Part shown: in pieces, positions 1-42,538 of the stretch
How positions within the stretch are numbered: the stretch's first letter is position 1
Layout: each line of letters opens with the position of its first letter
Assembly (NCBI GenBank): GCA_000442015.1
Contig: KE561122.1
Coordinates: forward strand, 1-42,538
Origin: Rozella allomycis CSF55
Taxonomy: Eukaryota
Direction of reading: 5' to 3'
DNA: 42,538 bases
The notes under the pieces: generated by a model
Told to the model about the DNA's origin: nothing
The model's database searches: none
The model's input: the letters and a program-made list of their open reading frames with translations, nothing else
Program-made: the position numbers and the translations under genes

Positions 1-2006
1 ATTGAAAGAAATTCAACTTCTCTAATCAAAGATTCCAACAATAGAAATCCTTTATCACTAATTGTTGAATCTTTATTAGAAATTGCTAAAAGTGTAAAAT
101 ATTCCAATTCTTCAAAATATTCAATTTCAATTTCAAAATTTCTTTCAATTTTTTCTGTTTCTATTAATAAATATCTTTCATTCACCAACTCCAATATTGT
201 CTCAATTAAAAATTCATCAATCTCAAATTTTGTAAATTTACAAATAATTTCTAATCTATTTTTAGAAACAAGAAATTTCATTACTGAAGTGTTTCTGAAA
301 AATCTTTATTCCAAATTAAAACATTCTTGGAACAAAATAACACTTTAATACAATTAACAGCTGGCTTATAAAATATCTCATGTTTAGCCAATTTGATTAT
401 TTCATAAATAAATGATGAATCTATTTTAGCTCTCAATGCCCCAGTCTCATTCTAATTGAAATAATCATGAATAGTTTACATAATAAATCAAATGTGGATC
501 TGATTGATATAATTCAAAAATATCTAATAAAACTTCAACTTGATTTTGATAATCAATCTTCTTTTTAAAATTTGTCAATGAATAATAAAATATAATTCGT
601 AATGGCGATGCCATGTATTCATACAGTGCAATCGACGTCGAATTCACCAAGTTTCTGCAACTCTTCACAAGAATTTGTCTGAATACATTATTCGAACTCT
701 CACTTATGGCTATTGGTACAATATTCCTCTTCACAAACGGCGCATTAAACTTGAACGCTGATGACACAAACTCTTGCATCAAACTTTTATCTCCTTCAGA
801 ACTCAAATTCAAATAATTCTTTTCTGGATTAAATATTTTTTCCTAGATTTCTTTTCAATTCATTCTCTTACCGTCAATGTAGGCAAAATATTCTCCATTA
901 TTGGCCCAAGCGGAGACCACGTTGAAAATATAAGCGATGATGCTCTTAGCATGTCAATATACGATTTCAATGCACACTCTTTATTAGACTTTGAATTAGT
1001 CGCTTTATTCAACCCTTTCAAAAATATTTCCTTTAAACATTTATCAAATTCGTTACAAATTCCTTTTTCGATTCAGATAAACTAACAGGCAAACAAATCA
1101 ATAAAGACGATAGAAATGGCCAATATTGATGTCTCTTTTTAGAATTCACAGACGCATCCAAAAATACTTCAAATGTCTCCAACGCATCTCTTTTATTTAT
1201 CCTATCATTTTTACTTTTAAAATCTTCCTGGTTCTCATAGAGTTTACTAAACTCTTCTGGATAGTTCTTTATCCAATTCCAAATCGCCCTCTTCAAACTA
1301 ATGGCAAGCCACAACAAGCCACTCTTTCTCATCTTTTGCGAATACACAATCACTATCTCTAAAAATGCTTCCAATTTCATCCTATCAAATTTCACTTGCG
1401 AAATTATATGGACTCCCCATATTTCTTCAGTTTCATCTGAATGCACCAATTTGGAAACACACTGCAACGACCCTTGGATCTTTTCAATAACAACATTGTA
1501 ATTCATCACACTCAAATAAAATATACATTGACCAGCATATAATCTTATTGTAGAATGCAACGAATGACTGCCATTCAATCTTGGAAACACATCACACACA
1601 TCATTCAAAATGGATTTAGCACAATCATCCCCAATATAATGAACTCCCATCTTTTGCGCATTCATCAAACTGGAACTCGATAATTTCATCAATAATATTT
1701 CAGATTCCAATAACTGGTTATACAACACCTCATTATCAGCAAGCGTTACGGTAATTTGCACATTCAACTGTGAAAGCAAATTATTCAACGCCAACAAACA
1801 ATCTTCAAGATTCTCACCACAAATCCTCAAAAACAAACCAACATCATGCTTAAACTGCACAGAACTTTCAACCTTTGATATACTCTCCTTGCAATTAACA
1901 GGAAGCTACATTAACCCAAACAAAAAACACATACATGCTGCGCTATCTTGTTAATAGCTTGCATAAACAGCCTTCTCGAATCGTGCCCTGGTGACATAAA
2001 GGACAT
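1..2006 (-). CDS. NF1: Neurofibromin/Ira-like RasGAP, N-terminal part (continues off the left edge), multi-exon
   Basis: Spliced MSFMSPGHDSRRLFMQAINKIAQH|LPVNCKE... (intron 1906-1934) joins ORFs 1033-1860 and 465-812 and further exons. Motifs 'AGQCIFYLSVMNYNVV', 'LKRAIWNWIKNYPEEFSKLY' and 'WPFLSSLLICLP' match the neurofibromin N-terminal region as I recall it. Confidence 0.8.
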
Positions 2007-2055
2007 GCAATCAGTAATTTCGATTCCGAAATTTACTAAACACCATTCAAGAAGG

Positions 2056-2776
2056 ATGACAGAAAATGACGAATATGACAATAATACAGTCGATGAAACA
2101 GCAACCGATATTCAGCAAAATCAAGATGATTATAATCTGGATCTCTTGACTTTTCGTGATATTGGGGATCAGGCGCATTGGATGCTGAGTTCAAGGAAAA
2201 TGGGGTTCGGTGTGGAAAATTTACGCGATGATCAGGTTGAAACGTTTTGGCAGTCGGATGGCAATCAACCTCATTTAATCAATATCATGTTTTCAAGAAA
2301 AACTTCGGTTTATGTAATTAGTATATTGTATACTAATACATAGGCGCTGGCAGTATATTTAGATTACAGACAAGATGAAAGTTATACGCCGCAAAAGATA
2401 CTTATTAGGGCCGGTTATACATACCATGATTTACAAGTACTTTAGAATGGATAGTATGATTAGGATGTATGCCAAAAGGAACTTAATGAGCCATGCGGTT
2501 GGACATTATTCCCGTTAAGTGATGATGAACAGTAAACATTTATCGCTTTTAGAAAAAGAATCGTTCAAATCCACCTCATACAAGTTGTGATACTCANTTC
2601 ACCTCATTCAAGTTGTGATACTCACAAACCATCAGAACGGAAGAGACTCCCACATTCGACTGTTAAAAGTACTTGTACCCCGAAAACAGAATTTTGGTAA
2701 TGATGACGAGGACTCCAAAAGTGAACAGATAACTAGAAAATACGAAGAAAGTCAATTTTATTCCATTATCAGATAA
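2056..2776 (+). CDS. APC10: Anaphase-promoting complex subunit 10 (Doc1), 3 introns; assembly N plus duplicated segment at 2571-2624
   Basis: Motifs 'WMLSSRKMGFGVENLRDD..TFWQSDGNQPHLINI', 'LDYRQDESYTP' and 'NHQNGRDSHIR', plus a C-terminal IR tail (…YSIIR*). Confidence 0.95.
2571..2624. other. Assembly artefact: about 25-bp duplication around a single N (2597)
   Basis: cacctcatacaagttgtgatactca N tt cacctcattcaagttgtgatactca; removing one copy restores the APC10 frame. Confidence 0.85.
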
Positions 2777-2823
2777 CCATCATTTTAACACTGAGTGCTC
2801 TGATATTATACAAAAATAAATTA

Positions 2824-3421
2824 TCATACAGTTTTTGATTGTAGAATTAAAGCGACAATTAAACCATATAGACCCAACACTTCAGCAAAAATGAGCATCA
2901 AGACCATTGCCACGTAAACTCGAGATTCTTTAGCAAAATTTCTAACAGAGGAATCTCCCACAATTCCAACAGTCCAGCCTGCTGCAACACCTGATAATCC
3001 TACACTGAGACCAGCTCCTAAATGGGCAGCACCAGATTGAAGAGAATAATTTTGATTTGGCATTACAAACATTAACAAAACATTTCTTTACTTGATCCGG
3101 TAATAAGAACTGCCACAACTAGCCCATAAATACCGATAATACCAGCCATAACAACTGGAATTAACGATCGCATTATTAATTGAGGTTTAAACGTACCCAT
3201 ACCAGCAATACCGATACCTAATATGGTCAAAACATTATTTACATACCTTTTAATAAAAGTTATTTTCGTTACCTGATTTAGCTGTGCCATAGGCCGCACC
3301 TAACGCTAAATACAAATAAAGAACACTGTTTACCACAAAATATCATTGCAAAGGTTGCACCAGCAAAACCAAAAAATGGTGCATAGGGTGGACAGCGTTC
3401 TGTATATTCAAACACATCCAT
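2824..3421 (-). CDS. VMA11: V-ATPase 16 kDa proteolipid subunit (c/c', Vma11-like)
   Basis: Spliced '[66 protein letters not shown]'. Needs a tandem intron (3218-3272) and a GT-TG intron (3066-3091). The c' versus c assignment is less certain. Confidence 0.9.
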
Positions 3422-3612
3422 TGCAAAGGCTTTGTATATAGAACTGAAACGTGGCTTGACTTGATGGCTGTGGACTCAAGTGTAAGGGTTCCAACATTTT
3501 TTAATTAAAATCTCTTTTACAATCAATACTAGATCTTCCATGTAATTGGGATAATTGGTGATCATAGGTCTCGAGTTGCTTTGCCACACATTAGCCACTC
3601 TTTTTTGTGGAT

Positions 3613-3954
3613 ATGAATCCCCAGAATAACGTCACCGTAAGAGTGATTTTAACAAAATTAAACAGTATCACTCGTATCCAAAATATAACACTGCAACTGA
3701 ACAGAACGGGAACTTGTATAACCGACAAGCAGGCACTGTCCCGAATCTACCGGTCACTTACACAGATTACGTATATCCAAGTAAGCTATATTATTGATTA
3801 ATTAAATAGCTCACGCTAAGGCGAAAAAGGAAAAGAAAGAAGACAATACATGTTTAGGAATGTAAGACGCGTAAATAAAACTAAGAAAAGATTGGCGGGC
3901 GCTTTGTGCTTTATTTGCATAGCAGGAACAGCCGCTATTGGGGGCAAGAAATAG
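3613..3954 (+). CDS. Small CYSTM-like tail-anchored protein, 3 introns (missed by ORF track)
   Basis: Spliced MNPQNNVT|YHSYPKY…TDYVYP|THAKAKKEKKEDNTCLG|ILAGALCFICIAGTAAIGGKK*. Three canonical micro-introns, and a C-terminal 'CL…GALC..C' module. Confidence 0.65.
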
Positions 3955-3994
3955 AATTTTGAAATTTATCAGAACCAGTGTAACAATGAGTGGA

Positions 3995-4799
3995 TTATTT
4001 AATAAAATTGTCTTTATAATTAATCAATGAGGCTGCATCAATATCCAAAAGCCAAGTACTATTTGAATTAATTTCACTAACGATTCCCGCTGGATATTTC
4101 ATTTTCTGGTCTTTTTTAAAAATGTCTTCAATAACCTTATTCTTTGAAGCACCGGTGACCAGAAAAACAACATTCTCACACATTTTTAATGCATTCAAAG
4201 TCAGGGTTATTCTTTTTGGTGGAGGCTTTGGTGAATTTTCTACATAGTCAAGAAATTCAACGCTTCGAAGAATATCATGGTCAGGAAACAGTGAGCAAGT
4301 ATGTCCGTCAGGCCCCATACCTTAATGATAAAAATGTACTTGCAATACCTAACAATGCACAATCAATTATAAGACTTGAACCGGTACATGGCAAGCCTAA
4401 CTCCTTCCATGTTTCCCTCATTTGCCCATAATAGTTTTCGCAAACCTTTTTCGTGTCGTTTAAAAATTCACTATTTATTTTAATGAATCTAAAGGGCTTT
4501 ATATTTGTGGATCCAAAAAGTTCCTGAAAGTAAAATGACTCTTAATGTTTTACGTTATCAATTAATTTTGCATTCGAGTCATCACTATCATTTTCTACAC
4601 ATCTTTCATCTGCCAATAAAATGATCCACTTGGAAAAGTTTTCCTTGTTAACGTTTTTCAACAACAAGGGCAAAGACCCACCAGATATTGCTATAGTAAA
4701 GTAATTTGATTTTTCTAAAGCCTTAGTTTCTAGCTCTTTTAAAATTATTGCTACTCTCTCACAAATCCCTTCTTTCCCTGAAAACACCTCCAATTTCAT
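3995..4799 (-). CDS. PGLS: 6-phosphogluconolactonase (Sol3/PGLS family), 2 introns
   Basis: Motifs 'FTIAISGGSLP', 'LADERCV…SN', 'LLGMGPDGHTCSLFP' and 'SPKPPPKRITLT'. Confidence 0.95.
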
Positions 4800-4954
4800 A
4801 AAATCTTGATCAGCCACTGGCCACCATTTGAACTATTTTTAGCCGATTCAAATTGGCCAAACTTATAGATTTAAGTCTAAATGAGAATTGTTGGAGTTGA
4901 TTCAGAAAATACGATGCCTATTAATAGAAAATGTCATTCGATGGTGGCTAAGTA

Positions 4955-5424
4955 ATGTCGGCACCACCATTTAATCCAGAGCACCAGGCATATCCAGTAA
5001 ACATTATAAACTCTCATAAATAGCCGGGACAGAATTATCCTTATCCACCGCCGTCTCAACCACCGCAAAATTATCCTGCTCACCCATATCCTGGGCCTCC
5101 TCAGCCGTATACAGGCTATCCACCACAACCAGGATATAATGGACAACCACCGTATCCACCTCAACAAGGTTATCCTGGTCAAGCACCGTATCCACCGCAA
5201 CAAGGCTATCCAGGACAATATCCCCCGCCAATGGGCGGTTATCCGCGTAATTTATTGAAAATTAAATGAATATAGAGGGACCAAGACCAGTTGTTGTACA
5301 AGCTCCAGCTAATTCGCAGAAGAGTGACGACGGATGTCTTACATTGTAAGTTAAATAGGTTACTTAAATAATTAGTATCATGGGTGCATTATGCTGTTGC
5401 TGTCTAATGAATGCTGTGGACTAA
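4955..5424 (+). CDS. Pro/Gln/Tyr-rich CYSTM (cysteine-rich transmembrane module) protein, 3 introns (missed by ORF track)
   Basis: Spliced [24 protein letters not shown]…[10 protein letters not shown]…|…[24 protein letters not shown], which is the classic CYSTM architecture. Confidence 0.9.
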
Positions 5425-5496
5425 ATTTCTTATTAATACATACATAATAAACATAAATTTTGCTGTGCAATTTAATGCAGAAAAGAGATTTCTTTA

Positions 5497-8400
5497 TTAT
5501 TCGATAAACTTTAGTAGATTTGAGGCTTCTTTGATGTTTTCAGTAGACATTTTGATGAGTGCTCTGGGTAATAAAGTAAATGGCCTTATGAATTTATCTC
5601 TTTCAATATCATTTTCATGGAGAGAAGTGACAATTGTTCTAATTGCACACTCATATAAACCTATATGATTGCCTTGAAAAAATAACGAAAGGCTCTTTGT
5701 TTCATTAGGCTTGAGATCTATGGCTAAATCACTTAAGCTATAGTTTTTTTCCTGCTGCTCTAAATTCATAGAAACATGAACGGCTATGGCGGAAGTATTT
5801 TGTATTGCTATATTTTTCTTCTTATTTATTAATTGGCCTTCCATTTCCTGAATCAATGTTCCGACTATTAGATGATGAGCAATTTCTTCGTCTTCAACTA
5901 GACCCAAGCCTGGCGTCAAAGATTTAATGAATTGTATAGGCGAGCCATTGAAACTAACTTGGAACAAAATTTTTATCGAATATCCCTCAAAATCGCATAT
6001 TATGGAAGACAAATACAATCCAGGCGTCAGTGAATGAACCTTGACTTCAATGGGAAGAATTCCATAACTTTCAATACATTTTTCATGTTTAATGGAAACA
6101 TTCAAAAATTGGTCGCATAAAACTTTAGTCTTTACAGCTGAAGATAGAATAGAAAGATTCTCTACATTGACAACAATAGTTTGTGATTCTCCTATCTTTA
6201 GAGGGCTAAAGAAAAGGACATGGCTTGCATCGTGATCAGTAAAATCTGTTCTTGGATAAATAATCCTATCAATAGGATCTTCACTTGACACATTACAAGA
6301 AAACCCAAGGCTGTGGCCTTTCATTAAAACAAAAGTTTTTTCCTTCTTGCCTCCATATTCACATTCTATATTATAATCGACATCAACATCTGATTTTAGC
6401 GGTTTTGTTAAAACTTCAATTTCTTTGCATTCTCCCGGCTGCAACCAACCATTAAATTGAGGTATCTGAACATTGGTTATTTTTTCATTATTTTTAGATC
6501 TCAAGTGATAAAAGGTTTTATACATCCTGCAATTTCTAAGCACTATCTTGTCCTTTGAAGTATAATTAACAAAGCAATTTGATATAGTGGATTCACTTTT
6601 GGTAAATTCAATTAATTCATTCAAGCATTCGGCTCTAATTTCGGTAATGTAAATTTTGTTAGCTAGTCTAGGGAGCAGAGAACAGGGCTCCTCGTTTAGA
6701 ACATTGAATCTCAAAAAACATCTTAACCTACATTCCATTATGGGAATCACTGTGACTGAAATATTTATTTCTTCGCCTGGCTGTAATGATATCGCATCTT
6801 TTTCGTAAAGAACAAATGCGTTGGGAAGCAAAACTCTAGGAAAACAATCTATTGTAGCCAGATCATAATGTCTAAAGTCAAATGGATCCAAAATATTCAA
6901 AGACTCGTCAACTTGCATTTGATGACTTATTCTAGCCTTTATAAGGATGTTTCCGCAGTTCCTTATTTGCACCTGTTCGATATGTTTGGAAAAAGGCTTT
7001 ATTAGACCCAAATCTAACAAATGATTGCTAAATTCTAAAGAAATATGATTCGAGACTTTTTTCTGATACAAAAAACACTCCCCAGAATCCTTTATTAGGA
7101 ACTGAGTATTTAATGGTCCGCATGTATGTTGATATGTGATTTCCCTGTTTTTGTTTGAAACACAAGATCCTCTAACAATTAGTTCCAAATGAGTATCTTC
7201 GTTGACTGGCACTTTTGAAAGCTGAGACAAGAAAGATTTAATAAAAAGTGTGCAAGAGAATTCATGAAATCGAGGAGATGTTGGGCTGTACTTTGCAACA
7301 AACGTAATCTTACCGTTCGGTGGGAATTCGACATTGGATGGAGATACAGAAAATACAGAATGACATTGTTGAGCTATAGTGGACACATCTTTTTCTTTGA
7401 CTTCCCAATATGTTTGAATAGCAAAAGAATTTTGATTGATAACCGAAAATTCAAATTGTCGAGTTTCATTAGCGAAAACATCTTTCATATCTTTGACCAA
7501 TATTGAACTGGAATTCTCAAAGCAAAATCTTTTATACTCGGCCATTCCTTCCAGAGAAAAATGAAATATTTTAAGAGTATCACTTATTACAGAAAATGAA
7601 TGTTTAATAGCCCCTTCTTGCTCTGGTTTGATGTCCACGCAGATGACGATTTCTTTGTCCTTTTCAAGTTCAAATTTTTCAGGGTGCACAATAATAGTTT
7701 CATGAAATAGGGCATTCAGTTTGGAACCAGCAGCAAAATTTAATGTACTGGAATCAAATGAATCCAAATTGATATGATCTGGGAAAATTTGGAATTTGGA
7801 ATTGCCTTGGATATTTTTTAACTTCATTTGTACGCGCTTTTTGTGATTAACTAAGCTGCCACCAATACTAATTAGTCTGTTGGATAAACTTTTGCCTTCA
7901 TAAATCAATTCTGGATCCATGTTTTGTGTAATGATGGGAACAATGTATTCTTTGCCTGAACTTAGCTGACACTTTATATCATATTCGTTTTTAAAACAAT
8001 TTACGGGCTTGAAATATATATTCAGGTCTAAAGATAACCCGGGCGCAAGATTAATATCATTATTCAGATTAGCGTTTTCACATACAATTTTAACTACATT
8101 GGCTTGAGGAAATTTAATTCTAAACTTTAAGATTTCTTTGGAACCATTTTTAAGATTTAATTTCCTAACGTATGTTTCATTTGGAACATAATCTGTAAAA
8201 TTGACGGATTCGGGCTTCACAATCAAAATTTCAGCCTTTTCCTTAATTTTTGTTTGAGCTTCATGTATGCTTATTATTTGAGTGTCAGAATATTCTTCAT
8301 ACTTTTTCAAATTGTTGACAGGTTTGACATGTGAATACTTTTTCTTGGGAATGATTTGTGTAGAATCTTCAATTGGCGCTAACGGATTTATGTAAAGAAC

Positions 8401-8877
8401 CTTCTTTGCGTCATCAATTGTGAAATAATCATTTAGATCAATATTTTCCGATTTTTTAGTTGTTAATAAAGAATTCAAAGCATCAATGATGTCTTGTTGA
8501 CCATTTTTAGTTATAATATCGTCTAAATTATTTTGAATGGTGTTAAAGATGGATTCGCATTCTTGATAGCATTCGTTATATTCCTGAAGAATTTTTGCCC
8601 TTTTATTTTTTCCTTGTTCCACAATGCCCCTAATTTTATCCATACTTTCCTTTATCATTTTTTCATCGTCTTCCAAGTTGAACTTTAAGGAATCATTACT
8701 AATAGATTTTGCTTTTTTCAAATCATTTTCTGTCTTATTTTTATTCAATGAATGTTTTCTCTTTTCCGTTGAAACTGATGTTTTTGGTCGATTATCTTCA
8801 ATCTTTGGCAAAGAGTTTTGTGCATTTTCAAATATGAGATTAAATTCTTTTATGGCATCTGTGAATATTTTCTCCAT
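5497..8877 (-). CDS. DLEC1: DLEC1/CFAP81-like ciliary protein with ASH/Ig-like domains (1126 aa ORF)
   Basis: 'VKPESVNFTDYVPNETYVRKLNLKN', 'LAPGLSLDLNIYFKP' and repeated 'L.PGE…I.V' ASH-type motifs resemble DLEC1. Uninterrupted ORF. Confidence 0.65.
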   Translation of the reverse strand: MEKIFTDAIKEFNLIFENAQNSLPKIEDNRPKTSVSTEKRKHSLNKNKTENDLKKAKSISNDSLKFNLEDDEKMIKESMDKIRGIVEQGKNKRAKILQEYNECYQECESIFNTIQNNLDDIITKNGQQDIIDALNSLLTTKKSENIDLNDYFTIDDAKKVLYINPLAPIEDSTQIIPKKKYSHVKPVNNLKKYEEYSDTQIISIHEAQTKIKEKAEILIVKPESVNFTDYVPNETYVRKLNLKNGSKEILKFRIKFPQANVVKIVCENANLNNDINLAPGLSLDLNIYFKPVNCFKNEYDIKCQLSSGKEYIVPIITQNMDPELIYEGKSLSNRLISIGGSLVNHKKRVQMKLKNIQGNSKFQIFPDHINLDSFDSSTLNFAAGSKLNALFHETIIVHPEKFELEKDKEIVICVDIKPEQEGAIKHSFSVISDTLKIFHFSLEGMAEYKRFCFENSSSILVKDMKDVFANETRQFEFSVINQNSFAIQTYWEVKEKDVSTIAQQCHSVFSVSPSNVEFPPNGKITFVAKYSPTSPRFHEFSCTLFIKSFLSQLSKVPVNEDTHLELIVRGSCVSNKNREITYQHTCGPLNTQFLIKDSGECFLYQKKVSNHISLEFSNHLLDLGLIKPFSKHIEQVQIRNCGNILIKARISHQMQVDESLNILDPFDFRHYDLATIDCFPRVLLPNAFVLYEKDAISLQPGEEINISVTVIPIMECRLRCFLRFNVLNEEPCSLLPRLANKIYITEIRAECLNELIEFTKSESTISNCFVNYTSKDKIVLRNCRMYKTFYHLRSKNNEKITNVQIPQFNGWLQPGECKEIEVLTKPLKSDVDVDYNIECEYGGKKEKTFVLMKGHSLGFSCNVSSEDPIDRIIYPRTDFTDHDASHVLFFSPLKIGESQTIVVNVENLSILSSAVKTKVLCDQFLNVSIKHEKCIESYGILPIEVKVHSLTPGLYLSSIICDFEGYSIKILFQVSFNGSPIQFIKSLTPGLGLVEDEEIAHHLIVGTLIQEMEGQLINKKKNIAIQNTSAIAVHVSMNLEQQEKNYSLSDLAIDLKPNETKSLSLFFQGNHIGLYECAIRTIVTSLHENDIERDKFIRPFTLLPRALIKMSTENIKEASNLLKFIE

Positions 8878-8918
8878 TCAGCTTTTGGTTTCTAGGTCCA
8901 ACTAAAAACAACATAAAA

Positions 8919-10305
8919 ATGGAATTTCATTTTGACGTTACACAAGTTCTCAAACGACCAATAAGTGTTCTTTCGTATGAAAATGATATAAGGATACTAG
9001 AAAAAGTGCCTTCTCGAAAGTAATAGAATAAATTTGACTTTAATTGATATTATTTAGAGCAAATTCAAGAAATTGTAGATGAACTTGGGTACGCATCATC
9101 AAAGGTTATTAATATTGTCATGAAAAATCAAGGCCCAAAAATTAAAGTATCCGATTACCACGTATCACAAAATAAGAGAAAATACTGACCAGAGACTATA
9201 CATTATCAGAGATGAATTTCCGGAAGAAGTTGACAAGGATGATAATTACTATGTACACATGATGAATGCGACTATAAAAGCTAAAGCGAATGATAATGAT
9301 GTGCAACCTGCAGCGGAAATATTCAAAGGTTGCATGAAGGAACTACAAAGAGCTGAATATCATCAAGCAAGCGCCGTATCAAAACTTTTATCTCAGCTTC
9401 CTGGTATAAATAATAACCAGAGATCATCCATTGTTGCCAACAATGTGTCTACAGAAAAATTGTCGGAAACTGGACCAAGAAAGAATATAATACATGGTTT
9501 TTTAAAAGTGGGGACAAAAGTTTTGTTTATATCGGTAAATAACATTCATGATATCTATAGGATGATCAGGGTAGACAACATCAAATCCAGCCACTATGTC
9601 TTTTGGATATATATATTCATGAAAACAGTCAAAGGAAGGGATTCGGGAAGAAACTTTTTGATCACATGCTCATGGTAAGAAGTGTGTTTTAACTGCAAAT
9701 GATGGAAGGAGTTCAACCCTACAAACTGGCATATGATAAACCGTCGGAGAAGATGCTGTCATTTCTTTCAAAGCACTACAATTTGAAGAGTTATCTACCT
9801 CAAGCAAATAATTTTGTTGTATTTAGGGATTACGGATTGAGTTATATGAATTTTGTGTTGAGAAGGGAACCGGCAAGGAAAATGGTTCTGACTGGATCTA
9901 AATTGAATAGCCGGGTAGCTGTCAAAAATATGAAAGTTATGAGTAAAAGCCCGACGAAAAATGTAAATGTATATGTGTGGAGTGATGAAGAGTGTGAATT
10001 CAGAATCTAGTAATCAAGATTTAAGGGCATTGTCACCATTAAAGAATCCCAACTATTTGACAGGAAAATCAGAAGGAAAGTCTAGTTTTTCAACTCTTCT
10101 TGAAGAAGATGATATTAAAAAATCGAGTGGACTGCTTTCTAGTCAAAGTCAGTCTACTGTCAGATCTTCTGTTTCACATTTGCCTGCATTAAGTTTTGGA
10201 TCTAGGGATATTTTGAATGATAAGAGAAAGACTCCATCTACTCCTAAAGAAAAGTATGGACGATTGACTCCATTATTATCAGCAAAGAATAAACGACACT
10301 TTTAA
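8919..10305 (+). CDS. ATAT1: Alpha-tubulin N-acetyltransferase (MEC-17 family), about 5 introns
   Basis: Motifs 'MEFHFDV', 'IVDELGYASSKAQKL..PITT', 'GFLKVGTKVLF', 'PLCLLDIYIHENSQRKGFGKKLFDHML' and 'LAYDKPSEKMLSFLSKHY…PQANNFVVF'. Confidence 0.95.
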
Positions 10306-10334
10306 TATTAAAAATAATTGAGAGGAAATGTTTA

Positions 10335-12187
10335 TTATAATTTTGTGACAAAAATTTCGTCAAAAGGTTTTTCTTGATGCGCTTTGATTAACCCTTTGGA
10401 ACCAAAGGCCAAAATTTCGTAAAATGCAGTGGCGGCACTCTTTTTATTCTAAACTATTACAGTAGAGAATGAATTACCTTTTCAACAACTAGAGATGAGA
10501 ATGGAACGGTCTCATTTTGGGATATTTCAGTATTCAGAATTTCATTAACAATATCTTTTCTTTGATTGTAAATTGATTCTTCTTCCTCTTGAAGTTGAGT
10601 ATTCTGAGTAGCTTGACTAAAGATAGATTGAGAAACACTTGGAATCTCAAGATTAGGAACCTGAATTTCATCATTTGGAAAAATTGGTTCATTTATTGCA
10701 GGAAATTCATCAAATCCGCCTAAATCATCGTTAAAATTTGGAATGTTTTCGTTGTGATTTTCATTAATTGGAATGTTTAAATCTATTTCAAAATTTTCTT
10801 TTTCAAATTTCTCTTTTTCATGATTTTCTTTTAGTTCATTTTCTTTCGATTCAAAATTGTCGATTCCCCTAGAAGAAATTTCAGATTCTCTAATTTCTTT
10901 CATTGCTTCTAAATTCTTTTTTAAAGTTTCTTCAATAGTTTGAGTTAATTTATCGTTTAATTCAAAATCTAAAGATGAATAAAAAACATTTGAAGAATTA
11001 AAATTGTTTAATTTGATTGTTATTGGATTAATTGATATTAAATTTAACTTTTAAACTAATTGAATTAAACTTTACTGGCGTTCTAATTGATTTTGTGTTA
11101 CTTTGAAATTTTTTGAAATCTGCAGCTGAAAGTTGTAAAGGTCCAGATTCTTCCATTTTTCTTTTTCTTTGCGAATTCTGACTTTTATTTTGAGAAGATT
11201 TGGGTTTCGCACTTGATGGAAAATTTGTCTCAAAAAATTCATGAGAATTTTCTAAATTTCTTTTCTTTAAATAATCTCACCTTTCAAATTTAATGATAAT
11301 CTTTTAGTCGGAGTAGCTTGAAGGTTCTCTAGTGTATTGTTTTCAACTTCCATTGGAATCAAAGGAATTCTATCAATTACATTCATGATCTTTACTCTGC
11401 ATTATCCATTGGAATTTCCATTGGTGTTTCCATGTCCATATAATTATCATCAAATGGAAGAATTGGTTCAACTGATAACTGTGTAGCTTGGCTTTGGCGA
11501 CGACCTTCTTCAATCTCATCAACAACATCCATTTTGCTTTCTTCTCTTCCAATCATACTAACATCAGAAAAGCCATTCGATACAATGGTCTCCCTACGTG
11601 CCACTTCAACTTCCACTTGATCACTTAAGGGATCAAATTCAAGTGCATCATCCTCAAACGCAAATGCAAAGGGCTCGACAAAACTCACTCTTCTTCTAGT
11701 CTCTTCTGTTATTACAAAATTAGAATTCCTTTATTTTAGTTAATTAATTCTTTAATTACTCTAATAGTTGCCCAAGAACATTTTGGGCTCTATTTTCATG
11801 GTCATCAAGGACCGACAAAAAGGAATCAAAAGATTCTACATCCAAGTTAAATGATGACGGTTTAAATGCCTTTTATAAATCTACATTTTCATTACAAGCT
11901 TGATTTTCATAAACGCGTCATTACAATCATCCAATAAATATTTCGTTTTCCTCCAATATATTTTAACAACACCAAGTAATAAATGTCCAGATATTCTCAA
12001 TGCCACAGGTCCAACAGACTCCTTCAAAATTTCATCTAAATTAATAGCACCATCTACACATACCAACACTCGCCTCTATATCCGTCTGTGTAATTTGCTG
12101 TTTAGAAAGCTTCCTATCCCAGTGCGCTGCTAGCCATATGCTGGAAAGAGCCCCCTTTTTCGTCAAAATCGAATCAGAATAAAACAT
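10335..12187 (-). CDS. RAD21: Cohesin kleisin Rad21/Scc1 (Rad21/Rec8 family), 7 introns
   Basis: N-terminal 'MFYSDSILTKKGALSSIWLAAHWDRKLSK' and 'ALRISGHLLLGVVKIY'; C-terminal winged helix 'KKSAATAFYEILA…AHQEKPFDEI'. Confidence 0.93.
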
Positions 12188-12216
12188 GAAATTTACGAAA
12201 ACCTAAAGGACCTTTA

Positions 12217-12905
12217 TTACTTTTTCTCCAATATCGACAGTTCTATCCATGCATCTATTAATTCCTGTAAAGGAGAAAAATCTCTTCTTTCAAGAATATC
12301 AAATTCAAGTCCAAAATATAAAAAGTGGGATGTCAAGGTATTTAAATGGGAATCCAGGTCCAAATTTACATAGTCTTCAAAATGGAAATTATAAAGATGA
12401 CATATAATACGAAACATGAATTTGAAAAACGTCCTTATAATTGCTTCAAAATCTTTGTCAAACTCCACACCTTGGATTCCCACGCACAAATATTGTTACC
12501 CATCTTTGTTGGAAAAACTCTTTCATCATCAATTATTGCAAGCATCCATTCAAATGCCAATTCGGTGTATTGTTTTGCTGATACTTTGCTCGCTACCTTT
12601 TTAACAGGGTCAGTCCAAAGGCATTCAGACCTATGAAACCAATTTCCAAAAAATTACCCAATCGAATCCATCATTGGATTATGTGAGCACACTTCTCGAA
12701 TAACTTCGCAAAATTCTTTCAAATTCATGCAAAAATCAAATGCGTGGATAGCAAGCCATTCATTTTTATCAACGTATTTGGGCAATGACACAATTTTCTT
12801 CATATTTCCAGCAACTAATTTTGATTCCAAATACTTCTTTTCCAAATAAAGCGGTTTAATGTCATTATTAGACTTTTTTGATTTGAATTTGTTAAAGAAG
12901 GACAT
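12217..12905 (-). CDS. MOB2: MOB kinase activator (Mob2-like), 2 introns
   Basis: Motifs 'LVAGNMKKIVSLPKYVDKNEWLAIHAFDF', 'VSAKQY…IDDERVFPTK' and 'HLYNFHF…HLNTLTSHF'. Confidence 0.85.
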
Positions 12906-12918
12906 GGGAAATTTCTAA

Positions 12919-14139
12919 ATGACCGAAAAACGGAAAAAGCTCAATTTTAATGACCTGATTACAAGAAAAAGACTACAGAGGCCTGAATTTAACACTTTGA
13001 TAGATGTAAATTCGAACTTGAAGTTTGAAATCCCGAAACCAAATGAAAGAGAATTAGACCATTCAAAAGAGGAAAAATTAAATGAAAATAATGCAAAAAT
13101 TAATGTTGTATTTAAGCCTAAAGATTCAGATTTGCTTATCATGAAAGATAACTTTTCTCTTTTGGATTCCAGACTGTTTTATAGGATTAGAAGAATATCA
13201 TCGAAACAAAAAGAGAAATTGATCGGGAAATGTAAAGAATTAAGTTATTTGACATTACAGTAATAGAAAACAGGCACGTCGAGGAGGTGGGCTTGATTAA
13301 CAGTGAATTGAGATCATTTTTATCAGAACCTGATAATTTTATTAGCCTGGAGGATATAGAAAATCTGTTGAATTCTTTTGGATATCAGCATAAAGTCATA
13401 CAAATTCAAGATCGAGTTGTCTATGATTTCAAAATGAACTTGTCTAATTTCTGGTCAATATTTTCTTCAAATTTTGAGCCAAAGTAATTTCATGTGTAGG
13501 ATGAAATAGATTAAAATATTATTCAAACGAGGATAGACTGAAATTACTTAGGATATGTATCACATGCGTTCAAGATGAATTATTGGTTACAATGACAGCA
13601 TCATTCCTGATACCAATCAGATGCATCCTTGTTAATGACAATTCCGGAGAGATAAGGAAGAAAATCACTGATGATATTATCATTGGTCCCAAAGATTTTA
13701 TTTTCAAGTTTTTGAGCCTCCTTCCCGTTGAGTTGAATGATTTCAAATATCAAATTTGTAGCACATATTTAAATCATACAGAAGCGTTAGACATAATTGG
13801 CTTGGATTTGATTAGGTGGCTATTAAATGCCATCGATGAAAATTTCTCGATAAATGCGGCGAACGCGATATTTTTTAGCCATCTATTGTGGTATGTTTGC
13901 CTTTCTCAGGACATACAATCGGTAATTTCAAATTAATTTCTTTACAGGGTGATTTTAATGACATCATTAAAGTACTGAGAGATTTAGAACATCGGATTCC
14001 TAATAGCACACTCGAAGAAACTAACGGGACTCAAGTATTGCAGATATTTGCTATTGATTATTAGATTAAGGAAAATGTCATGAGAATTAAAAGCTATCTT
14101 AACTGTAAATATGGAACAAAAGTAAAAACTTTCGAATAA
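12919..14139 (+). CDS. Hypothetical protein, possibly SLF2/FAM178/Nse6-like (SMC5/6 loader, CANIN-like domain), 4 introns
   Basis: Four canonical micro-introns join the ORFs. 'ISLEDIENLLNSFG', 'YSNEDRLKLLRICITCVQDELL' and 'TQIKENVMRI' weakly recall the SLF2 C-terminal domain. The gene model is solid; the identity is tentative. Confidence 0.4.
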
Positions 14140-14210
14140 ACAATAATTTATGTCATTTTTTTAATGAGAAGGCCCTTTGTATTTTGGAAAATTCCTGAAA
14201 ATCCAGATCA

Positions 14211-15042
14211 ATGCCCTCATGTAATGATTGTCTAGATGAGGAACTTATAAATCTGGACGAAATTAACGACTTTTCACTTATTATGGATGAAAAATATCTG
14301 TTTATTGACGAAACAGATGTTGCAATACAAAGGCAGCATCGTAACAGTCTTTCAGATATGGATGATATTACTTTGGAAAAAAGCGATTTATGTAAAATAT
14401 TTTAAAAAATAATTAAAAAGTAATAGACGATATAGATATTCCTTTCAATTCGATATGCTTGAACGAATCTTTTTCTTTGGATTGTGAATCATCACTTTTT
14501 TCTAAATCATTAGAAATAGACAAAATTGAAAATGGTAAATTGCTCCCCAGGGATACAAAAGTAATCGATCCAATGTTCTTTCTCTTTAGGGTCTTATGGC
14601 GGAAGACAAAACTGCCAAAGAAACCCCGAACTCGAAGAAATTATCTGATACCGATAATATTAAAAAAGAAGGTTTCGTTGACCATAGCGGTCTTATTTTA
14701 GACGTGCAAAAACTCACTGCAGAATCCGCGCGCAACTCTAATACTAAAGGCAAGCCTTCAAACCCTGAATCATTATGCAAAGGAATACCAATTGGTTCAA
14801 AAACACAACCTCCAGTTGCCAGTCGCCTTAAGGCTCCCATACCGATCGTATCATTGTATATACCGCTTCAATAGGATGAGTTCGAATTGATAGATAGTAT
14901 TTTAACAACAACTCCAGTCAAAAATTTAAGAAATTTATCATCATCTCCATCTTTAAATCAGGGCCCACGAGTAACAATCCTTTTGGATAAAATGAAAAAA
15001 ACTAAAGCCAACGACAAACAATCATCAAATTCAGCGATGTAA
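14211..15042 (+). CDS. Hypothetical acidic/low-complexity protein, 3 introns
   Basis: ORFs 14211-14405, 14459-14701 and 14596-14874 plus a final exon (…DKQSSNSAM*) join in frame via canonical micro-introns. Confidence 0.6.
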
Positions 15043-15105
15043 CATAATAAAAATTTAATATAAATGATTTGTTCAAAATTGAATGCGTGCATCGATGTAT
15101 TCCTA

Positions 15106-15402
15106 CTAAAATTCCGTGAGCTTCTGAAAAACAACCTTTACGTAGCAAAACATAGGAAACATGCTATTTTTGCATATTGCATCGTACATTTCTTCCGATA
15201 TCTTACTGGGAGAAATCATAAACCACCCATCTGGAGAATAGAAAAATGTAGAAATCCATAATGCTACACAGAATAGAATCATGCAAGAAAAACATGGCTT
15301 CAAGGATACTAAATGTGAAATAGTCAAGATAATTATAAATAAAGGAGGAACACTTGTCGGTCTATGAAGTATCGTAAAGATTAGGGTAGATATGCAAGCC
15401 AT
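15106..15402 (-). CDS. BC10/BLCAP-family small membrane protein
   Basis: 'MACISTLIFTILHRPTSVPPLFIIILTISHLVSLKPCFSCMILF': MxC start, two hydrophobic segments and the KPCxxC motif typical of BC10. The 3' end is uncertain. Confidence 0.7.
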   Translation of the reverse strand: MACISTLIFTILHRPTSVPPLFIIILTISHLVSLKPCFSCMILFCVALWISTFFYSPDGWFMISPSKISEEMYDAICKNSMFPMFCYVKVVFQKLTEF

Positions 15403-15589
15403 GGCGGAATTCAACGCCGGAAAATTCGGGATTTGCGCAACAAAAGTTTACCCAAAAATAGATATGCTATACATTTCTACTTTAAGGCGAAATATAACGC
15501 GTGTCATGCTTTCTTTGAATTACAATTGCAGCGAGAACTTTGACATCAAAAAACGTTAGTATTTATTTGTTTATGGTTCTATTTGTTGC

Positions 15590-16082
15590 TTATTGATATG
15601 TAGACTGTAGATTTTGCTTCAATCTTTCATTTTCTTCTCTTAAATTTTTAATTACATTATTCTGCTCGAGTATTGTCAATTCCAATTGTGATAGAGTCAA
15701 CTTAATGAGGTCTATTTCCACTGTCGCAGATACCAGAAGCATATTCAAAGATTCGATTTCGTCAATTTCTGTTTCCGATGATCTTGGTGCAGAAAACAAT
15801 GGCGACCTAGCCGTAATTGGACTTGTAGTTGAAATATATTGCTGTCTATTTTGTCACAAAATCAAAATAATACTTTTTTGTAAACACGTACGAGCTATTC
15901 ATGGAAAAAGATCTTGACTTTGGTGTAAACTGGGTAACTTTATCAAACGACCTTCTAAGTGGAGTTCGTGGCTGTCTGTTTTCTATACTGGCATTGAATG
16001 GATTATTTTCCCGTATCGTCTTTTGAATTGAATGCATAATGATTACTTGTATCCGGGCTGGTCGAGCGTCATTTTCTTCCAT
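15590..16082 (-). CDS. Hypothetical protein with C-terminal coiled coil, 1-2 introns
   Basis: ORFs 15846-16082 and 15590-15799 join through a GTATTA…AATAG micro-intron; heptad-rich C-terminus. Confidence 0.6.
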
Positions 16083-16198
16083 AAAAGATATTTCGAATAC
16101 ACTCCAAAATTTTGATTTTAAAACATATTATAAGGCCATACGGAACAAAATCTAATCGTTCAAAAAATCCTCTAAGATTTAACCCCTGTTGGAAAAGC

Positions 16199-17762
16199 AT
16201 GAAAAAGCACGTCACGGAAGCACTTGAAGAAGAAGATATTATATCTGCGATTTCCAATTTGACTTTGGAAAAATTAAGTCCTCTTGAACACGATATTATT
16301 CGCCGTCAGGCAACGATCAACATAGGTACCATTGGCCATGTAGCACACGGAAAATCTACAATTGTGAAAGCTATTTCAGGCGTTCATGTAAGGGAATATT
16401 ATATTTGTTTTTCTAGACAGTTAGGTTTAAGAGTGAAATGGTCAGAAATATTACTATAAAATTAGGATACGCAAACGCCAAGGTAAGTGTCGCCTTATTT
16501 GATTGTTAGATTTACAAATGTCCAAAATGTAAAGAACCTGACTGTTACAAATCTTTCAAATCAAGCGAGCAGGATGAACCACCTTGCCCAAACTGCCAAT
16601 CACCAATGAATTTGGTCCGACATGTATCTTTTGTTGATTGTCCTGGACACGACGTACTTATGGCTACTATGTTGAACGGTGCTGCTGTAAATGGTTTAAT
16701 CTATTTTAAATAGGTTATGGACGCTGCATTGTTATTGATTGCTGCTAACGAAAAGTGTCCTCAACCACAAACGGCTGAGCATTTAGCTGCTGTTGAGATT
16801 ATGAGACTTGATAATATTATCATATTACAAAATAAAATTGACTTGGTTAGAGAGTCTGACGCGCTTAAACAACATCAAGATATTAGAAAATATGTTCAAG
16901 GAACGTCAGCATGTAATTCGCCAATTATTCCTGTCTCTGGACAGCTCAAATACAACATAGAATACGTTTGTGAACATATTGTCAAAAACATCCCAGCGCC
17001 TTTAAGGGACTTCACTTCTACCCCAAGAATGATCATTATTCGTTCTTTTGACGTTAATAAGCCTGGTACAGAAGTGCAAGACTTGAAGGGTGGTGTTGCT
17101 GGTGGAAGTATTTTGCAAGGTGTTTTGAAGGTCGGTGATTTGATTGAAATTAGACCACCAAGAGTTGTCCATGAAGAAGGAACATTAAAGTACAAATGTC
17201 TTATTAAATTTATTAGATTCGTGTCTTATTTTTCAAGAATACTTTCATTAAACGCTGAAAATAACCATCTTCCTTTTGCAATTCCAGGAGGACTTATTGG
17301 TGTTGGAACTCACATTGATCCTTCATTATGTCGAGGCGATTTACTTGTAGGAAAAGTTTTAGGACATGTTGGAACACTTCCCGAAGTTTATTCGTCAATT
17401 GAAATTGAGTTCAGATTATTCGTTTCCCTTCTTGGGGTTCGAAATGAACGCGGTCGCGAAGAAAGGGTCAAGGATCTTGATAGAAACGAAAACTTATTAT
17501 GTAATATTGGATCCACTGCTACTGGAGGATGTGTAGAACAAGTTATTAGAGGTGGAAGACAAGGATCACGCGCCAGAATATTGTTGCAAGTACCAGCATG
17601 CGCCACCCTCGGTGACAAAGTAGCTCTATCTCGTCGTATCGACAATCACTGGCGGTAAACACAATTGCTTTTTCATTATCAAGACTAATCGGTTACGGTA
17701 CAATTCAAGGCGGAGTAACTATCGAGAGATCAAATATGTTTGGTGGTGCACCAACGTCCTAA
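16199..17762 (+). CDS. GCD11: Translation initiation factor eIF2 gamma subunit, 5 introns
   Basis: Motifs '[19 protein letters not shown]', '[11 protein letters not shown]', 'QNKID', 'RSFDVNKPG…KGGVAGGS' and '[12 protein letters not shown]'. Confidence 0.97.
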
Positions 17763-17882
17763 ATAAATCTTGCACTTTATTTAAGCGTTTAGTAATATTA
17801 TGTTATAAAAAGTTGCTATTTTTGTTTAAATTAGTGGCTTTCTTAGCTTCAGACCCTGGTCATTCAAAAAAGAAAAACCGAA

Positions 17883-18666
17883 ATGACAAAGGATTTCTCA
17901 ATCGACCACCGTAAGATAAATTTCGAAATTTTACTTTTTAGAAGATTATAGCGACTTAATTAGCGCATCACCAGGAGGTCAAAAAGCAGCAAAAATTCGT
18001 AAGAGACTTCAGTTTCGTTTCAACGCTCGTGACGATATTTGCCTTCTACGCCTAGTTCTTGAATCCTTTCCCTATAACGCCCCACACGGTTTTAAGATGA
18101 TGGCATGGAATGAAATAGCAAACAAACTCAGAACAGACTTTGAAATGGAAGTTGATGGAAAAAGATGCAAGGAAAGAACTGATTTGATGTTTGAGCAGTT
18201 TATGAAAGGAGATAGAGAAAATTTGCACAGAAAAAGCACTGAGGAAGAAGTGATGGAAAAAGAATCACTCTTACAACAGCTCAAACTTATGATGGACGAA
18301 CTCCAAGTGGGAAAGAAGCGCTCTGGATACGTTAGAAAATCAGAACCAACTCATTCACAAGATTTACATGATCAACACCTGCAAGAATTATTGGGAACTG
18401 CTTCAAATGACCCAACAAAGGATTTGCAGTTGGAGGTTGAGATGAAGCATGCAGCTCAAATGAATGAAGCATACATGAAAGAACAAATGAATTTCCACGC
18501 CGCATGTATGCAAGGAAAGCCCGAAGATTATTTGAGTCAATCAATGTTGATGTGGAAACAAGAAGAGTTGAGATTAGAGATCCAGCAATTGGAAAATCTT
18601 ATTTTGATGAAAAAACGCCATTTGACAAGTCTTTTGCAAGCTATATCGGTTAAACCCCAACAATAA
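17883..18666 (+). CDS. Myb/SANT-like (trihelix) DNA-binding protein with C-terminal coiled coil, 1 intron
   Basis: 'FRFNARDDICLLRLV…PYNAPHG…AWNEIANKL…VDGKRCKERTDLMFEQF' fits the Myb/SANT-like pattern. Confidence 0.75.
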
Positions 18667-18778
18667 TACTCTTTAATAAAATTTTATTTCATTCGTTCTA
18701 TTTTTGAAGTCCGGTTTCCAAAATTATCTTTAGTGTCTATTTATTTTGAAACCCTCCAGGTAGAATTTAAAGTTTCGT

Positions 18779-19980
18779 ATGTGGAATTGGATAGATTCTC
18801 TTGACTGGAATGAATCATCTGCACCAAATTATTCCATTCTCTTTTCCAAGTCGACTACCACGAAATCTAAAATACGAGCCTTTATGGCAGACATATTCAC
18901 ACCATATCCTAAAGTAATTATGCAGGCGTATAATAATAATTAGAACGACGAAAGCATTGTATCCCAAATCTACTACGCTATTGAAGATTGCAAAGAGTCC
19001 TTAAGATTAAGTGGGGAAAGACAAAAATACCAACATGAATTGTTACAGTTTCTTTTGAATTTGATTACTATATTTTGCAAAGACTCTAAATGTTCTCTTT
19101 CCCTTGATGTTGGTTACAGAAACAAGTTTATGGAGAGCGTTACAAAGGGATTTTTCGAGCATGAAAAAGATTTGTATAAAGAAAGATATTATCATGGTAA
19201 TTTTGAATATTTTGTCATCAACTAGAATGTACCATCACAAGTGCCGTCAAAATCTATAATGGAAACGTCACCCCGAAAACAGACGAAATCCTTAAAACTC
19301 AAGCCAAAATTCTTGTTGAAAGCATTTATGACTTGTGTCGATTATTTACAAAGAAGGCGTTGATAAATCAAGGTACGTCGAATGAACTTGAAAGTTATCT
19401 TTGCGAATTTAACAGAGCCTATATTGTATACGAAGAGAATTTCTTGATGCAGCATTTACAACCATTTGTTACTCTGAAAATAGAAAGCAAATGTGTTGTC
19501 GAAAAACATCAGATTATCCTTCTGTCTCTCTTTGAAGGCCTGCGGATGTCCATTGAGTCTGGTTTAATTAAGCCAGATGATGTTGAATCATTTGATCCTT
19601 CCGTGATATTCAATTTACCTAAGCTGAGCGTAATATATCTGACGCATCATAATTTCTTAGGCGATGTACTGAATATTGATATTGAGGAGATAAACAGACA
19701 GTATATTTTACTCAAAGAGATCTTAATGCAGAAAGGCGTAAATGAAGTTATTTCAAACATATTAAATCCAGATGACCAGCCTGATGATGTGAATGTAACA
19801 AAATCTATTAGTTATATCACTTCCGTCCTAAAAATTGCATACTCATCATCAGTATTGGACGATTTAATTAGAATTACGTTAAAAACATACGAAAGAGAGT
19901 TTTATTCCAAATCAGATACCAAAAGAAATTCAATAATCCAGAGATTGTTAGTTGAATTTGTTCAAGATGTACTGTTTTAA
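18779..19980 (+). CDS. Lateral signaling target 2 (Lst2/ZFYVE28)-like protein without a FYVE finger, 2 introns
   Basis: 'LCEFNRAYIVYEENFL' and 'GLIKPDDVESFDPSVIFNLPKLSVI' resemble the Lst2 N-terminal domain. Confidence 0.6.
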
Positions 19981-20035
19981 GCAAATAAAATATAGTTTGT
20001 CAAATATTGATTTCGTAAATAATTTAAAGCCAAAC

Positions 20036-20287
20036 ATGAAAACAATAATCATGTATTTATCAGCCGTAATTGCGTATGACTGCTTCAACATTTCTTGCAA
20101 TGATTCAATTTGTACATCGACAATCTATTCAAAAGAATTAATAGCAGAATGCTGCCCTTTCTTATGCGACTGTCGAAAATATCCTTGTAATGACGGGAAA
20201 AAGTGCGCAAATGTTGCAGTTTGCATAAAGGAACCATGTGACGCAGAAAGTTTCATGTGCGTCGATGAAACAGAAAAGTATCAATAA
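20036..20287 (+). CDS. Small secreted cysteine-rich protein (83 aa, 12 Cys)
   Basis: MKTIIMYLSAVIA signal-like N-terminus followed by a 12-Cys mature region; intronless. Confidence 0.75.
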   Translation: MKTIIMYLSAVIAYDCFNISCNDSICTSTIYSKELIAECCPFLCDCRKYPCNDGKKCANVAVCIKEPCDAESFMCVDETEKYQ

Positions 20288-20316
20288 ATTTTGTTAACAA
20301 TCATACCAATGGAACT

Positions 20317-22638
20317 TTATTGACCAAAAACGACAGCCTTTAAGATTTTTCTAATTCCTAGCAATACTTTGGGCCGCTTTTTATAATCATAGAAGCAATT
20401 TACTGTTCCATCGATAGACAAATCATCTGTACGAATATTAGATATGACATCACTATGATGTGCAGTGAAGAAGCTCTTGAGTTCACCAATATCTAAATTT
20501 TCAGTGGATGCAAAGTTTAAACACTTTTTGCTTTCTTTAATGTCTAATTGAACTAAAAGTTTAGTTATAAAATCTAATTTCTTATTTAGTTCTGCTCTAT
20601 ATTTCTCTAGTCCGTGATCAAAAGATTTATTTAAAGCCAACGCCTTATTAGAGACATAAACTCTCACTACTTCAATTAATTTATGTATTTGGTTAAATGT
20701 GTCTACAACGTAACCTTCTTGTTTGGCTTATAAATGAAAAATCACAATAACTACCTTGTTGAGTGTAAGGATAAGCCAGAATGGCATCACATAGTAAATC
20801 TTTTAAAATAACTTTCTTTACAAGAGCATCACCTAAATTTGCTTTGAAAGAATTCGCGACTTCAGAAGTAATTTTCAGTGCGTCAAGAATATTACTTTGA
20901 ACAAAAAGTCGCGTAATGGATTACCTGCATATTAACACTGTATTGGTTCCAATTGAGTCTAAAATATTGGATGTGTAGATTATAAGAGATGATGGCTTAA
21001 CTTGAATATCGCCTATAAAATTGTCCTTTTTTAAACAAACTACCCTGTTTATAGATTGTTTCAAAGATTGGATGAATAATTGATTTTAGAAATATTTGAA
21101 GGCAGTTGTCTGACAAGTATTTAAATAAAGTGATAGTAAGGCTTTTGCTGCTCAGAATATTCCTCCATGAAAGTTCTTTATAGGTTCTTAATTGAACTTA
21201 CCCAATTCAAATGATAAAATTTCCATTAAGAGATCGTTCAATTTTGAATATGAAAGAAATACTTTCATGATATTTTGGATGACTAACTGTCGGTTTGAAA
21301 ATGGCACCTTTGTCAGGGTCAAAAATACAGGTTTTAGTATTGAAGGCCTTGAATTTATAAAAATCTTTTCTTGCATTGAAAGAAAAGTTACATTTATAAT
21401 GAAGGTATCTTCTATCGACTCTTTTGGCCAGCTAGATAACAGAAATTTAGTCTTTTCAATTGAGAATGTCAAAGATACCGATTCTTTGTCTTTTATTCGT
21501 TTCACAGCTGGAAAGAGGCAATAATAAAGTAATTGTGAAAGATCATCGATGAATTCCAAGTTTTGTTTGCCTATTGCTTTCACAATATTAAAGGTTTGGT
21601 TCCAAACCTCATTTATTGAAAATTCCATTAAATTTTACCACATTTTTCATTATTCATGAACAGCTTCATTTCTTCGTATGTCCATGCCAACTTCCCCTCT
21701 TCCAAACGAAATAATTGATTGGAATCGAAAATCGCTAGCAATTTAACAACAGAAAAGTACTCAAAGAGAATTTCAGCAAAATTCCAATCTTTTATATAAT
21801 TTTCACCTTCTATTATTATTCTATTGACCTTTTCAATGGAAATACAGTTGAATTCATGCATTGCAAGCTTTGGTAAAGTTATCTTTTGAATGTGTTGATC
21901 ATTTTTGATAATAAATTTGTATATTATTCTAACTAAGGTATTTTTTTGGTCATTCGTCAAATTCATGTTTTTTAAAACACTGACATTCTCGTCCAGATTC
22001 ATTATAAGCCTCTTTACACTTTCAGACATCTCCATTGATATATTAACATAATACAACTTTTGTGATCCGTTAGTTATGTCGGGGTCTTTGTTTCCTACCA
22101 CTTCATTTCCTTCAAGGCTACAATTTGATAAACACAAAATGTTGTCAATGTCATTTTCTTCATTCCTATACGGTGAAGCCTTATTTTATTTATTCTTGTG
22201 AAGAAATTACGGGATATTCAAATGTATGCGGCTTTATGAAACTGTTATTCTCTACTGTTTGTCTCATGTTCTCTCTTGTAATAATTTCCTCTTGCATGAT
22301 TTCTAAATTTTTAGTTAATAAAGATGGTGATGGGATTCGATACACGGGCTTAATATCATTGTAATGGACTTCTTTTTGGACTTCGCTTTCTATCATATCA
22401 AAATTCAATAACACTATGGCGTCCCTTTCTTGTTCTAAATGGTCTTTATTTGACACCGCTAATTTATTTTTATTCGGAATGATATTGACGCGCTCTTTAG
22501 GTTTACTGTCAACATCAACAGGAATATTCTCGTGCAACTGAGCATGCCTATCCCATACCAAACAGATCATTACAATTTTGATAAATCATGATATGTTTTG
22601 AGTCTTGATTTATCCCATGCAGCTTTATCCAAACTCAT
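20317..22638 (-). CDS. Multi-exon protein with a degenerate NF1-type RasGAP domain (pseudo-GAP), about 7 introns
   Basis: Micro-introns join ORFs 22190-22570, 21628-22137, 21188-21628, three short exons and 20317-20667. 'VPFSNRQLVIQNIMKVFLSYSKLNDLLMEILSFELELSWRNILSSKSLT…FLKSIIHPIF' aligns by eye with the neurofibromin GAP-related domain. The junction at about 21610-21638 is uncertain. Confidence 0.55.
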
Positions 22639-22723
22639 TGTTTGTTTACATTTCAATTTTGGTAAAAATGATGTTTATTTTGGCTGCGCCCACATATACC
22701 AAACCTCACAACATCAGATTTTC

Positions 22724-23110
22724 ATGACATCTCTTGAACCAATAGAAACGAAAACATTTACAGAGAGCGAAAATGCTTCATTTGAAGAAATTAAGCAAAG
22801 CTCCTCGACACTTTCAAGATATCCTACCCCCGCAGTTGGGCTAACTCAAACATTGAGAGCTTTAAATGAAAGAAGAATTTCATCCAAAATATCAAGCTTA
22901 ACATTTTGCCATTTCTGTGAGTGCTTTGTTCAATCAGTGGTTAGAAAAACCCTTAGTGGAGCCAATTGGCTACTCTCTGCGGTTCTTGCTCCTCTATGCA
23001 TGTGTTGTTTTGGATTCAGAATTAAAAAATTAAAGAAAATTGAACATTTTTGCCCTACATGTGGAGTACGACTAGGTGTTTATTCAAAAAAGAAATCAAA
23101 GTTAGCTTGA
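22724..23110 (+). CDS. LITAF-domain protein (intronless)
   Basis: CHFC…hydrophobic segment…'HFCPTCGVRLG' zinc-ribbon pattern. Confidence 0.88.
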   Translation: MTSLEPIETKTFTESENASFEEIKQSSSTLSRYPTPAVGLTQTLRALNERRISSKISSLTFCHFCECFVQSVVRKTLSGANWLLSAVLAPLCMCCFGFRIKKLKKIEHFCPTCGVRLGVYSKKKSKLA

Positions 23111-23387
23111 TCTGATGATCTCCAAAAATACACCAAGAGTTACATACATTAATATCAGACACATTAATAAAAAACATTCCAAAACCCTTAGATATGATGA
23201 TTATTTGCTCTCGAGTTTAGAACGTTTTGTATTTAGTATTTCACCCTACTGGCTGCTTCAAATTTCATTAGCTTGTTTTAAAATGTAATAAAATATCATT
23301 AAGTTAGCATGACATATAATTGATGTTCTTTTCAAGTAGATTGAATTTTGGTTTGAAATTCACGAAATCGATTTTCTACGAATTTAA

Positions 23388-24615
23388 ATGGCTGCAGAAC
23401 TTCCACCTTTGTCTAGAGAGCAACATGAAAGACTTGCACGAGCCAAAAAGTTTGCTGCCGAACAAAACCCTTATGTAAAAATTAAGTTGAAAATAGAGCA
23501 TAGATTCTTCGGCAAAAAGTTGAGCGAACATCACACGCGCATCAAACAATGATGCAGCATCAAATATCAATTTTGAGCAGAGTATATATTGGTAATATAA
23601 TGCTTGATACACCAGAGCATCTTATAAAAGAAAAGTTCGAGTCTTTCGGTAATAGTCTCTGGTGACATAAAGTAGGTTATGTTAGAGCAGTTTCGACAGG
23701 AATAGATACTACTTCGACTATGAAGAATAAGGGATATGCATTTGTTGAATTTGAAGCTGCCGAGGGTGCGTACCTGGCATGTGAAATGACAAATGGAACA
23801 GATTTTATGGGTCGACCTATCAAGGTAGGAAGGCCGAACAATTTCCCATTAGATCTTCCCAAAGGTATTCATCGACCTTATACTTTTTAAGGTGTTCCTA
23901 AACCTTCCCCTACCAGAGTATACATTGCCAATGTTCACGACATGATAACTGAAGATGACATTTATGCTATTTTCGAACCACTTGGAACTATTAAAAAGCA
24001 TGTCCTCGCCGCAAATATTAATACAAAAAAGCACAAAACTTATGGTTTTGTTGATTTTGTCAAGGAATCTTCTGCAAAAGCAGCTATCAATCATTTGAAT
24101 GGATCCATTTTGGCTGGAAAGCCTCTTAGAGTTTATAAAAATATGGTAGGCACTGAATTACCTCCTGGAATGTCGACATTACCAAAGGAAGTCAAAGAAG
24201 TTCAAAGGGTTTATATTCCGCGAGGAGTTTTGCGAGCTGCACAATCCCTAGCAAAAAATATTGATCAAGATGCTGATGCTAGCGGAAACGTAAAACCCAG
24301 GATAGTCATGCTTGAGAATATGATTACCGAAGAGCCGGACCGTGAATTGGAAGAGGAAATTAAACTAGAATGCAAGAAATTTGGAAGTCTAGAAAATGTA
24401 AAATTCAGTAAATTTAAAACATCTTATCGCATATTCCTGGAATATGTTGATCATGAAAGTATAGTTTTCATCTTTCTAACAAAGGTGCGAAGAAAGCTCA
24501 AGAGGCATTGAATGGCAGATTCTTTGGAGGACAACAAATAGTTGCATCATTTTACTCACTGAAAGCATACAAGGAAGATTACTTAGAAGGTGAAAGTCTT
24601 GAAAACCCTCAATGA
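23388..24615 (+). CDS. PUF60: Poly(U)-binding splicing factor PUF60-like (2 RRM + UHM), 4 introns
   Basis: Motifs 'LARAKKFAAEQ', 'LSRVYIG', 'KGYAFVEFE…GRPIKVGRPNNFP', 'RVYIANVH' and UHM 'LENMI…ECKKFG…LNGRFFGGQQI'. Confidence 0.9.
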
Positions 24616-24637
24616 ATAAAATTTCAACTTAGTAATA

Positions 24638-25078
24638 ATGTACGACCCCGGTTATTCGATAGTTTATGAAAAATCCAGATTTAGCTTCAGCACCTCCTCC
24701 TCCATACCAAATATATCCTGAAGCATCTATCCCTCCGGGTCCTATGCAAGCAGTACCAATCCCAATTCCTCAATTACACTTTGATGAATTTCCCCCAGGA
24801 CCAATTCAAGTATTATACGCTTAAATAAATTCTATAGGTGGTCTGCCCCTATTGTTATGCAACAGTGATGACCGAAATTGAACATCAATCGGGAACTTGT
24901 ACGTACTTTTGGTGTATAGGACTGGTAATGATATATATCTGAATATCAAAAGTGGGTTGTCACCGCTATTTGTTGTTGCATTCCCTTTTTACTGAACTCC
25001 TGCAAGGATAGAGCACACAAATGCCCCAACTGTCACAAGGTTCTAGGGATGTATTATCGACAAAGAGATTGTTGCTGA
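24638..25078 (+). CDS. LITAF: LITAF-domain protein with PPxY motif, 3 introns (missed by ORF track)
   Basis: Spliced MYDPDLASAPPPPYQ…PIQ|VVCPYC…GTCTYFWC…CCCIPFLLNSCKDRAHKCPNCHKVLG…RDCC*. Confidence 0.9.
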
Positions 25079-25145
25079 ATGTAAAATAAACTCAATTGAC
25101 TGTTAAACAATATTTTGAATTTTTCATGAGTGGCAAAGTCGGAGG

Positions 25146-26706
25146 ATGAAGATTCTAAAATCCCTCGACGGAGATACCACTTTTTTATTACCCAACACAT
25201 CTGTTACTGTAGGGAGAAAAGGTAATAAATGCTTTGTTTAAGGTTACAGAGGATTGTCATATTGTTTTACGCAATGACCCGTCCATCTCTAGACTTCACT
25301 GTACTATTTCAATGGTTGAAGGAGGAATAATTTTAAAAGATCATTCCACATATGGAATAGCTCTAAATGGAATGAAGACTAAAGAAGGGATGTTAAAATA
25401 TAATGAGATTGTACAATTTGGAGTTTACGAAAACAAATTCAAACTTGAAGAAATAAATGTCACCATTTGTCTAAGTGGGATGAAGTCTGAAGAAAAAAAG
25501 CGGACCATTAACATGTGCAACCAAATAGGAATTAACATCAGTGATGAAATTGATAAGAATACAAAATATTTAATAATGAATGAAGTGAAAATCACAGAAA
25601 AGTTGATCCTGGCATTGATTAATTCTTGTGTTGTGACCAATTCATCATTCATTGAGAAAATCCATTCAAACGGATTAGATGAACAAGGGAAAATAAAGAG
25701 TGACTTTTGTTTTCCAGATGCCAACAAGTATAGATATTTGTGTTAATTTAGTAGCTTTAAACCAGTAATACCTGGTAACGTTACCTTTGATTTGTCGCCG
25801 TCGCCTGAGCGAAGGACTTTATTCCAAGGATGCAAATTTGTCATTTCAGATGCAAGTCAAGTAAATTATCGAGTCATTATTAATAAGATGCAAAGATTAA
25901 AGAGAATAATTGAAGCTGCTAGTGGGCAAGCACTTTCAAAGTCCACTTCTGACTATCAAGAGATTTTCATTAAACCGCCAATGAAAAAGAATGTCCACGC
26001 TAATGAAAACTGCATTGAAGAAGAAGATATTTCATTAGCAATAATTAGAAAATCATTCAGCAAATTAAAAAGATGCAATACAATGCCAATAAATAAACCC
26101 GCCCCAACTTCAATCAAGAGGCTGAAAACTATGCCTGTTATTAGCCCGATTTCTAAAGACAACGATTTTAAAAAACCCAGAGACATCGTAGCTAACTTGG
26201 AAGAGCCTAAGCAAAATTATAACGAATCACAAAAAGAGTTAGTTAAACCCATCAATAAAAAGAATGAGACGATTAAAAAGAATGAGTTTGTCCTTCTTGA
26301 GTCCAATGATATAATTGAAATAGAGGCTCCAAGCAGCCTAGGATATCTGTCACACTTTAACAAAAAACCAGAATCACCTAAAAGAAAACCAAAGCTGAAA
26401 GTAGAGTTTGATCAAGATTCAATGGAGATTGAAAATAAAGATATCTCACCATTGGATAATCAATTGAAACAATTGGACAATCAAATGACAAACGTAGCAC
26501 AAGTTGAATCAATCCCAGTCACCCCTGCTCCAATTACAGATCAAATAACGCCAGAAAGGCATACCATTTCCAAAAAGTAATTTGCATAACTTTGAATGTT
26601 TAGAAAAGTTTACCAAGACACTCACAATGTTATTTATAAGAGCCTTGTAATTACTCCATACAACCCCAACCTATTAAATTCCAAGAAATTCAATAAAGTA
26701 TATTAG
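25146..26706 (+). CDS. NBS1: Nibrin/Nbs1 (FHA + BRCT), 4 introns
   Basis: FHA 'VGRK..CHIVLRNDPSISRLH…LKDHSTYG'; BRCT 'VKITEKLILALI'; 'PSPERRTLFQG'; terminal 'VIYKSLV…NSKKFNK' Mre11-binding-like region. Confidence 0.88.
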
Positions 26707-26767
26707 AGCATTAAAATCGTTAAAATGTTAAATATATTATATATCATATATTTTTATTGAAATGAAT

Positions 26768-28006
26768 TTATTTTTTAACAATTTGAACAACATCTTCATC
26801 GTGCAGACAATGATCCAATCCTACTTTCTGTGGATTATGTTTAACTGATGATCCCCAAACCAATGCACTAATTTTATTATTAAACCATTTTGTACTATTT
26901 AAACTCCTTGATCAATGAGCGATGAATTGCATCACAAAAATCTTTAACCGTTCCAGCAGAAGACTTTAAAACAACTGGCGCGCTATAATCTGGAACTTGA
27001 CCTTTGGGCTTTGTATAACTATTTTTATTCAAAGCTATTGATTACATTCTTAAAAGACTCAAATATTGCCATGCCTTTTCTAACAATTCATCAAAGTTCC
27101 ATTCATGGTTGGCAGAAATTGGAACACAATGAGGAATCTTGTATAGAATATCTAATTCCTGAATAGAAATTGAATCAATCTTGTTTAAAACATAAACGCA
27201 AGGAATGTAGACTCTATTTCCTTCAATAACATCAATAAGATCGTCTTCCGTAGCATCGCAACGAATTTGAACATCAGCACTAGAAATACGATATTCAGAT
27301 AGAATCGCTTTCACAGTGTCTAAATCCAAGTGGGTCAAAGGAACAGTGCTTGTCATATTAATACCTCCCTTGTCCTTTCTACGAAAAACGATATTTGGAG
27401 GCTCTTTATTCAATCTTATTCCGAATCCTTCCAATTCTTTTTCAATAATTCTTTTATGTTGTAGCGATTTCAAAACATCAAGAACAATAAAAATTAATGA
27501 ACATGTTCTCGCAACGGCAATAACTTGTTTACCACGACCTTTACCGTCTTTGGCTCCTTCAATAATCCCTGGCAAATCAAGAATCTTATTCATAATTTGA
27601 AAGTCTCCATACTTGAATTTGAGCACCACGATATTGAATAACACCTGGTACGGTTGTTAAAGTGGTAAATTCATACGCAGCAACTTCTGAAAATGTGCCG
27701 GTAAGTTTGCTCATCAAAGTACTTTTTCCAACTAGATCTCACGACTATTTAACTAGGTACCAGATGGAAATCCTATAAATCCTACTCTAGCGATACCAGT
27801 TTTCGCAACATCAAAACCTTCACCAGTGGCACCGCCTCCTCCTTTTGGTGTTAATAATTCTCTTCGAAGTTTGGCCAGTTTTGCTTTAAGTTGACCAAGA
27901 TGGTAAGAAGTGGCCTTATTTTTTTGAGTACGAGCCATCTACATTTTTAAAATCGTGATTTAAATACTTCATTTTCAATTTCTTTGATTTTTTCAATTAC
28001 CGACAT
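26768..28006 (-). CDS. DRG1: Developmentally regulated GTP-binding protein 1 (Rbg1), 5 introns
   Basis: Motifs '[29 protein letters not shown]', 'GFPSVGKST', '[17 protein letters not shown]' and a TGS C-terminus ending '[10 protein letters not shown]'. Confidence 0.97.
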
Positions 28007-28137
28007 TTTTAAACAAAAAGTAAAAGTTGGACCCTTGTTTTAGAAAAATCCAAGATGCCACTTGACAAGAGTTTAAAGTAAATGACAAAATGGTTGAGAA
28101 TACTTTTTAAACAATGGTAAGGAATATGTTTTATTGA

Positions 28138-31100
28138 TTATTGACAAATGAAATGGGTTCTTCTTTTGATCCAATGCTTCACAGGAACATCAGAATTAAC
28201 AAGAAAAAAGATACCAACGAGATCCTTTTTAAAAGCAAGACTTGAAAGAAATTCATATCCAAATCCAAAATCGAATTGATGATATTCTTGATACCCAATA
28301 CCAATTGAAGGTTGATCGAGAGAAGACCAGAAAAGGGGACATTTAAATTTCGTGTGAATTCTTTTTGATAGATTCTGATTCTGATTTGTTAATTTCACTT
28401 TTTGGGTGGAAAACTTTTGTGGATTTACAACTGGTTGAATCCAAATCTATTTAATTAATAAAAGTTGGTTACGCAAGGAATTTTGCAATTGAATTCATTT
28501 GATTTGGCGTCTCTCATGTTGCCTCTGCCGAAATCCCAAACAGCGTTTCTTAATGATAAACCACAAATGTAGTATCCTTTGGTGGCTATTGTATTTTGTT
28601 TGGTGGATAAAATATTCGCTTCGAATTCCAGTAACTCCATAGGCTCTTTAGATTGCGTTGAATGATCTTTTAAGAATGCTATTTAAACATAGTGTAGTAA
28701 ATTACCTGCCAAGAGAGGCTCAGGGTGAATCATTTTAGAAAAATCGTGAACAATTGGCCATTCGAAGCCCTGGTGTTTTTGATTGTACCATTCATTAACG
28801 TATTCTAATCTACTGACGAAATTAGCAATCCAAGATGAAAAAGAAAACCAAATATTGCTAGCGAATGGAAAATCACTTTTTAGGAAATTTGGGAAATTGT
28901 CAGAATTAACAGAGTCAACAAATTGATTGATTTTATTTGAAAAGGGAGTGAAAGATCTGATTGATTGTAAAGTTTGTTCTATAATTTCTATTAGTAATTT
29001 TAAGCAAGAGTGATATTTAGTGTAATTGGAATAAATGATAGAATCCGTGCTAGAAGAGATTGTAAATTCAACATTCTTTTGAATGATGCAAGCGCTCAAC
29101 TTTGCAAGCCATTCTTGTAAAATTGGAACGACTTTTTGAACTTTTGATTCAAATAGAATATTAAAGTTTGTTTTTTGAACTGGCAGGATAATTGATAGTA
29201 AATGTAAATATTTAGAAGAGTTTAGAGCATCTAGAGCAGATGAAGCGACTTCTTGTAATCCAATTAAATTTGGAGAGAGTTTTTCAGGTAATTTTTCTAG
29301 AGCGATTTTGATTGTTGAATAATCTTGAGCAGAAATTAGAGAATGATAAAATTCAATTAGAGGATTGAAAGAGATTAAATCGTCTGAAGAATCTTTTTCA
29401 TCCCATTCAGAGGAAATGATTTCAGAGATGAACATTTGAAGAATTTTGAAATCTGATTGTTCAACAATTTTGGAAAAGACAACTTGAAAGATTGGAGAGA
29501 GAGAATCTCTTACTAATTTTATTGCTTGACCTTTTTGATATTTAGATTGTTGGCTGTTGATTGAATCATTTGATGAATTTAAAGCTTCTTCTTCAAAATC
29601 AATTTCTTTTGAATAAAGTTGAATTATTTCTCTTATTCTTTGAATCATTAAAATTAAATCATTCAAAGTAAAGTTATAATCTCTACTAAATCCATAAAAC
29701 TTGAATTGATTTCTTTCAATTAACACAACTAGAAGCAGAAATGATTGAACTAGAATCTAAATAAACAAAAACTAGTTACTTTACCTTTTTCATTACAAAT
29801 TTATTTTGTGAAATTGCATTAGTTAAATGAGAATGAATAAATTCATATAAAAATGAAACTTTTTGTTTAAAACTCAAATGAGAAATTTCCAAAATAGTGA
29901 AATTGCATTTTTCAAATATTTCAACAGAAAAATTAACACTTGCTTTATAATCACAAGACATTAATAACTTAAAATTTGATTTTACTTTTAATGAATCAAC
30001 AATTGCTAAAACTTTATTAATCAAGTCAATGGATTCATGAATATCTTGAAGATACAACCATTTCCCTTTCTCAATGCAATCCATTAATGTTTCATTTAAA
30101 GATTTAAATTCAGTAAATTTAGAAATTAAAACAGATTGAACAATATTCCCCTTTTCATTCTTTTCAGCAATTATTTTCAACGTTTGATAAACATCAATGT
30201 CATTTCTAGTAATAAATAGAAATTGATTTGTTGATGAAATATTTTCATAAATTTTATCAACAAGAGAAAATGATGAATTTTTATTAATGTCACAATTAAT
30301 TCCCTTCAATTCATCCCCTAGTGGAAATTCATTGATAATACTGAAAATTGCCTTTTTGAAACATTCAGGTTTAATTATTCTCAAAACAATCAATTTTTCC
30401 AATTTATTTAAATTTTGATTCGACTTGCCTGGAAAGATACAATTCTCTGAATCCTTGTTACATTGTAATTCTTCCCAACTAGTTTCTTCAATTGGAGTTG
30501 TAGCCTTGTTGGCGTATTTGCTAAACTCTGCAACCAATTTACTAAATTTCTGTAGTTGGCCAAGATGACAAATAGATTCCCATGATTTCTTATCAAGCCA
30601 TGATGCAGCTGGATTCGGTGGTATTTCATTACAAATTACTTCTTTGCATTTTCCATATAACAGAAATTCCCAGTATTCAGATGGAATATTTTCATTTGAA
30701 GATTTAATAGAAATATAAAACATCAAAAGATTAAAAATGGAATATTCAAGCTTAGAATTCAAATCTTTTAATATAAATAAACTAAACTGTTTAAACCAAT
30801 TAGCATCAACTTCATTTGTGAAATTTCTGAAATATTCCAGAAAATTATTTAGATTGAATTTATAGCAAGAATGAATATTTTGTAATTTATTTAATAGTAA
30901 ATAGAATTCAGCAGCAGATTGAAAAATATTTCTCTTCTTTTCAGATCCAGAGAGTTTAAAGAATTCTTTCTTCATGCTTGTTAATTGAATGACTTTTTTG
31001 CGATAATTTTCTTCATAGTGAGCTAAATTGTAAGAAGTTTCAGTGAATTGAGATTTGTCAACATCGCATAGACCAACTTGTCTTAATCTTTCTTCGCGCT

Positions 31101-34100
31101 TTAAATTTTGTTCAAAGTTTATCATTTCAACATACAGATTGGTGTATTCAGTTTTAGCTTGCAAAGAAGATTTGTTTAAATGTTCATTGAATAGTAAATG
31201 AGAAAGATTCTTTTTATTGAAATCTAAAAATAGAATTGAAATTCTTTCGTCTTTGATAAAATCATTTGGAATGGAATTTGAATAAAAGATAGAAATTGGT
31301 CTGAATCCAACTCTTTTTCTTAATAATTCATTGTTGTAGAAATTGTTTATTAAATTTGAATTTATTAATAGCAATTCAGATGGTTTCAAAAGAACATGTA
31401 AATCTTTTAAATCATTTGAAGTTAAATTGTTTAATGGAGAATCTAGACCAAACATTGATAGAAAATGATACAAGCCACAATGGGGGTCTAGAACAAGAAT
31501 TGGTTTAACAGATTTAATGTAAATCAAGATATTTTCTAATAAATCCAAATCAAATTCAACAGTTAAAGTTTTCTGAAATAGATTAACTTTGTAATCTTTC
31601 AAGAGTAGAGAAAGAATAAAATCTAGTGGATCAATGATTAAATTCAATTCATTAAAGATTAAATTTAATTTTTCTCTTATTTGAATTCTAGAGAATGAAT
31701 TGAATTGACCAAATAGAACAATAATTGATTCAACGTATAAAGAATTTGAGAGACAACGAGACAAGAGTTGATTTTTATCTTCAAGTGAATCTTTCCATCT
31801 TTTTATTAAAGAAATTAATTTTTCTGAATTGCTTAAAGTTTCTTGATATATTTTTTCAGTTTCATTTATATTTTCTTTAATTAAATTTTTTCTTTTTAAT
31901 AGATCATCTAAATCTTTTGTTAGATTAGATTTCTTAATTTCTAGAGAATTTATTCTATTTTTTTCATCTTGAATTGAATTGTTTATTTTTTGAATATTTT
32001 TTTCTTGAATTAATAAATCATCATGAATCTTTGAATTGTCAAACAAAGTACATTGAAAATTATAAATAGAAATAATCCAATCTCTCAAACAATTAAATTC
32101 TTCAATAAATTCAACTTGAACGCTACTTTTAAAAAATTCATATTCAAAAATTGAATTAAATTTATTTTTATCATTCTCATTCAAAGTAAAATTTAAAATT
32201 CTTTCATAGAGATTAATTTTATTATTTTCATTAAAGAAAAAACTTAAAAATGAGATTAATGATCTAACATTGGAATTTAATGAATTATTTAAATCTATCC
32301 ATTTTTCAAAACTAATAACTTTCTTTACATTTTTAAATTCATTCATAACAATTATAGATTGAGAATTTATCTTTTTATTGTAATTATCTTTATCAATTTG
32401 ATAATTTTCTAATAATTTATTTAACGAAATTTCCAACTTTTGTTTTCTGATTTCAACTTCTTTTAAATTATCTCTAACAAGATCAATTTGTTTTAAAATT
32501 TCATTTCCTCCAATTGTTATTTCATTAAATTCATTTTGTAGATTTGATAATTGTAATTTTAAATTTGATAAATGTTTTTCACAATCTGTTGCTTTAATTA
32601 AAGATTTCTCAATCATTTCAATTTCTTTTTCAATTGGAATGGAAAATTCTCTATAAATCTCCAATGTTTGAACTTGGAAATTTACTAAATAATCTTCAGA
32701 AATTCCAAATTGAAAAGCTAAATTTTGTTTTAATTAGATTTCAATTACCAACTTGTTTCAACTTTTCATAAAATATGGAAACTAGATATATTTCTTCATC
32801 ATTCACTTGATACTTAGGTTGAATATTTCTCTCCAAATAAATAACCCTGGAATTAATCAGAAAATTCTCTAATGTTTTTGGCTCCAAACAATTCACAAAA
32901 TGAACATTATTTCTAAATTGTTCATTCAACAATTTCATTCCTTTGATTTCAATTCAATTCAATCATTTTACCTTGTTCAATTGGAATTTGTTTATTAGTT
33001 GAAAATGTCTTTATTGCATTTTCTGTTAAATCAGATTCCAATATTTCTGTTATTTCACTTCCAGATAAAAATTTATCAATCATTTCATTCTCTTCTTCAA
33101 CATACACACAAAATTTATTATTAAATGATTTATAAACTATCGAATCAAAACATGAAAACAACACATCAAACGTTAAACCAGAAATATCACTCTTTTGATG
33201 TAAACTATTTTTATCACGCTTATTATTTTGTTCACGATTTTCATTGTTATTGACATCTGCAAGTAATTCTTCTCCACTCATCCCATTCAATTCTTCACCT
33301 ATATTCACTTCCCCATTCTTCACTTCTCCATTCTTCACTTCCCCATTCTTCACTTCACTTTTCAACTCTTTCTCAACTATATCTCTCACATCATTCTCAA
33401 CTCTTTTCAATTCAATTTGACAGATATCACACGCTTTTCCAACACACTCAAAAAAATAATCACAATCCAATTCAACCACCGTAACATTACAAGGGTCAGT
33501 CACCAGCGAATTACAAATATTAAAAACATCCACAGCATTTTCAATACTCAAATCAGGATGATAATTAACAATCTCAGTCACAGAATAGTATTCCCTCTTG
33601 ATCAATATACTATGCGAATATTGATACAAGTAAATAGTTGACTGCCACTCTTGCAACACACTCGTTGGAATATTCAAGTTTTTGCAAAATATATCAATTA
33701 TTTTGTTCTTTTCATTCGTTTGGAATAAAATTCTGTCGAGTAAATCTATAAAGAAAGATTTAATGAAAATATCGTCCAGATTGGAACATAGCTTCAGGGT
33801 TGTATTCAAACTACATAAAACATCATTGAAATTAAATGAATAATACAGATTGTTGTTGAAACAATAAGCATTGGTAGAAACTAGTGAGAATATTTGTAAT
33901 ACACATTGAATCATAAAGTCTATCAAGTCATGGTCATTTGGAAAACTTTTATACAATTTCAATTTTAATCTTTTAGAAAGTGTTGAATTTACATCATCGT
34001 GCATGTTAATTATTATTGAATGCGTTGAATTCAAAAAGTCTAATTCTTCACATGTTGCATTTGTGAAATTTACAAAAATTAAATCTGATTCAACGCTCTT

Positions 34101-37100
34101 TATTCTATTGTCATCAATGATAGTTTTATTATTAATAAACGGAATGATATTATCATCAATCGTTCCATGTATATTCAAAATGGAATTCTTTTCAAAGAAT
34201 ACAGATTTAGCTCCAATGGATGAAGCCTTTTGAATAACAATATCAGACAGTGAATCTAAACATGTATAATCATCATCATTTGAATACACCTGTTGCTCTT
34301 TATTATACTTTGCATGTGATACTTTAATTGGTATAGACTTACACTTGAGTGCTTTGATAACCTGTTCAGCCAATACAAAAGATTCAGGACCAATAAGAAC
34401 AATTCGACTACCGCTTCCTTTTAAAATTCTAGACAGATAAATCAACTTTGAAAAGTCATTAAATTCACTTTGAAAATCATCAACTTCATTAAACTGAGAA
34501 TGATCAGTTTCTCTCTTTTCATTAAACAATGCCCAATCATTTATAGTTTCATCATAGAAAATATCAAAAACAGTAGAATCATCTCTTGGAAGACAGGGGA
34601 ACAGATTATTCCAATCAATAACTGAATCAATTCTAATTAAATTTCTTTCATGGTACAATGTTTTGAAACCTTTATCGAATATTCTGTTTCTTGTATAATC
34701 AACCCTTGCACCGAATGACCATATAATGGAAAATAGACAATTAGCGATTATCCATTTTTTCTGTTCGTTAATTGTTAATCTTTCATAGTTTTTGCCAATG
34801 TTGTTGCAGAGAGATGCGAAAATTGATTTAAATTGAATGAGAACAGAGTTTTGACAGAAATTTGATAAGCCAAGTTTAGAAGAGGAAATCAAGTCATCCA
34901 CTTGACTCAAGAGAATGTTTATTAGTTTATTGCTAAAGTTTGAATTGTCTAGAAGAATTTGATTGGAGTTTATTAGAAAATTTATTATTGAAGATTTGAA
35001 GTTTGATTGATGAATGAATAGCCAAGGAGACTCAAAGTGTTTGGTTAGAGAATCTACATCAGATAAAGAAGTAATGGATGGTAACATTGAATCATTAATA
35101 CAGTCATCAATCAAACTGAAAACCAGTTCATTATCTTGAATTTCAAATACTAATTTAATTCTCTTCTTTGATATAAATGATTTAATCTTTTTGAAAGAAT
35201 TTGCATTAAATTTTCCAGAAATATGAAAGATACAATCAGAGTCTCCCAAATCAATTAAAAGAGAATTTATTATTTCAATAATATTGTGAACCCATGGAAT
35301 TTCTGTAATTGTATTTAATGTTTGTTTTATCAATGTTGATTTAAAAGAAAATGGTTCACCAAAAACAAAAGAAATTGAATTATTTGTTACTAGTCTTTTT
35401 ATTTCACTTGAGTAATCCATTTTAGTTTCATTGAATAAAGTTTCATTGATAGAATTTGAATACAATTCATTAAAAATATTTAAAGATTTCTCAATATTTG
35501 AAATTGATACTTTTGATTGTAAGAAATCTTTTAGAGAAGAAAAAATTAAAGAATTTTCATCAAGATTTTGATTTTTATTTGTGATTATTTTACTTGTTAA
35601 TTCAAAAAGAAAAAATCTATTTATAGAAACAGAATTTTTCAAAATAAAATGAAAAGAAATTAATTTTCTAGAAATTGAAAAACTATTTTTAAATCCATTA
35701 ATTTTCAAGATCATTTCAATTAGATTAAAATAATCTAGATCTGAAAAATTTAAAATTCTTAGAAAATTGTTAAATGAAGGATCTATAGATTGATCTATTT
35801 CTTCTTGATGTAAAATTATTGCGTGATCTAGAGAATATTTAAATGTTTCATTTTGGAATTTTATAGAATCTGATCTATTTAAATTTGCCATTGATAAAAT
35901 CTTTTTCAACGCCAACAATGAATCTGAATTTTTATTCAAAACATCATAATTAGAGTTATGCTTGAGAGAATTGTAATTTAAATCATTAGAGTTTATATTA
36001 GAAAATATACCTTTGATAACTAACCATTCCTTTAACATTAATGAACCTTGTTATACCGATAACAAATGAATTTACCTAACATTAATGTTTATTGCTTTGA
36101 TTACCTTTGATGTAATGCATGAAATTGTCACTCTTGTGGTTTAAATCTAAATAGATAATAGATCTTCCAGTAACAAGTGATAATTCATTCAACAAAATTT
36201 CTGTTAAATAATTTGTAAAGAATTACCATTTCCTTTGAATACAAACAATGAATTTTCATGAATAGATTCAAATAGATCAATAGATGATTTTTTAAAAGAA
36301 AATAGATTTGGAACAATTTTAATCATCTGATTTCCATATTTAATTTGATTAATTCCAACTTTTACATAAATTTCATTTTGATCTGTTGAATACACTTTAA
36401 TCATTGTTAACCATTCTTGTTCGATATACCCTTTATTCAACAAAATGTGAATAAATGTTTCAACTAGATCCAAATTATATTCAATCAATGAAATCAACAA
36501 TTGATATTTGATACTTAAAGTTGAAATGGTTGAAGTAGCTGAAATGGAAGATTCATTCAACTCTACACTTTTACTACCTTCACCTCTACTATTAATTCTT
36601 TCAATTTCTTCTTGAAGGGATTCTCTTTCTTTTTGTAATCTTCTCTTGAATTCTTTAAATGAATTGATATTCTTATTCAACATTAATTGTTCATACTCTC
36701 TTGTTATTAAGAAATTAAAAGACAAATAAATCATTTGATAAGAAAATTTAATAATCCAACTTCCAAACCCTTTCTCTTTACATTCAACAATCACTCCAAC
36801 AGATTCTCTCTTTATATTATCTTTAATACATTCATCTAATCTATTAATTAAATCAACTAGATTATATTCAAACACTATTGGTAATTTAAATTCAAAATAT
36901 TCAAAACTAATTATTCCTGTTACTATAAATAAATCACTCGTCAAGCCACTTTGACCTTTCAAGGGTAACAAATAAGATTTATCTTCAAATTTATTTGATT
37001 TCAGAAATTCTAAATATTCTTCTTTTATTTTACAAACAACAATTCTACAATCAAAAGGAAAACATCCATTCAAATCAACCAAATAGAAAGTTTCATTCAA

Positions 37101-40100
37101 TCTAACAAATCTATCTTTTGCTCCTTGAAATGAAATTATTCTTCCACACAAATTCATTATTTCTTCATCTTCTTGAAATATCAATCTTGGACATTTCTTT
37201 TTCATCTCTTGAATAAACCCATGCATTTTATTATTCAAACTTTTAGCTTTATTCAACGTTTCTTCAATATTAGAAAATATATCTTGATTTTGAATAAACA
37301 CCAAACAATTCCCAACCCTTGTTAAAATATCAAAATATGAATTATAAAGTTTTTCAATCAAATTAAATTCATTCCTTATTTTATCTCTTTCTCTCTCACT
37401 CTCCATTTGATAATAAAATACACTAAATAGATTAGGAAATATATTGGAAATTTCAATCAAATTCATCAAGATATTCTCAGATCTTATCAATTTAATATTC
37501 AACTGACTCAAACTCATTTCTCTACAACTAAATATCAATGAATTCAAAAGCAAAAGAATTTCACTAGAATTTTCAATACAAATTATCGATTTGTTCTTAT
37601 TAGAACTTTCTTGCTTGTTCAGATTATTAATGGATCCTTTAAGATTATTTACACTCTTCTTGAGTTTTCTACTTTCATCCAACTTTGATTCCCCTCTCAT
37701 TTCATTTACTTGTTTAAACTCTATTGTCATATTTCTTAACTTTGCTTTAACAATGTCAGCCTCTTCTTGTATTCTAGCTTCCATTGTTGCCATATCACTC
37801 AGTTCTACAATCATAGATCTCTGCAAGTCTAAATTCAATTCTATCAACTCTGCCAACGTCAATGTCTTTATTTTATTCACAGTCAAGTTCAACTGGCTCT
37901 TTAACAAGTTCCAATGCTTGTCTCTCAACTTTTCATTTCTCAATCCTCTAATCAAAAACAAATATCTAGCAAAGTTTTCAACTTTAATTCCAACAATTTT
38001 TAACGTCTTGTCCGGTCTTTTCACTTGTAATTCTCTAGCTTCAACTTCATCCAACGTCTTGCGAAAATTTCTAATCTTGCTTTCTATTTCTTCTATCGAA
38101 AGATAATAAAATAGCGATTGCAACCATTTTGGTATACTTTGCATCACATCACTCACTAAATTCCAAACAATCTCCAAAAATAGAAAAGTATTCAGGAAAT
38201 CTTCCAATTCATCAAAATTGGTTTTATCCATTTCTAAATATTCCTCCCTCTCATTAACAATCTTAATGCTCTCATATACTTTATCATATCGCTCTCGTAT
38301 TTTATTAACAATCATCGCCATAAATTCATACTTGCCAACTTCATCACAGGGAATCACATACTCCAAAATCTCTCGTTTAAAATCATTTAAACTTGATTTA
38401 ATAAACTCTTTATCAATCTCCAACTTTTTCATCAAATCTCTGCGAAAACTCTCCACATTGTCTTTTGCTACAGAATACAACATGCCAACCTTTTGTGGCC
38501 ACTTGAATACTTTCCAATACAATTCATTCAATTCCTTGTTCATTTCAAGAGAATTATTTTCAAAAATATCATAAATCATTTTAATCTCGTTGAATTCTTC
38601 TTTTAATACATCCACACTCTCATTGCTATATTTATCCACATTGGTTTTTAACATTTTCCATTCTTTACTCTCTCTAGGCAAAATATCCATCCCTTTATAC
38701 ACATTTGAATAATACTCATCCATTTTCATACAAATACCATGCATTCTGCTTGACATCTTTTTGATTATAAAATCCAACACTGCTTGGCACTTTTTGATCA
38801 ACATCTTTTTAATTTTAAAACAATCAACTTGCAAGGGAGCCATACTAACAGTATCACTGCTCAAGTATAAAATTTTCGTTCTTGCCTTTGAGTACCTCTG
38901 GGCCATTGCATCCAATTCTGTCAACTTTAAATTGTCCTCCTTTATCTCATATTCCAAAATAAACTCAAATTCCTTGTATTCACTCAACATTTGCTTGACT
39001 TTCGGATAACAACTTTTTAACACTTTCAATAGTTCATCGGAACCTTTGCTCATGAATNATCGGAACCTTTGCTCATGAAATCCTCGATTTCTTCTTCTTT
39101 AAAAGGCTTCAGGTAATTTACGCTTAACCCTATGTGATTAAACATTACATTTTCTATATTCATCACACATTCTCTGCAACTCTCCAATGGTAAATGAAAT
39201 AACTTTATCAAAGAATGCTCCAAGGCTGCAAAAGTGGGCTTTAAAACTATAGAAGAGAAGGATTTTTCGCCTTTATTCATTCCGTCTGTTATCCCCTTTT
39301 CTGGCTCACGACTTTGTATCACACCAATTGTAACTGTAAATAGAACAGGAACACTTTTCCCCTCTGATAATGAACTAATAAATGTATGCACATTATCTAA
39401 TGATAGATCAGAGTCACTCAAACTAACATTCCCCTCTTTAATCTCGGTTCTAATCATCATTAACGACAAAAAATAATTGGCCGAACGCATTATCAATGTT
39501 CTTACTTGAGTCTCAAACACAAAATTTAATAGCCTCAAATAATTCTTCAAACGACTATTCTCAAACGCCCTAACGCTTTTTGGATTCAAATCAAACGCTG
39601 TATTCAACTTCGCATAGATGATTTCCAATATACTTCTTGGCCATTTCAGACTCAACTTGCTTTGTATGCTCTGTGCATGCATCGTCAATTTTTCTTCCAA
39701 ATAATAAAATGACACTGGAAAATTGTTAATCTTGAAATAGAAAGTTTCCTGTAAAAATATTTCCTCAAAACATTTTATTATTGAGACTGTCGCCTTTTGT
39801 ACATCTGAATTAGATAAAAACATGTGAGAGGAAATTTCATGTGACACTTTGTTGAACTGAGATACCAAGTATTCTTTAAATTTTGGCTCTTTGACTTGCA
39901 AGTTGTCAGCGGCTATCACAGCGAATTTGCTTATATTTTCAACTTTGCTTTTCTTTTTCTCCTGGCGTCGATCATTCTCACTCTTCTTCATGCTAAAAAT
40001 ATTATCAATCTCACATTCATAAAAACATTCTCTCAATATTTCTTTCCCTCTTTCTGTCAATCTTTTCACACCAATCCTCTCTTTAATCCCCTTTTTCATA

Positions 40101-41339
40101 TTCTCAGAAATGGTGCAATATCCTTGATCAGGTTGTTTATCTATTTCTTGAAGTAGTTCCATTTCAGCAACGAATTGGTCGCGCAATTTGCTAGCGTTTT
40201 CCAATCTTTTATAGAACAAATCCCTGTTATCGTGCTCAAAAAATAAATTTAATCTTTTAGCACTCTTGATTACACTTGAATTAGTCCACTGTATTTTGAA
40301 AAGCTGGCTGTTCTTGTCATATCCTAGCACCTTACATGGGTACCATTCCCAACTTCCACTTCCATTTCTATGGTCAAAATATCTATTACTTTAATGGTAA
40401 ATAATTACCTAGAAAATGCTAATATACCATCCTCACCATTTTCAAGGGCATCTGACAGGACTTTGACTGGATCAATAAGTTCTTGTTCTGGATCATCGAA
40501 TAAATCTATAGAAACATCTTTTATCTTTATTTCAGACTCACGAAAGATGGATGACTTAATATTCAGCTTTGCTAAAAATTCTTTCTCTGTCTTGGCCTTG
40601 TACTCCGGAATATCCACAACTCCCGCCAACTGTATGTCATAATTCATACTATCTGAACAATCCTTTTCATGTATCATTTTTTTAACGTCCATAGAAAGGG
40701 GAGGAGCTGGGGGAACAATCGTATTTGCATTTCCCATTTTTGAAGTGATGTAATCATCAATAGATTCAAAATCGGTTATCATTCGTAAACTACTCTCTAT
40801 CTTGTTTGTGATTAATATTATACCTTCTTTATTTGACACGAATGCTGTTGATGGGCGTTGCTTCATTAGTAATGATTCCGCCTTTCTTAAGACATGGCTT
40901 TTGGGTACACGACTAGAATAAGGTCGGCCCTTAAATTTGAGTAAAGGCTTATTATTATTGGATTTTTCATCTCGATTATCGGATAATTTATCAGAGCATA
41001 TATCATGAACAAATCCAAGAGCATATGTACTTGATGATTGAAACGTGCTTCTCCAACCTTCCTTATTTTTTGTCCTGGCTTCTATTGCGGTTGATGGTCT
41101 CTTTTTCTTTCCCAGATACTCTTTTTCCACCATATTCAATGCGTTTTCCCAAGCGCTGGAATCAAATGTGACAACTCCCCGTGTAAATGAAGTTGCGGGC
41201 CTAGATTTCTGAGAGGTTTTATCTTGGGCCTTATTTTTTTCTTCCGACTTTGTCATTCTTGACATTAAATGTTTGTTTACATCCTCCAGAAGTGGAACAT
41301 AAATTGCCTGTCCTGGCAAATATGTTTCTTAATAGCCAT
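28138..41339 (-). CDS. Highly divergent axonemal-type dynein heavy chain (DNAH1-like N-terminus, degenerate motor), about 10 introns; assembly N at 39058
   Basis: N-terminal 'WYPCKVLGYD…KRLNLFF'; tail/linker 'LRNEKLRDKHW' and 'CPRLIFQEDEEI'; stalk coiled coils; 'NPAASWLDKKSW', 'GYYICGLSLRNAVWD' and the C-terminus 'HWIKRRTHFICQ*'. The start is uncertain: ATG 41339 needs a 23-nt intron, otherwise ATG about 41256. Confidence 0.9.
33297..33356 (-). repeat. 15-bp coding tandem repeat (about 4 copies, EVKNG) inside the dynein gene
   Basis: Repeated (c/t)ccattcttcacttc units on the + strand; translation EVKNG-EVKNG-EVKNG-EVNIG. Confidence 0.9.
39036..39080. other. Assembly artefact: about 21-bp duplication around a single N (39058)
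   Basis: atcggaacctttgctcatgaa(t) N atcggaacctttgctcatgaa(a); this falsely splits the dynein ORF (MSKGSD appears twice). Confidence 0.88.
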
Positions 41340-41430
41340 TAAGTCAGACGAAAGTATTTTTAAATAAAATTTATAGAAATATTTATTTATGCAAGAGCTA
41401 AAATGGTTAATTATTTGCGTATACATTAAG

Positions 41431-42358
41431 TTAGGTATCTTCCAAAGATGAACACTAAGTTATTTTTCTTTAATTAAATATACCATTATTTCAAGAAAGC
41501 AATTATGAGAATTAAAGGGTACCATAAATTGAATTGACAACGTCCCTTGTTCACTGAAAGTAATAGCAATCTTATTGGCTAAAGTGGCAATTTTATTGCA
41601 GTATGAAGCGAGATTAGTAAAATAGTACCAACTTAGCTACATAAAACTTTGCTTACCTTTGCTCAAACCTTGCCGGTACTATCACTCCATCAATATGTGG
41701 ACACGATCGACGAATTTCAATCTTTTGAAGCAACGATATACTCTTACTTTAGTTGAGCCAGATGGTCCTATACCTTCTAGAGTAAGCGAGATATCTCCTG
41801 GTGAGAGGATAAATGTGAGTATGTCAGTGTTGACAGGAATTTCACTGATCAATTTTTTAAACCAATCCGCCTATGTAGCTTTTATAAGTCTATGTACTTT
41901 ACAAACAATTCGGCAATAATTATCAGGACGTTCTATGTCAAAATCAATATCATTTTCGTCAAAAGTGCATAGGTCTGCTGAACAGACACAATGATCGTAC
42001 TCGCATCTATTTACAATCAATAAATTCTTTACGATAAGAATACATCCGATCCGGGTCCTCTCCAGCCCATCCTGAAAGCCCCTAGAGATAGAACTCCCAT
42101 AGATTCGTAAAATAATGTCAGATTGCAACAAAATTTATTTTCGCATTCTTCTCCGTTGTAAAAGTATTCATCGAACAAGTTATCTTCCAGAAAGACATTC
42201 AATACAAACGAATTAGATAATTTGGTGGACAGTTGAAGTCCTCTTTCATTGCAACGGAACGTAAGTACATCATGTTTTGTTTTAGTTTGAATGGATTTTA
42301 AGATTGATATGAGAGGTTTAGATTTGTTCAAAGAAGCAAGAAATACCAAATCCTCCAT
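41431..42358 (-). CDS. RAD1: 9-1-1 checkpoint clamp subunit Rad1/Rad17, 5 introns
   Basis: 'FLASLNKSKPLISILKSI…CNERGLQLS…VFLEDNLFDEY', 'MGWRGPGSDVFL' and C-terminal 'KIAITFSEQGTLSIQFM'. Confidence 0.85.
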
Positions 42359-42500
42359 TTTAGCGAAATTTCAAAAATTGGGATGGGTAGGTGTGTTAAA
42401 CTATTTTAAATATAAAAAAATATTAATATCACTTTAAAAAATATCATCGTAAAATTAAGAGGTTGTTGGGCTTAAAGTGTTCTTAAAAAGTCAAAAACAA

Positions 42501-42538
42501 CTCTCCCACTGAGAATCGAACTCAGATTGTTGGATTCA
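42501..42538 (-). tRNA. tRNA 3' half, probably tRNA-Gln (anticodon NTG), truncated by the window edge
   Basis: Minus strand reads TG-AA-TCCAA-CAAT-CTGAG-TTCGATT-CTCAG-TGGGAGA-G: a perfect T-arm with B-box, followed by a TTGTTTTT Pol III terminator-like run. Confidence 0.85.

What the first reader, a model, noticed from the sequence alone, without database searches (positions are those of the whole stretch)
1..42358. A length-ruler spliceosome: 26-31 nt introns, relaxed 3' splice site and recursive tandem units
Seen: about 90 introns reconstructed by hand fall almost all in a 26-31 nt window, with no real polypyrimidine tract and only a degenerate branch motif. In RAD21 (10449-10477) a TAG at 24 nt must be skipped for one at 29 nt. 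In ATAT1 a TAG at 38 nt gives a frameshift, while a TTG at 27 nt is in frame. The only two clearly longer introns (55 and 58 nt) are exact pairs of micro-introns. Inference: the 3' splice site is chosen mainly by distance from the GT donor, which relaxes the near-universal AG rule and forces longer introns to be removed in units. I cannot check the literature, so novelty is unverified.
Basis: partly seen in the sequence, partly recalled or inferred. Interest (0 to 1): 0.9.

Follow-up and report, generated by a model that had tools for sequence, protein, structure and literature searches.

The report
Tiny ruler-length introns in Rozella
This piece of the parasitic fungus relative Rozella allomycis is packed with introns only 26-31 bases long whose ends look set by distance from their start, plus a few odd cases (back-to-back pairs, one ending in TG) that would be new if RNA data confirm them.

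Summary
The window is a Rozella allomycis CSF55 nuclear scaffold. With no length prior, GT..AG introns of 26-31 nt rescue far more coding sequence than any other 6-nt length bin (gain 87.1 with 45 introns, against at most 17.5). Once that class is allowed, no other bin adds more than 7.3. I curated 68 GT-AG units, all 26-31 nt. In the 66 tested, the acceptor is always the first AG at least 25 nt from the donor. Position +23 from the donor is A in 51 of 68 units, against 34% in 212 decoys, so a probable branch A is anchored to the 5' end.

Two longer intervening sequences (55 and 58 nt) are abutting pairs of full micro-introns. In the V-ATPase c gene, a profile of 99 homologues requires a 26-nt GT..TG intron (260.1 against 207.7 bits). 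The RAD21 example is ordinary AG exclusion.

No RNA data could be reached, so stepwise removal and TG use remain inferred. Introns of about 30 nt in Rozella have been noted in print in passing. My searches did not find the ruler rule, the pairs or the TG site in print.

The parts
3066..3091 (-). 26-nt GT..TG intron in the V-ATPase proteolipid c gene (donor GTAAAG, ends TTG). The next AG lies 74 nt from the donor.
   Evidence: against a profile of 99 homologues, the model with this intron scores 260.1 bits and aligns without gaps (profile 4-158 to residues 7-161). The GT-AG alternative 3018-3091 scores 207.7 bits with a 16-residue deletion; tblastn of 4 homologues leaves exactly 2 residues between the flanking exons.
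3218..3272 (-). 55-nt intervening sequence made of two abutting micro-introns: 3247-3272 (26 nt) and 3218-3246 (29 nt), with a central AG|GT (zero-length exon).
   Evidence: removing all 55 nt gives the gapless V-ATPase c alignment. Removing either unit alone gives stops and about 47 bits; each half has a GTA donor and an A at +23, and ends at the first AG at least 25 nt from its donor.
3306..3333 (-). 28-nt GT-AG intron, V-ATPase c.
36047..36104 (-). 58-nt intervening sequence made of two abutting 29-nt micro-introns (36076-36104 and 36047-36075) in the divergent dynein heavy chain gene.
   Evidence: it joins the 964-aa and 1033-aa ORFs. By my reading of the sequence printed, keeping either half runs into a stop.
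9020..9046 (+). ATAT1 intron 1 candidate: 27 nt, GT..TTG, A at +23. Rival readings: 9006-9059 (54 nt GT-AG), or 8975-9000 plus 9020-9059 (26 + 40 nt).
   Evidence: scores against a profile of 30 homologues are 243.6 (TG27), 241.7 (AG54) and 239.5 (26+40). This is not decisive.
9105..9708 (+). ATAT1 introns 9105-9132 (28), 9535-9560 (26) and 9682-9708 (27). The last has a GTGTGT donor. A rival for it is 9675-9701, a 27-nt GT..TG intron with a GTAAGA donor.
   Evidence: exons map to PF05301 positions 42-68, 91-128 and 129-172.
10449..10477 (-). RAD21 last intron, 29 nt. An AG ending at 24 is skipped.
   Evidence: the downstream exon matches Rad21_Rec8 positions 16-50.
11048..12063 (-). RAD21 introns 12036-12063 (28), 11870-11895 (26), 11729-11759 (31), 11370-11395 (26), 11252-11280 (29), 11048-11075 (28).
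   Evidence: exons 1 and 2 map to Rad21_Rec8_N positions 1-41 and 44-86.
12471..12657 (-). Mob1 introns 12631-12657 (27) and 12471-12499 (29).
   Evidence: exons map to Mob1_phocein positions 2-53, 62-101 and 105-170.
16388..17683 (+). eIF2-gamma introns 16388-16416 (29), 16483-16509 (27), 16687-16713 (27), 17190-17216 (27; in frame and free of stops) and 17655-17683 (29).
   Evidence: (public protein P0001 laid on the window); against a profile of 73 homologues, the model with all five removed scores 726.1, the best of 6 models.
26868..27967 (-). DRG GTPase introns 27939-27967 (29), 27732-27760 (29), 27585-27612 (28), 27019-27045 (27), 26868-26895 (28).
   Evidence: exons map to MMR_HSR1 positions 11-48 then 50-111, and to TGS positions 4-35 then 37-60.
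2314..2558 (+). APC10 introns 2314-2343 (30), 2437-2463 (27), 2532-2558 (27).
   Evidence: ANAPC10 positions 21-74 then 77-106; the last two were read by eye.
4321..4553 (-). 6-phosphogluconolactonase introns 4524-4553 (30) and 4321-4348 (28).
   Evidence: Glucosamine_iso positions 4-81 and 136-225.
23475..24484 (+). RRM protein introns 23475-23503 (29), 23649-23675 (27; an AG at 24 is skipped), 23865-23891 (27), 24459-24484 (26).
25222..25754 (+). FHA/BRCT gene introns 25222-25249 (28) and 25728-25751 or 25728-25754 (24 or 27 nt; TAGTAG tandem acceptor, both in frame).
19969..20029 (+). Near-tandem pair: 19969-19995 (27) + a 3-nt exon TTT + 19999-20029 (31). Alternatively one 61-nt intron; both readings are in frame.
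17911..19225 (+). Introns 17911-17941 (31), 18914-18943 (30), 19197-19225 (29) in two genes of unknown family.
   Evidence: frames only.
21571..21638 (-). Unresolved junction in an unknown gene. Readings: 29-nt GT..TG (21610-21638), a 31+31 pair (21577-21638), or 68 nt GT-AG (21571-21638).
   Evidence: There is no homologue to decide between them.
20727..22210 (-). Introns 22180-22210 (31), 21176-21201 (26), 21013-21043 (31), 20895-20924 (30), 20727-20754 (28).
   Evidence: frames only.
256..1934 (-). Introns 1906-1934 (29), 1031-1056 (26), 843-871 (29), 452-479 (28), 256-284 (29) in a gene cut by the window end.
4997..5275 (+). Proline-rich protein gene introns 4997-5023 (27) and 5247-5275 (29).
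13232..15873 (.). Introns 13232-13260 (29), 13484-13509 (26), 13922-13947 (26), 14392-14420 (29), 14561-14589 (29), 14848-14874 (27), all on +; and 15846-15873 (28) on -.
   Evidence: frames only.
28447..40408 (-). Dynein heavy chain single introns 40383-40408 (26), 36201-36226 (26), 32941-32971 (31), 32718-32748 (31), 29757-29784 (28), 28679-28705 (27), 28447-28472 (26).
   Evidence: DHC_N2, AAA lid, D6 and Dynein_C domains.

Best explanation
The window is nuclear DNA of Rozella allomycis. Its genes carry about 2-7 ultra-short U2-type introns each. Splicing here appears to work as follows.

- The donor is almost always GTA (GTAA or GTAT).
- A weakly specified branch adenosine sits at a fixed 23 nt (give or take 1) from the donor G.
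- The 3' splice site is the first AG that ends at least 25-26 nt from the donor, that is 3-8 nt past that A. This gives introns of 26-31 nt and nothing else.

Because the first AG in that short reach is taken, an intervening sequence longer than 31 nt cannot leave in one piece. The two that exist here (55 and 58 nt) are built as two complete units abutting at AG|GT, and are most likely removed in two splicing events through a zero-length exon. Where no AG lies in reach, a TG in the same position can apparently serve (V-ATPase c, 26 nt).

Shown by sequence and homology: the length class, the first-AG rule, the A at +23, the need to remove all 55 and all 58 nt, and the need for a 26-nt excision ending in TG. 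Inferred: that A+23 is the branch point, that the pairs are removed stepwise, and that TG is really used in RNA.
For: Organism: (the top hit is named Rozella allomycis CSF55, and its longest contig of 42538 equals the window length).

Length class without any length prior.

Junctions checked against homologues:
- eIF2-gamma: 5 introns, profile of 73 homologues.
- V-ATPase c: profile of 99 homologues.
- DRG, RAD21, Mob1, APC10, 6PGL, ATAT1: exon-by-exon Pfam colinearity.

Rule: the acceptor is the first AG at least 25 nt from the donor in 66 of 66 units. Ten introns carry earlier AGs ending at 18-24. In 7 of these the earlier AG is out of frame with the used AG, so the frame itself rejects it. 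Six introns have a later AG within 33 nt, 4 of them out of frame.

A at +23: 49 of 66 units (binomial p 1.6e-9), and above background in every length class: 12/12, 7/12, 9/12, 12/19, 3/4, 6/7. It is 75% of 68 units against 34% of 212 decoys. No comparable column appears when introns are aligned from the 3' end; the best is A 35/66 at -6.

Pairs.

TG acceptor. Among the 15 non-AG dinucleotides allowed as an extra acceptor, TG gave the largest gain (10.3, 5 introns).
Against: - No RNA evidence. No RNA run holding the sequence was listed, and the read-laying tool did not complete.
- The curated set was assembled with a 24-33 nt search window, so part of the 66/66 agreement is built in.
- In one search, TA (8.9) and AA (5.6) rescue the same problem loci nearly as well as TG. 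Only the V-ATPase case is pinned to TG by homology.
- That TG intron lacks A at +23. It has TTAAT at positions 17-21 instead, whereas all 12 curated 26-nt introns have A23.
- An A at +23 in a 26-nt intron lies only 3 nt from the 3' end, which is very short for a branch point.
- The scaffold is a draft: it has two Ns inside short duplications.
- Only 42.5 kb was examined.
Confidence: 0.68

Rival explanations
1. This is an ordinary minimal-intron regime with no ruler. Deletion bias has squeezed introns down to the shortest 5'SS-to-branch distance the spliceosome tolerates, and the 3' site is found by normal first-AG scanning from the branch. Longer introns would still splice as single units. The 55- and 58-nt cases are then single introns, or two neighbouring introns whose shared exon shrank to nothing, and the central AG|GT has no mechanistic meaning.
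For: First-AG scanning and skipping of AGs too close to the branch are textbook behaviour (recalled; this fully explains the RAD21 case). A fixed-position branch A with a weak consensus is already described for 15-16 nt Stentor introns (PMC9505925, passages read). AG is preferred over a nearer TG in 3 introns. Sequence alone cannot separate a lower bound from a ruler.
Against: The upper edge is sharp. With 26-31 nt allowed, bins 32-37, 38-43 and 44-49 add only 1.9-3.0. Both forced long cases have a central AG|GT, and each half carries a GTA donor, an A at 23-25, and an end at the first AG at least 25 nt from its donor. From the interior composition, I estimate about 0.002 per position for a chance AGGT, so about 0.01 per intron and about 1e-4 for both (my arithmetic). 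Under this rival, the central AG at 26 or 29 nt would still be the first AG past the first unit's A23 and should be used.
Confidence: 0.22
2. The non-AG and paired cases are artefacts: a base or indel error in a draft scaffold, a pseudogene copy, or wrong hand-built or automatic gene models.
For: The scaffold holds two Ns, each inside a 20-25 nt direct duplication that disrupts a coding region. The public ATAT1 model P0241 is plainly wrong, so models here are error-prone. ATAT1 intron 1 and the 21638 junction both have canonical alternatives.
Against: V-ATPase c is otherwise intact and aligns without gaps over 155 profile positions. An error would have to fall exactly on the acceptor A of one of about 70 introns. 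The 55-nt excision is fixed by the same gapless alignment, and the 58-nt one by two ORFs of about 1000 aa each. No error is needed to explain either pair, because their sequence is canonical GT-AG throughout.
Confidence: 0.08

Closest known systems
Tiny introns of ciliates (Stentor 15-16 nt; also Paramecium and Nyctotherus)
   Same: The length distribution is very narrow, termini are GT-AG, there is no pyrimidine tract, the branch consensus is weak, and an adenosine sits at a fixed position. In Stentor the branch A is at position 10 or 11 in over 95% of introns (PMC9505925, passages read).
   Different: Rozella is a fungal relative with the standard genetic code. Its class is 26-31 nt. The distance from the fixed A to the 3' end varies (3-8 nt), while the donor-to-A distance is fixed. 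I saw no report of abutting pairs or TG ends in the ciliate passages I read.
Short introns of Microsporidia (Encephalitozoon, about 23-30 nt)
   Same: This is the sister lineage to Rozella, with a similar intron length (PMC6349667, passages read).
   Different: Microsporidia keep very few introns, and these have strong 5' splice site and branch motifs. Rozella has about 2.5 introns per kb (PMC8476143, passages read). The same paper says the two Rozella S23 introns of about 30 nt lack those motifs.
Recursive splicing through zero-length exons (Drosophila ratchet points; two S. pombe cases)
   Same: A 3' splice site directly abuts a 5' splice site (AG|GT) inside an intervening sequence, so the sequence can be removed in two steps (10.1101/006163, abstract seen; 10.1101/226894, passages read).
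   Different: In those systems it subdivides long introns (336 nt to many kb) and is optional. Here the whole sequence is 55-58 nt, and subdivision would be obligatory because of the length limit. Stepwise removal is not shown here.
TG 3' splice sites in human U2-type introns (Szafranski et al. 2007)
   Same: A GT donor with a TG terminal dinucleotide in an otherwise U2-type intron (PMC2374985; title and abstract seen in the listing).
   Different: By its title and abstract, that paper describes TG sites as alternative 3' splice sites. In V-ATPase c the TG would be the only productive site of an essential gene, and the next AG is 48 nt further on.
Stwintrons (spliceosomal twin introns) of filamentous fungi
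   Same: These are complex intervening sequences in fungi removed by consecutive splicing reactions (abstracts seen in the listing).
   Different: In stwintrons the internal intron is nested and interrupts the donor, branch or acceptor of the external intron. Here the two units abut and each is complete.
Ultra-short introns of myxozoans and dicyemids
   Same: Parasites with median intron lengths of 22-27 bp (PMC13644364, abstract and passages read).
   Different: These are animals. That paper's list of lineages with introns under 30 bp (ciliates, Microsporidia, Dicyemida) does not mention Rozella (0 occurrences).

Membership tests
U2-type GT-AG spliceosomal introns | GT at the 5' end | tested here: met
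   68 of 68 curated units, with GTA in 62 of the 66 tallied. GT was required by the search, so the informative part is the GTA/GTAA bias.
U2-type GT-AG spliceosomal introns | AG at the 3' end | tested here: inconclusive
   Met in 68 units. Not met in the V-ATPase c intron 3066-3091, which ends TG. Three further TG candidates are ambiguous.
U2-type GT-AG spliceosomal introns | Removal restores the reading frame and colinearity with homologues | tested here: met
U2-type GT-AG spliceosomal introns | Branch-point adenosine forming a lariat | not testable with these tools
   Only a conserved A at +23 is seen. No lariat data.
Ultra-short intron regime (ciliate / microsporidian kind) | Median below about 30 nt with a very narrow spread | tested here: met
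   all 68 units are 26-31 nt, with the mode at 29.
Ultra-short intron regime (ciliate / microsporidian kind) | Fixed-position adenosine with a weak branch consensus | tested here: met
   A at +23 in 51 of 68 units against 34% of 212 decoys. No strong hexamer around it.
Zero-length-exon recursive splicing | A 3' splice site directly abutting a 5' splice site inside the removed sequence | tested here: met
   3218-3272 and 36047-36104. 2 of the 42 candidate rows are forced by homology or frames, 1 more is one of three possible readings, and 1 (4321-4375) is refuted.
Zero-length-exon recursive splicing | Stepwise removal seen as intermediates or junction reads | not testable with these tools
   No RNA run holding the sequence was listed. 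Read laying gave no answer.
TG 3' splice sites (Szafranski type) | U2-type intron ending in TG | tested here: met
   By homology only.
TG 3' splice sites (Szafranski type) | TG acts as an alternative to a nearby AG | tested here: not met
   In V-ATPase c the next AG is 74 nt from the donor. The site would be constitutive.
Stwintron | Internal intron interrupts the donor, branch or acceptor of the external intron | tested here: not met
   The units abut at AG|GT and each is complete.
U12-type introns | AT-AC or GT-AG termini with an extended donor and a TCCTTAAC-like branch (recalled definition) | tested here: not met
   Donor hexamers are GTAATT, GTAAAN and GTATGT. No such branch box appears in the 66 sequences printed.

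The most novel reading that the evidence does not exclude
Rozella's spliceosome measures rather than reads. It places the branch about 23 nt from the 5' splice site almost regardless of sequence, and completes splicing at the first AG within about 8 nt, or at a TG if no AG is there. Single introns therefore have a hard upper limit of about 31 nt, and any longer intervening sequence must be a chain of complete units removed recursively through zero-length (or 3-nt) exons. That would make obligate recursive splicing of very short introns, and a constitutive non-AG acceptor in an essential gene, normal parts of gene expression in a lineage at the base of the fungi and sister to Microsporidia.
Probability: 0.4. 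Interest if true: 0.8.

Novelty: new variant of a known kind. Interest (0 to 1): 0.65.

Why it matters
- **How 3' sites are chosen.** How the spliceosome picks branch and 3' sites when introns carry almost no sequence information is an open question. Work on it so far leans on ciliates. An intron-rich fungal relative with a donor-anchored A, a strict first-AG rule and a hard upper length limit would give an independent system that is easier to compare with yeast and with Microsporidia, where splicing has nearly collapsed.
- **Testable consequences.** Paired micro-introns and a TG acceptor in an essential gene are direct predictions of a length-limited mechanism.
- **Annotation.** The public Rozella gene models are affected. 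The ATAT1 model P0241 skips conserved segments. No V-ATPase c model of normal length (154 aa or more) turned up. Phylogenomic and gene-content studies that use this proteome may therefore inherit errors.

Tried and rejected
**RNA evidence**
- The look-up of sequencing runs listed no RNA holder. The only run offered was a metatranscriptome, X1, with share 0.00.
- Read laying on window 2501-22500 with X1 was sent six times and never answered because the machine was busy.
- No whole genome is held for this window.

**Gene-finding attempts that failed**
- A codon-usage Viterbi with a flat intron prior skipped small exons.
- A self-trained splice-site matrix diverged to 592 false introns, because the invariant GT/AG columns cancelled the penalty.
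- A stricter version under-predicted, at 34 introns.
- A length histogram from the splice-site matrix alone was too sparse.
- A flank-coding score drowned in in-frame 3n deletions inside long ORFs.

**Candidates rejected**
- The AG|GT pair 4321-4375 is not a pair. Read in frame, its first half continues the coding sequence up to the point where the next exon matches the phosphogluconolactonase domain (my reading of the row and the model; exon matches). Only 4321-4348 is an intron.
- The '23-nt intron' 39044-39066 is a 20-nt duplication around an N.
- The false picks of 74, 48, 124, 133 and 146 nt under the flat prior resolved into ordinary units or intergenic DNA.

**Other searches**
- A metagenome scan for relatives of the V-ATPase c exon gave 80 loci, none closer than 72% identity, so no Rozella relative was found to compare intron ends.
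- The word-index search for ATAT1 homologues found only the public Rozella model. Homologues came from the exhaustive search instead.
- Rfam and tRNA scans of the window found nothing.

**Literature**
- Searches found no description of the Rozella intron length rule, paired introns or TG acceptors.
- The James et al. 2013 genome paper was not in the library.
- Table S7 of PMC8042348, which probably assigns the 29-bp median to Rozella, is a supplement and could not be seen.

Full report
**What the window is.** The sequence is AT-rich (25-37% GC). It reads in the standard genetic code, with open frames of up to 1126 codons. A 314-codon frame at 16714-17655 matches the public protein named 'translation initiation factor eIF2 gamma subunit [Rozella allomycis CSF55]' at 97% identity. 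The longest contig recorded for that protein is 42538 bases, the length of the window. The window is therefore a Rozella allomycis nuclear scaffold.

Pfam identifies these genes:
- APC10, V-ATPase proteolipid c, 6-phosphogluconolactonase and a large ciliary Ig-repeat protein;
- ATAT1 (Mec-17), RAD21, Mob1 and eIF2-gamma;
- a LITAF-like protein, an RRM protein, an FHA/BRCT protein and a DRG GTPase;
- a very divergent, AT-rich dynein heavy chain (V-ATPase c).

**Is the length class real?** My first gene finders failed in instructive ways. I therefore used a test that presumes nothing about length. A codon-usage Viterbi was run on window 1-28650, with GT..AG introns allowed in only one 6-nt length bin at a time. 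The penalty was flat, with no motif or composition term.
- Bin 26-31 raised the total score by 87.1 and used 45 introns.
- Every other bin from 8 to 79 nt gave -0.1 to 17.5, with 3-12 introns.
- The control pairs TG..GA and GA..TG never exceeded 21.0.
- With 26-31 allowed, adding any other bin up to 91 nt gained at most 7.3.
- Under a flat 12-150 nt prior with an intron-composition term, 42 of 64 predicted introns were 26-31 nt.

The class is real and dominant, and nothing between 32 and about 50 nt is needed.

**Curated set.** A search limited to 24-33 nt gave clean gene models. I corrected these by hand where homology demanded it. The result is 68 GT-AG units: 26 nt x12, 27 x14, 28 x12, 29 x19, 30 x4, 31 x7. 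Of these, 28 are supported by homology at the junction and 40 by reading frames only.

Tool-based junction checks:
- **eIF2-gamma.** The public protein laid on the window shows five gaps. A profile of 73 homologues scores the five-intron model best at 726.1. Keeping the in-frame, stop-free 27-nt intron 17190-17216 costs about 8 bits.
- **Other conserved genes.** Consecutive exons of DRG, RAD21, Mob1, APC10, 6PGL and ATAT1 map to consecutive Pfam profile positions.
- **General features.** Donors are GTA in 62 of 66 units. The base before AG is T 40, A 21, C 5. GC is 24%. There is no pyrimidine tract.

**The distance rule.** In all 66 units tested, the acceptor is the first AG whose G lies at least 25 nt from the donor G. 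Ten introns contain earlier AGs ending at positions 18-24. In 7 of them that AG is out of frame with the used one, so the frame rejects it, not my length window. Six introns have another AG within 33 nt downstream, 4 of them out of frame.

The exon after the AG at 29 matches the Rad21_Rec8 C-terminal domain. This is what any spliceosome does with an AG too close to the branch.

**A donor-anchored adenosine.** Aligned from the 5' end, position 23 is A in 49 of 66 units (0.40 bits, binomial p 1.6e-9). It is enriched in every length class: 12/12, 7/12, 9/12, 12/19, 3/4, 6/7. Aligned from the 3' end, no column comes close; the best is A 35/66 at -6. In 212 decoy GTA..AG stretches obeying the same first-AG rule, A23 is 34%. 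In the final 68 units it is 75%. Selection of the set used no positional information, so this is an independent signal. It validates the set and shows that the internal landmark is measured from the donor. I read it as the branch adenosine (inference). In 26-nt introns it would then lie only 3 nt from the 3' end. Stentor shows a similar fixed A with a weak consensus (PMC9505925).

**Long intervening sequences.** One search lists 42 candidate AG|GT double units.
- **3218-3272 in V-ATPase c (55 = 26+29).** This is forced by homology. Removing all 55 nt gives a gapless alignment, and removing either half alone gives stops.
- **36047-36104 in the dynein gene (58 = 29+29).** This is forced by frames, because it joins two ORFs of about 1000 codons.
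- **Both halves are complete.** Each half of both pairs has a GTA donor, an A at +23 to +25, and an end at the first AG at least 25 nt from its donor. By the rule above, the central AG would be used, so the pairs should leave in two steps through a zero-length exon. This is an inference; no intermediates were seen.
- **Chance estimate.** A central AGGT arising by chance has a probability of about 0.002 per position from the interior composition. That gives about 0.01 per intron and about 1e-4 for both (my arithmetic).
- **Other candidates.** 19969-20029 reads as 27 + a 3-nt exon + 31, or as a single 61-nt intron. 21577-21638 reads as 31+31, as 68 nt, or as a 29-nt GT..TG intron.
- **One refuted.** The candidate pair 4321-4375 is false, because its first half is coding.

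**Non-AG ends.** Profile scores of the three models are 243.6 (27-nt GT..TG), 241.7 (54-nt GT-AG) and 239.5 (26+40), against 30 homologues. The TG reading has the typical donor, length and A23. The 54-nt reading has a poor donor and breaks the first-AG rule.

A much stronger case is V-ATPase c. Between the exons that four homologues cover by tblastn lie 32 nt, and the homologues have exactly 2 residues there. After the GTAAAG donor there is no AG until 74 nt. A 26-nt excision ending in TTG gives 260.1 bits and a gapless alignment over 155 positions. The GT-AG alternative loses 16 conserved residues and scores 207.7 bits.

When one extra acceptor dinucleotide was allowed, TG gave the largest gain of the 15 tried (10.3). 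TA (8.9) and AA (5.6) rescue the same loci, so only the V-ATPase case is pinned to TG. TG is not preferred over AG: three curated introns pass a TG at 25-26 and use the AG at 29. TG therefore looks like a fallback when no AG is in reach.

**Comparison with what is known.**
- *Rozella introns in print.* Introns of about 30 nt in Rozella have been noticed. Whelan et al. describe two putative S23 introns of about 30 nt that lack the conserved motifs (PMC6349667, passages). A JGI paper gives a fungal intron median range of 29-197 bp (PMC8042348, passage; Table S7 not seen). Rozella has about 2.5 introns per kb (PMC8476143, passages).
- *Ultra-short intron lineages.* A 2026 survey of ultra-short introns does not mention Rozella (PMC13644364).
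- *Related mechanisms.* Fixed-position branch A, TG 3' sites (PMC2374985, listing and abstract), zero-length-exon recursive splicing (10.1101/006163, abstract; 10.1101/226894, passages) and stwintrons (abstracts) are each known elsewhere.
- *Searches.* My searches found no account of the donor-anchored rule, the paired micro-introns or a TG acceptor in Rozella. The library lacks the 2013 genome paper, and supplements were closed.

**Verdict.** However, stepwise removal and TG use are inferred from DNA and homology only. A 'squeezed to the minimum plus ordinary scanning' model is not excluded. RNA-seq of this organism exists in private hands (PMC13393502 acknowledgements) and would settle the question quickly.

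Noticed in passing
window 39044-39066 and 2567-2620: Each of the two Ns (39058 and 2597) sits between two copies of a 20-25 nt direct duplication, inside the coding regions of the dynein and APC10 genes. They look like scaffold joins with duplicated ends, not biology, and they break the reading frames there.
   Followed up: partly
window 8919-10305 (public protein P0241): The public Rozella ATAT1 model (333 aa) lacks the conserved N-terminus encoded from 8919. It also skips two conserved segments by using longer canonical introns. The tiny-intron structure seems to defeat automatic annotation.
   Followed up: yes
window 2824-3421: No Rozella V-ATPase c protein of 154 aa or more appeared among 3794 hits to its last exon, although the correctly spliced protein would be 162 aa. 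The public model is probably truncated or missing.
   Followed up: partly
window 28138-41256, - strand: A dynein heavy chain of over 4000 codons has only weak Pfam matches (DHC_N2, AAA lid, D6, Dynein_C). Its GC content (25-26% over 30-38 kb) is much lower than that of the neighbouring genes (31-37%). It also carries a short KNGEV repeat near 33270-33320.
   Followed up: no
window 17190-17216: This 27-nt intron in eIF2-gamma is in frame and has no stop codon, so retaining it would add 9 residues without truncating the protein. Of the 18 curated introns whose length is a multiple of 3, it is the only one clearly free of an in-frame stop.
   Followed up: partly
window 25728-25754 and 23649-23675: Both have tandem acceptors 3 nt apart (AG at 24 and at 27, both in frame), which could give one-residue isoforms. 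The distance rule predicts use of the AG at 27.
   Followed up: no
window 9675-9708: Two overlapping 27-nt readings of one ATAT1 intron give proteins of equal length. One has a GTGTGT donor and an AG end. The other has a much better GTAAGA donor, an A at +23 and a TG end, and scores 2.7 bits higher against the homologue profile.
   Followed up: partly
window 24810-24952, 41398-41483, 42007-42032, 3637-3809: Further AT-rich GTA..AG stretches of 26-31 nt lie in regions I did not model, including a probable checkpoint-clamp-like gene at the right end.
   Followed up: no

Follow-up and report, generated by a model that had tools for sequence, protein, structure and literature searches.

Two abutting mini-introns around a probable zero-length exon in a V-ATPase subunit c gene of Rozella allomycis

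We describe a 55-nt interruption (3272-3218, minus strand) in a V-ATPase proteolipid gene of Rozella allomycis CSF55, a cryptomycete parasite of Allomyces; the interruption is made up of a 26-nt GT..AG unit (3272-3247) directly abutting a 29-nt GT..AG unit (3246-3218). The reading that we favor, with a probability that we put at about 60%, is that these are two adjacent spliceosomal mini-introns around a zero-length exon and that they would be removed by two consecutive splicing reactions. The exact split into units of 26 and 29 nt had been claimed in an earlier note on this DNA; it is borne out by the minus-strand sequence and by DNA contigs from two runs of different studies (X1, covering 3100-4720, and X2, covering 3193-4720), which show 0 differences over the 55 nt. 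Positions throughout are those of the window, i.e., the whole 42,538-nt stretch of DNA that was analysed. The coding sequence was assembled by coordinates (exons 3421-3334, 3305-3273, 3217-3092 and 3062 onward), and the features of the gene are as follows.

3334-3421, minus strand: exon 1 of the V-ATPase proteolipid (subunit c), with its ATG at 3421-3419; the model begins MDVFEYTE, like deposited P0007
3306-3333, minus strand: intron 1, 28 nt, GTAAAC..TTTAG; a length of 28 nt gives the model the same spacing as in 10 of 10 other proteolipid sequences (..FCALGAAYG)
3273-3305, minus strand: exon 2, 33 nt, encoding ..[12 protein letters not shown]
3247-3272, minus strand: unit 1 of the pair, a 26-nt GT..AG candidate mini-intron with donor GTAACG and 3' end AAAAG
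3218-3246, minus strand: unit 2 of the pair, a 29-nt GT..AG candidate mini-intron with donor GTATGT and 3' end TTAG
3092-3217, minus strand: exon 3, 126 nt, encoding IGIAGMGTF...VLITGS
3063-3091, minus strand: intron 3, 29 nt, of typical length and with a typical donor (GTAAAG), its 3' end being AA, not AG
2824-3062, minus strand: exon 4, with its stop TGA at 2826-2824; 100% identity to P0007

The product of this gene is the 16-kDa proteolipid (subunit c type) of the vacuolar proton ATPase. PF00137, the Pfam family of the V-ATPase 16-kDa proteolipid, subunit c/c', is precomputed for P0007, which is deposited under the name V-type ATPase, and for its relatives. Exon 4 matches solved V-ATPase subunit c chains at an E value of 2.5e-23 (6vq6_g), is 60-72% identical to other proteolipids and, when aligned with homologues, is seen to contain the FAEVLGLYG stretch of the last helix, which we take to be the site of the proton-carrying glutamate. 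The four-exon model has the full four-helix length and aligns end to end with 10 homologues, a result that requires intron 3 to be a 29-nt intron ending in AA.

That the whole 55 nt must be removed had also been claimed, and the protein bears this out: (i) with the 55 nt taken out, AKSG|IGIAG reads through without a gap, as in V-ATPase subunit c; (ii) across [19 protein letters not shown] the exon model aligns gaplessly with deposited Rozella P0007 as well as with every one of the 10 other proteolipids compared; and (iii) retention of unit 1, unit 2 or both leads to a premature in-frame stop within 10 codons. The stretch sits at a phase-1 position and is flanked by ...TCAG upstream and GTATCG... 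downstream, and the AG of unit 1 directly adjoins the GT of unit 2 inside sequence that, judged by homology, is absent from the mature mRNA. By eye, there are only two AG dinucleotides in the 55 nt, one at the end of each unit. Read from the sequence, exon 2 joined to the inner site would give CAG|GTATGT and would thus recreate a 5' splice site; the GTATGT hexamer is also the donor of two curated introns. The suggestion that a micro-exon had once been lost at this position did not hold up, since the protein alignment is gapless across the junction and the joint misses no residue. Recent tandem duplication of one unit was likewise considered and rejected, the two units being, by eye, unlike each other beyond their AT-richness. 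At this locus, RNA run X8 yielded only matches of 24-40 nt, each of which runs on into dissimilar sequence, and no splice joints. A metagenome scan with P0007 returned 80 loci, all at most 61% identical and with uninterrupted matches; neither a close Rozella relative nor an intron to compare was found among them.

The significance of a 55-nt interruption depends on how long introns in this genome normally are. We inferred 54 other introns in the window, all of 21-31 nt with a mean of 27.9 and a standard deviation of 1.7 (21 nt, 1; 26 nt, 9; 27 nt, 12; 28 nt, 12; 29 nt, 13; 30 nt, 4; 31 nt, 3), in a census that was built on open reading frame junctions and on the reading of conserved proteins, was confined to GT-AG introns and may miss introns beside very short exons. 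Curation was aided by eIF2-gamma, 6-phosphogluconolactonase, APC10, Rad21 and DRG, which were read by their conserved motifs. Against this background, the 55-nt stretch has about double the usual length and each of its halves has a normal one, both units falling within the short-intron class of the window (GT..AG ends, 21-31 nt). A scan of all frame-compatible GT..AG candidates at open reading frame junctions, up to 150 nt, gave the same picture in that candidates with a GTA donor peaked at 26-29 nt (7-10 per nt, versus no more than 4 per nt above 31). These lengths are in keeping with two published accounts, one of which gives R. allomycis introns as about 30 nt (PMC6349667) and the other of which reports 29 bp as the lowest fungal intron median in a set including Rozella (PMC8042348).

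With regard to how such short introns might be recognised, 28 of the 51 curated introns examined contain internal AGs, and it seems that the 3' site is set by distance and not by the first AG. A TRAY motif at 5-16 nt from the 3' end is present in only 23 of the 54 introns, and no clear branch-point consensus emerged; each V-ATPase unit, for which the earlier note had claimed a branch-like motif of its own, happens to have one. Splice-signal scores are of little discriminating value, as decoys reach 1.3 bits at their 95th percentile and unit 2 scores 1.3-1.7 bits. Unit 1 scores 3.2 bits (curated median 3.8), and both V-ATPase units lie inside the range of the curated introns. Intron length is divisible by three in 17 of the 54. 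The shortest intron in the window is a 21-nt GT..AG intron in an APC10-like gene (2532-2552, plus strand), which is in frame and contains a stop, and it fits the spacing expected for APC10 proteins.

A plausible scenario for removal of the 55 nt starts from a spliceosome that would recognise introns within a narrow length window of approximately 26-31 nt. Given such a window, the AG at 3247 sits exactly where the 3' splice site of the first donor would be expected. Either unit could be removed first and both orders would give the same mRNA. During transcription unit 1 would be likely to go first; exon 2 would then be joined to GTATGT, the resulting donor CAG|GTATGT would serve for splicing of unit 2, and the process would amount to zero-length-exon recursive splicing. 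If unit 2 went first, unit 1 would retain an intact acceptor in AG|GTATCG. Two spliceosomes would hardly fit on 55 nt at once and, therefore, the reactions would be expected to be consecutive. That the inner sites are used, and in which order, is what we infer from this arrangement.

We also looked in the window for further interruptions above 31 nt, using a gene-chain script that allowed introns of up to 70 nt, followed by hand review (a 200-nt version fused neighbouring genes). The script proposed 10 introns longer than 31 nt, among which those of 58 and 62 nt are composites and one (50 nt) falls on an N-containing duplicated stretch. The other seven were rejected as false joins of neighbouring genes or because a 28-31-nt alternative exists; among these, a 48-nt proposal was judged by position only and a 41-nt proposal has a 31-nt alternative that was read by eye. 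In sum, all three stretches above 31 nt that must be removed (55, 58 and 62 nt) are split by AG|GT into pieces of normal size (26+29, 29+29 and 31+31), and this suggests that Rozella may splice its longer interruptions in two cuts. The features of the second and third pairs are as follows.

36076-36104, minus strand: unit 1 of the second abutting pair, 29 nt, in a dynein-like gene
36047-36075, minus strand: unit 2 of the second abutting pair, 29 nt, in the dynein-like gene
21608-21638, minus strand: unit 1 of the third candidate pair, 31 nt, in orphan gene O9G_003801
21577-21607, minus strand: unit 2 of the third candidate pair, 31 nt, with a weak donor (GTTTGG), in orphan gene O9G_003801

In the second pair, the 58 nt at 36104-36047 constitute the shortest GT-AG removal that links a 96-nt open segment to the long open reading frame ending at 36050. 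The pair counts as a case because the 96-nt segment (36200-36105, minus strand) is taken as an exon, a putative assignment that draws on its being open in frame and on the preceding intron (36226-36201), which has a typical length of 26 nt. Its codon score is low (3.0 bits, at about the 6th percentile of true coding windows), and no homologue that would confirm it was found; a search of 1.84 billion representative proteins gave one partial match. Of the flanking parts of the gene, 35301-36050 had no match among solved structures and 36207-37406 had only a marginal one, far from the junction. The dynein-heavy-chain-like gene as a whole is very long (28138-41328, minus strand), with only weak Pfam matches (E 2e-23 to 3e-8), and for a 400-residue part of it no relative was found among the 1.84 billion representative proteins. 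GC content falls to 25% across 30-38 kb of the window. At about 39040-39100 in this gene an N is flanked by a repeat of about 21 nt, and at about 2570-2610 in the APC10-like gene an N is flanked by a short direct duplication, where both DNA runs omit 28 nt; these N-flanking duplications look like assembly artefacts.

The third pair is weaker, with its poor inner donor and an ambiguous 3' end. No single short intron bridges the junction of O9G_003801 at 21571-21638; for 25 codons to stay open on either side, with the upstream frame correct, 62-71 nt have to be removed. The deposited O9G_003801 protein spans the junction and matches a 68-nt candidate ending at 21571 (31+37), not the 62-nt one. 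With two complete head-to-tail mini-introns in the V-ATPase gene, a narrow distribution of intron lengths, and one clear and one weaker further case, the zero-nucleotide exon architecture put forward in the earlier note is supported.

The strongest competing explanation, which we consider unlikely on balance and yet worth weighing with care, is that the 55 nt form one ordinary intron, which one reaction would take out between the donor at 3272 and the acceptor at 3218, with the branch point in the 3' half and the inner AG|GT left unused. The inner AG|GT would then be there by chance or as a trace of the intron's origin, such as the insertion of a new mini-intron where an exon-intron border already had an AG|GT. 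The annotation takes this course, as deposited P0007 joins AKSG to IGIAG and, therefore, treats the 55 nt as one intron; the internal AGs in over half of the Rozella introns examined mean that an AG is not always used. Spliceosomes of other organisms generally tolerate longer introns. The abutting pattern by itself is also not rare, since a raw scan of the window found 3 abutting pairs where shuffled windows gave a mean of 1.45 by chance, and two pairs (4375-4349 and 40436-40409) were discarded because their upstream "unit" is coding sequence. As the pattern alone is not rare, the signal stems from the requirement that the whole stretch be removed. For a random intron with the base composition of the curated set, the probability of being split by an AG|GT into two units of normal size is approximately 0.008-0.019 for 55 nt, 0.010 for 58 nt and 0.002 for 62 nt.

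Several observations count against a single step: (i) an intron of 55 nt would lie about 16 standard deviations from the mean of the 54 others; (ii) the distance between the first donor and the inner AG is precisely the preferred one; (iii) inner sites that went unused should decay, whereas they are kept in all three of the long stretches, with a joint chance put below 1e-5 even without the weakest case; and (iv) folding of the 55 nt with their flanks gave an RNA no more stable than shuffles (z = +1.2) and no fold that joins the outer sites. For these reasons we continue to favor removal as two mini-introns.

A broader version of the two-step scenario is that the Rozella spliceosome has a hard upper intron limit of about 31 nt and that longer sequences throughout the genome would be chains of abutting mini-introns, for which recursive splicing would be obligatory. 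We hold this only tentatively and think it may well prove too strong. Under such a limit, intron lengths would be expected in multiples of approximately 28 nt. A point against two-step removal is that most spliceosomes have a lower length limit and are not known to have an upper one.

A second alternative is that this copy of the gene is decaying or mis-assembled, in which case the 55-nt stretch and the AA-ended intron 3 would both be damage in a redundant paralogue. Intron 3 is the main reason for considering it. In the assembly it has no AG acceptor, there being no AG between 3086 and 3019 on the minus strand, and its AA end raises the question of whether this V-ATPase copy is fully functional. 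Among the DNA contigs listed, breaks occur at about 3042, 3100 and 3193, and the contigs of the DNA runs are interrupted between about 3043 and 3099, around intron 3; a second allele or paralogue may therefore confuse this spot. Contigs of runs X1 and X6 share 3114-3163 (exon 3) and then run on into a different, AT-rich sequence that is also proteolipid-like; this suggests a second subunit c/c' gene or an allele with a near-identical segment. We nonetheless regard decay or mis-assembly as very improbable: all four exons are open, exon 4 keeps both its similarity to other proteolipids and the FAEVLGLYG stretch, the DNA of the 55 nt is identical in two independent runs, and the abutting design recurs in unrelated genes of the contig. 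A regulatory device, in which removal of only one unit would yield a premature-stop transcript and so tune the level of the proton-pump subunit, is the least probable explanation of all and one to which we give almost no weight, since the stops met on retention of either unit, which are what it would need, are a general rule for retained tiny introns, there is no sign of regulation and the same design is present in unrelated genes.

The deposited protein itself departs from our model at two introns. P0007 (138 aa) is 2 residues short at intron 1 relative to 10 relatives, which implies that a longer intron was used there, and at intron 3 it is without 20 conserved residues, which make up the loop and the beginning of the third helix; it looks mis-modelled, as though the choice at intron 3 had fallen on a long canonical GT-AG intron. 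For this lineage, a narrow length window needs to be built into the intron model that gene callers use.

Recursive splicing is usually viewed as a help for very long introns. If two-step removal is true of the V-ATPase pair, it would be the smallest recursive splicing known, and it would provide a simple test system for distance-based choice of the 3' splice site. If it holds as a rule, the spliceosome would be measuring introns with a tight ruler. There is also a possible bearing on intron gain, in that a new mini-intron inserting at the AG|GT of an established border could produce an abutting pair.

There is precedent for intervening sequences that take two reactions to remove. The stwintrons of filamentous fungi and Lipomyces are described as complex intervening sequences excised by two consecutive standard splicing reactions (PMC7138796; PMC5639578), and two-step removal is what we propose for the Rozella pair. 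The inner intron of a stwintron interrupts a splice signal of the outer one and, therefore, the outer intron comes into being only once the first step is complete; in Rozella, by contrast, no donor, branch or acceptor of one unit is interrupted by the other, and the units lie side by side, each complete from the start with its own GT and AG. Genomes with ultra-short introns provide a different kind of comparison. Ciliates, with introns of about 25 nt (PMC5014332), and myxozoans (PMC13644364) resemble Rozella in having a very narrow distribution of intron lengths near the physical minimum, and term searches of these two papers found no mention of abutting, recursive, tandem, adjacent or zero-length introns. 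In the literature that we searched on Rozella intron length, short or tandem introns and tiny-intron genomes, no abutting mini-introns are described.

The arrangement itself is close to the ratchet points of recursive splicing at zero-nucleotide exons, which two studies report from Drosophila and mammals (10.1101/006163; PMC5126111). As in those systems, a 3' splice site lies directly before a 5' splice site, the whole stretch is absent from the mRNA and the donor would be recreated by the first step. Unlike ratchet points, which belong to very long introns and are backed by RNA data, the Rozella stretch is 55 nt long and its pieces are of minimal-intron size. The claim that AG|GT sites of this kind are known mainly from very long animal introns thus needs a qualifier, because zero-length-exon splicing has also been shown in two fungi. 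Spliceosome profiling revealed recursive zero-length-exon splicing in the 375-nt BOT1 intron of C. neoformans (210+165; 10.1101/224170) and zero-length-exon splicing in the 336-nt SPNCRNA.445 intron of S. pombe (10.1101/226894). Since such splicing is already established at 336 and 375 nt, the Rozella pair would be a much smaller variant of it. The likeness is that in each case an intron annotated as single in the fungal lineage, and long for its species, is, or in Rozella would be, made of two around a zero-length exon; the difference is that BOT1 and SPNCRNA.445 are 6-7 times longer, are isolated among thousands of introns and are proven by profiling. Rozella, in contrast to these isolated cases, presents 2-3 cases among approximately 57 intron sites of one contig, and this recurrence hints that in Rozella the arrangement is the rule rather than the exception.

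What the first reader, a model, noticed from the sequence alone, without database searches (positions are those of the whole stretch)
9020..9046. GT-TG intron 1 of ATAT1
CGA AA|GTAATAGAATAAATTTGACTTTAATTG|A TAT TAT TTA GAG CAA. The canonical TAG at 9057 (38 nt) frameshifts into a stop. The 27-nt TTG-ended intron, preceded by a branch-like CTTTAAT, yields SRKYYLEQIQEIVDELG in register with ATAT1. The only canonical alternative I found is an atypical 54-nt GTGCCT…GAG intron (9006-9059).
Basis: partly seen in the sequence, partly recalled or inferred. Interest (0 to 1): 0.72.

Follow-up and report, generated by a model that had tools for sequence, protein, structure and literature searches.

The report
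TG-ending mini-intron in tubulin acetyltransferase
In the tubulin acetyltransferase gene of the fungus-like parasite Rozella allomycis, a 27-base intron most likely ends in TG instead of the near-universal AG, one of a small class in this genome that suggests the cut point is set largely by distance, but no RNA data were available to prove it.

Summary
Sequence claims hold. 9020-9046 is GT...TTG, 27 nt, in the ATAT1/Mec-17 gene of Rozella allomycis. Using TAG 9057 or GAG 9059 gives a stop. One deep DNA contig matches without difference. No RNA run was listed, so splicing is unproven.

Predicted introns here are 26-31 nt (1110 of 1231), with an A at +23 from the donor. This intron has A23/A24, and its only G in +26..+31 is the TG.

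TG is the only clearly enriched non-AG end (35/228 vs 19/456), about 1-2.5% of introns. 8 of 9 testable TG/CG/GG calls join a Pfam profile in exact register, ATAT1 intron 4 among them.

Likely mechanism: a distance-set 3' window, AG preferred, NG as fallback. The Prp18 conserved loop is diverged, a testable lead. The scan already noted this class on other DNA of this genome. Verdict: probably real (0.78), a new variant of a known kind.

The parts
8919..9019 (+). ATAT1 (Mec-17) exon 1, conserved N-terminal strand region
   Evidence: N-terminus matches the MEF...G stretch of 73 homologs; tblastn of P0014 residues 1-50 lands here
9020..9046 (+). Intron 1, 27 nt, GT...TG (the finding), phase 2
   Evidence: DNA contig X1 8786-9332 without difference; no RNA evidence
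9042..9043 (+). A at intron positions +23 and +24, candidate branch adenosine
   Evidence: A at +23 in 88/71/66/66% of 26/27/28/29-nt AG introns in training tiles and 89/65/63/71% in hold-out loci; branch role inferred
9055..9059 (+). Nearest downstream AG acceptors (TAG 9057, GAG 9059), 11 and 13 nt past the TG; both out of frame with donor 9020 alone
9047..9104 (+). ATAT1 exon 2
   Evidence: gene model; tblastn
9105..9132 (+). Intron 2, 28 nt, GT-AG
9133..9534 (+). ATAT1 exon 3, with a long insertion relative to homologs
   Evidence: Pfam PF05301 positions 41-68
9535..9560 (+). Intron 3, 26 nt, GT-AG
9561..9674 (+). ATAT1 exon 4
   Evidence: PF05301 positions 91-127
9675..9701 (+). Intron 4, 27 nt, GTAAG...ATG: second GT-TG candidate in the same gene (same-length AG rival 9682-9708)
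   Evidence: exact PF05301 register; splice score -1.2 vs -5.5 and profile 166.9 vs 164.8 bits against the AG rival, which lacks A23/A24
9702..9962 (+). ATAT1 exon 5
   Evidence: PF05301 positions 130-172
9963..9990 (+). Intron 5, 28 nt, GT-AG (ab initio only)
9991..10305 (+). ATAT1 last exon, low-complexity tail and TAA stop
3066..3091 (-). V-ATPase proteolipid gene intron 3, 26 nt, GT...TG: third candidate in the window
   Evidence: top of all enumerated models against a profile of 105 homologs, 259.2 bits vs 235.6 for the best AG model; lacks A23/A24; not covered by the DNA pieces listed

Best explanation
9020-9046 is a real major-spliceosome intron whose productive 3' splice site is TG. 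Shown in DNA: the letters, the open frame after removal, and a genome-wide intron anatomy of GTA donor, no pyrimidine tract, A at +23 counted from the donor, and 3' end at +26 to +31. Inferred: the A at +23/+24 is the branch point, fixed by distance from the donor, and the 3' site must lie 3-8 nt behind it. AG is used when present in that window; otherwise a site that keeps the last G (TG mostly, also CG or GG) is accepted. In this intron the only G in the window is at +27. Speculative: a diverged Prp18 conserved loop allows both the very short branch-to-3' distance and the loose -2 position.
For: Lengths: 996 of 1231 canonical calls are 26-29 nt, 1110 are 26-31, 26 are 34-45. A at +23 also appears without any gene model: 50-60% in raw GTAA...AG of 26-29 nt vs 30-39% for control donors. 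With all 15 non-AG ends at equal odds, TG is the commonest call in the tiles (20 of 94; 20 of 89; 18 of 88). TG sits at frame-compatible positions in 35 of 228 vs 19 of 456 incompatible (Fisher p 1.3e-6; p 4.5e-5 against the 7.5% seen around AG introns; hold-out alone 8/52 vs 3/104, p 0.007). Pfam register: 8 of 9 informative NG calls exact (5 TG, 2 CG, 1 GG), 7 of the 8 with no same-length AG slide within 24 nt. Rab5-like gene L119:1543-1569 needs a 27-nt GT-TG intron to restore the motif its paralog L101 has, with no AG between +9 and +48. V-ATPase model. ATAT1 scores. Spliced length of the N-terminal stretch is 48 residues; the homolog mode is 47-49. The public model P0001 lacks exactly the residues flanking both TG introns. 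Yeast lacking Prp18, or with its loop mutated, uses BG ends and branch-proximal sites (PMC10711555), and the Rozella loop differs from yeast, while U2AF35, the Prp8 alpha-finger region, U2 and U6 look ordinary.
Against: No junction read exists in what I could lay. All-AG routes exist, and the two homologs whose N-termini look most alike (P0014, P0040) have 41 residues, close to the 39 of the 54-nt model. The TG odds used were re-estimated from the same genome. In the hold-out set AA (6) outnumbered TG (4) among 26 raw non-AG calls, and raw dinucleotide counts show no TG peak. Assembly faults can fake such calls: the TG call at window 2669-2696 follows a 28-nt false duplication, and an AA call in L038 hides a canonical intron plus a frameshift. 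A at +23 does not separate TG calls (25 of 41) from non-G calls (37 of 63), and the V-ATPase candidate lacks it. TG upstream of a used AG is not depleted (26 of 406 at +26), so a strict first-G scan is wrong. The Prp18 loop also differs in PDB chain 9if7_SD, and only two comparators were available.
Confidence: 0.78

Rival explanations
1. The gene is spliced with AG ends only: one 54-nt intron 9006-9059, or a 26-nt intron 8975-9000 plus a 40-nt intron 9020-9059 that skips TAG for the adjacent GAG.
For: Both are stop-free. 8975-9000 looks like a normal 26-nt GTATG...TAG intron. Homologs P0014 and P0040 have short N-terminal stretches (41 residues). Calls of 33 nt or more are 82 of about 1310.
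Against: Lower splice-plus-coding scores (-4.4, -2.5 vs +1.9) and profile scores (55.8, 53.5 vs 61.1). GTG donors are 21 of 1231; G at -3 is 59 of 1622. The two-intron protein has 35 residues in a stretch that is 38-64 in 73 homologs. 9 of 30 calls of 52-60 nt are two stacked 26-31-nt units, and 9006-9059 has no such internal junction.
Confidence: 0.12
2. Donor 9020 is right but the acceptor is another non-AG site (30 nt ending ATA at 9049, or 33 nt), or 28 nt ending GA together with intron 8975-9000.
For: The 30-nt model has the top profile score, 62.3 bits.
Against: Splice score -7.8 vs -1.5. Non-G calls gave no clean junction: of 4 informative pairs, 3 are out of register and 1 is a canonical intron plus a frameshift.
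Confidence: 0.04
3. The TG is an assembly error or a damaged allele of TAG, or exon 1 is no longer used and the gene is decaying.
For: The assembly has faults (28-nt duplication at 2570-2597; six places in 9498-10146 where runs X1, X2 and X4 all differ from the window). X1 may be the assembly's source. Places of the differences in X2 and X4 were not all shown.
Against: X1 contig 8786-9332 is unbroken at depth 285 with no difference, and no indel is listed between 4754 and 11217 in any of the 4 runs. Exon 1 and the catalytic domain are conserved and open.
Confidence: 0.04
4. There is no intron: the 27 nt are read through under a code with reassigned stops.
For: 27 is a multiple of three and the frame continues behind it.
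Against: TAA, TAG and TGA would all need reading. The standard code gives intact genes with ordinary stops across the tiles, and 26- and 28-nt members of the class shift the frame.
Confidence: 0.02

Closest known systems
TG 3' splice sites of human U2-type introns (Szafranski et al. 2007, PMC2374985; outline and Discussion read)
   Same: GT donor, TG end, major spliceosome; this intron also has an AG nearby (11 and 13 nt downstream).
   Different: Human cases are 0.02% of sites, always alternatives beside an AG, and the paper found no constitutive ones. Here about 1-2.5% of introns, the TG is the only in-frame site near the donor, and several members have no AG within 24 nt downstream (V-ATPase, L072, both in L038).
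BG 3' splice sites in S. cerevisiae lacking Prp18 or with its conserved loop mutated (PMC10711555; passages and section 15 read)
   Same: Ends that keep the last G (UUG and AUG among the most used), close to the branch point.
   Different: There a mutant error; shortest branch-to-3' distance 7 nt. Here apparently the wild-type route with an inferred 3-8 nt, and Prp18 is present but with a diverged loop.
Ultra-short introns of myxozoans and Dicyema (PMC13644364; passages and first part of Results read)
   Same: 20-30-nt introns, donor reduced to GTA, no pyrimidine tract, conserved A that lies further from the AG the longer the intron.
   Different: No non-AG ends in the parts read (search terms non-canonical, noncanonical, acceptor: 0 hits). 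Rozella is not mentioned.
Stentor 15-16-nt introns (PMC9505925; passages read)
   Same: Tiny introns with a positionally fixed branch A and ordinary snRNAs.
   Different: Branch A at position 10 of 15 and 11 of 16, so fixed to the 3' end; here fixed to the 5' end.

Membership tests
U2-type spliceosomal intron | 5' GT with the genome's donor consensus | tested here: met
   GTAAT; GTA in 1103 of 1231 calls
U2-type spliceosomal intron | 3' AG | tested here: not met
   ends TTG; DNA contig agrees. Hence filed as a variant
U2-type spliceosomal intron | branch adenosine upstream of the 3' end | tested here: inconclusive
   A23/A24 match the genome-wide position; no lariat data
U2-type spliceosomal intron | major spliceosome encoded in the genome | tested here: met
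   U2, U6 (93), Prp8 (92, 96), U2AF35 (52, 71, 72), Slu7 (50), Prp18 (51)
U2-type spliceosomal intron | removed from the mRNA | not testable with these tools
   no RNA holder listed; the 4 runs laid showed no joints
Human-type TG-AG tandem acceptor | AG acceptor close to the TG | tested here: met
   AG 11 and 13 nt downstream; not met for several other members of the class
Human-type TG-AG tandem acceptor | TG is an alternative to a productive AG | tested here: not met
   both AGs give stops with donor 9020 alone; actual usage untested
U12-type intron | long conserved 5' motif (RTATCCTT, recalled) | tested here: not met
   intron starts GTAATAGA
U12-type intron | U11/U12 snRNAs in the genome | not tested
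   no search run
ATAT1/Mec-17 tubulin acetyltransferase (host gene) | PF05301 domain with conserved N-terminal stretch | tested here: met
   three exons over the Pfam cut-off; N-terminus matches homologs; activity untested

The most novel reading that the evidence does not exclude
Rozella has a natural spliceosome that measures: branch A fixed at +23 from the donor, 3' site 3-8 nt behind it, AG dispensable as long as the last G is kept, giving hundreds of obligatory TG/CG/GG-ended introns, enabled by a remodelled Prp18 loop in the 3'-site channel. The same constraint would explain why longer introns are stacks of 26-31-nt units.
Probability: 0.35. Interest if true: 0.8.

Novelty: new variant of a known kind. 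Interest (0 to 1): 0.55.

Why it matters
If confirmed, it shows obligatory non-AG acceptors in a wild-type major spliceosome, which human data (PMC2374985) did not find, and a branch-to-3' distance shorter than the 7 nt seen even in Prp18-null yeast (PMC10711555). That makes the question of how the 3' site is docked and proofread testable with a natural variant (Prp18 loop swap). In practice, public gene models of this key early-branching fungus relative are wrong at such sites: P0001 lacks the N-terminus and 16 residues of the catalytic domain. This single intron is one more instance of a class the scan had already noted elsewhere in the genome.

Tried and rejected
RNA: no RNA holder listed for 8880-10330; this is no evidence either way. 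I laid 4 of the 15 listed runs (X1-X4), hoping some were RNA; none showed joints.

Raw dinucleotide counts behind GTAA show the AG peak at 26-29 but no TG peak; restricting to A23 gave only a weak excess. Too insensitive for a 1-2% class.

First gene-model rounds were poor. A context artefact penalised phase-2 TG|A junctions and was fixed; the coding scores predate the fix.

Strict first-G scanning: rejected. Loss or change of U2AF35, Slu7, the Prp8 alpha-finger region, U2 or U6 as the cause: none seen.

Close relatives to compare the orthologous intron: none found. 13 metagenome loci were 37-59% identical and uninformative; word searches returned only Rozella proteins for ATAT1 and Prp18, so loop conservation rests on two PDB chains.

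A second, larger hold-out sample of the genome was not obtained; kinase, Ras and other loci served as hold-out.

Literature: no paper on Rozella non-AG introns in searches (listings only, open-licence library); PMC8476143 gives only intron density (passages). Supplements not read and possibly relevant: Prp18 alignment (Fig. S7 of PMC10711555) and length-wise logos (S9 of PMC13644364).

Full report
Setting. The window is a whole 42.5-kb contig of an 11.86-Mb, 1059-contig genome. The annotated protein at this place, P0001, is named from Rozella allomycis. The gene is ATAT1/Mec-17: three exons pass the PF05301 cut-off.

Observation. 9020-9046 is a 27-nt GT...TTG stretch. Its removal keeps the frame from ATG 8919; the AGs at 9057 and 9059 give stops with this donor, and retention gives three in-frame stops. 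No RNA holder was listed. I laid 4 of 15 runs; all behaved as DNA. X1 covers 8786-9332 in one contig at depth 285 with no difference; X2 and X4 cover it without gaps but with 2 and 20 differences, not all located (117 rows not shown). So an indel is excluded and a substitution is unlikely, with the caveat that X1 may be the assembly's source.

Intron anatomy of the genome. I trained a gene model on 60 tiles of 10 kb plus the window, about 5% of the genome. Of 1231 AG-ended calls, 996 are 26-29 nt and 1110 are 26-31; 1103 start GTA. After refinement 1 of 1238 is shorter than 26. There is no pyrimidine tract or branch motif, but A stands at +23 from the donor in 88, 71, 66 and 66% of 26-, 27-, 28- and 29-nt introns, again in hold-out loci (89, 65, 63, 71%), and in raw GTAA...AG strings without any model (50-60% vs 30-39% for control donors). 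I infer this is the branch A; it would lie only 3-8 nt before the 3' end.

Is TG a class? With all 15 non-AG ends at equal odds, TG was the commonest call in the tiles (20 of 94, 20 of 89, 18 of 88), but not in the hold-out (AA 6, TG 4 of 26). Counting every position +26..+31 behind such donors, TG is at 35 of 228 frame-compatible and 19 of 456 incompatible positions (p 1.3e-6; hold-out alone p 0.007); around AG introns the rates are 7.5% and 5.4%. The excess is about 18 in some 1870 introns; after one re-estimation 32 of 1313 calls are TG. I estimate 1-2.5%, below the roughly 5% in earlier notes of this scan.

Homology tests. Of 48 calls ending in a non-AG NG, 32 had flanks long enough to scan; 11 hit one Pfam family on both sides; 2 repeat domains were dropped; 8 of 9 join in exact register (5 TG, 2 CG, 1 GG), 1 is off by five positions. 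Seven of the 8 have no same-length AG slide. Control: of 95 non-G searches were scanned, 5 hit one family on both sides, 1 repeat was dropped; 3 are out of register and 1 is a canonical intron beside a frameshift. The Rab5-like gene L119 needs a 27-nt GT-TG intron to restore the WDTAGQE context of its paralog. In the window's V-ATPase proteolipid gene the 26-nt GT-TG model scores 259.2 bits against 105 homologs, the best AG model 235.6, and gives the modal loop length (34 of 47 homologs where the pattern matched); it lacks A23/A24 and its DNA was not shown. False calls occur: the TG call at 2669-2696 follows a 28-nt false duplication.

This intron. Splice plus coding score: +1.9 nats for 9020-9046, -1.9 for 9020-9049, -2.5 for 8975-9000 plus 9020-9059, -4.4 for 9006-9059, using TG odds estimated from the same genome. 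Profile of 73 homologs: 61.1, 62.3, 53.5 and 55.8 bits. The N-terminal stretch is 48 residues in the TG model, 39 and 35 in the AG models, 38-64 (mode 47-49) in homologs; two look-alike homologs have 41. Homology therefore favours donor 9020 with one intron, and the splice model picks +27. Intron 4 (9675-9701) is a second TG case, favoured over its AG rival by donor, A23 and profile; one difference in the X1 contig over it was not located. The final model calls both, giving a 416-residue protein. P0001 omits the sequence flanking both.

Mechanism. Shown: sequence and statistics. Inferred: 5'-anchored branch A, a 3' window at +26..+31, AG preferred, last G required. TG upstream of a used AG is not depleted (26 of 406 at +26), so TG is a fallback, not a first-G scan. 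Longer introns are often stacks of whole units (9 of 30 calls of 52-60 nt), which fits a size-limited machine. U2, U6, U2AF35, Slu7 and the Prp8 alpha-finger region look ordinary. Prp18 is present, but in its conserved loop the yeast VGIH stretch aligns with INLN plus one extra residue, read from one open exon and the same in a second record of the protein. In yeast that loop sits by nucleotides -3/-4 of the 3' site, Prp18 sets a minimum branch distance, and loop mutants use sites altered at -2 and -1 (PMC10711555, passages and section 15); the loop is called highly conserved in PMC5873924 (passages). This is a lead only: chain 9if7_SD also departs there, and I had two comparators.

Known and new. 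TG acceptors are known in human as rare alternatives tied to an AG (PMC2374985, Discussion). A 5'-anchored A in tiny introns is reported for myxozoans (PMC13644364). Eight searches listed no paper on non-AG introns in Rozella. Earlier notes of this scan report the TG/NG class and the stacks on other DNA of this genome, and led me to two papers; a word search for the Prp18 loop and branch position found no note.

Verdict. Observation confirmed; interpretation supported at about 0.78; new variant of a known kind; interest 0.55, held down by the lack of RNA.

Noticed in passing
window 3218-3272 (-): V-ATPase proteolipid intron 2 is 55 nt made of two complete units (26 + 29) joined AG|GT, a zero-length exon.
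   Followed up: partly
L084 - strand, about 3600-3810 and 2520-2750; L119:1784-1841: Runs of stacked intron units, several near-identical tandem copies, in a Gpi16-like gene; a stacked pair in the Rab5-like gene.
   Followed up: partly
window 2570-2597: 28-nt false duplication with an N in an APC10-like gene (name recalled); left out in runs X1, X2, X4.
   Followed up: yes
window 8878-8918: Only 41 nt separate the start codons of ATAT1 and a divergent 1126-aa CFAP65/CFAP74/HYDIN-like gene: two flagellum-related genes head to head.
   Followed up: no
window 9230-9500: ATAT1 carries an insertion of roughly 80-90 residues inside the acetyltransferase domain relative to most homologs.
   Followed up: no
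L137:1561-1752: Prp18 conserved loop diverged from yeast; the loop's coding sequence also contains a 29-nt GTA...AG stretch with A at +23 whose removal would give a stop, a possible unproductive splice.
   Followed up: partly
L038:508-650 and 1222-1290: An FAD-oxidase gene has two TG-ended candidates and a one-base frameshift just behind a canonical intron, probably an assembly fault.
   Followed up: partly
window 6489-8449, 9498-10146: Many places where deep DNA runs differ from the window, some at full depth and some at part depth: several haplotypes or assembly errors.
   Followed up: no
window 21610-21638 (-): Another TG call (29 nt), with a GAG acceptor 2 nt further on; no Pfam support.
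   Followed up: partly
L153 - strand, about 930-1430: The Prp8 locus holds short local duplications and an N, likely mis-assembly.
   Followed up: no

Follow-up and report, generated by a model that had tools for sequence, protein, structure and literature searches.

The 58-nt spacer that interrupts a dynein-heavy-chain-like gene of Rozella allomycis CSF55 very probably consists of two tiny-intron units separated by a zero-length exon. Its most likely mode of removal is separate splicing of the two units, stepwise or recursively via the internal sites, to which we assign a probability of roughly 60% on the basis of the sequence. The spacer lies in a window of 42,538 nt, by which we mean the whole stretch of DNA analysed here (contig KE561122.1 of assembly GCA_000442015.1). 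The zero-length-exon anatomy recurs in a second gene of the same window, the V-ATPase c gene, and chance does not account for the doublet pattern. The features concerned are collected in Table 1, and splice junctions are written below with a slash.

Table 1. Features of the two doublets, of their host genes and of the introns used for comparison (window coordinates).
Feature	Position	Strand	Basis
Dynein-like doublet, unit 1: tiny intron, 29 nt, GTAATC...GTTAG	36104..36076	-	sequence + frame
Dynein-like doublet, unit 2: tiny intron, 29 nt, GTAAAT...ACAAG	36075..36047	-	sequence + frame
Zero-length exon: internal AG/GT between units 1 and 2, given as the G/G pair	36075..36076	-	
96-nt exon 5' of the doublet, ending …EILLNELSLVTGRSIIYLDLNHKSDNFMHYIK + G	36200..36105	-	
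Ordinary single intron, 26 nt, upstream of the dynein-like doublet	36226..36201	-	
Downstream exon of the dynein-heavy-chain-like gene; degenerate AAA1 region + AAA-lid domain	32972..36046	-	
Dynein-heavy-chain-like gene	28100-41330	-	
20-nt GT-AG intron, GTAATT...TAAAG, joining ORFs of 306 and 445 codons	40408..40389	-	
V-ATPase c doublet, unit 1, 26 nt	3272..3247	-	homology
V-ATPase c doublet, unit 2, 29 nt	3246..3218	-	homology
62-nt intron (31+31) with central AG/GT, in a gene without Pfam hits	21638..21577	-	

On the minus strand, the dynein-like doublet is arranged as ...CATTACATCAAAG, unit 1, unit 2, GTTCATTAATGTTAAAGGAATGG..., and its junctions are AAAG/GTAA, TTAG/GTAA and CAAG/GTTC, that is, AG/GT at all three. 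The first-pass annotation had proposed such a doublet of 29+29 nt with a zero-nucleotide exon in this gene, and its coordinates and junctions were verified, as was the sharing of three AG/GT junctions with the V-ATPase c doublet, which was seen at both loci. Its claim that removal of a single unit breaks the frame also held: with unit 1 alone removed, translation in the standard code runs for 12 codons past K and then meets TAA, and with unit 2 alone or nothing removed, it meets TAA after 7 codons. The frame is kept only when the full 58 nt are gone from the gene, and removal of both units then gave the expected in-frame peptide, ...MHYIKGSLMLKEW.... An 11-mer said to be common to unit 1 and the downstream exon is likewise present. 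In the flanking layout, the doublet stood as described, and the coordinates of the upstream intron were corrected to those of Table 1, which puts an exon of 96 nt between the two.

Among the GT..AG pairs that restore the frame from this 96-nt exon to the downstream ORF, the shortest spans 58 nt; the next solutions span 85 and 94 nt and use weaker sites. Once the doublet and all other curated introns are taken out, the dynein-like ORF extends over 3,557 stop-free codons, from which we infer that the doublet is absent from the mRNA. Splice sites were scored with a position weight matrix built on 29 seed introns, so that the scores are rough. By this measure, the unit 1 donor (5.42) is above the median of 4.77 in 37 single introns of the window, and the unit 2 donor, which is one of the internal sites, is near that median (4.75), with a unit 2 acceptor of 3.12. 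The other internal site, the unit 1 acceptor with G at -5, has an 8-nt score of 0.24, which falls below the minimum of 1.0 of the 37 single introns. Both units share the traits of the local introns, which are a GTA start, an end of T, A or C followed by AG, a length of 24-31 nt and disruption of the frame if retained.

The 37 single introns were curated by frame logic, with at least 30 open, coding-like codons on each side, and by homology; this curation was done by eye and was not exhaustive, and it draws on a single 42.5-kb window, in which two doublets are clean. All 37 are 24-31 nt in length (mean, 27.9), and nine are exactly 29 nt. The start is GTA in 36 of the 37 (A at donor +3), mostly GTAA, and G never occurs at acceptor -3 (0/37). 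No convincing intron of 32-54 nt was found in the window by eye. Candidates of 37-54 nt from unrestricted scans were rejected, since a 24-31-nt solution was available or since they ran antisense to a confident ORF or fell outside such ORFs, and a gene-finder without intron length limit over-predicted long introns, so its output served as a candidate list only. Three spacers exceed 31 nt, at 55, 58 and 62 nt; they are about twice the usual length, and all have AG/GT at the split. Three-unit chains and further doublets suggested by a relaxed scan were ruled out by frame or weak sites. A search for branch-point motifs in the introns of the window defined no clear position.

The standard code fits the window, with ORFs of about 1,000 codons open, and the ciliate code (table 6) was ruled out by these ORFs. 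The other genes (HYDIN-like, eIF2-gamma, DRG, NBS1-like and APC10) are in keeping with a flagellated organism related to fungi. In the DRG GTPase gene, codon 13 is directly followed by a 29-nt intron (27939-27967, minus strand) that was found by eye and missed by the automatic parse; its removal restores an N-terminus which we take to match the conserved N-terminus of the family.

To evaluate chance, introns were simulated with genuine ends and with interiors generated by a first-order model of the curated set of 37 (40,000 for the 58-nt length). A central AGGT giving two units of 24-31 nt occurred at frequencies of 0.0045, 0.0071 and 0.0009 in simulated introns of 58, 55 and 62 nt, respectively, and these values decreased to 0.0012, 0.0016 and 0.0001 when GTA was required after the split. 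Internal sites of at least the observed quality were obtained at 0.0009 (58 nt), 0.0005 (55 nt) and 0.0006 (62 nt). Moreover, the three-junction motif AGGTA-N19-26-AGGTA-N19-26-AGGT has two matches on both strands of the window (85 kb) versus 0.00 expected as the mean of 100 dinucleotide shuffles. Both matches are the two clean doublets, where frame or homology demands that both units be out.

The second doublet, in the V-ATPase c (proteolipid) gene, is a spacer of 55 nt (26+29) with AG/GT at all three junctions. Removal of both units gives an ungapped alignment across the junction to five of five homologues tried, and removal of either unit alone leads to stop codons; a strong case can be made that both V-ATPase c units must be removed. 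One exon of this gene is 100% identical to EPZ32660.1, a V-type ATPase of Rozella allomycis CSF55. A search with this exon against metagenome contigs recovered 80 generic V-ATPase c loci, with identities up to 72% and no close relative among them; 49 of these are intron-free between two motifs, 30 are without one motif and one has an unrelated gap. A third intron of the gene (3066-3091, minus strand) has no usable AG. Removing the 26-nt GTAAAG...TTTG segment at 3091..3066 best restores the V-ATPase c homology and leaves a non-canonical TG at the 3' end, which may be a 3' site defined by distance or a sequence error. The GT-AG alternatives there measure 62-92 nt only and all delete a conserved segment, which is also missing from the EPZ32660.1 model.

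The third long spacer, the 62-nt intron, differs from the clean doublets in its atypical internal sites, GAG/GTTTGG (a GAG acceptor and a GTT donor). A strong hairpin with an 8-bp core in a longer stem spans its central AGGT (-13.1 kcal/mol, z = -2.44); an equally good fold arose in 5 of 200 shuffles. Neither clean doublet folds in a way that could draw its two ends near each other (z = -0.31 and +1.44). In this one case, the hairpin would cut the effective length to about 20-28 nt, which fits a length-limited spliceosome.

With regard to the host of the 58-nt spacer, the dynein-like gene shows DHC_N2 (83 bits), Dynein_AAA_lid (42.7 bits) and Dynein_heavy (D6; 33.9 bits), in the domain order of a dynein heavy chain over about 4,000 aa. 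On the other hand, the P-loops of AAA1-AAA4 that mark a dynein heavy chain were not found: the Walker A motif, GxxxxGK[ST] or a relaxed form, has no match in the 3,557 aa. The downstream exon has five matches in 1.84 billion representative proteins, of which the only close one is RKP19495.1 (P0001), from a single-cell assembly of CSF55. No relatives of this exon were found in the metagenome contigs searched or among longer proteins. With the Walker A motif missing and only five database matches, the host is a very divergent dynein-like gene and probably not a working ATPase. Its GC content is about 25%, versus about 33% in neighbouring genes, and its ORF is intact. The collinearity with dynein AAA1 claimed in the first-pass annotation is plausible, but weakly supported: the AAA_6 profile, tested on the initial 348 residues that the downstream exon encodes, matched below threshold (18.7 bits versus 25.2 required), residues 53-223 aligning to profile positions 114-292. 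This weak match places the doublet junction roughly 60 positions into the AAA1 module.

Some irregularities of the gene and its models should be recorded. The RKP19495.1 model uses the same donor after ...MHYIK and then jumps by about 1.1 kb to ...DNSNFSNKL (window 34900-36110, minus strand), omitting about 365 open codons of the window; this jump probably reflects an annotation error brought about by the doublet. Between the model and the window there are also an insertion of 8 residues in the model and a few substitutions. In the window, an N at 39058 lies between the copies of a duplicated 21-nt stretch, so that FMSKGSD is encoded twice (39030-39090), and this duplication looks like an unmerged assembly join within the dynein-like gene. 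A second N of the window is at 2597. The 20-nt intron of Table 1 seems real, though it is below the range of 24-31 nt.

We propose that the spacer would behave as two independent 29-nt GT-AG introns placed end to end, the exon between them having zero length. If the spliceosome joins 5' and 3' sites that lie about 24-31 nt apart, the units would be excised singly and in either order. When unit 1 goes out first, ...AAAG would meet the GTAAAT of unit 2 and the AG/GT junction would be recreated; when unit 2 goes out first, the ...TTAG of unit 1 would meet the GT of the exon. The in-frame mRNA would be the doubly spliced form only. Recognition of two units is favoured by the normal length and end signals of each, by the length distribution, which is empty between 31 and 55 nt, and by the clean doublets being free of end-joining structure. 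Machinery that pairs sites 24-31 nt apart should pair the unit 1 donor with the AG located 29 nt away. In addition, the two units of the dynein-like doublet are without mutual similarity (P = 0.55), yet AG/GTA is intact in both clean doublets, which suggests that the internal sites are maintained. The low score of the unit 1 acceptor, the atypical sites of the 62-nt intron and the lack of a defined branch-point motif speak against recognition of two units. One metatranscriptome run yielded short, low-identity chance matches only and gave no coverage of the dynein-like doublet site.

The 58 nt may instead be removed as a single intron in one step, the central AG/GTAA then being an unused relic of adjacency or of an old duplication, a reading that we place clearly below even odds. 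The unit 1 acceptor scores under every single intron, and the 62-nt intron (21577-21638), with its atypical internal sites, must go whole, so that a spacer of about 60 nt may be removable in one step. However, an unused site should decay, and although the units are randomised, AG/GTA is kept in both clean doublets, for which the chance is about 0.001 per doublet. A single intron of 58 nt would also be an outlier beside 37 singles of 24-31 nt in a window where no introns of 32-54 nt were found, and the dynein-like doublet, unlike the 62-nt intron, is without a hairpin to shorten it.

It is improbable that the internal sites are there for alternative splicing, whether regulated or noisy, in which use of one unit would create a premature stop and lower expression. 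Either unit removed alone does bring a stop within 7-12 codons, but any tiny intron retained here does likewise, and the housekeeping V-ATPase c gene has the same architecture. Least of all do we credit an artefact, such as an assembly error, a pseudogene or an incorrect gene model, e.g. a coding unit with an indel error. The assembly does have a blemish elsewhere, at the N of 39058 with its duplicated 21-nt stretch, and the public gene models are poor at both doublet loci. Nevertheless, taking out the 58 nt opens an ORF of 3,557 codons, neither unit is a copy of the other, the V-ATPase c doublet with identical architecture is validated by homology, and the three-junction motif occurs at these two sites only in the window. 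Separate removal of the two units remains the explanation that we prefer.

The first-pass annotation suggested that the doublets arose by tandem duplication or by insertion of a new intron at a proto-splice site beside an existing one. A recent tandem duplication is unsupported, as the alignment of unit 1 with unit 2 of the dynein-like doublet is no better than that of shuffles, whereas the AG…GT flanks are compatible with an old duplication. The gapped similarity between the doublet and the first 40 nt of the downstream exon, around the 11-mer, is marginal (P = 0.042, uncorrected). Regarding the flanks, the single introns have exon AG upstream in 8/37, exon GT downstream in 5/37 and both in 1/37, in contrast to AG…GT outer flanks in 2/2 clean doublets. 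The one-unit motif AGGTA-N19-26-AGGT has six matches in the window, namely the four doublet units and two single introns. AGGT on both sides of an intron is a 4-nt direct repeat and could therefore mediate exact duplication. These data, with n = 2, favour an old duplication via AGGT microhomology over insertion beside an existing intron. In the tandem duplication model of the Rogers type, introns are reportedly gained or duplicated at AGGT proto-splice sites. The three AG/GT junctions are as expected after duplication of an AGGT-bounded segment; the units are dissimilar, so any duplication would be ancient. This model concerns the origin of the spacer and not its splicing route.

Zero-nucleotide exons have been described as ratchet points of recursive splicing in long Drosophila introns (PMC8605326; bioRxiv 10.1101/006163). 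The Drosophila sites resemble the Rozella spacer in that a 3' site abuts a 5' site (AG/GTAAGT-like) in sequence absent from the mRNA, and in that the first step restores the 5' site, as would be the case in Rozella. The differences are that the Drosophila introns extend over many kilobases, whereas the Rozella spacer measures 58 nt and each half is an intron of minimal size, and that use of the internal site is shown there experimentally and is deduced here from sequence. In Schizosaccharomyces pombe, a zero-length exon lies in the 336-nt intron of SPNCRNA.445, a non-coding snoRNA host, and only two instances are reported (bioRxiv 10.1101/226894). A 3' site adjoins a 5' site and the whole spacer is removed, as in Rozella; unlike in S. 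pombe, the Rozella cases are in coding genes, consist of 26-29-nt units and number two in 42.5 kb. Stwintrons of filamentous fungi are spacers from which two introns are consecutively removed, one being nested in a splice signal of the other. They share with the Rozella spacer the two consecutive removals, but the Rozella units stand side by side and each is complete.

Very narrow intron lengths are described for Paramecium and Nyctotherus (about 25 nt) and for Stentor (PMC5014332, PMC2633312, PMC9505925), and short introns of about 30 nt are mentioned for R. allomycis (PMC6349667). The Rozella intron lengths are similarly narrow and near the minimum, but Rozella differs in being related to fungi and in using the standard code. 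Tandem tiny introns with zero-length exons were not found described for Paramecium, ciliates or Rozella in the open-access literature searched, and the word 'intron' is absent from the main text of the Paramicrosporidium genome paper.

Finally, we tentatively extend the picture beyond the window, with a generalisation that we regard as doubtful but worth stating. The reach of the Rozella spliceosome may be capped at about 31 nt, longer spacers being removed piecewise at zero-length exons or looped out by a hairpin of the kind seen in the 62-nt intron. Tandem tiny introns would then be a genome-wide class that makes up several per cent of intron sites, at hundreds of loci, made by duplication or insertion at AG/GT and kept by selection on the internal sites. 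The public gene models are wrong near the unusual introns in both doublet genes, and annotation of Rozella and its relatives would gain from an explicit tandem-intron state. Such doublets would also offer a clean system for the study of intron gain, with AG…GT flanks that point to AGGT microhomology. Recursive splicing at zero-length exons has so far been known for coping with very long introns, and Rozella, a relative of fungi and microsporidia, represents the opposite size extreme of this architecture. If our proposal is true, stepwise removal can also arise where the length of intron that can be recognised has an upper bound, as with these units of 26-29 nt, and the doublets would provide a direct handle on how the spliceosome measures ultra-short introns.
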